Source: Botryllus schlosseri
Lineage: Eukaryota
Assembly (NCBI GenBank): GCA_051294905.1
Contig: CM119371.1
Coordinates: forward strand, 19,532,001 to 19,596,000
DNA length: 64,000 bases
Direction of reading: 5' to 3'
The notes beneath the pieces were generated by a model. That model made no database searches, was not told the origin of the DNA, and saw only the letters and a list, made by a program, of their open reading frames with translations. Below are positions 1-64,000 of this stretch, piece after piece. The position numbers and the translations under genes were made by a program. Position 1 is the first letter of the stretch; each line of letters opens with the position of its first letter.

Positions 1-619
1 CGCATTGCAAAGGACACCAAAAATCGCGTTGGATGGTGATATATCTGTGTTTCCATAGAACTCATTGCAATTTTAAATAGCTTTAATTGGGCGCGAATTG
101 AAATATTTAAGTATAGTCATACTATCGGGCAGTTTAAGCGCCCAACTCCAGACCCAACCAGGGCTGTATTTAAAACAAACGGCGTTTTATAATACTTTAT
201 TTAAATTAAAAGATGTTCTAAACAGTGTTTTGAAAATGCCATTTTATAAAAATTAAGTTGTTTTCTTTTCATTTCAAAAGATCATTGTGCCATAATTGTG
301 CGAATACCTTCGAAAAACATGTAGTGTAAGCATACGGACGAAATGCTCCCTAGATATAGATCATTGGTACGGTATGGATGATCTGATGATGATGATGACC
401 GCCGACCGTCAAAATGTTACATAACGATGTGGTATTAGTTAAAGATATTTTTGGTCTGTTTATGACAGGAGTCGGAAGCATTTTTCATATTTTTAATTCT
501 CAATGTCAATCCACTATGACGTCATAATTGAAGATTTGTCTCGTCATGGCAAAAAAATTAAGAAAACAATAAAAACATGTTTTAAAATAGAGCCATGCTT
601 TAAATATGTTGTTTTACAT

Positions 620-1065
620 CAGTGGTTCCCAACGTTTTTCAACCCACGTACCATTTCGAGGTTTTATGCAGTGCTCGCGTACCCCCTACATAAGTTACTC
701 GCGCCGAACGTGGTCAAAAAGTGTACCCACAGAAGATAATCTGCCCATTTTAGGGCGCAATATATGATTTCTGTAGTGGATCTATTTGGAATTCTTGTGG
801 TCAAATATATGAAAACGGAATTTGGTTAGGTGAGAATCCGAATGCTTTATGACTAAATCTCGTCCCATTAGGCCGTCCTCGGTGGGATTGCCCCTACCCA
901 CGACGAGGACGTTACAACGGCGACGACGGTTTCAAGAAACTCAAAATCAACCCCACCTGAACTAATAACTCCTTTCGGTCAAAAAAAAAAGAACCTACTC
1001 GCGTACGACTTGGAAGACCTTCGCGTACCACTAGTGGTACGCGTACCACAGGTTGGGAACCACTG
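620..1065. mobile_element. hAT-type MITE
   Basis: TIRs CAGTGGTTCCCAAC...GTTGGGAACCACTG; 8-bp TSD ttttacat/ttttaaat (1 mismatch); related partial copy at ~48234-48970. Confidence 0.8.
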
Positions 1066-1718
1066 TTTTAAATAGAACAGAGTCTCGCCAAGCGTTCCAT
1101 ACACTTGAACTTCCTATGGATTTCAGGATTCGGACGTGTCGGTCGTAACAAAGAAGAAGACCGACCCACAAGATCGACAACATCAGGCGCAATTTTAGAT
1201 ATATCACAATCGCAAACTATACCTCTCAAAATGGAGATCAATCGTGACCATTTCTGTAGAAAGAGTGGAAGTCCGAACCGCGCGATGTCAGCAGAGACTC
1301 ACAACACCAAGGCCTCAATAAGAGATAAGATTCGTCCATTTTAACCCGACATAATACCGGATATTGCGGGTTAAATCTGCAATGCTGGTTGGGTGTAATG
1401 GGTGTAATGGCGACGGATTGCTGACATTTCGTTTGACTATGGAGCATTTTCAACGAGCATACCTGTGATTACCCATATATAGACTATATGTCATTGAAGC
1501 TGTCAGGAATCCTGTCGTTATTATTGCGATATCAGGCGTACTAACTATCAGTTCACTACAGTGTCTGTCGAAGAACTTGCTATATCGTCAAATACAATAA
1601 TGTAAGAAGGCTTATTGCAATCAAATCCTATGGTGCACAAGATCATTATAGTCGAGCACCCAAACCCTACATCAACTGCTTTTCTCAGATTTATACAGTG
1701 ATCTGTTCATGCAATGTT

Positions 1719-1724
1719 TTTATT
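1719..1724 (-). promoter_or_regulatory. Polyadenylation signal AATAAA of G1 (equivalents at 30425-30430 and 49195-49200)
   Basis: AATAAA ~70-80 nt after the stop codon, kept at the same position in G1, G3 and G4. Confidence 0.6.
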
Positions 1725-1795
1725 CGCACAAATTCCTTCAATACATTACCATATACAAAAGGTCATGTATTCGTTATGATGCCGGAGCGCTGCGG

Positions 1796-3802
1796 TCAGC
1801 CTTCAGTGAGAATCGGTTTCATCGGGGAAAGAGTCCGTGGGCAAACTAATCCTGGGAATTTGCAAAGCTTGCGAACCAATTCCTGAAAAGTAAATTATCC
1901 AGTGCCTAATTGACTAGGTTATTCCATGATGACGTCAATGCGTAATGGATTCATAAGCGGAGGTGTTCAAAGTAGGTGCTGGGGTAGATTTACAAGAAAA
2001 ACCACGAAATACATCTCGATTAGGAGCAGAAGTAGCAATTTCCAGGTTTTAAAAATAGATTTGGTCGTTGCGTCATATACTTTTAGCAGTTAATCGGAAG
2101 TAGCTACATTGACTGACGCACAATGACCAATGACACTATGCTAACAGGTATACGATTCTTTAAAATATATTCAGATACCATGATAGAAGGACTATATTCC
2201 GCACAGCTGTCATTAAAATTTCAAGCATAACATTGATGAAAGCATCTCCTAAAAATACTTTCTGTTGAAAGTGAGTAGTTTTGCCGAAGAAAACTGTAAT
2301 CCGAAGTGGAAGTATTCTACACACATTACTACTTGACTTAGTAGTAATAATGAGCAAAAATATTTTAGGAAGAATGAGTACTTCGATAACATAATTCCCT
2401 CTGGGTATAAACATAAGTAATACCTTAACCCGGTACTTGATTAAAACAATGTATAAAAGAGGTGATTCAAGTTGTCACGTGACTACATAGTGCACTTAGT
2501 GCAAAAAGTTAGTATGAAAAGTATTCAAGTATGTTGTTGAAGGAGTAGATTGGGACGAGGGAAGTAAGTAGTGGGAAAAGATTAAACCCATCTGAGTACT
2601 TTGAACATGTAGCAATACTATATTATCGACCACCTCCGGACTGGACATACGCAATATGCAATATGCATATAGGCTACATCGGGAGAGTATCAAACGGTAC
2701 GTTTGTATTTTGCACTATACTGACATAAGTCTGATAGCTTTGACTTACCAATTGGTTCTTTGTCAGACAGTACCCAGATCTAGTGGTGATTGGGATGATT
2801 GGAAGAACTATTTTCGTTGATGGGTAAGATGTACTTCCGCGGCAGAGAGGACCCACTTGGCAGACCAATCCTTTTCTGCGGTCGCATCGTCCGTATCGGT
2901 TGAATAAACCACCACAGCGTTCGTATTGTTTCTTAGGTCTGACGCACACGTAGCAGCAACTGAAACGATAAATATATTGTTGATTCAGAAACCAAGATAT
3001 AGTTTTTTTGTTAGTGACAAGAAGGCAACAATACGCAGATGTATTCAAAATAATCATTGACGTGCCTATGCTCAACACATGCTACATCAGCGGCGGGCAA
3101 TATACAGACCCGGCCAGCGACAGAATTTCGATCTGCCTCCTCAGAGAGTTTTACCCTGAAAGTGAATTTCTAATATGAAAGTTATGACAAACTGTAAGCG
3201 TCACTGAATAAATCCAAGTTTGAGAAAGATGGTCATGAAACTATGTCCTGTTCGGGTCTACATACAATTGCCGGCAAACATTTTCGACCACGAACATATT
3301 GACAATGCAAAGCAGCGATCCAATGTAACTGATGTTCACGTGCAGTTTTTACTAAAGGTTCTATATACGATATTCAGCCGGAGTTCAAAGAGCTTATTGA
3401 GAACTTTGATCGACTACAGATATCTGATTGACTTTAATAGCTCTTAAAGTAAATTACGGTAAATACTGTTTTGGTCTCTGTGCTTTAAATTTAAAGTTTA
3501 ACTTTAATACGTTTTATTCCTTGTATAGGTGGATAAAAGCTCGATTAATGTATCGATTCCGGGACCCCCCGAGCACCCCACGTCATTTCCCCACATCAGT
3601 CCCGCCGACCGGAGAAGTTTCCGGCCCTTATGCTACATGCTAACAGCACCTACCCGCATCTGTCCTTTTCGAGAATCTTTCCTTGTGGACATTTCGGTCT
3701 TGGACAGGACCTGGTACATGGCGCTCAACTCAGTGATTTCGATGGTGATGCTCCATGCACTGCACCGACGTAAAACAAAACGACGAGACACAAAGTATTC
3801 AT
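1796..3802 (-). pseudogene. G1: secreted IGFBP(IB)-domain Cys-rich protein paralog with in-frame TGA at codon 26; exons 3802-3654, 2959-2749, 1882-1796 (148 codons)
   Basis: Spliced product MNTLCLVVLFYVGAVHGASPSKSLS*APCTRSCPRPKCPQGKILEKDRCG|CCYVCVRPKKQYERCGGLFNRYGRCDRRKGLVCQVGPLC...SGYCLTKNQL|ELVRKLCKFPGLVCPRTLSPMKPILTEG; GT-AG sites intact (phases 2 and 0); TGA at 3727-3725 aligns with TGC in G3 and G4. Confidence 0.8.
3088..3450 (+). mobile_element. Decayed hAT (Buster/GTF2IRD2-like) transposase C-terminal fragment in intron 1; homologous copies at ~31785-32000 and ~51181-51520
   Basis: Translations such as LLVLFRSTYICEQTFSTM...RSNVTDVHVQ resemble the hAT dimerisation-domain motif FxSTYxCEQxFS. 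Confidence 0.65.
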
Positions 3803-4760
3803 AATCTCAGCTCCCAATATTATAAAACTATTCTACAAATATAGATCTATTTCAGATATATTTCTACCTCGCATGATAACAAATTGGCCCTAGCGACTAA
3901 TAGCGTTAGCTGCATATTGGTTTGATATCATGTCGGCCGTCGAACACAAGTATGGAGAACAAATAAGATATGGTGATTGGCTAGCGCCGGGGCTTTGGCA
4001 AGCAGAAATATATCTAGATACGAACTGTTTGTTTGTATTCTCCTGCAACCAGATGGCCTACGTGACAAAGTGATACGTTTTGGAGTAATCAAGTATGTTT
4101 CGTTTTGGAGTACTCAGGTATGTTTCGTCTTGGCAGGAATCAGCGAAATGGACGGTTTCTGTCTCTACAGTATGCATGACATTCCGCTGTATTATCGTTG
4201 CATGTTGGCATAACCACATGACTTAGATCAGGGGTGGGCAAACTACGGCCCGCGGGACGCATGCGGCCCGCAACACCGTTCTGTGCGGCCCGCGAGAGTC
4301 AAAATAGTATTGAAAATATTGATAAAATGAGTACTAAATATCGAAATAATGCAGGAGGCGCGCATCTGAAAGGGGGCGCGAAGCTGAGCTGGAAAAATTT
4401 TTCGCACTCCGCGCGATTTACACCCAAATCCTTATGATTGATCTATATTTAGTAGGAATTTCATATATAAAATCTCTCATCCACAGTCGTAACCTTCCAT
4501 GCCATCAAACTAGCCGTTAGGTTTGCTAGCATCCTACATGGTTGCGTTTTGTGATATGACGATAAGGGGGCTCGAAATCTTTTACCATCATAGGTGGGGG
4601 GGGGGCGGCATGTCTTGGGAAAGTTTGAGAACCACTGTTCTAAGGTAAATTCTTCCTATATTGTTTTTATGTTTAATTTCTGGCGCGACCATCTCAAGGC
4701 CCATACGCAGTTTGAAAGGTTTCAACTGCTAAACATCACAGAAATCCTAAACGAGATTGA

Positions 4761-5216
4761 TATAACGCAGAGCGAATGTTTGTAGTTGTTATAATTGTAT
4801 ATCTGACTCCAGAAGGTTGCGTTTACAATTCGCTGCGTGTTCTTCTTTCGTTCGACGGACCGGCGTAACCGGGACGTACGGCCTTGTTGGCTGACATACC
4901 ACGAAGCCTGTCTATTGCACACGTATTCGATGGATCACACTGACGAATATATTTTGTTTCCGTCTCCACGACTTGTAACTTTATTGAATCACGTACGGCA
5001 ATGCCACGGACTTCCGAATCAGCGAAATATCATGAATGAATGACCGTCTCTCATAGCCACGAGAGAGTACATGCACAAATTGTTATCTACGTTCACACGA
5101 CAAAATATACGACTCACAAAGGTCTTATCAGGTTTCAGTTCAGGGAATTACGTAAGGTTTACCAACTCCTTATCGAATAATATTTAAATGGTGCTATACC
5201 AATATACTCCGTTAAA
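4761..5216 (-). repeat. Gypsy 3' LTR (456 bp)
   Basis: Near-identical to 13077-13535 (about 7 substitutions plus one 3-bp indel by eye). Confidence 0.95.
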
Positions 5217-5217
5217 A

Positions 5218-5233
5218 GTTCCCCCTTCCCACC
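5218..5233 (-). promoter_or_regulatory. Polypurine tract of the Gypsy element
   Basis: GGTGGGAAGGGGGAAC on the minus strand immediately before the 3' LTR. Confidence 0.8.
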
Positions 5234-6314
5234 AAAAGAACTTGGTGTAAAAAAAACGAGTATATTGGTCAATATCTCAAACCTAGGGTCATACAACATA
5301 TGGACTGGGGCTAATCATAGGGACTGGAGACAGGAAACGATTTTATATGCAGGGGCAAAAGTAAACTAATGAAACGAAATACCATCCAAGCGTGGCATTC
5401 GGAAACCCTATTTTACCTAACCATCCCGGGATGACACGAAATCACACTATTACGCCCTAGAGGCAACTGAAACACAGATCAACAATAGTGTTCAAACAAA
5501 ACAAAGAAATAAAATACATAATTTAACCAGCACAAAAGCGGTACCACCGTGACATCAACGGTCACTACGCAAGCAACAACAACATTATATCACCAATAAA
5601 ATAAAATAAAATAAACATAATAATTAGCCCAAAAGCGATACCATAGAGACATTCACGATCTCATTGCTTGCAATAACATACCATTATTAAACACAAATGC
5701 AGAACTAAAATATTAATATCACAAAAGCGGGACAACGGATACCTTATCGGTCCCTTCGCATGCAAAACACAAGTTAATGAAAATTAATAATAAAGATCAA
5801 CAAAATGAAACACAATACAATGCGATTCATAGACGAAACCAGTCTATAGGTACTGACGAAAGCCATCAACGTGTATGCAAGGTCAACACCATAATTCATC
5901 CAGCAAACATGCTTCAAAACCCACAGAACATGCTATTCACTGTCATCAATCACTTCTTCTACTTCCTCATTATAACTGTTAACCCGTCCAGCGGGAAAAG
6001 CAATCATTCCTACCAAATCCGTGTTGCTCGTACGTCTACGTAACAACAGAGGGCTGGTGACAATCCAACAATCCTTCTACAGTGACCATTTCAAATATGA
6101 CGCACTACTCCGTGAAGCATAAGCGGGCATACACGAGCCTAACATTCTGAAGTCCGCACATATTACTACAACGCATACTTTAGCAACGAGCTTCGGTGAC
6201 CCCACCTTACATTCTATGACGGGAGTCACAACATGATGCAGCAATCCTGCATTTACACAACATATCAATGTATAAGGCACAATTTTCATCACGCATATCT
6301 TCATTCTACGCGAT

Positions 6315-7886
6315 TTAATGCAACACGTAATCATTCAAATGTCTTGGTCTAACAATTCGTCTCCCTCTGGACGTATATCTTGGACTTGACTCGTTGAGAG
6401 TTCTGCCTTCATTACATGTTTGGGTCTTAGATTTGGATTCATGCCCATTATTATCGCGATCGACATCCACAGGTAAGCATTCAGAGATACGCTCTCGGGA
6501 CGCGCTACCAATACTACTCGGACAGTCGCTCTCGCTGTCATCACTACCGGACGAAATTACACCTGCGTCAACCGGATTAGCCGCGGAATTTAGTACCGAT
6601 TCGTCCGCATCAACGGGCGGAAACTGCTGAACGAAATCATCGAACGCGTCGTTATCTACATCAAATGGTGGAAAGTAACACACTTTCAGTCTGTCAATCG
6701 ACACGATTTTCTCTTTCCACTTAATCAACAAAGTGAAGGACTTCCCCGATTTCGATCTCTCGATTACCTTGTAAGGACCCACATACCAGAAATCAAAAGC
6801 GGTCTTTTTACCCCTCTCGTTTTTTACATAAACATGTGAACAAACCATGAGATCCGGCGGAACGTACGCATTTACATTGGTTCGTATGTTGGACTTATTG
6901 AAATTCAAGTTCTCGAAAAATTCCCGTACATCACAAAGCACCTCTGCTTGACTATTCTTGAACTTATTCGGGTCATATTCAAAATAGGTTCCAGGTAACC
7001 GCACATTTTCCCCATATGTCATTTCCGCCGCGGAATAATCATACCCCTCGCGCACAGAGGCATTCAATGACAAAATCACAAAAGGCAATAGCCTATCCCA
7101 GGCCGCGGGATTATTAGCGCACCGCAAACCGCGCTTTATCCGCCGAATCCCCGTCTCGGAGATCGAATTCTGCTGTGGTGAAAGTGCCAACGAAAATGAA
7201 TGTTTACATTCAAGGACCGACATGAACTTTTCCCATTCATACGAAGTAAACACTGAGCCCCGGTCTGACCTTATAACCATAGGTGCTCCACGATCCTTTA
7301 CAAAACCATCAATCAAAGCACGGATCACTGTGTCGGTATCTTGTCTTTTCATGGGGACTGCATTAGTATAATTTGTGACACGATCAACGATTATAAGAAA
7401 ATATCGATTACCATCTTCCGTTTCACGAAGCGGACCAGCGATGTCAATTGAAATGTCGACATTACGATCACTACGGCGCGGCACATGTTTTAAAGCGGAA
7501 CGCACATGACGAATTATTTTGCTTTTGCTACACATCGGACACGCCCGCACAGATTCTCGTAACCAACGATCCATGTCAGGGAACACGTAATGCCGTTTAG
7601 CGAATGCCAACGTCGCACGAATACCGGGATGCGACAACGAATGCACATGTTCAAACAACTCACGCCTCATATGACGTGGAACCCACACTCGTGGAATTAC
7701 AGACGACCTCTGTGATTTAGCGTCTACATCTGGGACGTGACAAATCACGCCCATCTCACACCCGACCAACTTCAACTCTATCAACTTCAAACCAGTCTCA
7801 CTCAAAGTACGCTCACGAAATTCTGCCAATTCCTTGTCTTGCCTCTGTGCAACTGCAATACGCTTTATAAAATCAGGCTTCAAGCC
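6315..7886 (-). CDS. pol: Gypsy pol, integrase part (HHCC zinc finger, DDE core, GPY/F module)
   Basis: HSLSHPG...CPMC, IDIAGPL, RSDRGSVF, WYVGPYKV; same frame as the upstream RT ORF, separated by a single TAG at 7889-7887. Confidence 0.93.
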   Translation of the reverse strand, partial: GLKPDFIKRIAVAQRQDKELAEFRERTLSETGLKLIELKLVGCEMGVICHVPDVDAKSQRSSVIPRVWVPRHMRRELFEHVHSLSHPGIRATLAFAKRHYVFPDMDRWLRESVRACPMCSKSKIIRHVRSALKHVPRRSDRNVDISIDIAGPLRETEDGNRYFLIIVDRVTNYTNAVPMKRQDTDTVIRALIDGFVKDRGAPMVIRSDRGSVFTSYEWEKFMSVLECKHSFSLALSPQQNSISETGIRRIKRGLRCANNPAAWDRLLPFVILSLNASVREGYDYSAAEMTYGENVRLPGTYFEYDPNKFKNSQAEVLCDVREFFENLNFNKSNIRTNVNAYVPPDLMVCSHVYVKNERGKKTAFDFWYVGPYKVIERSKSGKSFTLLIKWKEKIVSIDRLKVCYFPPFDVDNDAFDDFVQQFPPVDADESVLNSAANPVDAGVISSGSDDSESDCPSSIGSASRERISECLPVDVDRDNNGHESKSKTQTCNEGRTLNESSPRYTSRGRRIVRPRHLNDYVLH

Positions 7887-9737
7887 CTATGGCACAACAA
7901 ATTCATTAATCTCGACACGAGACAAACAATCGGAAACAGAATTGAAAATACCGCGAATACATGTAGATTTATTTACAAAGTAATTAATGTATTCAAGAAA
8001 CCGAAACATCGCTGGATCAGCACACTCTTTTGGGTTGATAATCATCTTGGCCAACACCTGACAGTCTGTGACCAAACTCACTGACCTGCCCATGCAAAAA
8101 TCTCGAAAATGCTGCAGAGCCATGAATACAGCATATGTCTCTCTCTTCACCGCTGACCACTTTCGCTGAGACGCAGTTAAACTCTTGCTGAAGAAAGCCA
8201 GGGGCACATACCTGCCGTTCTGGTACTCGTTGATAACTGCACCCACTGCGACCTGACTCGCGTCCGTCGCAAGCTGTATAGGCCCTTGAAATGTTGGAAA
8301 AGCCAAGCTCGCCGTCTCTATCAAAGCTGCCTTGATCTGCTCAAATGCCTTCTGCGCCGCACTGGACCATTTAAGCTTACTTCGAGCACTTGTTCCTTTC
8401 AATAAATCGTAGAGCGGCTGCATAATCGCTGAGCAATTCTTGATGTTTCTCGAATAATAATTAACCATGCCGATCATACGCCTCACCTCGCGAACAGTCT
8501 TTGGCACTGGAAATTTCACAATCGCCTCAACTCGTCTGGGATCTGGTCTGATGCCATCCTTGTCAATCAAAAACCCCAAAAATCGAACTGACTCTGCTCC
8601 AAATTTACACTTCTCAATAGACAACGAAAGGGACTCACTCTTCAATTTCTCAAAAATTACCCGCAACGTCTCCAAATGAGACTTCTCGTCCGGCGTTGCT
8701 ACAACAATATCATCACAATACAGAAAAGTGTTAGGAATGTCACCAAGCAACTCGTAAGCCAATTTACACCATTGATCTCCACTGGACCGAAAACCGAACG
8801 GACACACATTGTACTGAAATTTACCGATTTCTTTAGCATAAAACGCAGTCAAATGGCGGTCTGACTCTGCCACTTCAATGTTATGATACGCGCTCGCTAT
8901 ATCAAGAGTGGAAAAAACTTTGGCCCCTGCCATTTGCGTTCGCATCGATGCAATATTCGGCAGTGGATAACATTGAGGGACCACATGCGAATTCAAATAC
9001 CGATAATCGATGCACAACCGTACACCAGGAGGTTTCCCCTCAACGTGACCCTGCTTTGGAACACACACGATCGGCGAGCAAAAATCTGAATCCGATTTTG
9101 AAATGATACCGCGCTCCAACATTTCTTTAATCTGCCGCCGGACCTCAAACAAATACTGCGGTGGGATCGACCGTGGTTTTGGAGACTTTAAATAACCGAA
9201 CGTTTTTATTCTCATGACATGTTTCATATCGCGCCGTTTCACAGGTTGCCGGACCAAAATCTCCGGAAACTCTTTAAGTAAATCAGCATACGGCGTGCGT
9301 TCACTTGCATCAATATGCGCGACAATAGACGAAAATTTATCTTGAGACAATTTAATAACAACACTGCGGTCACGCGTTGCGAGCTCATCAAGCTCCGGAT
9401 CCAGAATTAACTTATGCTTTTTCATGAAATTCCAACCCAATATAGGCTTAGACACTTCCGTTATCACAAAAGGACATTCAAGTGGTTCATTATCACCGAA
9501 CTGCAACATCAAAGTTTTAGTACCATACGCATTAATCACAGAACCATTTGCTCCCCGAAATTGCCATTTCGGCGTATAATGCCGAATCACGTGTTCACTA
9601 GCTGGTAAATTAGAAATCATGGAACCACTGTCACTCAAGAAATTCAAACCATTTAACTTATCAAACGCATAAGCCAGATACTCAAAATCAAAAGAATTAA
9701 TACTTGGAACACTCGAACGAAGGCCACTGCCATGTAG
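7887..9737 (-). CDS. pol: Gypsy pol, protease-reverse transcriptase-RNase H part
   Basis: FLSDSGS protease motif; RLCIDYR, LDIASAYH, PFG and YCDD RT motifs; ATDASQVAVGA RNase H; frame is open back to 9737, just after the gag TGA. Confidence 0.95.
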   Translation of the reverse strand, partial: LHGSGLRSSVPSINSFDFEYLAYAFDKLNGLNFLSDSGSMISNLPASEHVIRHYTPKWQFRGANGSVINAYGTKTLMLQFGDNEPLECPFVITEVSKPILGWNFMKKHKLILDPELDELATRDRSVVIKLSQDKFSSIVAHIDASERTPYADLLKEFPEILVRQPVKRRDMKHVMRIKTFGYLKSPKPRSIPPQYLFEVRRQIKEMLERGIISKSDSDFCSPIVCVPKQGHVEGKPPGVRLCIDYRYLNSHVVPQCYPLPNIASMRTQMAGAKVFSTLDIASAYHNIEVAESDRHLTAFYAKEIGKFQYNVCPFGFRSSGDQWCKLAYELLGDIPNTFLYCDDIVVATPDEKSHLETLRVIFEKLKSESLSLSIEKCKFGAESVRFLGFLIDKDGIRPDPRRVEAIVKFPVPKTVREVRRMIGMVNYYSRNIKNCSAIMQPLYDLLKGTSARSKLKWSSAAQKAFEQIKAALIETASLAFPTFQGPIQLATDASQVAVGAVINEYQNGRYVPLAFFSKSLTASQRKWSAVKRETYAVFMALQHFRDFCMGRSVSLVTDCQVLAKMIINPKECADPAMFRFLEYINYFVNKSTCIRGIFNSVSDCLSRVEINEFVVP

Positions 9738-12497
9738 TCATGAACTACGATCAAAATATTTACATCCACGATCGCATGAAAAGCTCCGATCACCATATCG
9801 ATGATGATTCTGGCATACCCATTCAGTATTACTGCCACCTCGGGTACCAACGTTGCCGCCCCGATAATATCGCGTACCTCCGCGGTTTGACTCAGCCCCA
9901 TTCCACGACATGGGAGAATGGTTCAAAGAGTTATTGCTATCATCACTTGGTTGGACTTTAACAGCAGCCAATTTCAATTCCGCCATTTGCTTTTCCACAC
10001 TAGCGAGTTGCTTACTCATCGACTCGATCAACTGTGTATGTTCGTCGGATCTAACCGTGCGCTCCGTTTCCTGTTTTTCCACACTTACTTCATTAGTTTG
10101 AATGGAGTTATTACCCTGATTCGCCCCCCCCCCCCATACAGCTCAACCGCGCGCTGACACATAGTATCAAAATCATCTCTATAATGTCCACGTAATGCGA
10201 AAGCGATGTCGGGTCTGCAGTACTGCAAGAACACGTGGCGCTTGAACCCCGACATATACGGTGAATTATCGGTACCCGCAAACTCATTAATCCGCGATCG
10301 CAAATCTCTGGGATCCATACCCGGAACTGCCTCGGCATAAAAGTTATCCAACTTCTGATTAATCGGAACATCAAAACAGTCCAACAAAACCTGTTTAACC
10401 GTCTCCCGCCGGCGTGGGTATTTTTACCCATTGCCGTTAGAGGGAAGCCTACTGTATTAGAACCACTATATATCCCGTTCTAATCGTGCTAGGTCGCTGC
10501 TGTTCATGTCTGCGGATAGATATTGTTTGTGCCAGTTCATTGATACCATATTATTTGATATATATTATATCTAAGACGTCGAAATCGGATATCAAATACC
10601 GTAGATAAATATGTTGCAAAATACACTGTCTCGGCAACACGCGCGTCATTGACCACTCTCAGATAACGTACTGTATGTTTTGTTCTAGCCGTCTTAGAGC
10701 ATAGTTGTTTCTTTCTGTGAAAAGCTAGTGTCCATACAAGTTCACACATATCTTCGTATCTGATATTAGTTACATATAAGGTGTTATAAATCTATGTGAT
10801 AGGCCGCGTAACAAAGATATCCGCCGACAGCATCATTTCGCGGAAACGCGCGTTCCCGATACCCATCATATACCCTGTCGTATATTTGGTTATATTCGTC
10901 ATAGCCAGTTGTTGTAGTTTGTTTCTATGAATAGTGCTTGTCAGCTTCTGATTTTCTTGCTAAAACAACTATACTAGTTATGTCTGCATCGCTCAAGGTT
11001 GCATTTGAAAACCGGGAAGAGAATTCTCGCAGCCTACCGTACCAGCTTCAAGCAGATGGATGAATACTGGTCACAAAACGGGATATGTATCGAGTTCTAA
11101 TAGTGATATACCTTCATAGATTGTGTCTGTGAATAGTTGCTGCTTATACGATTCTAAATAATGGCTAATAGTCAAGTATAATTCGGAATAAATACAATAT
11201 TACTCAGCGCATATACCTACGCAAAAGTGTTCATCTGGATATACAAAGAGCTGTCGTATAACGATATATATCTTTCGTTGTAGTAATGAAAGGCATTTAC
11301 GGATTGCCTCTTTCAATAGAACTAGCCAATCTCCACCTTCAAGGCCAAAATAAACATTAGTTATGCCTATGTCACCCCAAGGCCGCTTCTAAAAATCGTG
11401 AAGAGAATTCCTGCAGACTACCACACTAGTGTCAAACGCAGGGACGAATATCTGTAACATAGTGTGTTATATCCTGAATTTTATCGGTAGTAGACATTCT
11501 TAGATTGTTTCTGTGGAGAGTACATGCCCATAAGATTATATCTACATCAGACTAACATCTAATAGTGATGTATATATCGCAACAAGACCAATTCTACACG
11601 CTGTGTATTCCCCGCAAACGTGTGTATCATGTCTGTATGAAGTGCTACCAACTAACGTCATAAACCTTACGTAGTGGTAAGATATGCGTTTGTGGTTTGT
11701 CCTTATGGTTAGGTCTTGACAATCTCCGTTTATCAATACTAAAGTGACCCATTTACGTGCTCAATAAGCTTTGTAAATGCCCTGGAAGGCTACGCTACCT
11801 AATAAATACACGCGCGTCACTCGCTCACTCGCCGATGACTCATTCACTCTGCGGTCTGGCGCGTGTTTATTGTGCAAACCGTCAGTATTGTATCTATCGG
11901 ATAATGGCGATATTAGGGCGTATTAGATTGACTGAGCCATCTCCATGATCATGATTTCCTCGCCGATATGATTCACAAGAAGCCTATGTCACCAGATATC
12001 CATGTTAAGGTTTATAAAGAGTACAGTAAATGTAATACGTTTCTCATCAACGAATTCTCGGCTTGCTCTTGATATAAGTGGCCAGACACAGTGCTCGAAA
12101 TGGTTTGAGTGGCGCAATCGGACGCGCGCTGAAGTTCTGAATCGAACGACACCTTGTTTGACGTGTTCCAATCCCATTAAGGTACAGTTTTTCGACTTTG
12201 AAAATTGAAGTAAAATTTTTCGAAAATTGCAGCTGGCGCCAATCGGTTCAAGTCGTAGCAATTTGCAATGCTTGGGCAGGGAACACTTCCGTCAATAGCG
12301 GCGATGTGTGCGTCAGACAAGTTCTCTAACAAAATGAGATATTTAGCTTTCTGCGACTGTACATTTTTGCCTTCAAATAGGTGTTCTAACATCATGAAAT
12401 ACCGTGCCGGGTCATTTTCGTTAAAAGGCCGATTGATAGTGGTCTCGCGAGAGGTGAATCTGTCCAGAGGTTCGTTGTCACTACTTTCCACTTCCAT
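9738..12497 (-). pseudogene. gag: Gypsy gag, split by a 1.85-kb insertion and a frameshift in a G12 run (~10124-10135)
   Basis: N-terminal PFNENDPARYFMMLEHLF (12497-12251) rejoins in frame with KQVLLDCFDVP (from ~10397) once the insert is removed; C-terminal CQNHHRYGDRSFSCDRGC knuckle. Confidence 0.8.
10399..12246. mobile_element. Non-autonomous piggyBac-like DNA element nested in Gypsy gag
   Basis: Flanked by TTAA (10395-10398) and TTCA (12247-12250); imperfect TIRs CCGTCTCCCGCCGGC / CCGATTGGCGCCAGC; no transposase ORF; removal restores the gag frame. Confidence 0.7.
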
Positions 12498-13061
12498 TTA
12501 TAACAGTGAATAGCAATTGCTCATGCGAGAATTGAAAATGATTACCTTTTCGTTGCCCGTACACGCAAATGTCGTACTGCACACAGACGAATATTCAGAC
12601 TTTATCTCGAAATAATGGCTATATCACTGAGAAAACAAAATTCAATGAACAATACGGAATTCACACAAACTTACTAGCAATTTCTAATTATAATTAACCT
12701 GTTCAACATACATGAAAACTTCCCAAACAACACAATTTTACCACATAGCTCGATACTCTGACATGACTAAACAATTAATTCTGATATTTATGCAGTTCAA
12801 TACACACTCCACCACCGTATCTGAAACCAAAATACAATGGAAATCCCTGTCCGGGAAAGCTACTTAACTTCAAAATATGTTACAATCCTTCGTCTGTTCT
12901 GAGTAGGCGCTGTTCGTTGTCGTTTCTTCTGCGAGAACGTCGCGATGACTTTTGTTTCCGTCGTCGCTGTATTGCTGATTGATCTTTCTCGCCGTTGTGT
13001 AACGCAAATCTTTATATTGATCGTTTTCGGTCGGTCGGCCGGCCGGTCTTGATTAATTGAG

Positions 13062-13074
13062 CGTCGGGGTCACC
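13062..13074 (-). promoter_or_regulatory. Primer-binding site complementary to the tRNA-Trp 3' end
   Basis: GGTGACCCCGACG directly after the 5' LTR; eukaryotic tRNA-Trp ends ...CGUCGGGGUCACCA. Confidence 0.8.
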
Positions 13075-13076
13075 CA

Positions 13077-13535
13077 TATAACGCAGAGCGAATGTTTGTA
13101 GTTGTTATAATTGTATATCTGACTCCAGAAGGTTGCGTTTACAATTCGCTGCGTGTTCTTCTTTCGTTCGACGGACCGACGTAACCGGGACGTACGGCCT
13201 TGTTGGCTGACGTACCACGAAGCCTGTCTATTGCACACGTATTCGTTGGATCACACTGACGAATATATTTTGTTTCCGTCTCCACGACTTGTAACTTTAT
13301 TGAATCACGTACGGCAATGCCACGGACTTCCGAATCAGCGAAATATCATGAATGAATGACCGTCTCTCATGGCCACGAGAGAGTACATGCACAAATTGTT
13401 GTCTACGTTCACACGACAAAATATACGACTCACAAAGGTCTTATCAGGTTTCAGTTCAGGGAATTACGTAATAAGGTTTACCAACTCCTTATCGAATAAT
13501 ATTTAAATGGTGTTATACCAATATACTCCGGTAAA
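13077..13535 (-). repeat. Gypsy 5' LTR (459 bp)
   Basis: Direct repeat of 4761-5216, followed on the minus strand by the PBS. Confidence 0.95.
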
Positions 13536-14269
13536 ATTGACATAATTCGGATCACGAGTGTGATTTCAGAATGGCCATTCCAGTTTTAATTATTCTAGTG
13601 ATGTGCTTATAAAAAACGATTCGCGCGTGTCTTAGGTATATTCGATCTCATGCGTAGAATTATGGTATTTAAATTTTATCTACAAATAGTAGAAGCGTGT
13701 TTAAAGCTAACATGGTTATAATGCTGTCAGCAATGTGTCTCCTGGAACTGAACCAAAAGTGGAATTATTAAATCTATGACGAGATCGCTGCTCACAGATT
13801 TAAATTTCAATCCTGTTCTAAGAATCGGGACAACCGACTTTCATCTCTATAGTTTTGACAAATTGGTCATTGCGGTCGACCAGCCTATGAAATCTCGCCA
13901 CTTTTCCTGACGCGTTTACGATATCATCAACGCAATATTTGATTTCTTTTAAATAAACATATATATTATCTCCATGTCCTCACTATAGTAAAGTACCAAT
14001 AATGCATTTTGGTTTATAATCCCGATTTTATATAGTACGGCCCGCGAATGGATTCAGATTTTGAATGCGGCCCGCGAGCCCAAAAGTTTGCCCACCCCTG
14101 ACTTAGATAGAGAGCTAAATATTAAGGTCATAGTTTATTCGATTAGGCCAGGATCAGGCCCTGGCCAGCATTAAACTCGATGTATGCTTCAATCACGAAA
14201 GTAGAATTGTCTATGAACCATTGAAAAACCTTCAAATAATATCTGACAACACTGTAACGTGTATGGCAA

Positions 14270-15050
14270 CCAGGGTTTCTCTATATATAGACTTTGCCGA
14301 AGCTTAGACTGCTATAGGCATTGTCAAATGAGATGATGTCCCAGATCCCAAAGGCGAATGTGATCCCTGTCTCATTGCGTGGCGATATTTATGCTCCAGA
14401 GTCACGGGATGAAGCAATTAATCCTTGATAGTAACAAAATACCTCACTCGTTTAATGATCGAAAATGCTTCTCTATAATCGCCATATGGCAAGGTCAAGA
14501 GATAATTGTATCGGATTGAAGGACATCTTTATTTGGATAATCACAGGGTTGAACATGTGACACACACGGCTATGACAAAGTCTGCGTTTTTGCGAAAAAT
14601 ATAATTCATACAGTAAGCAGCATCCATTCCTACAGTGTAGCGAATATTGATATTCAAATACAAATAGAAACACTGTTACGGTTTTCTACTAAAGTGTGAT
14701 CAAAGCTAGCTCTTTTGAAGGCATGCTGAAGCATAGTTAAGGAAAAGTGTGAATAGGGAGGCCAAGGTCCACAATTGTGTATATTAGCAGTAAGTTCTCA
14801 ATTGAATGGTTTGTAAAAAGTAGATATAGGTAAATCCAGATTTCCCTACAATTAGATCATGATTCCTCCCTGGCGTTACTATCTATAGATGTTCACGGTG
14901 TTCGACCACTTGTTGTATATGCATACGGTTTTAATTGAATTGATTGACAGTCTTGATAGTCAAATTCTGTAATTACCCGGGATCTCAACGCATTAATCAT
15001 TTCCCAGTCGCAAACAATTGAATATCGCGAACAGTACATATTTGAATATT
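14270..15050 (-). pseudogene. Decayed alpha-1,6-fucosyltransferase (FUT8/GT23)-like C-terminal relic
   Basis: Broken frames give ADFVI.VC, then YYQGLIA..ISPRNETGITFAFGIWDII..S.G, in the order of FUT8 ADFLVCT..YYFGG..PRTADEIPMEPGDII; many stops; similarity judged by eye. Confidence 0.4.
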
Positions 15051-16849
15051 GCGAAGGCGCCTGAGCGATTTAAAACATATTAAATATCTTTTGAGTAACA
15101 TAGCTACCAATTAGCTAAGGCCGATATTCATGCGTTGTGACGTGTCATGTAGGGCTACCCTATTTTGGAAACCGGAAAGGAGGACACATTTTTAAAATCC
15201 TAAAGTTAATTTACCGAAACTGAAAATAGCTGATTTTAACTTATTCACTGGAAATCTTGTTGTGCTGACTGAAAAATAAAAAAGGCCATCACTTCAACTC
15301 GGCTCCCGAATCCCGCGTTATTTACGCTACGTTTGTGGTGTTGATTTAAACAAGGGTTAGCGTTCTGAGTCGTCTCCGGAAAAACGCGTTTGACGCGACT
15401 GCATTACCTATTTCTTGTCCTTTATACCGATTTCCAGTTGACTCTGTACATTAGCATCGCTTTTAAATCTGTAAAGGAGTAGGAATTGCTCAGAAGGAGG
15501 ACGTTTTCAATTTCTTTAAAAAATACGACAAATGATCCTATGCTGCCTTCTTGGCCTCCGACGACTATAGACTAAAAGTACGAGTGTCTTTAAGCTGGGA
15601 TTAAGAAGTTATAAAGCAGTGGCTGGCGGCATTCACGAACAAGTTTATTGTCTAGTTTATTCGCAGTCAAATCACGAAGACAATGACAGCAATCACAATG
15701 GTAAGATATGATCATTGATGATTCAACATCAACCTGTAGGTTACTATTATCGTGCTACTGGTAGTAAAACTGCAGACTGTACGCAAGTCATAAATAGAAG
15801 AACTGTGAAGTTCATTTTTACGACCTCCATTATCTCGTCTATTTCATCCATTGACTGGAATAGAATAAAATAATAGCTGTACAACCAGGGGCGTAGCAAA
15901 CATGACAATTCCAAGGGGGGAAGTGACTCGTGATGTGACGCAGACAGAAAAAGAGACGGGAAATGTCCAAAACATAATTTAAATCAATTTGCAAACGCCA
16001 CACGGCCCAACGAAATCTATATAGGGACCACGTCCTACATCTTTTACCGATAGGTCTACGTTTGTAATTGCATATCATGGACATTGGACATGTAAGTGGG
16101 AACAGTATTGCACCATATCCTTTTTCAACTCTCCGAGTTTTCGTATTTGATCGTATATTTTGGCTGATAATTATAGACTGGGGCTATAGCTCTACTTGCA
16201 TAGTTGAGCACTTCTACGTATGCGTGACGTATACAGCGCCCTTTTGCGTGTTTAATCAACTCTTTATTTGTTCCGCGATTCAAAATAAATGGGGACTCCG
16301 TCTGTATTTAAAACAGTTAGCATGATGCAATGACTTTGAATCATTCCTCGTACTTCGAAAACTCAACTTGACTCGAATAGTGACTTGACTCGTCATTTGA
16401 TTTGACTCGACTCGACTTGACTCGAGTCGCCTCCAAAAATTAAGTGACTTGACTTGACTCGAATCACTTTTGGAAATTGAGCGACTGGTCTTGACTCGAG
16501 TCAAAATGCAATGACTCGAGATGATTTGTGACTCGAAGGTATATTGACTTGATCCCAACACGGGTACCGCGTCAGAAAGTCCCTGTATCTTCGAAACTGA
16601 ATATCTTTTCGTTGGCTGTACCTATTCGTAGTGTCGCGGATTATCGAGTTATTAGCAAATATATATATATATATATTGCGACTTCGAAAGAAGTCAAATT
16701 TGATTTAACTGCCAATATTATGTGACTCCTCGACCACTTGAACGTTTGAGACTGCTTCCTTGAGTGCTTTTCAGCCTTTGATTTTCTACTTCTAATTGAA
16801 GTACAGTTTATATGTTTTGCTATTTCTAATTGTACCATGCAGGCCTGCA

Positions 16850-17075
16850 CGAGTGGGAATTCACAGCACTGCGACCACTTCCCGTAGCCCATTACCCATT
16901 TTGAGTAAATGACCCCTATTCTATGGAGAATGTACCTTCACCGGGATTATTTCTCTCTGGAGCCTAGAAACGTTCAACACTTCGGTAGGAATTCTGGGGT
17001 TGACCTCGGTCGGACTCGACCCCACAACCCATTGGTGTTGTAGCTGTGGATCATACCACTACGCTATCTGGTCAC
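16850..17075 (-). mobile_element. tRNA-derived SINE fragment
   Basis: Head GTGACCAGATAGCGTAGTGGT...GGGTCGAGTCCGACC with A/B-box-like motifs; homologous to 41934-42210. Confidence 0.65.
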
Positions 17076-17643
17076 TATAGAATCATTGTTTCTAGTTCCC
17101 CATGTTAGGTTTCTTTTATCCCTGTTCACACTACTAACATCGTTTTAGAGCCTTTCTAAAGTATCGCATTTCAAATGGCTTCATGACGCGCTTTGGCGGT
17201 AATCTCGCGTCCCTGTTCTCTCTTCATTACAACATCAAATCGAAGCAATATCAGACGAATCTGGACAACGGTCCTCCCATTTCAATCAAGTGGGAGGTTG
17301 GAAGTAACCAGGAATTGATGAACCAGTACGGATCAAGCATTAGAGGCAAAGTAGACGCTGGATATATCCAGGTAATATTGCATGTCTGCGTTGTGTCTGA
17401 TTGTTTTAGTGAACAGTGATATACATAACACGTATATCATCATCATCATCAAGTGATCATTGTCTGATATGGCTTAAGTACGTAGAAGTGATGCTGTACA
17501 TTCCCAGTCAATTACAGGTAGAAGTAGCCATTTCCACGACCCGTCTAATTTACATAAGGTGAAAGTTTAAAAAAAATAATGTTTTAACAGTACTGAAGTA
17601 GTTTCAATTAGTAAATATATTCGATTGGTCGCATGCTTTAAAC

Positions 17644-18316
17644 CAGAGGTCGCGGAACTCAAAACGGTTCGCGGGCCAATTTTCTAATTTCGTGAATACC
17701 GCTGACCGCATGAATTCAATATCGCGATAAGATAGACCACAGAGTTTAACAACCACGTTTTCGAAACTTTATAGTCAGTACGATGTTTTGCTCTCTAACA
17801 TGGACGACTGGCCTAGTTTCTGCAAAAGAAATAATTATATTCTCAAATATAACAAAGATATCATGATCACCACTTTTATTATATTATGAACTATGAGCAG
17901 AGCACCCGACAACACTTTTAGGCGACTAAAGAATCGATATAGGGGTTAGCTATACACGGTATTTGCAGGAAAACTAACTCTTCTTAAAAGTTGCTCTAGT
18001 TGGGAAGCCCCAAGTCGTTTTCTGAGCGTCTTGGTCTTGGCCGCATCTGGGCCATCGCAGGTGAAGACATTATATGCCCATTCATATCAGTTAATTCTTC
18101 CTTCATGCTATTACCATCGCCGAAGCCGTATTAGCTAGTGAGGTATAGTGATATTGCACACAGGAGAATGGCTTGTTTTTAATATCAACAACAATATTTT
18201 GAAACTGAAATAAATTTCAGCATTTTAAAATGCTGTAACAAGAGTTGTTCCCGTATCTCAAATCAGTTCGCAGGCCGCAAAACATCACCCCGCGGGCCGC
18301 GTGTCGGTGACCCCAG
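17644..18316. mobile_element. hAT-type MITE
   Basis: Degenerate CAG(A/G)GGTC TIRs, GCGGCC subterminal motifs, perfect 8-bp TSD CTTTAAAC. Confidence 0.75.
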
Positions 18317-19582
18317 CTTTAAACATTTAATCGGAGGTGGTTTCGGTGCATTTGCTCGACCAACGCAATAATAAACGACATTCGAAATAGGTGTATTCTC
18401 TAAAATGTATTCTGTTACCGTGATGCAGGGGCCATTGCGCGCAGGTTTATGACAATTTCACTCGTGATGGGGATGCCAACATCTGTCAATATTATAATTT
18501 CTACTTTACAAAGTCATGTACCTACAATCCCCACAATACGCATATCGCGTACTGTGGCACAGTTACTTAGATAGTGAATATAATTCGTTACGACGCAATC
18601 AATGAGCCAACATAGCTAATACTTGGGATGTAGTACTGGGCAACGAGGTTCACAAATATGACGTTACCAGAGTCAATAACTATGATATATCGCACTATAT
18701 ATTTCCAGATTATGTCATATTCCTTATTATTCCAAAGAGAATAGTGATAGTCATCGTCCTTTTACAACTTAATCTATTATATATGCAATATATTGGATCA
18801 CACAAATGCAGTAACCCCCATGTCTGGATGTTACATTATTTCCGTCATTTATCACTACGACCACCAAACTTGCACCCTCAGTTAACATATCATTATTTGG
18901 TAATGTTTAATCACACACGTCTGCGTTATAGTTCCGGGCGGTCAATTACCAGCGAGACGCATTCGCCATGTGCCCAAGAGTAAAGATCAAAGCGGGGAAG
19001 GGCGATATCGAACACGCGTGTATCGGGAGCACCAGCAATTCCCCAACCCTAACACACTGCGGCGATTTTGCGTGGAGAGATATCGATGATCAGAGATGGA
19101 TTGCTTACCGGCTGAATCAGAGGATGATTGATTCTGTTGTGATGATATTTTACAGATGATTTCTTAAGCCGCCCGATCGCAGAAGAACATTGCTTTTCCG
19201 AATGAATGTTTTGCATGAATGTTCTTGTGGAAATAATACAATCATTACACTTGTGTCGAAAGGACGTCATGAAATTAACGTTTAGTGTCGCGTTGAGCTG
19301 CAAATTCCGTTCGATTTGATTCTAGTGTCACCTATATATCGTATTCCATGTGGAGGGACGATGGTATTTACTGGAGTGATTTCTGCGGTTACCGAGTACT
19401 GACTTTACTTTCGATCAATTATCATATGGTCGAAAAAAGAAAAGATGTGTCATACCTAATAAACCTATGGTTACGGTGATATATATAACGCTTATGATTA
19501 TCATCACACTTAACAAGTCATTTATTGGTTATCTTGAAACATCATGTATACGCCAGTTTCGCTCGTTCAATCACGTAAGGAG

Positions 19583-20115
19583 CAGTGATGAGCGTACTGT
19601 GCTTTTCGAGACTCCGTATCCCTCCGACAACTTCAGTGTCTGAGGAAAACTCCCTCCGACTCCGAAGAGCTCAATCCCAGACTCCGAGATACTCCGATGA
19701 ATCTCGTCAAGTATCCGAAACATCGGACACTACAGACACTGCTCAACAAAAATGCCTTGCTAGATCACTAGGTTAAGGTAGCTCGTGGTCAATCATACCA
19801 TTTTAACCATATCATTAGAGTGGCAAGCATGGTACACTTGGTAATGTGTTTTACTAAATAAATGTGATAAGATGGTTGGCCTTATAGTATTGTCGACTCT
19901 CCTCAATTGCAGTGCAGATGGCAGACTTTTATGCTCTTGGCAATCTTTTATGCATGTTACCTCTCATATTACAACTTTACAAGGACAAAAGTTACAACAC
20001 TCCGAAAATCTCCAAAAAAATATTTGTAGTAAACTCCGACTCCACTCCGACTGTCACAAAATCAGCCAAACTCCGCTCCGAATAAACTACGACTCCGCCC
20101 CGATGCTCATCACTG
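19583..20115. mobile_element. hAT-type MITE with ACTCCG subterminal repeats
   Basis: TIR CAGTGATGAGC; perfect 8-bp TSD GTAAGGAG. Confidence 0.85.
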
Positions 20116-20750
20116 GTAAGGAGTTAAGACCAGACCAGAGAAAGGCAATACAGACACGCGTGTATCGGGATCACCAGCAATTCCCCGACTCCAATTCATT
20201 GAGGCAATCATGCGTGTATGGATATAGAATATAGGTGATAAGAGATGGATCTCTTACCGGCTGAGTCAGAGATGGATTGATTCTGTTTTGATGATATTCT
20301 ACGGACGATTTCTTAACCTGCCTGATTTCAGTGAAGCACCATTTGTGCGAATGAAATCTTTGAATGAATATTTTGGTGCAGCAATCCAATCATTTCACTT
20401 GTGTCGGCAAGATGTCATGTAATTAAAGTTTACGGCGGCGTTCAGCTACAAATTATGTTGGTTTTGAATATATGCATGCACCCAACCTAACGTATTCTAT
20501 TTGCCAAGGCCAGTGTATTTGCAGGCGTGATTACTGTTGCGACCTAATGTTGACTATGATGACGAAATGTGATATCGGAATAGAAAGGAGGTGTCATATC
20601 CGATAAACTTATGCAAATTGATCACGTCGCGTATCAGTTATGAATCTTTGAATTATTAAACTGGCACAATCAAAATGGGTAATGACACTACGTGTAGATG
20701 CAAATCTCGAAAATATTCAGCTGTCATGATTCATGTGCCAGATTTTAAGA

Positions 20751-21902
20751 CAGGGGTGGGCAAACTTTTGAGCTCGAGGGCCGCATTCAACATCTGAATC
20801 CATTCGCGGAACGCACTATATAAAATGGGATAAACCAAAACGCAATATTGGTATTTGATTATATATAGTTAGGGCATGGAGATATTATATGTACCTATTT
20901 AAAACAAACCAAACATTGCTTTGATGATATGGTACACGCGTCAGAAAGATAGTGGCGAGATTGTATAGGCTGGTCGATCTCAGTAACCAATTTGTCAAAA
21001 CTATAGAGATGAAAGTCGGTTGTCTCGATTCTTCGAACAGGATTGAAGTTTAAATCTGTGAGCAGCGATCTGTTCATAGATTTACTAATTTCACTTTTGG
21101 TTCAGTTCCAGGACACACAATGCTCACAGAATCATAACCATGTTAGCTTCAAACACGCTTCTACTATATGTGTAGATAAAATATAAATGCCCCAATTCTA
21201 CGCGTACAGAGAACGAATCTACCTAAGACACGTGCGAATCGGTTTTTATGAACACATCACTGAAATAATTAAAACTGGATCGAGTGGCCAATTTGAAATC
21301 CCACTCGTGATCCGAATTATGTCAATCTCGTTTAGGATTTCTGTGATGTTTAGCAGTTGAAACCTTTAAAACTATGTGGGCCGTGAGATCGGGCTGTCGC
21401 GCCAGAAATTAAACATAAAACATAATATAGGAAGTATTTACCTTAGAACAGTAGTTCTAAAACTTTTTAAGACACGCCTTACGATAGTGAAAGATTTCGC
21501 GCTCCCTTACCGTCATATCACAAAACGCAACCAGGTTGCTAGCAAACTTAACGGATAGTTTGATGGCATAAAAGGTTACGACTACATATGAGAGATTTCA
21601 AAATGTGAAATTCAGACTAAATACAGAGCAACAAATATGAGATTTTTGGTAAATCCCGCATAGCGCGAAAATTGTTTTCAGTTGAGCTCAGCTTTGCGCC
21701 CCACTTCTGATGGTTTCACGCCCCCAGTTTGAGAATCGCTGTATTAGAATTATCATGGTGAAATATACCAAGAAATAGTTTAATCAAGTACGTGCATTAT
21801 TGCGATTTTTAGTACGCATTTTATCAATATTTAAAAAAAGTTTCTTTAGACTCCCGCGGGCCGTACAGAACGGTGTTGCGAGCCGTAGTTTGCCCGCCCC
21901 TG
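20751..21902. mobile_element. Non-autonomous hAT element, same family as 4229-14100, inverted and without the Gypsy
   Basis: TIR CAGGGG(T/C)GGGCAAAC; 8-bp TSD TTTTAAGA; internal sequence is the reverse complement of 4229-4760 plus 13541-14100. Confidence 0.9.
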
Positions 21903-22811
21903 TTTTAAGACGTTATACCTCCTTTCAGACCAGCTCTGCCTAACAGCAACTTTAACCTAACTCTAATCGGGATTTGAGTAACCTGATATTCGTAACCATA
22001 TAATACCTCCTAATAATATACCTTGTCCGAATTTACTGGTGACCAGAGTTGGCCAATACCGATATCTTTACGGAGACAGATGTCGTTAGGGCCAGCACCT
22101 ACGCGACAAACTGATTTCGCACCCAGAGCTGATGGCATCAGCTCTCCAATTAGCTGGAGGTGGTAATGCACAGCAGTCGGAGTTGATGCAGTTGCGATTC
22201 CCAAGAAATGTCAGAACTTGAAAGGCATGGAAAGCATCCACGTTGGTAATTTCAAACGGCAGATTAGGTGGCAGTGAGGTCGTGAACCTTTGGCAGTCAA
22301 TCTGAGTTAGATACTTCCAAAAGGAACGATAGATCTTTGTGACCAACGCAGAATGACTAATGAAGCGACCAGTTCATAGAATCTCTAATATATTTTCATT
22401 TACCGAGATACAGGGTTGATTTAAGGCAGTGTTTATAAGAATTGGACTTATAAACGTGATGGAAAATCATCCTCACATTACTTCCAACTTTCTAAAAACA
22501 AAATTGTTGAATGCTAATATTTTCCCTAACAACGGGTTCAAATAGGAGTGATAGTAGTCCAAAAACATTGCCATTGGGCTCACAGTACAGGTGGACAAGT
22601 CCTACTCGGGTATGCTGTAAAAGAAGGAGTATATGCTTCGTTACATGATATGTAGCAGTCGCGTGACCCCATTAAGCCGGTACAGACATCACACATAATA
22701 CAATGGTCTGTTTTCTTTACTGAAATAACGAGCATCCTTGATTCGTTGCAAAGCGGAAAATACAATTCAACGTTAAATCTGGGTTCGTGCTCGATTCCCG
22801 ATGAGCTGATA

Positions 22812-25041
22812 TCAAGCCTTCGTAAAATAGTTGATGGGGGTGTTCGCGCAAAGAAATCCCGGGAACTTGCAGAGCCTGCGAATCATTTCCTAAAATAAAA
22901 AACAGAGATAAAGAGAGAGTTAGAAAAATTCCGTAGGCTTTATTCTAATCTTCGTTACTAAGTTGCGATTTAAATAAGGATTGGGACAGTTTTGCGAAAT
23001 AAAGTGATAACTGTGAAGTAGGAATGGTATATACTCACAACAACCTGAGTGAGTAGTGCAGAGGTTCTCAACCTTTTTATGGTCGCGACCGAAAATTTCA
23101 ATTTGTTAATGTTCTGCGACCCCACTCTTAATTTTGCGTGCTTATTACTACAATATATGCACACCTTAGTTGAAATTATGCAATTATGAACTCGTCCTCA
23201 CTCTATCAAGACTATATAAACGTATATAGGTCATTTGGAACGATTTCTATATCAATCCGGGTTCACATTCTTCAGAGGTCGTTTTTTCTTCTACTTTGAA
23301 AAATGAACTAAAGCATCCACTTAATGGGCATTTCGTAATGGTCATTTGTAGGGCTGGGCAAAATAAAGTAGCCGAGTGATTCGATTCTGAATCACGTACC
23401 ACGCTTCGAGTCGAATCGAGTATTCGAGTATCACTCATTGTGACATCACAACATGATGTACTATGTCTAAGTTCAAAAATGTGCCTTTTATGCTACCACT
23501 AAGAACATAATGCCTGTTATCCATCATATTAAAGATACTTCGGTATTTTTCGACCATACCGATTTCATTGCACTTCTTGACAATGTTCTGTTATGATCAT
23601 GCTGATTTCGGAAATGTGTTATTTCAAGTAACGTTCGTAGCTTTGTACTAGGTCTCTTATGCTGCGACGTGGCCAATAAAGGTTTCATGGCTTCCACAGT
23701 TTAAAATAGTATCAAAACTATAATTCTCGTTAGTAAATTAACTTTTAGTTGCGAGTAGCGAATAATTTCAGTACTGGAAAAAATCGTCCTTTACTACTCG
23801 ACTCGAGTCATTAAAATTGTTTTTCGATTCAGATTCGAGTACTCAATTCATTGTGACCAGCCCTAGTCACTGGTATTTCATTTTTGTCTCTATGCGACCC
23901 CAGAGAATGGGCAAACGACATCATTTAGGTCGTGACCCCTACTTTGGGAACGTTTGAAGTAGCGGGAATAGGGTGCTAAACACAGTTTAGTACTCCAAAA
24001 AGGTAGAAGTGCGTCGTTACTGAACATCTCTGACGAAAACATGGCGTTAACTTACTGCGTCTTTCCTTCTTAGACAGTAACCTGATGGCGCGACTATCGG
24101 CATTGCAATGAAAGTAACACCGCCGCAGATAGGCCCAGACACGCACACTAGGTCTTTTCTGGTGTCACATTCTCCCAGCCGTTGAAAGCCACCGCATCGC
24201 TGATATAGCTGTTTCGGGCATTGGTAGCAGCACCTAAATGCAACGTAAAATTTACCGTTACGTGAGCAGAGGTGTCGGATGGGACTCCATTTAAAATTGC
24301 AGGGCGCATCTTCTCGACTATAGTGCTAAATGACTAATGCCACAACAAGTAGGTGGTATTTTCGAAACTAAATTTTGTTACCGCGATACAGGGCCTTCTT
24401 CGCCAAGTCGTTATGACAATTGAACACGTACAGGTGGCGCAAACATACACCAAAACCACGATCTACTTTAGAAAACGCAAGGTCGAAATGTAAGCAGCTT
24501 TGCTTGAAATAGGTTCGGTGGTAGAGGAAATATTCTAAATAGAAGTGTAGTGTAGTGCCGGTTACACTTACAATCTCTTCGTGAGAACTTTGGAAAAGTA
24601 TAAAAACAAGATACACTCTAAGCGAAAAGACTGTGTACTTACACCAGTGTACCATCCGTGATATATTGGTGTGAATAGACTAACACCACGGTATATATGA
24701 AACACAAATATTAATCCAAATGATGCATGCATTGCACGCTGGGACGCAAAAAGGCATGCACGTAGGCACGTAGGAAGTATAACCGAGATATAATTCAACA
24801 ATACGTATACGCTAAGAGTGTGACAATTATACATATAATCGCTGTCGCAATAGATAAAGGTAAGATCGCTTAATCATATGAAACAGGCCCCATCTCACAC
24901 TCACCCACAATAATCCTTTATTGGCATTCCTCCGCCAAAGCAATACGGGCGAGGACAAGGTCGTTTGCATGGTGGGCAGCGTATGCCTGTACAATACGCT
25001 GTACTGATGGCAAGCAATAATATGAAACACAGCGTATGCAT
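22812..25041 (-). CDS. G2: secreted IGFBP(IB)-domain Cys-rich protein, divergent paralog, 130 aa; exons 25041-24905, 24233-24056, 22889-22812
   Basis: MHTLCFILLLAISTAYCTGIRCPPCKRPCPRPYCFGGGMPIKDYCG|CCYQCPKQLYQRCGGFQRLGECDTRKDLVCVSGPICGGVTFIAMPIVAPSGYCLRRKDA|EMIRRLCKFPGFLCANTPINYFTKA*; signal peptide; same intron positions and phases as the paralogs; GTGAGT and GTAAGT donors. Confidence 0.9.
23059..23956. mobile_element. hAT MITE in G2 intron 2 with a second MITE nested at 23349-23865
   Basis: Outer CAGAGGTTCTCAA end with TSD gagtagtg/aagtagcg; inner TIR TAGGGCTGG with TSD gtcatttg/gtcactgg. Confidence 0.65.
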
Positions 25042-25699
25042 GATGGATTCTTGTCTAATAATAGAAAAAGGGACGTACACTCATTATATGTCTTATCAAG
25101 TCACATAATTATAGCCTACTGCCTATAGTGTTACTTCCCAAGTAGAAGTAGCAGTGATGCCGTAGATTTGTTCTTAATTACAAGTATCGATGTGAAAATA
25201 CCCAAGATGACATGTGAAAACTATTTGAAATAGTAACTGAAGAACTGAAAATTAATCAAGTGAGCATATGCAGTTTAAAAATGTTGATTTGTTTTTTTTT
25301 GCGGTTTATTAGAGGTGGTAATTTTCGAAATTGCTGACTGCATCTTCGCTACTGACGAAAAATGGCTAACGACACTACGAGTGCGAGGGTTATTTGTAAC
25401 TAAATCTCGTTACCGCGACACCGTGGTCATGAGAATTTTACGCATCAACGCGATGAAAGCATATCCGAAAATTAACTTTATTATCCTACATGATATCGAA
25501 AGTGCTCAAAGCAAGTAGTTCGTCCTGAAAAACTGTTGATTAAAAGTTGCAACGCAATCACTTGAAATAGATCGCGGCCAAACCAATAACCACCTCCTTG
25601 CGCATCACACAGATATCCAATCGCTCACTTACTTCAAGTTATCACCCATAATATACAGAAGCCCGCTGTACCGGCGAAAATTTACCTTTTTCAAATACG

Positions 25700-27150
25700 C
25701 GACAAGTACTCTCTATACATCCAAAACCCAAGCAAAGGCGTTTTCTACACGACATAGGCTACTGCCATTACGATACGGTGTTATCAAACCACCCACTTAA
25801 CCCTGACGTGTTAAATCATTTCCCCGATCTACTAAGTATAGCACGGGCTTGTGTGGTTTCCAATGTGCGCATCCACATAGTTACAATGTAAAACGGTATT
25901 TTAGTGAAGTAACCTCATGTTGAGATTCTGACAAGGACAGGTAAAATAAACTAGTAGAAATATGATGTCCTAGTCTACATTTGATGGTGTTTTACAGTTA
26001 TTTTCATCGTCGGTTTGCTATGAAGATAACACTTTGAAATTGAGTTTTAAGAGAAAGAGATATTTCATTTAATTGGTCAACCGGTATACTATAGGTGAAT
26101 CTTATAAATCTAACTTCTACATCCAATGGAACAGAGAATCTATGATTACTTGGATGGCGATACATGATAAAGATTCATGATTGACTGACCTAAACCTATA
26201 CCGAACCACATGCCCCATTAAACGAAATGCGAAAACCTTGCCGACCAAATTGCTAGCATTAAACCGCGTTGGAATGGACTGTGTGAAAAGCGCATCCTAC
26301 GTGAACTCCATTTGCCATAACGCGAGGGTATTTATATATTTCGGAAGGAGGTGATAAAATATTTTGCCTTTCTCACGATAGCAATTAATATATTATTTTT
26401 AAGATAATGGGGTACGTTCCTTGAAACCTGCTGTTGTAATACACGTAAGAGTGTAGGAGGCAATTTATATGGTAATGGATAAATCAATTAGAAAAACCTC
26501 AGATTTCATAAAATATCAAATGAAGTTTTAAGAGCTGAATCGGAAAGATTAAAATCTGATTAGATTGATTAAATCTAAAGTAATGAGGTTCCTTGAAATC
26601 TTCTGCTGTAATAAGCGTCAGAGTGTCGAAAGCAATTTATATGGTACCGAAGACATCGATTACAAGACCACAGATTTAATTAAACCTTAAATAATGTTTT
26701 TCAGTGCCGATTCGGAAAGATGACAATGTTCGAACCGGCTTAGATACGAAATTACATCTTTCGACAGACATATCAACCGATTCGTTAAAAACATCTTAGT
26801 CAATATGTGGTTGTTGTATTAAATATGGACGTTTCATTTTGCCTATATCAGTTCGATTATGGCCTTATATTAAACACGTCGCTGTGTAGTCAATACAGGA
26901 AATATGCTCTCTTTTACGAAAGATCTAGATCTGACAACTGATTTTAATTGCCTATTGAAAATATATTGCTCGCTTTGATCTCCCTTGAACGGGCTATTTA
27001 CTCATAAGTTGTAATCAAGTTTACAAGTAGGCGTAAAATGACGCTGGAATATACAAATGAAAGTAAAAGGCATTGGAATTCAGATTAAAATACATGTATG
27101 TGAACACCAAATGTAAAATCTCAAACGTGATCAATAATAGATTTAATAGT
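25700..27150 (+). pseudogene. Decayed FUT8/GT23-like relic, head-to-head with G2
   Basis: Colinear broken motifs GLCGFQCAHPH (~25845), PKPIPNHMP..ENLADQIASI (~26190), KPAVVIHVR (~26425), KLHLSTD (~26750), SCNQV (~27010), compared with FUT8 GCGYGCQLHH, PRPPYLP..EDLADRL, HPVIGVHVRR, VYLATD, SSQV. Confidence 0.5.
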
Positions 27151-27385
27151 AAGATTACTAACAAAATCCAACACGTGACGCGTTTTCAGACTTAATACAG
27201 TTGCGGTGGTAGGAATAATGCAGTCGCTCCCAAACTGTGTTACGAGTACCACAAGTGGTAATTGAGACTCTCTCAGGGGGTACGCGAAAAGATTCGGCGG
27301 ATGTAGAAATTAATGAAGTTTTGAATTCGATACAGCGAGAGATACTAGGTTGTCGAGATGAACTGGGCTACCGTCACTCTAGGCC

Positions 27386-28095
27386 CAGTGTTCTTTTAGG
27401 GCTTCCCAAATTTCGGACTTGCAACTAAAGTAGAAAATTATTGGTTGTTTCTCGCTATGTCTTGTCGATAATACGAATATAGCCGACGATCAATAGTTGC
27501 GGTACAGCTATAACAGCTGAATCAAAGAGGTATTCACAAAATAAGCGCACCTTCGATACTTCTAAATGTTTTTTTCTCCTGATTTATGGCGCATAATGAT
27601 CAATTTTTACGTGTGGAAACATAACAAGCAGAAGCCAGCAGCCAGAAGCCAGAAGCCAGAATCCTGGCCCAAGCGAAGATTTTCGTCGCTATGTCGTGTT
27701 AAAACCATACAACGAAATATGCTACTAGATATCACCCTGAATGATCTAATAAACATCTCGATGAACGCTCCAGAGCAGGTCGCTGGCGAGGATGCACAAA
27801 AGATAGCTGACAAGTGGCAAAATCAAAGGACCGACGAACAGTGACAGCGCGGCATTGAAATGCGTGGGAATCTGCAATCAATGAAGAAATGGAAGCTGGC
27901 GGATGGGAACGGGATTGCGAATCTGTTTCGTTGCATGAGATAGAACCTGAAAATTTCGTTCTGTGATTGTGCACTTCCAGTAGCCTAATAAATAATTCGT
28001 TCAAGCAAATATGGCAATTTTTGGTATTGAAATGACACACTTGTGGTCTTTTTAAACTACTTAGCGGTCACCCAAATCAAAACTTAGAAAAACTG
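27386..28095 (+). mobile_element. hAT (ZNF862-like) deletion derivative
   Basis: CAGT(G/T)TT ends; RRFSSLCRVKTIQRNML...LINISMNAP resembles a hAT C-terminal dimerisation domain. Confidence 0.6.
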
Positions 28096-28151
28096 TAAAG
28101 GCCTACCCATATTCTACGACTCTTACATTGATCTAGCATATATTCTATAAG

Positions 28152-28726
28152 TATAGATTACTAACCTACGGATAGATACGCAGGTCCCGTCGTTACGCTC
28201 CGGCAAGCAGTCACACTTATTGCTGAGCAATCTAAAAGCAGCATAATTGGTGGTGTAATAGCTTGCGACTCGAGGGCTGAAATGTAATGAAACTGGTCCC
28301 GATCCAGAGCTACTGCCGCATTGATTCTGATAATACAAATTAAAATCTTGTCGGGGATATGGAACCACCTCAAAACACCCCTCAAAATCTGAAAATCGGC
28401 ATTGTTCCAACAATGGCAACACCGAAACACGATGAACATAACAATGGCAATTTCGTCAAGCGATTGTTAAGAACAATGTCGATTTTCAGAATTTGAGGGA
28501 TGTTTTGACGTGGTTCCATTTCCCTGACAAGGTATTTATTTTTATTCTCCGAATCAGTGCGACAGTAGCTCTCGTTTAAGACCAGTTTCATTAAATTTCA
28601 CCACTCGGGTCGCAAGTTATAACACCACCGATTATGCTGCTTTTAGATTGCTCAGCAATAAGTGTAACTGCTTGCTGGAGCGTAACGACGTGACCTGCGT
28701 ATCTATCCGTAGGTTAGTAATCTATG
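28152..28726. mobile_element. Foldback MITE with long (~260 bp) TIRs, P-element-like ends
   Basis: Left half is the reverse complement of the right half; (C/T)ATAGATTAC termini; 7-bp TSD CTATAAG. Confidence 0.8.
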
Positions 28727-29329
28727 CTATAAGTCACTACACGTTACGCTGCGCCGAGCAGTTACTATCAAACTGTGATTCCACTTAAATCAACATCAAA
28801 ACTTTATTCTTATCACCGGATTATGCACATGTATGAGCGGTGTTCAAAAATGACTTTTTTGAAATTGTACCGGCTATACTTGATAAAATTGTTAGATTAC
28901 CTAAAAAACGCTGCACACCTATTTAAGCTCAATTCCAACCTATAGTGGCATTGCTATAAGAGAAAAAGTTTTGGATTTATTTAATAAAAATAAACATGAA
29001 ATTTCCTCGAATCTTATTGGCTATACACCATGAAATTGTTTGATTGCCGGAAAAGGCGATGGACAACGGATTTACCTCAATTCGAACCAGTAAAAAACGA
29101 AGTTACTGATGTTCAAAATTCAAGATTTCAAATAATAGTAATTACGGTGGTTAAAAATCTATAATAAATAACTGAAGAATTTGCCACCGTAAATACTATT
29201 CTTTTCAAATCCAAAATAGTGTCCTCCAATAACTTTGCTTGTACTGGTTGTAACTGAGCCACATTTTTTGTGCATCGTTTCTTCAGACAGCCTAACAATT
29301 TCATGGGGTAGTCAGTGAAATAAAAAAAT

Positions 29330-29670
29330 ATATATGGCAGGCATTTAGCTGAGCATGCTACTTGCGCCAATAACTATAGTGACGACAGATTCTCAATTTT
29401 GGGTAGAGGCCGCACACTTTTCCACTTGTCCGCGCTGGAATCGACATTCATTAAGATCCATCAACCACGCTTATGCCAGCAGAAGGGACGTTTGCTTCAG
29501 CTAAAAATTGGCCACTAGCTGTGCTCGCGGTTTGTCTGCACTTGATGTTGTTTTGTTTCTATGACGTCACAATTGGCTGTATGCAATGCAGTTATATGCA
29601 AGTTTTTGAAATTCTCTTTATGCCGACGATTACCCCTGAAGAGTGTTGCTTCAAAAGCTTCGGGTTTTAA
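29330..29670 (+). mobile_element. Penelope-like retroelement 3' fragment (GIY-YIG endonuclease C-terminus plus 3' UTR)
   Basis: GRHLAEHATCANNYSDDRFSILGRGRTLFHLSALESTFIKIHQPRLCQQK..*, followed by a hammerhead-like motif. Confidence 0.75.
29632..29665 (+). ncRNA. Degenerate minimal type I hammerhead ribozyme
   Basis: ACCC-CTGAAGA-GTGTTGCTTC-AAAA-GCTTC-GGGT: stem I ACCC/GGGT, CUGANGA core, AAGCTT palindrome; GAAA reads AAAA. Confidence 0.6.
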
Positions 29671-30507
29671 TATAGTTCTAATATGAATATATTATTAAAA
29701 TGTAAATTATAAATAACCTAAATTGGGTGCGAAATGAATGTTTCTATACTTTAGGGATATATCAACCATCGGACAGTTTAAGCGCTCTTCTCGTTTTCTG
29801 GTCTTAACGACGTGATAAATAAATTGCATCTGACATAATTCACGACGAAGAAGCAGACCAACTCGCAAGATCGGCAACGTCAGGCGAATTTTTAGATATT
29901 TCACAAACGCGAAGTCTATCTCCCGAAAATGCAGATCAGTCGTAATGAGCAATGCTAAGGAAAGAGTGGAAGTAAGAACTGCCCGAAGTCAGCAGAGACA
30001 ATACCAGAGCTTCAATCATAGATAAGACTCGTCCATTCTAACCCGAAATTAAACCGGATATTGCGAGCTAAATCTGTAATGCTGAATCTGTACAGGATTG
30101 GGTGTAATGGTGACGGATTGCTGACATTTGGTTCGACCATGGAGAATTTCCTGCAAGCATACCTGATATTCTCCAAATATAGACTATCTGTCATTGAAGC
30201 TGCCAGGAATCCTGTCGTTAATATTGCGCTATCAGACGTAGCCTACTAACTAACTAGTTCACTATAATACCTGTTGAAGAATTTGCTATTTCGTCAAATA
30301 CAATAATGTAAGAGGACTTATTACAATCAAACCCTCTGGTGCACAAGATCGTAGTAGTCGAGCACCAAAACCCTACATCTACTGCTTCTCTCAGATTCAT
30401 ACAATGATCTCTTCATGCAATGTTTTTATTCGCACAAAGTTCTTCAATAGGCTACATCACCATTTACAAAAGGTCATGTATTCGTTATGACGAGCGGAAC
30501 GCTTCGG

Positions 30508-32331
30508 TCAGACTTCGGTGAGAATCGGTTTTACCGGGGAAGGAGTCCCTGGGCAAACTAACCCTGGGAATTTGCAAAGCTTGCGAGCCAATTCCTGGAA
30601 AGTAAATTATCCATTGCATAATTGACTGCAGTCAAACCCATGGGTTTTTCATGGTGGTTGCATAAGCCAATGCGTAATAGATTCATAAGCGGAGGTCTTC
30701 AAAGTAGGTACTGGGATAGAAGTACAATTAAAACCACGAATTACTACTGAATTACAAGCAGAAGTAGCAATTTTCAGGTTTTAAAAATAGATTTGGTCCT
30801 TGCGTCATACACTTTTAGCTGTTAATCGAGAGTAGCTACATTCAAGATTTGTGTATCATATTGACCAATAACACTAGAAATAGGTATACGATTATTTAAA
30901 ATATATTCAGCTATCGTGCTAGAAGGGCTATATTTCGCACAGCCGTCATATGAATTTCAAGCATATCGTGGATGAAAGCATATCATATAAATACTTTCTG
31001 TCCAAAGTGAGTAGTTTTGCCGAAAAAACTGTGTAGAAGTGGAAATATTCCACACACATTATCACTTGACTTAGGAGTTTTGATAAGCAAATATATTCGA
31101 AGAAGTATAAGTACTTCGTTACTAATTTCCTCTGGGTATAAACATAAGTAATACCTTAACGTGGTACTTGATTATATCCAGGTATAGAAGTGGTGATTCA
31201 AGTTGTGACGTGACTATTTAGTGTGGCAGTACAAAAAAAAAGTATGGAAAGTACTGAAGTATGTTGTTTGATGATGTAGTTTGGGAAGAGGGAAGGAAGT
31301 AGTGGAAAAAATTAAATCCACTTGAGTACTTTGAACATGTAGCAATATCGGCCGCCTCGGGTCTGGACATACGCAATATGCAATATGCATAGGCTATTTC
31401 GGGAGAGTATCAAACGGTACGTTTGTATCTTGCACTATACTGACACGAGTCCTATAGTTTTGACTTACCACTTGCTTCTTTGTCAAGCAGTATCCAGATC
31501 TACTGATGATTGGGATAACTATATTCTTTGCTGGATAAGATGTACTGCCGTGGCAGAGAGGACCCACTTGGCAGACCAATCCTTTTCTGCGGTCGCATCG
31601 GCCGTATCGGTTGAATAAACCACCACAGCGTTCGTATTGTTTCTTAGGTCTGACGCACACGTAGCAGCAACTGAAAAAAAAACAAAGATATTGTTGTATC
31701 AGGAATCAAAAGATATAGTTGTTTGTTGGTGACAAGAAGGCAGATCTAATACGCCGATCTAATCAAAATAATGTTTGCCAACCTGTGAAAGATGGTCAGG
31801 AAACTACTTCTTCTGTTTAGGTCTACATACATTTGCGTGCAAACATTTTCGACCACGAACACTGACCAGACAAGACTGCGATCCAATGTAACTTATGTGC
31901 GCGTGCAGTCTTTACTAAAGGTTCTATATACGACATGCAGTCAGAGTTCAGAGAACTCATTGAAAACTTTGATCGACCACAGATAGCTGATTGACTTCAA
32001 TAGCTTTTGCAGTACATTACGTTAAATACCGTTTTATTCTTTGTATAGGTGGATAAGAACGCGATTAATGTATCGATTCCGGAATCCAGCCCGTCGAATA
32101 GGCCTACCCTACGTCATCTCCCCACATCAGTCCCTCCGACCGGAGAAGTTTCAGGCCCTTATGCTACATGCTAACAACCTACCCGCATCTGTCCTTTTCG
32201 AGAATCTTTCCTTGTGGACAGTTGGGTCTTGGACAAGGCCTGGTACATGGCGCGCAACTCAGTGATTTCGTTGGTGATGCTCCATGCACTGCACCGACGT
32301 AAAACAATACGACAAGACACAAAGTCTTCAT
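30508..32331 (-). CDS. G3: secreted IGFBP(IB)-domain Cys-rich protein, 145 aa; exons 32331-32183, 31670-31469, 30594-30508
   Basis: MKTLCLVVLFYVGAVHGASPTKSLSCAPCTRPCPRPNCPQGKILEKDRCG|CCYVCVRPKKQYERCGG...SGYCLTKKQV|ELARKLCKFPGLVCPGTPSPVKPILTEV*; intact GT-AG sites; AATAAA downstream. Confidence 0.92.
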
Positions 32332-32949
32332 AATCTTAGCTCAATATTATATAAATATTCTACAAATAGCGATATATTTCAGATTTATTTCGACCTCGCA
32401 TGTTAACAAGTTGCCCTCAGCGACTAATAGCGTAGCGTTAGATGCATATTGGATTGACATCACAACACAACTGGCCTATATGGAGAATAGGTAAGATATA
32501 GTGCTTGGCTGGTGCAAGGGCCTTGGCAAGCAGAAATATATCTAGACGCAAATTGTTCGTTTATATTGTCCTGGAACCAGATGGTCTCCGTGACAAAGTG
32601 CTACTTTTTTGGACTTCGGTCTTTGTGAGAATCAACGAAATAGGCGATTTTCGTCTACAATATGGATGACATTTCGTTCTACTATCGTAACATGCGAGTA
32701 TATCGTTACCACTTGGATAGAGAGCTAAATATTCGGGTCGTAGTTAGGACAGGTTCGGCCCGGGCCAGTATTTAGTTCCACGTATGCTTCAAAAACTCGT
32801 TAAACAGCTCATAAAAGTCGAATTGACTATGAACCATTATAAAACCCTCACATAAAATGTTTTGAGCTAATATCTGACAACATTTTCAATCGTCGAATGC
32901 CGACCAGATTAAGACTCTTATTTGTATGCTCAGGCCTGGTTCGTCACCT

Positions 32950-33780
32950 ACCGAGTCCATATTTATAACGTTTGTGGCAACCAGGTCTTCGCTATATTGA
33001 CTTCGCCCAAGCTTAGACCGCTGTGGACATTGTCAACTGGGATGATGTTCCCGATCTCAAAGGCGAATGTGATCTCTGTCTCATTGCGTGGCGATATTTA
33101 TGCTTTAGAGTCACGGGATGAAGCAATTAATCCTTGATAGTAACAAAATACCTCACTCGTTTAACGATCGAAAATGCTTCTCTATAATCGCCATATGGCT
33201 AGGTCAAGAGATAATTGTATCGGATTGATGGAGATCTTTATTTGCATAATCACAGGGTCGAACCAGTGACACACACAACTATGACAAAGTCTGCGTTTTT
33301 GCGAAAAAAAATATATACATTAAGCAGCATCCTTTCCTACAGTGGTAAAAGTAGCGAATATTGATATTCAAATACAAATAGAAACACTGTTCCGGTTTTC
33401 TACTAAATTGTGAGTAAAGCTGGCTCTTTTGAAGGCATGCTGAAGCATATTTAAAGAAAATGGGAATCGGGAGGTCAAGTTCTACTACAATTGAATAAAT
33501 ATACGTACTCAATTGAGTGGTTTGTAAATAGTAGATATAGGTAAATCCAAGATTGCCCGACAGTTCGATCATGATTCCTCAGTGGCGTTACTATGTATAG
33601 ATGTTGCCGGCGTTCGTCCAGTTGTTGTATACGCAGACTGTTTTAATTGAATTGATTGTCAATCTTTATATTCAAATTCTGTAATTGCGTGGGATGTCAA
33701 CGCATTGATCATTCCCCAGTCGCCAACAATTGAATATCGCGAAGAGTAGATATTTGAATATTGCGAAGGCACCTGACGGA
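32950..33780 (-). pseudogene. Decayed FUT8/GT23-like C-terminal relic (duplicate of 14270-15050; further partial copy ~40200-40560)
   Basis: KNADFVIVVC, YYQGLIA, SPRNETEITFAFEIGNIIPVDNVHSGLSLGEVN resemble the FUT8 end and SH3 region; stops and frameshifts present. Confidence 0.4.
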
Positions 33781-36366
33781 TTTTAAAACATATTTAATAT
33801 ATTTTGAGTAATAGCTCCAATAAGCTACGGCCGAGATTCATGCGATGTGACGTGTCATGTAGGGCCACCGTATTTTGTAACCTGGAAAGATGGTCACATT
33901 TTAAAAATCATTAAAGGTAGTTCACCGAAATTGAAAACAGCTGAGTTTGAAATATTTACTGGAAATCTTGTGTTGACTGAATAATATAGAAAAGGCCTTC
34001 ACTTCTACTGGGATTCCGAATCCCGATTTATTGACGTTACTTTTGTGGTGTTGATTAAAATACAGGTCATCACTCTGAGTCGGATCCAGAACGACCCGCT
34101 CGAACTTCCGCGTTACATATTTAGCGTCCTTTAGGCCGATTTCCAGTTGACCCTATACATTAGCCTAGCTGCTGCTAAGCTGTAAAGGAGGACGGATTGC
34201 TAAAAAGAAGGAGATTTTCAATTCCTTTAAAAAGTAAGACAAATCCTCCTACACTGTAAAAACTGTGCCCTCCTTTAGAGGAGGTTCAAAGATTACCTTA
34301 CAAACAGGAGGAAAATTTTCTACCTTATTTCACAGGTAGGTATTTTTCTACCTTATTTCACAGGTAGGTATTTTTCTACCTTATCCCCAAGGTGGGTTAT
34401 TTCACACCTCTATCCGGTACCAACCCATCCTATATACGGCATACGCATATCCTCGTCAAACAGCAACATACATATATAATGCATCACATGTTGACATGAA
34501 ATTGGATTTATTATTAACAATTCAAGACGTCATTACTCAAAAGATTTTATTTGGTGGTGCATTGCACGGAGTTTGGTCTTCACAGCATTGGTGATGTGCA
34601 CACCAGGCAAATGTTCCAGAATCACTGACAAGAAGTTTCGCCTTCCATTCACTTACGGTAGGTTTGATGAGCGGCGCGTTGGTAGCTGGTGATGGCTTCA
34701 TTACATCTTAATAAAGGAATGAAACTCCTTTATTATATATTCTGATGTGTGATATTGTGCATAAACATCTAGCAAATGAGAGCTATGCTATACATTAAGG
34801 CAGGCCTGGTCAAAGCCAGATGCCAAAACTGCCAAAAATAAAAATTGAGAAAATGCGTACAAAAATTCAATTACTTTTTCTCAATATATTTCAACATGGT
34901 GATAATAAGTTATATTCTTACCAGGACCATAACTGCCGCACCACAAAACAGGAATGTCTGACATCACACTGACACGATCCTCCTGTGAGCATAGACCTTA
35001 AAAGATGCATGTTGCAACTATAACCCATGAAGAATCTATAATATTGTATAATACTATAATATAATACAAACCAGCACTATCCGATGAACTGAAGCCATGG
35101 GAATCTGCTTTTTCCTTGTCAGCAGAGGCAGTGGAGGCAGCATTTTCAGAGGGGTCTCAACATGAAGTTGTGGAACGAGTTCTGTAATGAATAGAGTGTC
35201 ATAGATTATATAGTTCAGCGGTCCCAGGCGTGATCTTCCAATATGTACGACGTACGTAGCATCTGTGAATTTCATCAGAGTGCCCGGTGGACACGAGCAA
35301 ATCTCCCGACCCAGCGAAAATTCACGCTTGACACGGAAAACATCGCAGTTTCAAATATTTGAATAAAATTGTTTTTGTGCGGGCATAATTTTTTAATTAA
35401 TGAGTTATATATACATCATAACGAGAGTTTGCATCATGACATCGTAAAACTGTTGGGTTATAATATTGTAACTAGTGGACCTGTGACGTGTCACAATTTT
35501 ATATAGAATATTTTATAATCTAATGAAGAATGATCTGATATCAGACATTTGAGAGGTGTAGCCTAATCCTGGTTTTGATAAAGTCATAAGTTTAGGCTAT
35601 TGGTATTGTCATTGCCAACTTCAAATTAAATCAGCGCCTGTCGGATGCTGTCCCATTGGATTGTGACGGAGTTTGGAATTGTGACGCAAGGATGGCAGCA
35701 AGCGTATCGGACTATCGGCCATTGTTGCGCAACCGATTGAGCATTCACACTCTCACTCTCGTGCGCACTTGCTCCTGAGATGCTCAGGCGGCATTGTCGC
35801 GTCACAATACCAAACTCTGCGCAACAATGCAACATTCGAGGCTGGTTCCAGGACTCGAACTACGATCCGTTTGACGCCCTCTATTAATTCACTCCGCATC
35901 CGCACTCAGCAAAACTTCGTAATAGCATTGCTTCTTAATCTTATTAGTGATCGTACCCCTTGTACTTCCAATGAGATTTCTCGTAGCCCCTGTCCATTTT
36001 CAACACAATTTCTGATGTTACCTATTTTTTTAAATCAGAAAGCGCATTGACATAAAATCGCACGTAGCGCGAAGACTATTTTCCAGTTGAATTAATTGGC
36101 CAAGAACATATTCCACAGCATATAGGCCTAATTCCACAATTCATCTCGCACACCCTGATGTGGTGCTTCGTACCCTGATGGGGTCTATACGGACTCTGGT
36201 TAAGAACCCAAGGAATATAATGTCCGATCGGCGAATAATTCATTGGTGTTACAGCTGTAGAGCGTGCTACTACCTACTTGGCCTACCCTAATCGTCACGG
36301 ATAATAACATCGATAAAGAGAACAAACAACACCCGCGTGTTTGAGACCTCTGCATTATTTGAAGAT

Positions 36367-36669
36367 TTAATAACCTTGCAGAAGGCAATGTGTAAATTTG
36401 AAGCATAAATAATACACTATGGGCTTACCTTTGATTATTTGGTGTTGTTCTAGAACTTCAACGTTTATTTTACCTTTGTCTTTAATAATTGCGTCTTCAT
36501 CAAGGTCAATAAAATCTTCAACTGATTTGTCGTAATACTTGATCAATAATTGACGACCACGCAGTTTATCTTTATAGACTTCATAAACTGCACTCCGTAT
36601 CTCAGAGACATTGTCGACTTTTATCCGCTTGGAATGTACCCATAATTTAGCTACCAAGTTCATTGTCAT
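36367..36669 (-). pseudogene. EnSpm ORF2-like N-terminal remnant
   Basis: LLIKYYDKSVEDFIDL motif; lies directly downstream of the transposase remnant inside the element. Confidence 0.5.
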
Positions 36670-36792
36670 CTAAAGAGACAGATTGAATAACAAATGTTTA
36701 TATATCACTGTCAGGTGACAGGCACACGCAATGATTAAGTCTTATGAACTTGGAGTCATTGATTGAGTAAACATCAAAAGGTCTTTGGTAGA

Positions 36793-37265
36793 TCAATTCA
36801 TTCGGCAAAAAGCATGGTAACGATCAGTTTCGCGAACACAGTAACAATGCAGATGACGAGAGAAATATATTGATTCGATTAATTTTCCCAATATTTTCCA
36901 TTGCTTGGCAATAAGTAAAATGTATTCGACTTTACAAAATATAGGACCATCATCGTTTTCGTCCACAAGATATATGCCACGAGATTCGTACTTGTTAAAA
37001 CCATCATCAAATATTTTGGATTTACCAATGTTCATTTGGTCATTTTGCAAAATTTCAGCGCCTAATAAGGCGCGATAAAAATTTGGTAGCGTTGAAACCA
37101 TAACTTTCTCAATGTTAATATTTGGTGGACAGTCATACAAGCAGTTTGGAGCCATCATTTCCCAACATTTTCGTTGCATCAAACGACTAGAGACTGTCAA
37201 GCTGATATTTTTGAAATTTCCAGAACTTCGACAAATTTTCTTTACAATTTGATGATAAGATTTTG
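36793..37265 (-). pseudogene. EnSpm transposase C-terminal remnant
   Basis: HQIVKKICRSSGNFKNISLTVSSR and YFSRHLHCYCV match the animal EnSpm K(x)6NFKNIxxTL(x)2R pattern. Confidence 0.7.
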
Positions 37266-40200
37266 TCATTGTACACATTACAACTTTTTCAATTAAACTG
37301 TGGAAGATCAAGCGGCGCTTCTTCGTTTATCGATCAAAACGAGCCAGTGTTCCTCATCAACAAATGTTTCGCATGATCACGTCAAAATAAATTATTTTTT
37401 GCCTTTGGAGAGACGATTCCACTCTGGGGTTAGGGTGTCTCGATAACAGGGTTGAAGGATCCCAAGATCACGAGATCTACCGCGAGCCACGACACGTTTA
37501 AATTTCCTTTTTGATGCTGTTCATTCATATTTAATGCATTTCTAATGCGAACGTGTTCTAGTGCCAATTCCTCCAAGGGCCGAGTTCCCCAAGTGAAGAG
37601 CGTCGCGTTATTTCCCGCGATTACGCAATCTGTGATCTAATCACGCCGTGACTGTGTGATCTACGCATGCCCTGACCCCCGTACAACATAGACAACCACT
37701 CAAAGTGCCAAGTTCACCGGCAAACATTCCAGTAACCAATCATGGTGACCGGTACCGCTGCGAGATCTACCACGGCCGAATTCACCAAGTGTCGAGTTTG
37801 TGCGGCCGAATTCACCAAGTGACGAGTTCACTGGTAATCAGGCAGATACGGAATGATAATAATAAGAACCGGCCTGGTGTAAAATGACCAGCGTAGTCGA
37901 ACCACCACCATAAACACCACAAACAAACATCTAACATGGAAAAGAAATTACCTTTACACCCTTTGACAAACAGAGTTATCATTGAAATCAGCAATTTAAG
38001 TCTTATTCGAAAGCAGAATAACACACTACATTCTTGTACCAACTTTTATAAAATCACGAATCAGTGTTCTACAGGTATGTAGCCTATCTATATGACTTAT
38101 ATACCTAGAAAATTCAAGCATAAATATTACGATATACCGTAGGTATAGATACCGGTAATTTAGATGTTTGAAGCGACTTGGACAACTAGATAGATAATTA
38201 TAGTGGTCTAATTTCACTAAATTGGAGCGAAACGCCAGCAATATAATTGCAATCTAATTCGGAAAAAACGGTTTAGCTCTAATTCTAGCCAGGAAAAGCT
38301 GAAACTTTTCTATATAGTTGTCTACACCTGTTTAAAGAAAGTCAAACAACTCTAGGCGTCATATACTACAGGCAATTCGAAATACCCCCTAAGCTATATG
38401 CTACTGCGTATATACCTTTAACCCGCTACCTCAGTCAGTCACAATTCCTATATATTTACGGCATTTACCATACAGAAAGAGCGAACTATGCCTGGCTGCG
38501 ATCTATTGCGCGTCAAATCTTTGTCCGGCGCGATGGCGTAAAATTTGAATCGCCGAAATATTCTAGAAGTCACGCATCGATAATCATATTCCTAAACGTA
38601 CAACATCTCACTTATTTAGTTATCCTCTGAATAAAACTATTAGCCATACTCGTTGAACATGCGAGATTACCGAAAGAGTGAATATATATATAATGAAGAT
38701 CATATATATCAGAAGAAAACAAAACTGTTCGACCTTAGAGCAACAACACGAATATACAACACCGGTGACATCCTCACGCAATAAAACGAAGGGAGAACAT
38801 TGTTTTCTAATGGATAGATCGATGGATATGTTTTCCAATGGATATATCTTCCACCTCCCAAAACCCTCCTATAAAGTAATGTATCGTATATATCACTTTA
38901 TAGGAGGGTTTTGGGAGGTGGAATATGTATTTCTGGAGGTAAAAAAAATGTATTATACCTTCTTGACAGGTGTATGGCATACTCTACCTCTCGTAAAAGG
39001 AAGGAATATACTTTCCTCCTCCATTTTAGCCAAAAACCCACCTTTATTTTTTACAGTGTAGAGGAGGACGTATGGTAACAAAAGTTCCATCTAAGCTGCA
39101 CGCGCGCGCGCACCACTATCACAGTCTGCGCTCACAAAAAATCTGTGCAACGCAGAAACAAAATCCACATGTGGTTCGAAAAAGAAATGCTATGCCTTTC
39201 TCAAAAGGCTTTGATACTCATCCGACCACACTGACAACCCTTTTAGATGTACAAATATACATCACTAATTTGTAATAGATAATTCTTAATGAGACGAAGC
39301 GACGCCATCTCGGTAGATAGGTCGAGTACCCGAGTGCCCCGAGAAACACCATCTCCTCTCTCCAACGGACGAGTGAGTCCACGTTTTCCTTCTCTAAATT
39401 ATATTGCGTTTGAGCCCATGAGCGTCGCATTCCCGTACATCAAAATAATTCGTGAGTGATTTTCGTGTTAGTCTGGCGATTTGGATTTTGAAGGGAGCGG
39501 AAACACTCAGGGGTCGATATGGGGCGCTGGGACACCATGGGGGTAAAGTAGAAAAATGGCGTAGCAGTATATATGGTGTAGTAATAGTTATCATTGGGAT
39601 ACAAAGTCTATATAGTAGAACTATATCTCTATATATCATAAAATCTCGTTGGAAAATGCATATACCTTTGACAAAACTAATCAAAAATCCCGATTTCTCG
39701 TTGCGCATCGCGCGAAATATTCCGACGATGTATCAAATTTTCATAAATGCACTTGGTTACTATAATTCATGTCAAATGTAGGGTAGGTTTTATGCTCCAT
39801 GCGCGTACTTCTACATTGGAAAGTTTCCGTTAACACGGTTCTATCCAGACAAAATGTTTGGAACCGCTGCACACTGCTCATCCAAATCTGGAAACGCGGT
39901 TCTATACCAGTGATAGAATGGCGGTGGTTATGGTTTCGGACAGACCATTCCGGAGAATATGCGAAGTTTTCGCGCGATGCTCTAAAACAGATGATAGATT
40001 GCCAAAATGTCGTATCATTCAAATATGATGTAGCCTACATTGATATCTCCAGTAAATGTCGATGAATTCCCGTGACACGGAACAGACGTAACGTTTGATT
40101 CCTTCCCACTGTCACTATATGTACATAATTTGACGATATAAACTGGGGGATGTATCTATTCTATTCTATAGGATAAAGTAAGGGGTAATCAAGAATATCT

Positions 40201-40756
40201 GTTGATTCAATCGTGATTTCTTCCAAGTGTTACTATGTATAGGTTTTTACGATATTGGTTCATTGATCTAGCTAATGGGATAACATATAGGTAAATCTAA
40301 ATTCCCCTATATATACTTCGATCATGATTCCTTCCTGGCGTTACTATGTATAGATGTTGACGGTGTTAGCCCAGCTGTTGTGTAGTCCTATGCAGACTGT
40401 TTAAATTGAATTGATTGTCACTCTTGATATTCAAATTATGTAATTGCGCGGGATGTCAACGCATGAATCATTCCCCAATCGCCGTCAATTGAATATCTCA
40501 AAGAGTACATATTTGAATATTGCGCAGGTGCCTGTCCGATATTTAAACATATTGAATGTATGTGGAGTGATAGCTTCCAATTAGCTACAGCCGAGATTCA
40601 TGCACTGAGACGTGTCATGTTGGGTTTCAATATTTTTGTATCTGGAAGCAACGACACTTTTTAAAAATAACAAAAGTTAGTTTACGTTACTTTTGTGGTG
40701 CTGACAATAAAAAAGATCATCACTCTGCAGCGACTCCCTAATGACCCACTCGACAG

Positions 40757-43233
40757 CAGACATGGGGTGATTACTTTATGATTGTAATCGATTGCGATTA
40801 CGATTACTTATGAATGACGCGATTACGATTACGATTACGATTACAGCAATATCAGGAAGTAGTCGATTACGATTACGATTACATTGGAAAAGTAATCACG
40901 ATTACTCACGATTACATTTATTTTGCATCTTAGAAGCTATATTTGAAGACAATATATGGATTGCACTGAAGAGGCCTAATGAGATAACAAACTCCCTTTA
41001 AAAGAGATCCGGCATTTGCTTGTTGCGTCATAATGTACCCATTGCCCATTTTTAAAGGGGTCAATTTATCGCGCCCAATGATTTGCATTCTTGCCAGGGC
41101 CACAAATTTCCCAATATGGTGGCCCAATACTCAAAAAGTATTTCGTAAACTAACATAAGTTATAGAGTATTTTTGAGAGATCTAATTAACTTGAAAATCC
41201 TCTCTAGATCAGTGATTCCCAACCGCGGCTCTGAGAACCCCATGCGGCTCCGAGCTAGCCTACTTGCGGATCCCATTGACGGTGGAAAATTCAACAAAAA
41301 TATCATAAAATCAATTTAGAACAAAAAAAAATTGATTTTCCAAAATTACACTTGCTTGGCTTGGAATCTGGAGTTTATAATTAAGGGTCGAGAGCAATTC
41401 CTTTGCTGTCGAGTAGCGATTCTCTACTCAGCAACGATTTCGTTACTCAACTCACGTCAAAAAGTATGCTCACACTAAAATGCGTTTGGATCGTCACTCA
41501 AATTTAAGTCTGCTCATCATCAGACTTGATTAAGTGCAGGTGGTGTTGCAACACGTTTTACAAAGCTATCTATCAAACCGATGGATTATTTGACTTGAGT
41601 GTTAAGTTCAACGGCCGCATTGACGGAATGAATGCTTTTTTCCCCATGATGAAAATATTTTCAAGTCCTATTGTAGTTAATGTGGCCACTGACTCTGTTA
41701 ATTTACAGCTTGAGTTGCTAGACATGCAGTCAGATATAAAGACATGACCATTTGTTTGTGCGTCTCACGAAAGTTTTTCTTCTAGTCTGCTACGCTTGAG
41801 CCACTACAATATCGTTTGATTATATAACAAACCGGAGGTCACGAATTAACAACATACACTAAAGTAATTATAACAAGATACCGGAGGTTAGAATTATGAA
41901 TTACGTGCCCCAGCTTTACAGGTAGGTAATTCTGTGGCGAGATAGCGCAGTAGTATAATCCACGGCTGCAACGCCATTGGGTTGCGGGTTCGAGTCCGAC
42001 CGAGGTCGACTTCAGAAATCCTTTCCAAGTGTTGGAGGTTTATCTAGGCTCCTCCTCGCCGCCTCTTCCGCGTAAGCGGTGTCTTACACTAAGCCCAGAA
42101 GTGGGCCGTGCTACAAGTCGGCAGATACGGAATCAAAAATGAAGAAAATCGGCCTGGTGTAACTGACCGTTGTAGTCGACAAACACCAAGATTACCTCAA
42201 ACAAACAAACTCTACTGGTGAATCTGACCATCGGGGGCTGAGAGATGATTAAAAATCAATAGTAATATAATGCAATTATTGACGAAATTAAGTCTTCAAC
42301 TTTCGATTACCACCCTATGGTGGACGAACTGCTGTTTTGGTCTTAATTCCAGCTACAGCCCATGTTAACATGATATATAGGCCCATGGCCATGGCCACGC
42401 CAATGTTGAGTAAAGATTGGCACCCGTTTCAAGTAGAGTCATATGAGAATAAGATGTAGCGAACATAAAATTCTGCCTTCAACTTAATACAGATATTGTA
42501 CTGCAAGCTGCCGTTACGAGAAACGGCAAAAACGGCTCGGTTTTAATATATATATATCACCAGCTGTTGATTTTTACTGCTTCGTTGTGGAAATCGCAAT
42601 GTTTTATTTGACGAGTACAAAATTTCAAATCTTGATGTACGTACGTAGCCTACTTAATAGGCCTACTGTTCGCCAAGCAGCTACGGTTAAATTGCGTTTA
42701 ACTGAGCATAAGCATAACCAAACATCAACCATAAGTTACTATTTTAAAGTAGGCAGAGCGGAGATAAATTATCCTGCTGCGAGGTAGTGGCGTGTGGAAC
42801 GTGTTGATAACCTGATAGATAGCACGACGGGTGTTCTTACAATGACACTAATGTGCGACGTATGTACATGTACGATTGTACATCGAATATCTATTTACTG
42901 TGGATACTTCTTACGCAATGACGCGCAAAGCTAATAGGCTGCTTCTGACGTAATAATGAGCTGTGGCGTTTGAAAATCAGACGTGTGTGCTGTCACGAGC
43001 CTGGTATAACATCTTTTCCTTGTTCACGAATGTTCAGTTTATGTCACAGTCCTTCCAAAATAAAAAGTAATCGTTCTTTCACAGAGAAATCGATTAAATA
43101 TGAGAAGTAGTCGATTACGATTACGATTACTTCGGGATTTTTTTGAATGTAATCGATTGCGATTACGATTATTTGAAAATGCTGTAATCGTCGTAATCGA
43201 TTACGATTACTAATCGCGATTACCCCATGTCTG
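40757..43233. mobile_element. Non-autonomous hAT element with (GATTAC)n subterminal arrays; carries a nested hAT fragment and a SINE
   Basis: TIR CAGACATGGGGT; perfect 8-bp TSD CTCGACAG; nested fragment LQLELLDMQSD (~41700). Confidence 0.88.
41934..42210 (+). mobile_element. tRNA-derived SINE
   Basis: A-box-like TAGCGCAGTAG, B-box GGTTCGAGTCC, (ACAA)n tail; 3' end also seen at ~37840-37930. Confidence 0.75.
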
Positions 43234-43401
43234 CTCGACAGCCGGCGTTACCGATTTCTAGCCGATTTTCAGTTGATTCTGTCCATTGGCCAAGATTTAA
43301 AAGCTGTAAAGGAGGGCAAATTGTCAATGGTGAGGACATTGAGGCGTCCTCAGAGGACATTTCAATTTCTTGAAAAAGGAGGAAAAATCCACCTAATTAA
43401 G

Positions 43402-43660
43402 TAGTATAGTAATATTGAAATGAACCCGAATATTTTCGGCTGACACTCGTCAGGGGTAATCGCCAGCAATAGGTAGAGAACTGGAAAGAACATTGCTCAT
43501 CAACAATAGTATCACGTCATATTTCGTGACGTGACGTCGTATTTCGTGATACGATTGTTGATATTCAATGTTCTTTCCAATTCTCTACTAGTTGCTGAAG
43601 ATTACCCCTGACGAGTGTCAGCAGAAAATACTCAGGTTCATTTCAATATGTATACACTAT
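43402..43660. repeat. ~260-bp near-perfect palindrome (foldback MITE)
   Basis: ATATTGAAATGAACC...CTGACACTCGTCAGGGGTAATC is mirrored by GATTACCCCTGACGAGTGTCAG...GGTTCATTTCAATAT. Confidence 0.85.
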
Positions 43661-45849
43661 TCAATTGTATATTCAAAATATGTACCTCCAAGAATCCATC
43701 TCACGTCATATTGCTAATCACAACCCTACATTTCAGTGATGTTTTAGCCAATATTAATGTACGGTGTAGCACAGGATACCTAACGACGACTCAGGCCACG
43801 TAATGCCACAATGCCGAAGTACATATTTACGCCAAATGTATCAACTGGGGCAATAAAATTATATAATGGTCCCATAACATCAATATATTCCGTCGCTTTA
43901 CCGACAATTTCGACGAGGAAACTTGCAAGAGAAAATAACTTACGCCTTAACGGTCTAGGTCAGACCAAGCAATGTATTCGGCGTGTGAGTATTGCTACGT
44001 TGATATTGAACAGTGTATAAAACGGGTTTCTGTACTTGCTACTGATTTACTTCAACAAGTTATGAAGCACTAGACAACACCCCAATCGCACGGATTTGGT
44101 TTTTACGATACAATAAACATATGAAATCAAGATTGACCCCGTGCGCCTGCTAGATTTTTTACATCAGACAATGATATTGATTGATTGGTTGAATAAGCAT
44201 AATTTGTTTACCATACCTACATATAGTGTATTTTGCTCTGGAAGTTGTGTGATTGCAGGTCAAGCTCACAGCAGTGGGTCATTAAATATTCACAAACGGA
44301 AAGCTGGATATTTCGAGCAAACTTTTGTAACAAAGCAGGTAATATTTTGAGATTGTCAAGATGCATGCTCGTTTAGTGTTAATTTTTATGCTGCCAGCGC
44401 CATGCATAGAGTGGCCCGCAGTTGGAATGCAATAAATTTCAACCAAAGATGTTATAATGAAGTAAAAATTGTAACATATGAAAAAGGTTCACAGTGCAGA
44501 ACCTACCAATGTTCGTTTGTGAACGTGAACCTATAAATAGCCTGGTGCACCTGATAGTTCGATATATAGTTGATGCCAGCGTGTAGTCCTGCATGCGGAC
44601 TCGCTAAATCAGATAAGAGACGATAGCGCAGATCAGACGTCAATGACCCATTTCGCATACAAATGATCCTCGGTAATTTGCAGTACGCAGCATCGATAAT
44701 ACGAATTAGTGAATAGGCATTTCAAAAGGACGGAAATTGTAGTTTTAAATGACAAACTCACTGGCTACGCACCTAGGGTTTTAATACCGACAACGCGCTG
44801 GTTACTTTCAGCCCGAGGAATACGGCCTACGTTGGACCCGATAAGCCAGTCGAATTTAATGACCCAGGTTTCATTGCAGCAAGAGCAATATGGGCGCATG
44901 CCGCAAACTTATCAATAGAAATACAAATCCCGATGGTTTGAAATTCGATCCGCGATATGGTCGCGCCCAATAGAGTTCGCCCAGCAAAGAAGTTTATTGG
45001 TTCCCGCTCAAAATAGTCGAATAAATTCAAAATATGTGCCACGAGAATCTCTCGTTGCATCGATACTTGACAACGTAATTCAACGCCGTGCACTGCACAA
45101 TGCCCAGTATTATTAACGAATCAAACGCTGACAAGTGACATCGAGGGAATGCGAGTGTATATAGCAGCCAAGAATTAGTAGCCTACAGATGATAGCAAAC
45201 GAGAAAGCGCTCATCTAATCAGTAATTCTTCAACTTGCGTAGAGCACAATGGGATCCGTGTGTCACATCGCGACAATTGATGGCTCATTATAACGACGTT
45301 TGAGCTGCAGTGCTGCATTTCCCGATAAAAGTTAGCAAAGCCTTGTTGGAGTAATGAATAAGCGCACTTTGCGCAGGAATGACTTTCAATTCGCAGGCAT
45401 ACACAAACACACTGTCGTGTTTCGTGCTCCAATTAAAAAGACTCACGAAACTAACTCAAGAATTATTTTGTAAACGAACATGCGCGCAAATAGATTTTAA
45501 TTGAGGGAAGTAGAACATGAATTAGGTCGTAAACGAGGTCGCTTCGATGGCATGATTACAAATCACGGATTACAATTTATTGGGGCGTTTCAAGCATAGT
45601 TCGTCGTCGCCGACGAAGCTGTGTATGGTGGTCATTTACGTGATATCACGGACTAGCCAATTGACAGCTCAGACGGCGGGTGTTGAAGCATTCTGTATGG
45701 GGTGGCCGCCACCCCATAATTGTGTCATTGTGTCACCCCGTACCTCGGCGCCTATGCCTCAGAGTGTCGGAAGCAATTTGTACGTTAGTTACTTTAGCAT
45801 ATAGGCCTACCGGGGAAATCAGTCAGTAAGACCACATATTTCGCTAACC

Positions 45850-46760
45850 CACTAATATAATTGGTATTTGTCGATTCGGAAAGATGGAATATTCATTTAT
45901 CCCTTACCAAGTAAATTCATCCGTGGACTCACAGTCCAATGACAATGATAAGAGAGTGAATCTGCGTATTTCAGCTCTAGTGCGCTTCATCGAAACATGC
46001 TAGTTCACCGCTTGTTGCACATTGGGCCGGGTGCATTATTGCACGTGCGATGTTGTATTTTATAACTGTAGGCAAATTAAAGTACTAAACGGTACAGTTA
46101 AAGAGGCAATTCCAATAATTATGCCATTGTCGGCATCTCGCAAATTCTTGGTTTCACCATACTCGGCAGATTGTTTGATTGGTGGTTTATGTTTAAAAGC
46201 GTTATAATACACGGTAAAGATATCTTCTAGAGATTACTTGGATGCCTTTCAATTTGCAATGTTTGTCTATTAGAAATGATTGTTCAAGAGGCCAGATTTG
46301 ATTTAAATATGAAATTATATCTTTCGACAGAATACAAGCCTAATATTGTTCTTAGCAAATCTCAGGCATTATGTGGATGTGGTATTAACTATGGATATTT
46401 TATTTTGCTAATATCAGTTCGATCGGGGCCCATTCATCCACTAGCTATATGGTCAATACAGGCAATGTTCTTTGTTTTACAAGTAATCAAAGTATAATAA
46501 GCGATGGCAACTGCTTAATGAAAATATATTGCTCGCTTGGATCCGCCCGGAAAATAACCTATAGTGTAATCCATTAGAGATTGTAATCAAGTGTAGAAGT
46601 AAGTGACACTGGAAAATACAGATGAAAGGTAAATGCATTTGAATTCAAATAAAAATAGAAGTGTGTGAATGTCAATTGTAGAATCTCAAACGTAATCGAA
46701 TAGCTTTAAAAGGATGATTAGCCTAGTCCGTTTATTACGTAATCCAAAACGTTGAACGTT
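45850..46760 (+). pseudogene. Decayed FUT8/GT23-like relic (homologous to ~26200-27190)
   Basis: SVIIH, MKLYLSTEYKPNIVL, LLNENILLA, CNQV in colinear order; 46510-46760 is similar in DNA to 26945-27190. Confidence 0.4.
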
Positions 46761-46774
46761 TTGAGAATATTAAG

Positions 46775-47911
46775 CATTGGTCGGGAACCTTTTTTGTACG
46801 AAGAGCCATATTGGCCCTATTTTTCCATCTCAACTCCCAAAGACCCATACATGCCATTCAACTCTTACGCCACTATTGGAAATTCATGACGTCATGGTAG
46901 CACTAATTCGAACTCACTCCATGGGATTCTTCGTGTGCGCCACATTTTCTCTGTAAAAACTGGTACTTATTGTTCGAAAATAAAGCTCGAAACGAGAGGT
47001 AAGACGTAGACGGGCCAAGCCTCACCAATGATAACGCAATTCATTGCATAAGTAGTTTAGAATATATTATAACTGATATTAATTAAATGTGACTGTCACA
47101 CTGATTCCGAAAATCTAAATAATTATCGACTTCTCCGTTCTCAAAGTATTCGGCGATAACGTAATGTTACGCTACATACATACATTTTATACCTCACAGA
47201 ACGTGGAGAAAATGGAGCGTGGATAGCTATGGCGTTGTTTGTAATTAGAGTCTGTAATTGTAAATGTCACATCCACAACAGTTCATTTCGCACCGTAGAT
47301 CAAAAAGACAATGGGTATTTAAAAGCTGCGTTTTGAAATGGGCGTCGCCATATCTGCTGTGCTCTTCGATTCAAGGTATCGCACAATTCATTATTTCGAT
47401 TCGGATACATCGCCAGGAGGTTTGAGCTACCAGTAATTTTTATAGCGTGGGTTGGAATCCCATCGCTGCCACTACGCCAGAATACAGAGCCTGTACTCCC
47501 TGTTGCACCACGAAACTATGTCACCACACGATAAACGTTTAGTACAGAAGAGACATCCTAACAGCACGAGTATATAGTTGTTATGTAAGACAACTAAATA
47601 AACGGCGCAATCAGAGAACTAATCATTAGCCTGTCAATTAACAGGTGCCTAGGCTCGGCTCCAGTATAACACAAACAATACTGGCGCATGGAATTCGCGA
47701 GTGATTTTGATGATTTTGAAGAGAGGGGGTCCGAGCCCCTAAACCTAAACATGTCTTTATCTCTCAAAGACATGTTTAAACTGCCACGAGAATAATTATT
47801 TTGGCGGTGATGAAAATTTACCAATAAGCTGCTGCAATATTGATCAATTCAGTACAAAAATAAATATTTGGCAATGAGCCATATCTTATACCGATAGGTT
47901 CCCAACCACTG
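46775..47911. mobile_element. hAT-type non-autonomous element
   Basis: CA(T/G)TGGT(C/T)GGGAACC TIRs; degenerate 8-bp TSD atattaag/gtataaag. Confidence 0.6.
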
Positions 47912-48499
47912 GTATAAAGGCTAGCTGCAGCAGTCGCCATAAAGAACGTTTATTGCTCATTCGCTATAAGTTACGTTGCGCATTTTTGTGCATCAAAACA
48001 ATGTAGACCGATGTTCGAGACAATTTTTAATTGACAAAATTTGGTGTGTAAAACGAAGGATTTCGCTCTGGAAACATTTGCGGCACATCACAAAGGTATC
48101 CCGAAGCCTACCTTCCGAAAATGCAGATCAATCGTAATGAGAATTGCTAAGGAATGAGTGGAAGTCAGAAGTGTCAGCTGAGATTCACAATACCAAGGCC
48201 TCAATACGAGATAATAGAATCGTCTATCTATTCCAGTGGTTCCCAACCGTTTTCCACCCGCGTACCATTTCGAGGTTTCATGCAGTGCTCGTGTACCCCC
48301 TACATAAGTTACGCGCGCCGAAGGCGGTCAAAAATGTTTCCACCGCGTTGAGCTACCGAAGCCAGCGAAACAGAAAATAAACTGCCCATTTAAAGGTGCA
48401 AGTGGATCCATTTGGAATTCTTGTGTTCAAATATATTAAAACGAAATTTGTTTAGGTAATAATCCCAATGCTTTACGACTAGATCTCTTCCCCGTAGGT

Positions 48500-48929
48500 C
48501 AGGGGTGGCCACTCATTTTGCCATTCACGGCCAAAAATTTCAACTACTCATGCAGCCAACGGCCGCATTCCATGGCATAGTCGTAATTAGCTATAGGTGG
48601 GCGACAAATGCCCACATTAGAGTGTCTGTCTATATCCATTTCTGGTGAACTCCGGACTTATCTATTTAATCATATAGGCTTGCTATACGCACCGAAATCG
48701 CGAGTGGTCACTGGTGATGTTATGGGACTGCTAGCATTGCCGCGCGGATTGTCAAACTTTTTTTTAAAGATTTACCAATGAATTACGTGATTAATATTAG
48801 TAGTTCAAGAAATCGGGAGTCAATTCGTAAATTCAAATTTCATGTCGACGGCCGCCAACACATATTGATTTAATTACGTGTCCACGGCCGCACAAATTCC
48901 CTTCTACGGCCGCACGTTGGCCAACCCTG
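48500..48929. mobile_element. hAT MITE nested in a partial copy of the 620-1065 MITE family
   Basis: CAGGG(G/T)TGGCCA TIRs; TSD ccgtaggt/ccgcaggc. Confidence 0.7.
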
Positions 48930-49273
48930 CCGCAGGCCGTCCCTGGTGCGATTGTCCTTACCAACGACGACGACGGCCAGGAATCATGCGGTAAATGCGC
49001 TATCAGGCGTATTACTCAACCAGTTCGCTATAATGTATGTCGGAGAATTTGCTATTTCGTCAAATACAATAATGTAAGAAGACTTATCACAATCATACCC
49101 TTTGGTGCACACATAGTAGTCGAGAGCTAAGACGCTACACCAACCAATCAACTGCTTTTCTCAGATTCATGCAATGATGTATTTATGCAATGTATTTATT
49201 CGCACACATTTCTTCAATTCATCACCATGCACGAAAAGGTCATGTATTCGTTATGACGACAGTAACGCTTCGC

Positions 49274-51879
49274 TCAGCCTTTGGTGAGAACAGGTTGGAT
49301 GGGGTAAGGAGTCCGTGGGCAAACCAATCCCGGGAATTTGCAAAGCTTGCGAACGACTTCCTGAAAAGTACATTACTCAGTGCGTAATTGACTGGGCCCG
49401 TCCGGGCTGGCTGTATAAGACAATGGGTAATGTATTCATAAATGGAAGTGGTCAAATTAGGTACTGGAATAGAAGTTGAAGTAACACCACAAACGTCTAC
49501 CCAATTACAAGTACAAATAGCGGTTTACAAACTACTTCAAGTTTAGTTCTAAATGTACTCAAGTAATGAGGTTTGGAAAATATATCTGGTCTACGCTACT
49601 TTCAAGACTCCGCGACTGACACATGCTGACTAATGACGTTACATATTGAAGGATTCTTCAAAATATATCCAGCTACCGCGATACAGAGGCTTTTTTGTTA
49701 TCTTGGCAATTACACTCATAAAATTGATGCAGACATCCCCTAGAACTACTTTTTACTTTATGTCCCCTAAAGTGCAGTGATGTAATGAGTAGAGTCATGA
49801 CTCGACTCGAGTTCGACTCCAGTCCTTATTTTTTGTTCACTCGACTTGACTCGAGGCATGTTTTCAAATGCTTAAAAATGACTCGACGTGACGCGAGTCA
49901 ATTCGTGTATTGACTCGAGTCACTGTGCATGACTCGAACCAAGTCATGACTTAAGACTAGGACGGCCGAGACGGACATTTCATTGTAACGTCGAAGAATA
50001 CTAAAGTTACTGCATTATTGGTTTTTCGTCTATCAGTCCTGATATTTGGAAAAAGGGCAATAAACTGTTAGGGCTGAGAAAATCTACGATTTTATGAACG
50101 TGAGCCATTGTATATCACCGAAACAGAGTTGAAAAAAGTGGGTTGAACCGGATTGAATTCAAAACTGAACAGGGGACACAATGACTTCGAATCAGACTCG
50201 AGTCGCAACACTATGACTCGGACTCGACTGTCTACTATCTGACTGGGACTAGGACTCGACTCAGTGGTGAATTGAAAATGACTCGACTTGACTCGAGTTA
50301 AAACGATAAAAATGAGATTGAATGGTGACTCGGAACCTTGTGACTTGGTTTCAACCGTGTTAAAGTGTAAAAAGTGAGTCGTTTCCCCTAAAAACTGTCA
50401 AGTACAAGTGGAAGTGTTCTAAATACGTTACCACTTAACTTAGTAGTGTAGGTAATCAAAAACATTTTAGGATTCAGAAAAAGTACAAATACTTCGATTT
50501 TAACTCTCTCTGGGTATAAGGATAAGTAATACCTTAACCTGGTATTCAATTATATCCAGGTTTAGAAGTGGTGATTCAAGTTGTGACGTGACTTCTTGAA
50601 GTAACAGTCCCAAAATATAGTATGCAGAGTATTCGAATAGGTTACTTGAAGAATTAGACTATAGGGTGGGGGAAATGAGTAGTGAAAAAAGATTAAATCC
50701 GCTTGAGTACTTTGAACATGTACCAATACTATATTATTGACCACCTCAGTACTGGAGATACGCAATATGCGTAGCCTACATCGGTAGAGTATCAAACGAT
50801 ACGTCTCTTGTACTACTAGGATGAGTCTTACTTATAGTATTGACTTACCACTTCCTTCTTTGTCAGACAGTATCCTGATCTACGGACGATTGAAAGGGCT
50901 ACAGGTTTTGATAGATAAGGTGCACTGCCGCGGCAGATAGGACCCACTTGGCAGACCAATTTTTTTCTGGGGTCACATTGTCCGTAATAGTTGTACAAAC
51001 CACCACAGCGTTCGTATTGTTGCTTAGGTCTGGCGCACACGTAACAGCAACTGAAAGGACACATATATTATTGATTCAGAAATCAAGATAAATATTTTGT
51101 GATGACATCACGGCAGCAATATGCAGATATAATCAAAATAATCATTGGCGATGTCAATATATGTACCACACGTGTTACATCAGTGGCGGGCATCATACGC
51201 CCCGTGGGATGATTTTGATCGGCCGTCAGAGAGTTTCTACCCTGAAAGTGAAACTATAATCTGAAAGTAGTGACAAATTGTATGCACACTGAACGAATCC
51301 AAGTATGGATCCCGATAAATATGGTTATGGTCATGGAACTACTTGTTCTGTTCCGGTCTACATACATTTGCGAGCAAACATTTTCGACCATGGACATGGC
51401 CAAGACAACGCTTCCTTTCAACCTATACGTGATGATCACGTGCAGGTTTCTATATCCGACACGCAACCAATGTTCAAAGAACTTTGTTCAATCACAGCTA
51501 TCTGATTAACTTCACCAGCTATTGATGGACATTATGTTAAATACTGTTTTGATCTCTATGCTTTAAACTTGAAGTCTACATTAAATATGGTTTATTCCTT
51601 GTATAGGTGGATAAATACGCGAATGATTTATCGATTTGGGAATCCGGCCCTACAAGTACGCATTATCCTATATCAGTCCTGCCGTCCGGAGTAATTGTGC
51701 GCGCCTGTGCTAAATGCTAGCAATACATACCCGCATCTGTCCGTTACGGGAATCTGTCCATATGGACAGTAGGGCCTTGGACAAGGCCTGGTACATGGTG
51801 CGCAGCGCAGCGATGTCGTTGATGATGCTTCATGCACTGCACCGACGTAAAACAAAACAACAAGACACAAAGTCTTCAT
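49274..51879 (-). CDS. G4: secreted IGFBP(IB)-domain Cys-rich protein, 145 aa; exons 51879-51731, 51050-50849, 49360-49274
   Basis: MKTLCLVVLFYVGAVHEASSTTSLRCAPCTRPCPRPYCPYGQIPVTDRCG|CCYVCARPKQQYERCGG...SGYCLTKKEV|EVVRKLCKFPGLVCPRTPYPIQPVLTKG*; intact splice sites. Confidence 0.92.
49775..50359. mobile_element. GACTC-rich hAT-type MITE in G4 intron 2 (related sequence at ~16320-16560)
   Basis: Absent from G1 and G3 intron 2; TSD ctaaagtg/ttaaagtg; arrays of GACTCGA. Confidence 0.7.
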
Positions 51880-52649
51880 AATCTCAGCTCGATATTATAT
51901 AAATAGGCTATTCTATAAATATTCTACAAATATATACATACATTTCAGATAAATTTCGACCTCGCATGGTAATGAGTTGCCTTCAACGACTAATTGAGTT
52001 AGAGGCATGTTGCATCGATATCACATCAGCTGCCGAACAGAAGTGGGGAGAACGAGTTGGATGAGAGGGGGTCTAGGTGCTTGGCTTGTGCCAGGACCTT
52101 CACAAGCAAAATTGTTACTAGATTGTTTGCTTATATCGTCCTCGAGCCACATGGTCTCCGTAACGAAGTAGTCTACTTCTACTTTTTTGGAGCATTCAAA
52201 TAGGTTAGGATATTAGCCTAGTTTTACCATAGTGTCCTATATGGTGTCGACACAAGCAAATCTCACGGCTCAGTGAAATTGATTCACGTCAGAATTTCCA
52301 TTTGGCTACAGGCAATTTGACGGTCATTTTTGACCGGCTTGCCGAGCATTAAATTTGGTAAAACGGGTATAAATCGAAAGCTGACTCTGCACTCATTAGG
52401 AAAATATAAATATTATTCCGCTCGTGGCCCTGGAACTCCCACAATCAGCCTCGAATTTTTCATTGTTTTGGAGATTGGCATTTGGACGCAACAATGCTGT
52501 GTGCGAAACGAGAGAGTAGCTCAAGACCAGTGGTGGCTTTTGGGGTAGGCGAGGTAGGCGGTCGCCTAGGGCCCCCCTGGTTGATTTACGCGCTTTCGAG
52601 GGCCCCCCTCCTCGGTTTACGCGCTTTTTCCAACTATTTCTCCGGTTTA

Positions 52650-54095
52650 CGCGCTTTTTTCAAGTATTACCATTTTCTGAATAACCGCGGAATCCTTGTA
52701 TCCATAAAGAATATGGTATTGTACCGTAAAGACAGGTCAATCATCAAATCTCATTTTTTAGTAAGCATTTTACGAATGACTTCAAAAATCCATGCGCCAA
52801 TTTAGAATATGGTACCGTAAGCAGTACTTGATCATTAAATTTCTGCGCTGGTTGCTAGAGCTCACTTTGATTTGATGATCTCTATCTATTTTGCCATTAG
52901 CTAAACGCCCCCCCTCCTACATTTACGCAAATGTTATCATTTTGCAAATAACTGTGAAAATACATGTACCCATGTAGAATGTAATACCACACACAGAAGT
53001 CAATCATTAAATTACTGCACCTGCTAAAAGCTTACTTTGATTTTATGAGGGGGGCCCCTTCTTCATTTACGCGATTTTTGGTTATCATTTTACGAATAAC
53101 CGTGAAAATATATGTACCCATGTAGCATATGGTACCGTAAACAGTAGTCGATCATTGAATTTCTGCATCCGCTTAAAGAGCTTACTTCGATTTTATTAGC
53201 CCCCCCCCCACTACATTTATGCGAATTTTAGTTATCATTTTGCGAATAACCGTGAAAATGTGTGTACCGATGTAAAATATGGTACCGTAAACCGTCGATC
53301 ATTAAATTTCTGCATCTGCTAAAAGAGCTTACTTTGATTTTATGAGCCCCCCCTTACATTTATGCGAATTTTAGTTGTCATTTTACGAGTAACCGTGAAA
53401 ATATATGTACCCATGTAGAATATGGTACCATAAACAGTAGTCGATCATTAAATTTCTGCACCTGCTAATAGAGCTTACTTTGATTTTATGAGGGGGCCCC
53501 TTCTTCATTTACGCGATTTTTGGTTATCATTTTACGAATAACCGTGAAAATATATGTACCCATGTAGCATATGGTACCGTAAACAGTAGTCGATCATTGA
53601 ATTTCTGCATCCGCTTAAAGAGCTTACTTCGATTTTATTAGCCCCCCCCCCCCCCACTACATTTATGCGAATTTTAGTTATCATTTTGCGAATAACCGTG
53701 AAAATGTGTGTACCGATGTAAAATATGGTACCGTAAACCGTCGATCATTAAATTTCTGCATCTGCTAAAAGAGCTTACTTTGATTTTATGAGCCCCCCCC
53801 CTTACATTTATGCGAATTTTAGTTGTCATTTTACGAGTAACCGTGAAAATATATGTACCCATGTAGAATATGGTACCATAAACAGTAGTCGATCATTAAA
53901 TTTCTGCACCTGCTAATAGAGCTTACTTTGATTTTATGAGCCCCCCCTCCATTTATGCCAATTTTAGTTTATCATTTTGCGAATAACCGTGAAAATACAT
54001 GTAGGCCTACCCATGTAGAATATTGTCTTGTAAACGGTGTTCGATAATTGAATTTCTGTGCTTGTTAAAAGCTAGCCTACTTCGATTTTATGTTA
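52650..54095. repeat. Minisatellite of ~145-151-bp units with a ~443-bp three-unit higher-order repeat
   Basis: C-run landmarks at ~52905, 53050, 53198, 53346, 53492, 53641, 53792, 53941; 53047-53489 is nearly identical to 53490-53935. Confidence 0.9.
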
Positions 54096-56779
54096 ATGAG
54101 GTCATATTGTATCATGGAATGAATTATTATTTTTGAGTATATATTTCCTAGTGGCAGCAGTGTATATATCAGTGCATCAAAATTTTCCAGTATAAGTTTG
54201 TGAGATTCTACTTGCTAGCTCTTGATGCCAGCTTTCATATGATACCGTATGTTAATTGATAATGAACCGTGTCCACACTGAGCCTGAATATCCAAAATAT
54301 CAAAGGAAATAGTCATTTGAAAGCCAATGAAAGCATAGGCTATTATAGCCTATATATTGTTGTTTACTGAGCCATTCTCTTGACTCAACATATAAGTTGT
54401 GAATTGGGCCTTTTCTGAATGGAAATCCATTCTCAGGGTTGTCATGATGGTAAATTTGTTCATTTCTGGTCTGCGGATTAGCAGCGTATTTTCAAAGCTT
54501 TACCATGCTCAATGTGCACCCGGTACAGTCAGTCAGAAAGTGTTGATGGTGTTGTCAGAAAGTGTTTTTTTATCACAGGTGGATGTCTTTTAATTGGTGG
54601 TGTACTATAGATAGATATGCAATACATCTTTCATTCAGGAATGTTTCTAGCGGCCTGATGCCTGATATTTTATGCCTCAAAAATCTATGTCGATACTTGA
54701 AAGGTTTGAATGGCTATTATTGAGAAAGGTGTACGAAAGGCTACATATATTCAATTTGTTGTGAGGTTGATAATTTAATGTGATGTCACAGAAAAAGACC
54801 AAAATGTGACCAAACAATTAGCAATGGAATCAATTTCAGCAGGGCAGAGGAAAGAATTAGATGATCACAAGGCAAGTTTTTGCAACTTTTTCTACAGCTT
54901 CTGGCAGCTTCCTAAATACTCGGAAGTTATATAGTATGTTGTTTTAAGCTGGTTGGAGGAATCTTACATTGCGACTTTTCCTCATTTTTTCAAGCAACTT
55001 TTTGCAGCTTTTCGATTTTTCATGCAACTCACTTTTTACTGGAAATATTTGGTACTTTATGTAAATAGATCGCTTGATTATCATCACTGTCGTATTTGAG
55101 GTCATTTCTCAGTTGACATACATTCAGGCTAGACCGCCGCAAATTATATTAGCCTACTACTGGGTCAATTTTTTCAGGCTATTGATTTTGTTGAAGGCGC
55201 CAACACTGAGTTTTGCGACAGTGCCTTGGATACGCATCGATTCGAGTATCTCATACCTTAATAATGTCAAGAAACTTATCCATAAATGTACTTTTTTAGT
55301 GTAACTTTAGTGAAAAATAAATGAAAAATAAATGCAACTTTTTACTTCAACTTTTATGAAAAATATGTGCAACTTTCCACGGATTTGACTGCAACCAAAA
55401 TTTGCCCTAAGATCAGGTGTTGCATAAGAAAATGTTGACCATTACACTCTTGAAATGGGCTACCAGTTCAATATAAATGTGACTCGGTAAACAGCATATT
55501 TAGTAAGGCGCACTCGTCAGTTGACAACCGTACCTTTCATTAGCTACGATGAGTTTGGTATCACTCAGTTATATGTTATGTTGTAATTGGTAGCATCAGT
55601 ATCTCCTAATTACTGCAGTCAAGTATCTGTTACAATGCCGCGAGTACATGCTAAATGTAAGTCAGGATCTCAGAAAAGGAAGTGGTTCAGATTTGGAAAG
55701 AAAGTGACAATGCAAATTTTGAACTGCGACACAAATACTTAACCATCTATTTCAGCTCAGGAATGTTCTGCACAAATTGAATATGATGCTGTTTTTCCAC
55801 CAACTATATTGCCTTGTAGACTTGAATGATGTAACAGTGCTTTCAAATACGTATATTGTATTTGATTGTAGTGGTCTTTTGTAGAGTTGTAGATTACGCA
55901 AATCGATAGACCCTAAAATCCGACCGTCACCCCAAATTCGAAATCCGGATCCAGTCCGGCCAGGTAAAAAAACATTGAAATTCTGCTCCGGCTCCTGAAC
56001 CGGACTGTGGCCATCTCTGGTTACGACCAGGTGATAATAGGCAACCAAAGCGGAGGCACCCGGCGTACGATTGGATCAATAGACTGGACAACTTCTAGAC
56101 CTCTCATTTTCGCTCTAAAGGCAACTGCGTAAACTACGTACGGAATAAAGATTCAATACGATTCATGTTCGCACTTGACTTGACCTGACTAATTCCAATG
56201 ACTAGAACTCGAGAGATTGCGTAAGCCTAACTGGAAAGGTCAACGAGTTCGGACACATACGCAATTGTTATCTCATAGATTGGGCCTGTCATATTGAATC
56301 CAGAACATCAATTTGAATGGTCTTTGAAGAACTAAGGACAGCAGCCTCGGAACTTCGGTCTCGGAACAACGTAGGACATTTTGGCCTTGAAACTGGAGAC
56401 TGTGACACAACACATACGGCTTACTGTCTATAAGTCTGCTGCGAAATCGCCGTTGGAAAATATATTAATCAATAAATACATGAATAAAAGCCGTAACTTA
56501 GTATACTGTTACAAGAAATCATCGAGAAGTAGCATATACGCAATCTCATAACCCATTCCGGTATGGTACACTGTCAAAATCAATGCAAACAGACGAACAC
56601 CGAACTTTGAGTAAAATAGATCGAGGAATAGGCTGATCGAATGATCAGCTGTTAGCCGACATCGAAAAGGAAATAGCTATCGCAATTGACAGGGGATTGT
56701 AAGCAAATGGTTTGAAGGCCACAATTTCACAGTGAAATGGACATTGGCGAACATAAAATTATGTGAATATTTGAATGCA

Positions 56780-57480
56780 AACCGAGAATCTTGGTTAGCT
56801 GTTTCATGCGATCATCGAGATATACCATTGGAAATATCATCACCGATCTCGTTATGGAACGCAGACTATAGATTAGCACAGACCGACACCGGCTTTTGCG
56901 TGAGATCCGCAATGACGTAGGTAGGCTAAGTATCAGATCAGCGCGCATCTCTACCATACTCGACCTCGAAAACGAAATAACTGCCTCAATCATTGAGTGT
57001 CAACTTTAAGACTTGGCACCGTGTTCGATACTAAAATCAAGACATACCGTGTGAAAGCTCATGACAGATCTAGGTATGGAACATCGTTAAAATCAATAGA
57101 GACCAATAACGGCTTTTGCGTAAATTTGTTGGCGATAAATGAAGAGTCAGCTCTTACTCGACTTTGGAAACGAAATTACCACCCACATAGTTCAGTGACA
57201 AACTTAAAACTTGTTACAGCGGTCGATACTAACACTTACCGTGCCAAATGTCATGACCGATTTCGGTATAGAACATCGTCAAAATCAATGGAGACCAATA
57301 CCGGCTTTTGAGTAAAATCTGTTTGCTGTACTATGTACATGATAGATCAGCACACACTGAACTTCGGAAACGGAATTACTACCATTATCTTTAAGTAGCA
57401 AGCCTGAAACTTGGAGCAGTGTTAAATACTACCTTCACGACATATCATACCAAGTTTCAAGAATTATCATGGTGCGAAAC
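56780..57480. repeat. Diverged tandem repeat, 3-4 units of ~190-220 bp
   Basis: Recurrent GAGACC(A/G)A(T/C)A(A/C)CGGCTTTTG at ~56880, 57100, 57292 and AAACG(A/G)AAT. Confidence 0.55.
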
Positions 57481-57949
57481 ACCATCAAAATCGACCTATA
57501 CCAGCAAAGGTCGACTCAACGCATATTACGGTAACCGAGTTCAGATATAGATACGATTGTTACATCACACCTTAGGGGCGAGTAGGCATATTTGCCCCGG
57601 TTGCTCGGCCATTTTACGAATAGGAGAGAGTAAATCACCGTTTCTTTATTGTGCGCGGCTTTGAGAGAATAGATAGTGAAAGCTTGTTATGAGCGCTACC
57701 GGGGCAAGCCCCGGCTAGGCATTCACAAAGCGAAAACACAGAAGAGAATTCGATTTTCGCAGAGACTTCGCTATGTATGGGCGTTTGCAAGCGAAAGCAC
57801 AAGAAGAACGCGGGTTTCGCTGTGATCTCGGTATATATTGATTGCTGTGCGTCTATAAATGGTTAAATTGTTATTGAACAGAATTTTAGGTGGGGCAATG
57901 CCCCAGTTGCCCTATAGGACGAGCCGCCACTGCAGTAGAGTAACTTTAT

Positions 57950-58560
57950 TAATTGCGTGGACTGCTGTAAGTAGTGATTTTATTGCCATATTTGCTTGTT
58001 TGTTTGGGGTTTGGATATCGTCTCGTATCTGCGAACAAATGGCATTGTAGTATAGGCTAAAATACGTAGTGGTTTTTCTGACCGGGCCCTCATCCAACAC
58101 CTAACATGGACAAACGGTGGGGGTTTCGGATGGAACCACGACGGGCACGGTACCTTCGACGCTAAAAGTCAAATTATTGCATGCAGCAACACCAGATTAA
58201 GTTCAGGTCGCGCACACTGTAATAAATAGTTAGGAAATAGCGGTGTTTACTAGATTTCCACCATAGGGCATATTGCAAATTAGGCCGACACTATAGTTTT
58301 TGCTACCAGATTTTGATTTCGAACTCAATGCGATGGGTAAAAACAAGTTAAATACATCCACCCGTATTGAGACATCTCCCATCGTGTAGTGGGTTTTGTT
58401 CAAGTATAGGTCAACCATGCACGTTTGTGTTCCTCCTTGGCGTGCTACACGAAAACAGAATCCACTGCAACACTCGGATATAACTCCATATGGATTGGTG
58501 GTTTAGGCAACTGTAATATATGTACCAGAAAGTGCTTTTCCACTGATTTCCACCCACATT
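57950..58560 (-). pseudogene. Decayed FUT8/GT23-like central relic
   Basis: YG...FCFRVARQGGTQT, then FNLFLPI, then SWFHPKPPPFV, compared with FUT8 [36 protein letters not shown]. Confidence 0.4.
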
Positions 58561-59128
58561 AGGGCATATATCGTCAAGTTATACGATTTTTCTTTACAAC
58601 GTGCATCGCATTCCCCTATACGAGGGGTGGACAATTATTTTCCTCCGCGGGGCGAGTGAAAGATTTTAGCTATATCTCCAAGTATTTTAATTTTATTTCT
58701 AAATCGCATTGTTAATAGAAGCTACTCTGTGAATGTGTTGGTGTTAGGCAATGAGATAGTGACGGTTAATTAAAATATATCTATTTGCCGTCACGATTCA
58801 GAACAATGTTAAACATGATACATTTTTAAATCTTTTAAAACCCATATCCATGATTTTCTATAAAGACTCTGAAAAATTCCGCGTCTCCTTATAATGATAT
58901 CACAAAATATCAAAAAGTGCAACCAGAATGCTAGCAATCCCAACGGACAATTTGATGGCATGGAAGGTTGCAGTTGTTGAGGAGAGAATTCTGAAATATC
59001 CAAGTCTTACAATACACAAATCAATAACTATAAGCTGGGGAAAATCGCGCGGTGCGTGAAAACAATTTTCAATAAACTTCGGCTTCGTGCCCACCTTCTG
59101 ACGTTTATTGTTTTTGTCATAAGACCGA

Positions 59129-59520
59129 TGTCACGGTGGTTTTACGCCTGTATCTATGATACCGTCACACATGACTGCTGCGCAACACGAGGTCAAGTCT
59201 CCTAGCACATGCTCAGTCTCTCTGTAGTTTTCGCAGTGTAAACAGGGCTGTGTAACGCTGTTAGTTTGAACTGGTATTAACGTATTTTCGCATTTAGAGT
59301 ATTTGCCAACGTATTTTTTAACGATATGCTATTGGACTAGACTGATTGACCTTGATCTGCAATACATCACAACGGGAGAATTATTGTGTCTGGAGTCTGG
59401 ACTTATAGCAGTCAGTTGGAGATACCAGAAGTCCGTCATTACTCGCAACTATACTCTAGTCCGGCTCAAGCTGAGCTGTTTCAGTACTGTGAACAATTAC
59501 TTTCGCAATCACACGGGACA
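59129..59520 (+). repeat. Putative BEL 5' LTR
   Basis: TGTCACGGTG...CACACGGGACA imperfect inverted termini, 36 nt before the gag ATG; the partner LTR lies outside the window. Confidence 0.6.
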
Positions 59521-59556
59521 AAGAGTTAAAAAATACGAGAGCTGACAGACCTCGAT

Positions 59557-62500
59557 ATGGATCATACACCGAGAGTAGCGGATAAACAGGCGATGAGCGG
59601 GCACTATATCGACGAAGCCCTTCATAAATACAGCGCCGCTTACGAGATAGCTGAGCGCGACTTCTTTTTCGCTATAAAGAATGCATCACCTATGGAGACG
59701 GTTGTAAAGTTCAAGAATGAATTAGATGAAGTACGCGATCAACTTAATATCGACTTGTACCGATTAAGTGAAGAAATAAAGAAGATAGAAGCTCTTCATG
59801 ACCGGATCTCGCCCTTGCAGGAGTTGTGGTGCAAGATCACAAGTGGAAAGTGTAGAGCCGACGGCGCTTATAAGGAATACCAAGAAGATGAGATGAACTC
59901 TCTTACCGACGTTACTATCGATTGCATTAATCGAGCCTCAGGCCGCAAATCGCCATCCTTTCATTCCGTCGCACCTTCAACCACTTCGAGCAGTTCCGCA
60001 AAAGTCCGCAAGGCTGCTCTGGCATTACAAAAAATCGAACTTGAGGAAGAGGCTGCAGCTGCTGCTTCAAAACGCAAAGAAGATGCCGCCAAAACAGTTT
60101 TGGAATTCAAGCTTAGAAAATTGGACGCTGCTGCAAATTTGGAAGATGCCAAAGAGGGGGCGTCTGGTGGCTCTGTCGGATCGCGAGGATCGATCATTTC
60201 AGATGCAGAAAACATTGCCGTGAGTACTGAACACTTAGATTTGCCCGCTACTCAAGCAATGACTTTCACTACCTTGAGCACGCCTGCATCAGTCAGCAGT
60301 ATTGCACAGAGGCCTGCTTCCGAGCCGGCGATGACTCAATCCCTACCGACCATTCGTCAGTCAACCGCAACAGCGGGTACTGAAAATGTTGAAGGAATTC
60401 TAAGATCACCCCCTTATCGTAGTGATGATAAGTCCGTCAGTTTTTTAGCGGAAAATCGTAGTGGCCAGGCTTGGGAACGGGAGTTACATTCCCAGTCTGC
60501 GCGTTCGCGTAATTTAGATGCCGGTTCGGGTCCGGCCATTCTCTCATATTCTCAAAGCACCCCGCAGTGGCAGAGTGGCCTTAGCTATGGCGACCTCATT
60601 CCTCGTTCTCGCGGTCACGCAGCCAGCGATATTCGTAACGTGCCAAACGCGCACAATGATCTCATTCCTCGTTCTCGCGGTCGCGCAGCCGCCGATATTC
60701 GTAACGTGCCAAATGCGCACAATGATCTCATTCCTCGTTCTCGCGGTCAATCCGCCGATATTCGTAATGTGCCAAATGCGCACAATGATCTCATTCCTCG
60801 TTCTCGCGGTCAATCCGCCGATATTCGTAATGTGCCAAATGCGCACAATGATCTCATTCCTCGTTCTCGCGGTCAATCCGCCGATATTCGTAACGTGCCA
60901 AATGCGCACAATGATCTCATTCCTCGTTCTCGCGGTCACGCAGCCGCCGATATTCGCAACGGGCCAAATGCGCACAATGATCTCATTCCTCGTTCTCGCG
61001 GTAACGCAGCCTCCGATAGCCGTTATATTCCAAATGAGCACACCGATCTCATTCCTCGTTCTCGCAATCGAGTACCAGTAGTCGATGATTACGACCGTCC
61101 AGGCGATTTAGCGTCTTTCGAACACGATTCTATTCCTCAGCCTGGACAAAGTCAATTCGCAGCCTTAGCACATAATACTCGATATTCATTGCGAAATTAC
61201 AGACCATCTGTTCCAACGACACCGGATAGCCCGGTGAACTCGAATAATGATTCCTATCTTGCCATGTTAGGTTCCATGAAGCGTAGTATATGGACCTCAA
61301 TACTGTTACAATTGCTGAGTTCGATGGCAACCCGCTAGATTATTACCGCTTCATGAACGAATTCGACAGTGCTTTTGAACCCGTAAATGCCAATCCGTGC
61401 GAACGGCACGACGCCCGAACCAAGCTTAACAAGTTGATATCGTGCTGTACTGGCGACGCTAAATCCTCTCTTGCTGGCTGCCGTGCTAATCGTTATGACG
61501 AGGATGCATACTTGTATGCCCGTGACGTCCTCTATGATAGTTTTGGCCGAGACTCGTATGTTATTGACGCTTTCATTTATGAATTGACTCATGGCGATAA
61601 AGTTAACACTAATGATAATCGGGAACTGGCTGCAGCATACGATCAGCTTCGGTCGGCAAATCACGTCCTTTCGCAACTTGGCGCTATGGCCCAAGTAAAT
61701 GCACCAGCAGTCTCTGATGCAATAATGAATCGCTTTCCCCGCCACTAAATACAAAGATTCTCGAGCAAGTACGAAGAAATGATGGAGAGAGGGTTCGAAC
61801 CGCAGTTCGAAGAATTTGTCGCCTTCGTGGGTAGACAGGCTGGTACCTCTAGAACTCGACTCGGAAAATTCGTGTCGCGCATGCCGTTCGACAGAGGTAC
61901 GAAGTTTCCAAAGCAAAAGACGCAAGTGAACGCAACGTCCGTAGATCGTCCCACAGCCGTCTCCAACGAACCAAGACGAACGAGACCACCGCCTCGCTGC
62001 CACCTCTGTGACGACTCGCACGTGCTCTACCAGTGTGGCCTTTTCCACCAGAAGACTCCAGCCGAACGCAAGAAACTCGTAGAAGAAAAGTCAGTCTGTG
62101 TCAACTGCCTGGGCTACGGGCACGAGGCCAGCACGTGCAGGTCAGATCGCAAGTGTCGCATCAGCGGCTGCGGAGCGTCGCATCATACCCTCCTGCATGG
62201 GGGCTTTCAAAATAAAATAACCGCAGATGTCCACACCATGTCGTCTTGGCTAAACGGGAAAGTCAATCCCGTGCGGTTATCCGTTATACCGGTTATAATC
62301 ACCTCTCCCAATTCGAATGTTAGAGTGATAACCAATGCATTCCTAGATCCAGGTTGTGGACATGTTCTGTGCACACCGCGCTTGCGTAACAAATTAAATA
62401 TCCACGGTGATCGTATGATTTGCGAAACGTCGACTGCAGGTGGCGTTTTTGAAAGCGAAGTAGAGGTAGTTTCTCTTACAGTGCAATCCCTTGATCAAAG

Positions 62501-64000
62501 CACAAGTATCGATATAAAATATGTGCTTGCGTCTTCTCACTTTCCCGATGTGCAAAATCATGCGCCAAATGTTGATACGATATCTACATGTGATCACCTG
62601 AGACACATAAACATACCGGTCGCCGATACGAATGATGTAGACCTGGTCCTAGGAAAAGATTTCCTAATGCAATACCCAAATACGGACGTCATTAAGCCTC
62701 AGAATGGATTGCCCGGTGCTGAGCGTTCGGTTTTCGGTTGGTCTCTTGCTGGCGCTGACCGCACCCTTGTCAAATCTGGCTTTAAGCCCAATAGTGTGAA
62801 TTTTATCGATATCAATTTTGTGCATGCCGAAAAACCCTTGTTTGACCGATTTGATTCGCCAAAATTGCCAATGTGTTCTAGTTGTAACGCTGATTTTTCG
62901 GACGTTTGGGTTGACCCCTACGAGTCGCAAAACTCGATCGAAGACGAACAAGCGCTGTCCATTATGAAAGAATCCGCGCACATATTGAACGGCCGGTTCC
63001 GAGTTGCTCTGCCATGGAGAACAAAAGAGGTGAAACTTCCGTATAATCGCGAAGCTGCCGAGAAATCGCTCGAAAATCAACGCTCGAGATTCAAGAAAGA
63101 TCCAGAGTTCTTTCGAAAGTATAAAGAAAAAATTGACGAATACTTGTCTCGAGGCTACGCGCAAGTGGTCCCGCCCGACTTACTTCCTTCATCTGAAAGG
63201 ACTTTCTATCTCATCCATTTCCATACCCGACAGCAGAAGATGCGAATTGTCTTTGATGCTAGCCGCAAATTCTCGGGCATCAGCCTGAATAGCCAACTGC
63301 TCAGTGGGCCCGACGTCAACTCCTCTCTAATTGGAGTCCTATGCCGTTTTCGTATGGGCAGGTACGCTTGGGTCGCCGACCTGGCTCAGATGTTCTCAAG
63401 AATTCAGACCTATCCAGGAGACTCGGATAGCTTACGTTTCCTCTGGTTCGAAGACAGCAGACTGGATGGAAAAGCGATCGATTATCAGATGACGTCTCAC
63501 GTTTTTGGAAGCACGTCTTCACCTTGCATTGCTCAATTCTGTCTTCGTCAAATTGCTATGTTAAACGGCACCAGCGCCGACAAGCCTACGCTCGACTGTA
63601 TCTTACGTAACACATATGTAGATGACATACTTCATTCATCAGATGACCTCGGAGCTTCGATCGCGATCATCGAGCAGCTACGAACGCTTTTCGCTCATTA
63701 CGGTTTCAACCTCACGAAATTCGCCAGCGGCAGGAGCGAGATCATGTCGCGGATCCCCCAAGATGCCCGCGCTGCCAACCTGGTTGATCTCGACTTCACG
63801 AATTCCAGTGACGAACGTACATTGGGAGTTATCTGGGACATGACAGAAGACTCGCTTCGCGCCCGGACTAACATCAAACCCAAGCCTTTTACACGAAGAG
63901 GCATCGCAAGCCAAATCGCTCAGATCTACACTCCGTTTGGATATCTGAGCCCGTTCCTGTTACCGGCACGGCTGCTCCTGCAAGAAATATCTCGTGATGA
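59557..64000 (+). pseudogene. BEL/Pao gag-pol polyprotein with a frameshift (~61280) and an in-frame TAA (61746-61748)
   Basis: ORF 59557-61338 shifts into the 61290 frame; after the TAA the same frame carries the knuckle, protease and YVDD (63615) motifs to the window end. Confidence 0.85.
60592..61066 (+). repeat. Coding tandem repeat, 7 full units plus a partial, 63/66 bp, in BEL gag
   Basis: DLIPRSRG(Q/HA/RA/NA)(S/A)(A/S)DIRNVPNAHN repeated. Confidence 0.95.

Follow-up and report, generated by a model that had tools for sequence, protein, structure and literature searches.

The 64,000-nt stretch of Botryllus schlosseri DNA analyzed here (the window; GCA_051294905.1, contig CM119371.1, 19,532,001 to 19,596,000; all coordinates below are positions in it) carries four three-exon gene sets, G1 to G4, which belong to a tandem cluster of 16 genes across about 590 kb. 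G2 and G4 are transcribed, cis-spliced, and joined to a trans-spliced leader. Judged by sequence, each gene combines a signal-like N terminus with a single IGFBP N-terminal (IB) domain and no second known domain. We read the products as predicted secreted, soluble extracellular ligand-binding proteins of a 16-member tandem three-exon IB family with a family-specific tail, and give this reading a probability of about 45%. The pattern in general is common, with small secreted cysteine-rich proteins of known fold forming a tandem family restricted to one lineage; described here is a 16-gene, transcribed stand-alone IB family with a conserved three-cysteine addition common to two ascidians. The family is an example of IB scaffold diversification, and the exact gene models provide a candidate set for binding studies.

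Gene models, splicing, and trans-splicing

A six-frame scan for cysteine-rich open frames returned four minus-strand exon-2 frames (2677-3081, 24050-24325, 31397-31705, and 50831-51067), and exons 1 and 3 were then located gene by gene. A hidden Markov model (HMM) census of the whole window found exactly four minus-strand sets of three exons and, besides these, an orphan exon-3 relic (39901..39981, minus), a degraded fifth copy in which the first tail cysteine has become arginine and which contains an in-frame stop. In G1, exon 1 (3654..3802) holds the start codon, a signal-like segment, and the positions of IB cysteines 1 to 5, with TGA rather than TGC at cysteine 1; exon 2 (2749..2959) runs from CCxxC through G-Y-C plus six codons; and exon 3 (1796..1882) encodes the two-cysteine tail and the stop, with AATAAA following at 1724. 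The corresponding exons 1, 2, and 3 are at 24905..25041, 24056..24233, and 22812..22889 in G2; at 32183..32331, 31469..31670, and 30508..30594 in G3; and at 51731..51879, 50849..51050, and 49274..49360 in G4. All lie on the minus strand, exon 3 of each contains the tail and stop, and AATAAA follows at 30430 in G3 and at 49200 in G4.

All eight introns are GT..AG. The lengths of exon 1 (149, 137, 149, and 149 nt in G1 to G4, respectively) put intron 1 in phase 2, where it interrupts the glycine codon within CG|CC; exons 1 and 2 together total a multiple of 3, which puts intron 2, six codons past G-Y-C, in phase 0. The twelve minus-strand exons and shared intron phases given in the preliminary description were thus all found in place, and its outer limits, 1796 and 51879, are the ends of the rebuilt models. 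The precursors encoded by the four genes are 130 to 148 codons long. The signal peptides proposed earlier also fit: the N termini of G1 to G4 place 21 to 25 residues ahead of the first domain cysteine, and their core is hydrophobic (Kyte-Doolittle mean over 10 residues, 2.6 to 3.3).

RNA junction reads, suggested at the outset as a check, matched the predicted joints of both introns of G2 and G4 exactly. In G2, joint 24233|24905 was crossed by 26 reads of run X3; joint 22889|24056, a 1,166-base skip, was crossed in its canonical position by 9 X3 reads, and the same skip shifted by one base was present in 8 X3 and 16 X7 reads. In G4, 4 X3 reads crossed joint 51050|51731, and 16 reads from three runs (12 X3, 2 X5, and 2 X7) crossed joint 49360|50849. 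One common spliced leader was present on the mRNAs of both genes. Its acceptor (AG|A) in G2 is at 25054..25056 (minus strand), 13 nt upstream of the ATG, with the leader on 43 X3 reads; in G4, the acceptor is at 51923..51925 (minus strand), 44 nt upstream of the ATG, with the leader on 12 X3 reads. The G4 acceptor context is also conserved upstream of G1 and G3.

These reads belong to the G2 and G4 loci, since most of the sites that tell each gene from its twin, 13 of 20 for G2 and 37 of 43 for G4 (or 38, by subtraction), are absent from the variants seen in the reads. At the listed variant sites, the few reads at G3 show bases other than those of G3. No further joints were seen in G2 or G4 reads, which are bounded by the leader at the 5' end and by a stop inside exon 3; the additional exons that the preliminary description had allowed for thus did not appear in these two genes.

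A single IB domain with three added cysteines

The whole family is homologous to the IB domain on several lines of sequence comparison, in keeping with the single domain per protein first proposed. The signature CGCCxxC spans the exon 1/2 joint in G1 to G4 and in 14 of the 16 cluster members overall, the other two having CRCCxxC, and all 12 IB-spaced cysteines (the first being TGA in G1) align with the Pfam-grade IB domains of the same genome and with known IB proteins. Each of the 16 exon-2 pieces matched positions 30-55 of PF00219 at an E value of ≤1 (best, 4.3e-4). The window exon pieces, which are half-domains, scored 12.2 to 15.3 bits over these positions, and the best exon piece of any cluster member scored 22.3 bits, below the PF00219 gathering cutoff of 28 bits. 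When scored with an HMM built on six IB domains of the same genome, 13 of 13 spliced proteins reached 20.5 to 35.8 bits, compared with 7.6 bits for the best of 650 shuffles. In hhalign, the family aligned with the genome's Pfam-grade IB domains with a probability of 97.5% (E value, 6e-12) across the exon 1/2 joint. No other Pfam family matched the window pieces or the 16 exon-2 pieces, no Pfam match was found for the G3 exon-3 piece, and the proteins end 25 to 28 residues into exon 3. A sequence-level search of the PDB with the exon-2 profile found no match, and an exon-2-only structure model of the window family was poor (pLDDT, 60.5), with no significant structural match.

The fold is seen more clearly in one of three Styela clava homologues from RefSeq (XP_077973606.1, XP_039262129.2, and XP_039274674.1). 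The three proteins (P0002, P0003, and P0004) match PF00219 at full length with 32.9, 32.6, and 29.2 bits (cutoff, 28), and an HMM of the 16 spliced B. schlosseri proteins covers their full length, including the tail, with 91 to 106 bits. They share the signal-like start, the IB domain, the extra cysteine downstream of C11, and a tail that contains a K-x-C motif, and two of the three have 15 cysteines in the mature part; they are, however, just 30 to 40% identical to G1 to G4, and their names are computer-given. The first is called "single insulin-like growth factor-binding domain protein-2"; the other two are called "venom protein 302-like," one having earlier been "CCN family member 2-like." These last two names are uninformative for such proteins and are corrected here; we found no paper on any of the three. 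The AlphaFold model of P0003 (pLDDT, 84.1) supports an IB fold with confidence for this homologue: its eight best PDB matches are all IB domains, headed by spider SIBD-1 (3zxc_B; E value, 1.5e-4; target-normalized TM score, 0.76), and its structural matches include 8ivd and 3tjq. Also among them is an IGFBP7-CD93 complex, a reminder that IB domains bind nonhormone partners as well.

Mature cluster members have 15 cysteines in 14 of 16 cases, the remaining two having 14 and 16. The 15 conserved cysteines comprise the 12 of the IB domain, one that follows C11 at a distance of six residues, and a pair in the exon-3 tail. This tail is 25 to 28 residues long and forms a helix in the model of the Styela homologue. 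Two earlier ideas about this region have to be given up: G-Y-C, assigned to a new module, contains the twelfth IB cysteine, and the supposedly private C-terminal exon encodes a tail found in all three Styela proteins. The most variable structured segment is the C11-C12 loop, with a mean pairwise identity of 0.27 versus 0.55 to 0.59 for the scaffold. Pooled pN/pS was 0.63 for the loop versus 0.27 for the scaffold, a loop value that is below 1 and rests on small counts (15.5 nonsynonymous versus 8.5 synonymous). In vertebrate IGFBPs, the C11-C12 loop holds the hydrophobic IGF contact.

Several known proteins resemble the family in part. SIBD-1 of the spider Cupiennius salei (PDB 3zxb and 3zxc) and the arthropod single-IB proteins likewise have a lone IB domain behind a signal peptide, but SIBD-type proteins have 12 cysteines and no tail, in contrast to the 15 cysteines and conserved exon-3 tail of the family. 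Perlustrin of abalone nacre and the neuroparsins of arthropods are also small, stand-alone, and IB-like, but belong to different phyla, contain 12 cysteines, and do not have the tail. The N domain of vertebrate IGFBP1-6 (PF00219; mini-IGFBP-5, PDB 1boe) shares CGCCxxC, the 12-cysteine spacing, and a hydrophobic stretch ahead of the last cysteine (G-x-C); the family, in contrast, lacks the linker and the thyroglobulin type-1 C domain, and its IB domain is split by an intron. Three other genes in the same genome split the IB domain at the identical CG|CC point, and none of the nine other IB exons inspected there has the extra cysteine. IGFBP7, the HtrA1 N domain, and CCN proteins are alike in IB fold but are set apart by additional modules (Kazal/Ig, protease, or VWC) or by the absence of the extra cysteine. 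ESM-1 (endocan) resembles the family in having an IB-type head and a short unique C terminus; its cluster appeared among the Atlas look-alikes at 0.75, which is below the level reached by shuffled proteins, and is treated as a lead only.

The sixteen-gene cluster and its possible ligands

The tandem expansion described earlier stands, with 16 genes rather than four. Within the array, a block of four genes is duplicated, and there are relics as well as disabled copies. The Lys/Arg-rich composition noted earlier holds for the window subfamily (pI 9.0 to 9.6 from the first domain cysteine onward) and not family-wide, where pI ranges from 4.8 to 9.7 over the 16 members and three members are acidic (pI 4.8 to 5.6). 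For the nine paralogue pairs with computable dS, dN/dS was 0.09 to 0.60; the family is under purifying selection.

For secreted ligand-binding proteins of this kind, the disulfide-rich IB scaffold would present the C11-C12 loop as a binding surface, and the tail helix would be fastened to the IB domain via the extra cysteines, leaving one cysteine that may be free or available for an interchain link. Some stand-alone IB proteins bind IGF or insulin, and by analogy insulin-like peptides would be the first-choice ligands here; perlustrin, according to PMC4244560, binds IGF. An exon-by-exon search of the genome for the insulin family (PF00049) returned at least one exon match, and according to the review PMC12702675, no functions of tunicate insulin-like peptides have been reported. 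Sixteen genes are many for hormone carriers. The 16 copies vary in loop sequence and charge, which suggests that there is more than a single ligand.

The main alternative, possible if somewhat unlikely, is that these are instead defense or matrix proteins independent of insulin-like peptides, a secreted IB-scaffold set that binds microbial or matrix targets; they would be sited in blood cells, tunic, or mucus, and for the cationic window subfamily a direct effect on membranes is conceivable. The array, with its block duplication and its relics and disabled copies, is in line with this, as are the variable loop and charge, the single PF00049 match found (a lower bound), and the fact that the closest solved fold is spider SIBD-1. 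PMC7866140 describes shrimp single-IB genes as expressed "only slightly ... in hemocytes" and cites a paper whose title presents a crab SIBD as involved in immune response. The three acidic members, however, mean that cationic killing cannot be the common function of the family, and dN/dS was below 1 wherever measured. Fast tandem turnover is more typical of defense or surface proteins. A further reading, which we consider improbable, is that ascidians have rebuilt the hormone-binding IB scaffold as a diversified recognition repertoire. Family-specific cysteines would staple a C-terminal helix to the ligand-binding half, a conserved but unpaired 15th cysteine would allow covalent dimers, and a hypervariable contact loop, multiplied through tandem duplication, would yield many specificities, the products being innate immune binders and not hormone carriers.

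Neuroparsin-type signaling, in which the products would be receptor ligands instead of hormone-sequestering proteins, is very unlikely. Neuroparsins are stand-alone 12-cysteine IB-like hormones (PMC4244560), and a prawn SIBD-2 comes near the Pfam Neuroparsin family at 23.2 bits (cutoff, 23.5); yet that family (PF07327) was matched neither by the window pieces nor by the 16 exon-2 pieces (weak evidence, since these are half-domains) nor by the three Styela homologues, and sixteen divergent copies would require many receptors.

Disabled copies and the state of G1

Of the four genes first described, the four three-exon sets remain, but G1 has an in-frame TGA that had been missed. It lies at codon 26 (3725..3727, minus strand), at the first IB cysteine, which is TGC in G2 to G4 and in the twin m19691k, and as assembled, G1 is not an intact gene. 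That G1 nevertheless works, with the TGA read as selenocysteine or representing an assembly error or a rare allele, seems quite improbable to us. The TGA is a single base change from a cysteine codon, and the G1 branch has no nonsynonymous excess (5 synonymous and 6 nonsynonymous changes, compared with 6 and 5 in the twin). Against selenocysteine, no Rfam match for SECIS at the gathering score was found in the whole window, and no SECIS row at an E value of ≤10 was found in window positions 1-1900, the 1.9 kb on the 3' side of G1.

The G1 stop, the acceptor of m19958k (AT), the tail cysteine lost from m19691k, and the two relics could be taken to mean that most of the cluster is DNA in decay, or that it is a gene prediction artifact, without functional products, but this is hardly credible: it is contradicted for G2 and G4 by junction reads that fit the predicted joints exactly and by trans-spliced mRNAs, and it is opposed by the dN/dS range, by cysteines kept in 14 of 16 copies, and by the same architecture in Styela clava. 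Coding variants in the reads were synonymous and nonsynonymous in ratios of 13:6 for G2 and 5:5 for G4.

Gene models in the window and the surrounding cluster

A six-frame scan of the window revealed four related, cysteine-rich open frames on the minus strand; pattern searches and DNA alignment then placed one exon upstream and one short exon downstream of each. Exons 1, 2 and 3 lie, all on the minus strand, at 3802-3654, 2959-2749 and 1882-1796 in G1; at 25041-24905, 24233-24056 and 22889-22812 in G2; at 32331-32183, 31670-31469 and 30594-30508 in G3; and at 51879-51731, 51050-50849 and 49360-49274 in G4. All eight introns have GT..AG borders; the first, of phase 2, cuts the glycine codon in C-G|C-C, and the second, of phase 0, follows six codons past G-Y-C. 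These exon models reproduced the coordinates and intron phases of the preliminary description. The products of G3 and G4 are 145 residues long and that of G2 130 residues; G1 has 148 codons. Across the whole gene, introns included, G1 and G3 are 81-83% identical in DNA, and G4 and G3 are 70-76% identical. An HMM census of all open frames of the window detected exactly four three-exon sets and one orphan exon-3 relic. The relic, at 39901-39981 on the minus strand, is a fifth copy closest to the cluster member m19857k; its first Cys has become Arg and it contains an in-frame stop, and no remnants of exon 1 or exon 2 were found near it.

We searched the 495-Mb assembly, in which the window is C1:19,532,001-19,596,000, with exon 2. 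Sixteen family copies, of which 15 are minus-strand, were found at 19.53-20.12 Mb of C1, along with unrelated exons elsewhere in the genome that encode the IGFBP N-terminal (IB) domain. With the flanks fetched, the three-exon build and the intron phases proved identical in all 16. A tandem cluster of four genes had been proposed at the outset; the tandem family stands, but its count is 16. A second block mirrors G1-G4 in order with the twins m19691k, m19815k, m19836k and m19849k, and these eight genes form a single clade (support, 95/93) within which the tree recovers three of the four twin pairs and does not resolve that of G4. The introns of G1 are 85-93% identical to those of its twin and 76-81% identical to those of G3. 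Genome-wide, the tail exon (exon 3) gave eight matches, every one within the cluster. No processed copy, in which exons 1 and 2 would be fused, turned up in a pattern search. Two long reading frames in the window, at 6315-10479 (minus strand), between G1 and G2, and at 59530-64000 (plus strand), appear retroelement-like, both being of gag, protease, reverse-transcriptase and integrase type as judged by eye; the latter opens with a frame of about nine tandem 15-residue units.

Damaged sites are present in m19958k, whose acceptor reads AT, in m19691k, where a tail Cys is replaced by Ser, and in G1, whose codon 26, that of the first domain cysteine, is TGA. The TGA is a derived change on the G1 branch, which has accumulated five synonymous and six nonsynonymous changes, about as many as its twin. 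G1 is most likely a recent null allele or a young pseudogene, although the TGA may instead reflect an assembly error or a polymorphism. Selenocysteine at this codon was rejected, as no SECIS element was detected at the Rfam gathering score over the window or at an E value of ≤10 over positions 1-1900.

Spliced and trans-spliced transcripts of G2 and G4

Reads from four RNA-seq runs that carry the same species label, each sampled at ~6-13%, were mapped to positions 22000-33000 and 44000-54000 of the window. The preliminary description had named spliced reads over the predicted junctions as a check, and for G2 and G4 they are present at both introns of each gene. In G2, 26 reads of run X3 cross the joint 24233|24905, and nine X3 reads show the 1,166-base skip between 22889 and 24056. 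A skip of the same length offset by one base (22889/22890, 24056/24057) was seen in a further eight X3 and 16 X7 reads, and this offset probably arose in the alignment, from differences between alleles at the exon 2-3 joint. In G4, the joint 49360|50849 is crossed by 12 X3, two X5 and two X7 reads, and the joint 51050|51731 by four X3 reads. No additional joints touching G2 or G4 occur in the mapped reads. At sites that distinguish each gene from its twin, the twin's base was absent as a read variant at 13 of 20 for G2 and at 37 of 43 (38 by subtraction) for G4; the reads derive from the window loci, not from the twins. Read cover of G3 is almost nil, and the few reads present differ at the listed variant sites.

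At their 5' ends, reads of both genes continue into one identical sequence, at 25056 for G2 (43 reads) and at 51925 for G4 (12 reads). AG acceptors lie at these points (25054-25056 and 51923-51925), 13 and 44 nt 5' of the ATG, respectively, and the leader joined to the two mRNAs is the same, ~24 nt long. What precedes it in the reads is presumably an adapter end. A 21-nt word of the leader occurs 331 times in the genome, compared to no occurrences of the reversed control. A GT directly follows the word in two of four inspected copies, as in leader-RNA genes; the other two run into different sequence and may be retroposed trans-spliced mRNAs. We read the shared 5' sequence as the product of spliced-leader trans-splicing, a process reported from tunicates (PMC1488885). 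With the leader at the 5' end and a stop in exon 3, the mRNAs of G2 and G4 start just 5' of the ATG and leave no room for further domains, so that the additional exons that would have made these genes ordinary multidomain proteins are not borne out by the transcripts.

Just upstream of G4, positions 52016-52700 have read cover in all four runs, and many loose read ends at 52226-52228 continue into differing sequences. This pattern fits a transcribed repeat family better than a part of G4.

An IB domain with an extra cysteine and a short tail

Pfam scans were run on single exons, with a cutoff of 28 bits for the IB model, PF00219. Each of the four window exon-2 pieces matches positions 30-55 of the model at 12.2-15.3 bits, below the cutoff, and all 16 exon-2 pieces of the cluster match at an E value of ≤1. 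Neither the three exon-1 pieces scanned nor the G3 exon-3 piece had any Pfam match. Spliced proteins were then compared with an HMM built from six of the genome's own IB domains; five of these exceed the Pfam cutoff, and the other is just below it. All 13 spliced proteins compared scored 20.5-35.8 bits, while the best of 650 composition-preserving shuffles reached 7.6 bits, and a profile-profile comparison of the family with the genome's IB domains gave a probability of 97.5% (E value, 6e-12) in a match spanning the exon joint. When one exon 2 or the exon-2 profile was searched against PDB sequences, nothing matched at an E value of ≤10. An AlphaFold model of exon 2 of the window family was poor (pLDDT, 60.5); its Foldseek rows were nonsignificant, the top two being the single-IB-domain protein SIBD-1 and mini-IGFBP-5. 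Look-alikes in the Atlas (amfpi-1, SIBD-2 and ESM-1) scored ≤0.78 and serve as leads only.

Counted from the first domain Cys, with the TGA of G1 taken as Cys, 14 of the 16 members have 15 cysteines, one has 14 and one has 16. The 15 comprise the 12 of the IB domain, an extra Cys that lies six residues past C11 in the motif P-[ILV]-C, and two in exon 3. The extra Cys is invariant in all 16 members, whereas it is lacking in nine other IB exons of the same genome and in the other, nonfamily IB proteins aligned. A reading of G-Y-C as the start of a new module was dropped, because alignment pairs it with G-x-C, the twelfth Cys in other IB domains. The cluster also contains a degenerate exon 2, the seventeenth (C1:20104001-20106099, positions 1877-2086 therein, minus strand), which retains neither the CCxxC start nor the extra Cys nor G-Y-C. 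Over its first 15 residues, exon 3 is conserved to the same degree as the scaffold, with a mean pairwise identity of 0.56 compared to 0.55-0.59. Variation is greatest in the loop that runs from the extra Cys to C12, with an identity of 0.27 and a length of 13-25 residues. In five twin pairs taken together, the loop has a pN/pS of 0.63, compared to 0.27 for the scaffold and 0.36 for the tail core, all from small counts. A Lys/Arg-rich composition, ascribed to the genes in the preliminary description, holds for the window subfamily (pI 9.0-9.6) but not for three other cluster members, which are acidic (pI 4.8-5.6).

The same phase-2 CG|CC split is found in IB domains of three other genes, at C7:501000-510999, C5:20635000-20644999 and C2:8327500-8337499 of the assembly (G000). 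The intron is therefore older than the cluster. In contrast to the family, all three lack the extra Cys and the tail, and the C7 gene continues into several cysteine-rich exons that by eye are VWC-like, resembling a CRIM1-type arrangement.

Relatives, selection and candidate ligands

An exhaustive library search with the exon-2 profile yielded 36 proteins at an E value of ≤0.001 among 1.84 billion. After P0001, the best matches were three Styela clava RefSeq predictions (P0002, P0003 and P0004), which score 32.9, 32.6 and 29.2 bits on PF00219, above the cutoff. An HMM of the 16 spliced proteins covers all three from signal to tail at 91-106 bits; they are 30-40% identical to G1-G4, share the extra Cys and, in two of the three, have 15 cysteines. 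The AlphaFold model of P0003, built from a 27-row alignment, has a pLDDT of 84.1, with 92-97 across most of the domain, and places both tail cysteines in a helix of residues 103-122. IB domains fill its top eight PDB rows (five of SIBD-1, two of IGFBP7 and one HtrA1 N-domain), and one of the 23 structural rows listed reaches an E value of ≤0.001 (3zxc_B, 1.5e-4).

Neither G3 exon 2 nor the 16-piece profile had any match among longer proteins in word-indexed searches, and in the "near" length class the single match was P0001. This is a genomic open frame across a family exon 2, from a Logan contig of 1,114 nt, and it is flanked by acceptor and donor contexts like those of the family. Its identity to the subgroup of m19903k, m20023k and m20074k is 75-77%, and the present assembly does not encode it (best identity, 76%). 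P0001 comes from another assembly, so the family is present in at least one more. Two library proteins from a fish assembly, labelled Prochilodus magdalenae, are the adjacent "hypothetical proteins" P0005 (GenBank KAI4897407.1), with four IB units, and P0014 (KAI4897408.1), with two. A signal-like stretch stands before every unit, and the two look like merged models of a tandem set of small genes with one IB domain each; families of this kind may thus occur outside ascidians.

IB proteins that stand alone have precedents, and RefSeq already lists the Styela relatives under automatically assigned names. The ascidian 15-cysteine IB subfamily is real and well defined. No published description of an ascidian IB subfamily with this cysteine pattern and tail was found in the literature on ascidian IGFBP-type proteins and single-IB expansions, and it is only on account of this search that we call the family undescribed.

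Purifying selection has conserved the family: nine pairs with computable dS have a dN/dS of 0.09-0.60, and synonymous and nonsynonymous coding read variants number 13 and 6 in G2 and 5 and 5 in G4. The N termini are signal-like, and the proteins would be soluble extracellular binders, with a putative binding surface on the C-terminal half of the IB domain, to which the extra cysteines may pin the tail helix. By analogy, insulin-like peptides would be our first choice of ligand: perlustrin is described as binding IGF (PMC4244560), and many invertebrate IB proteins as binding insulin or IGF (PMC7866140). A role in defence or matrix instead of hormone binding comes close behind, favored by the many gene copies, the variability of the loop, the range of charge among members, the single insulin-family exon detectable in the genome (a lower bound), and the link of arthropod SIBDs to haemocytes or immunity.

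Leader trans-splicing, the Styela clava proteins as nearest relatives and two GH6-domain matches in long open frames of the genome all agree with a tunicate source; among animals, the GH6 domain is known only from tunicate cellulose synthase.
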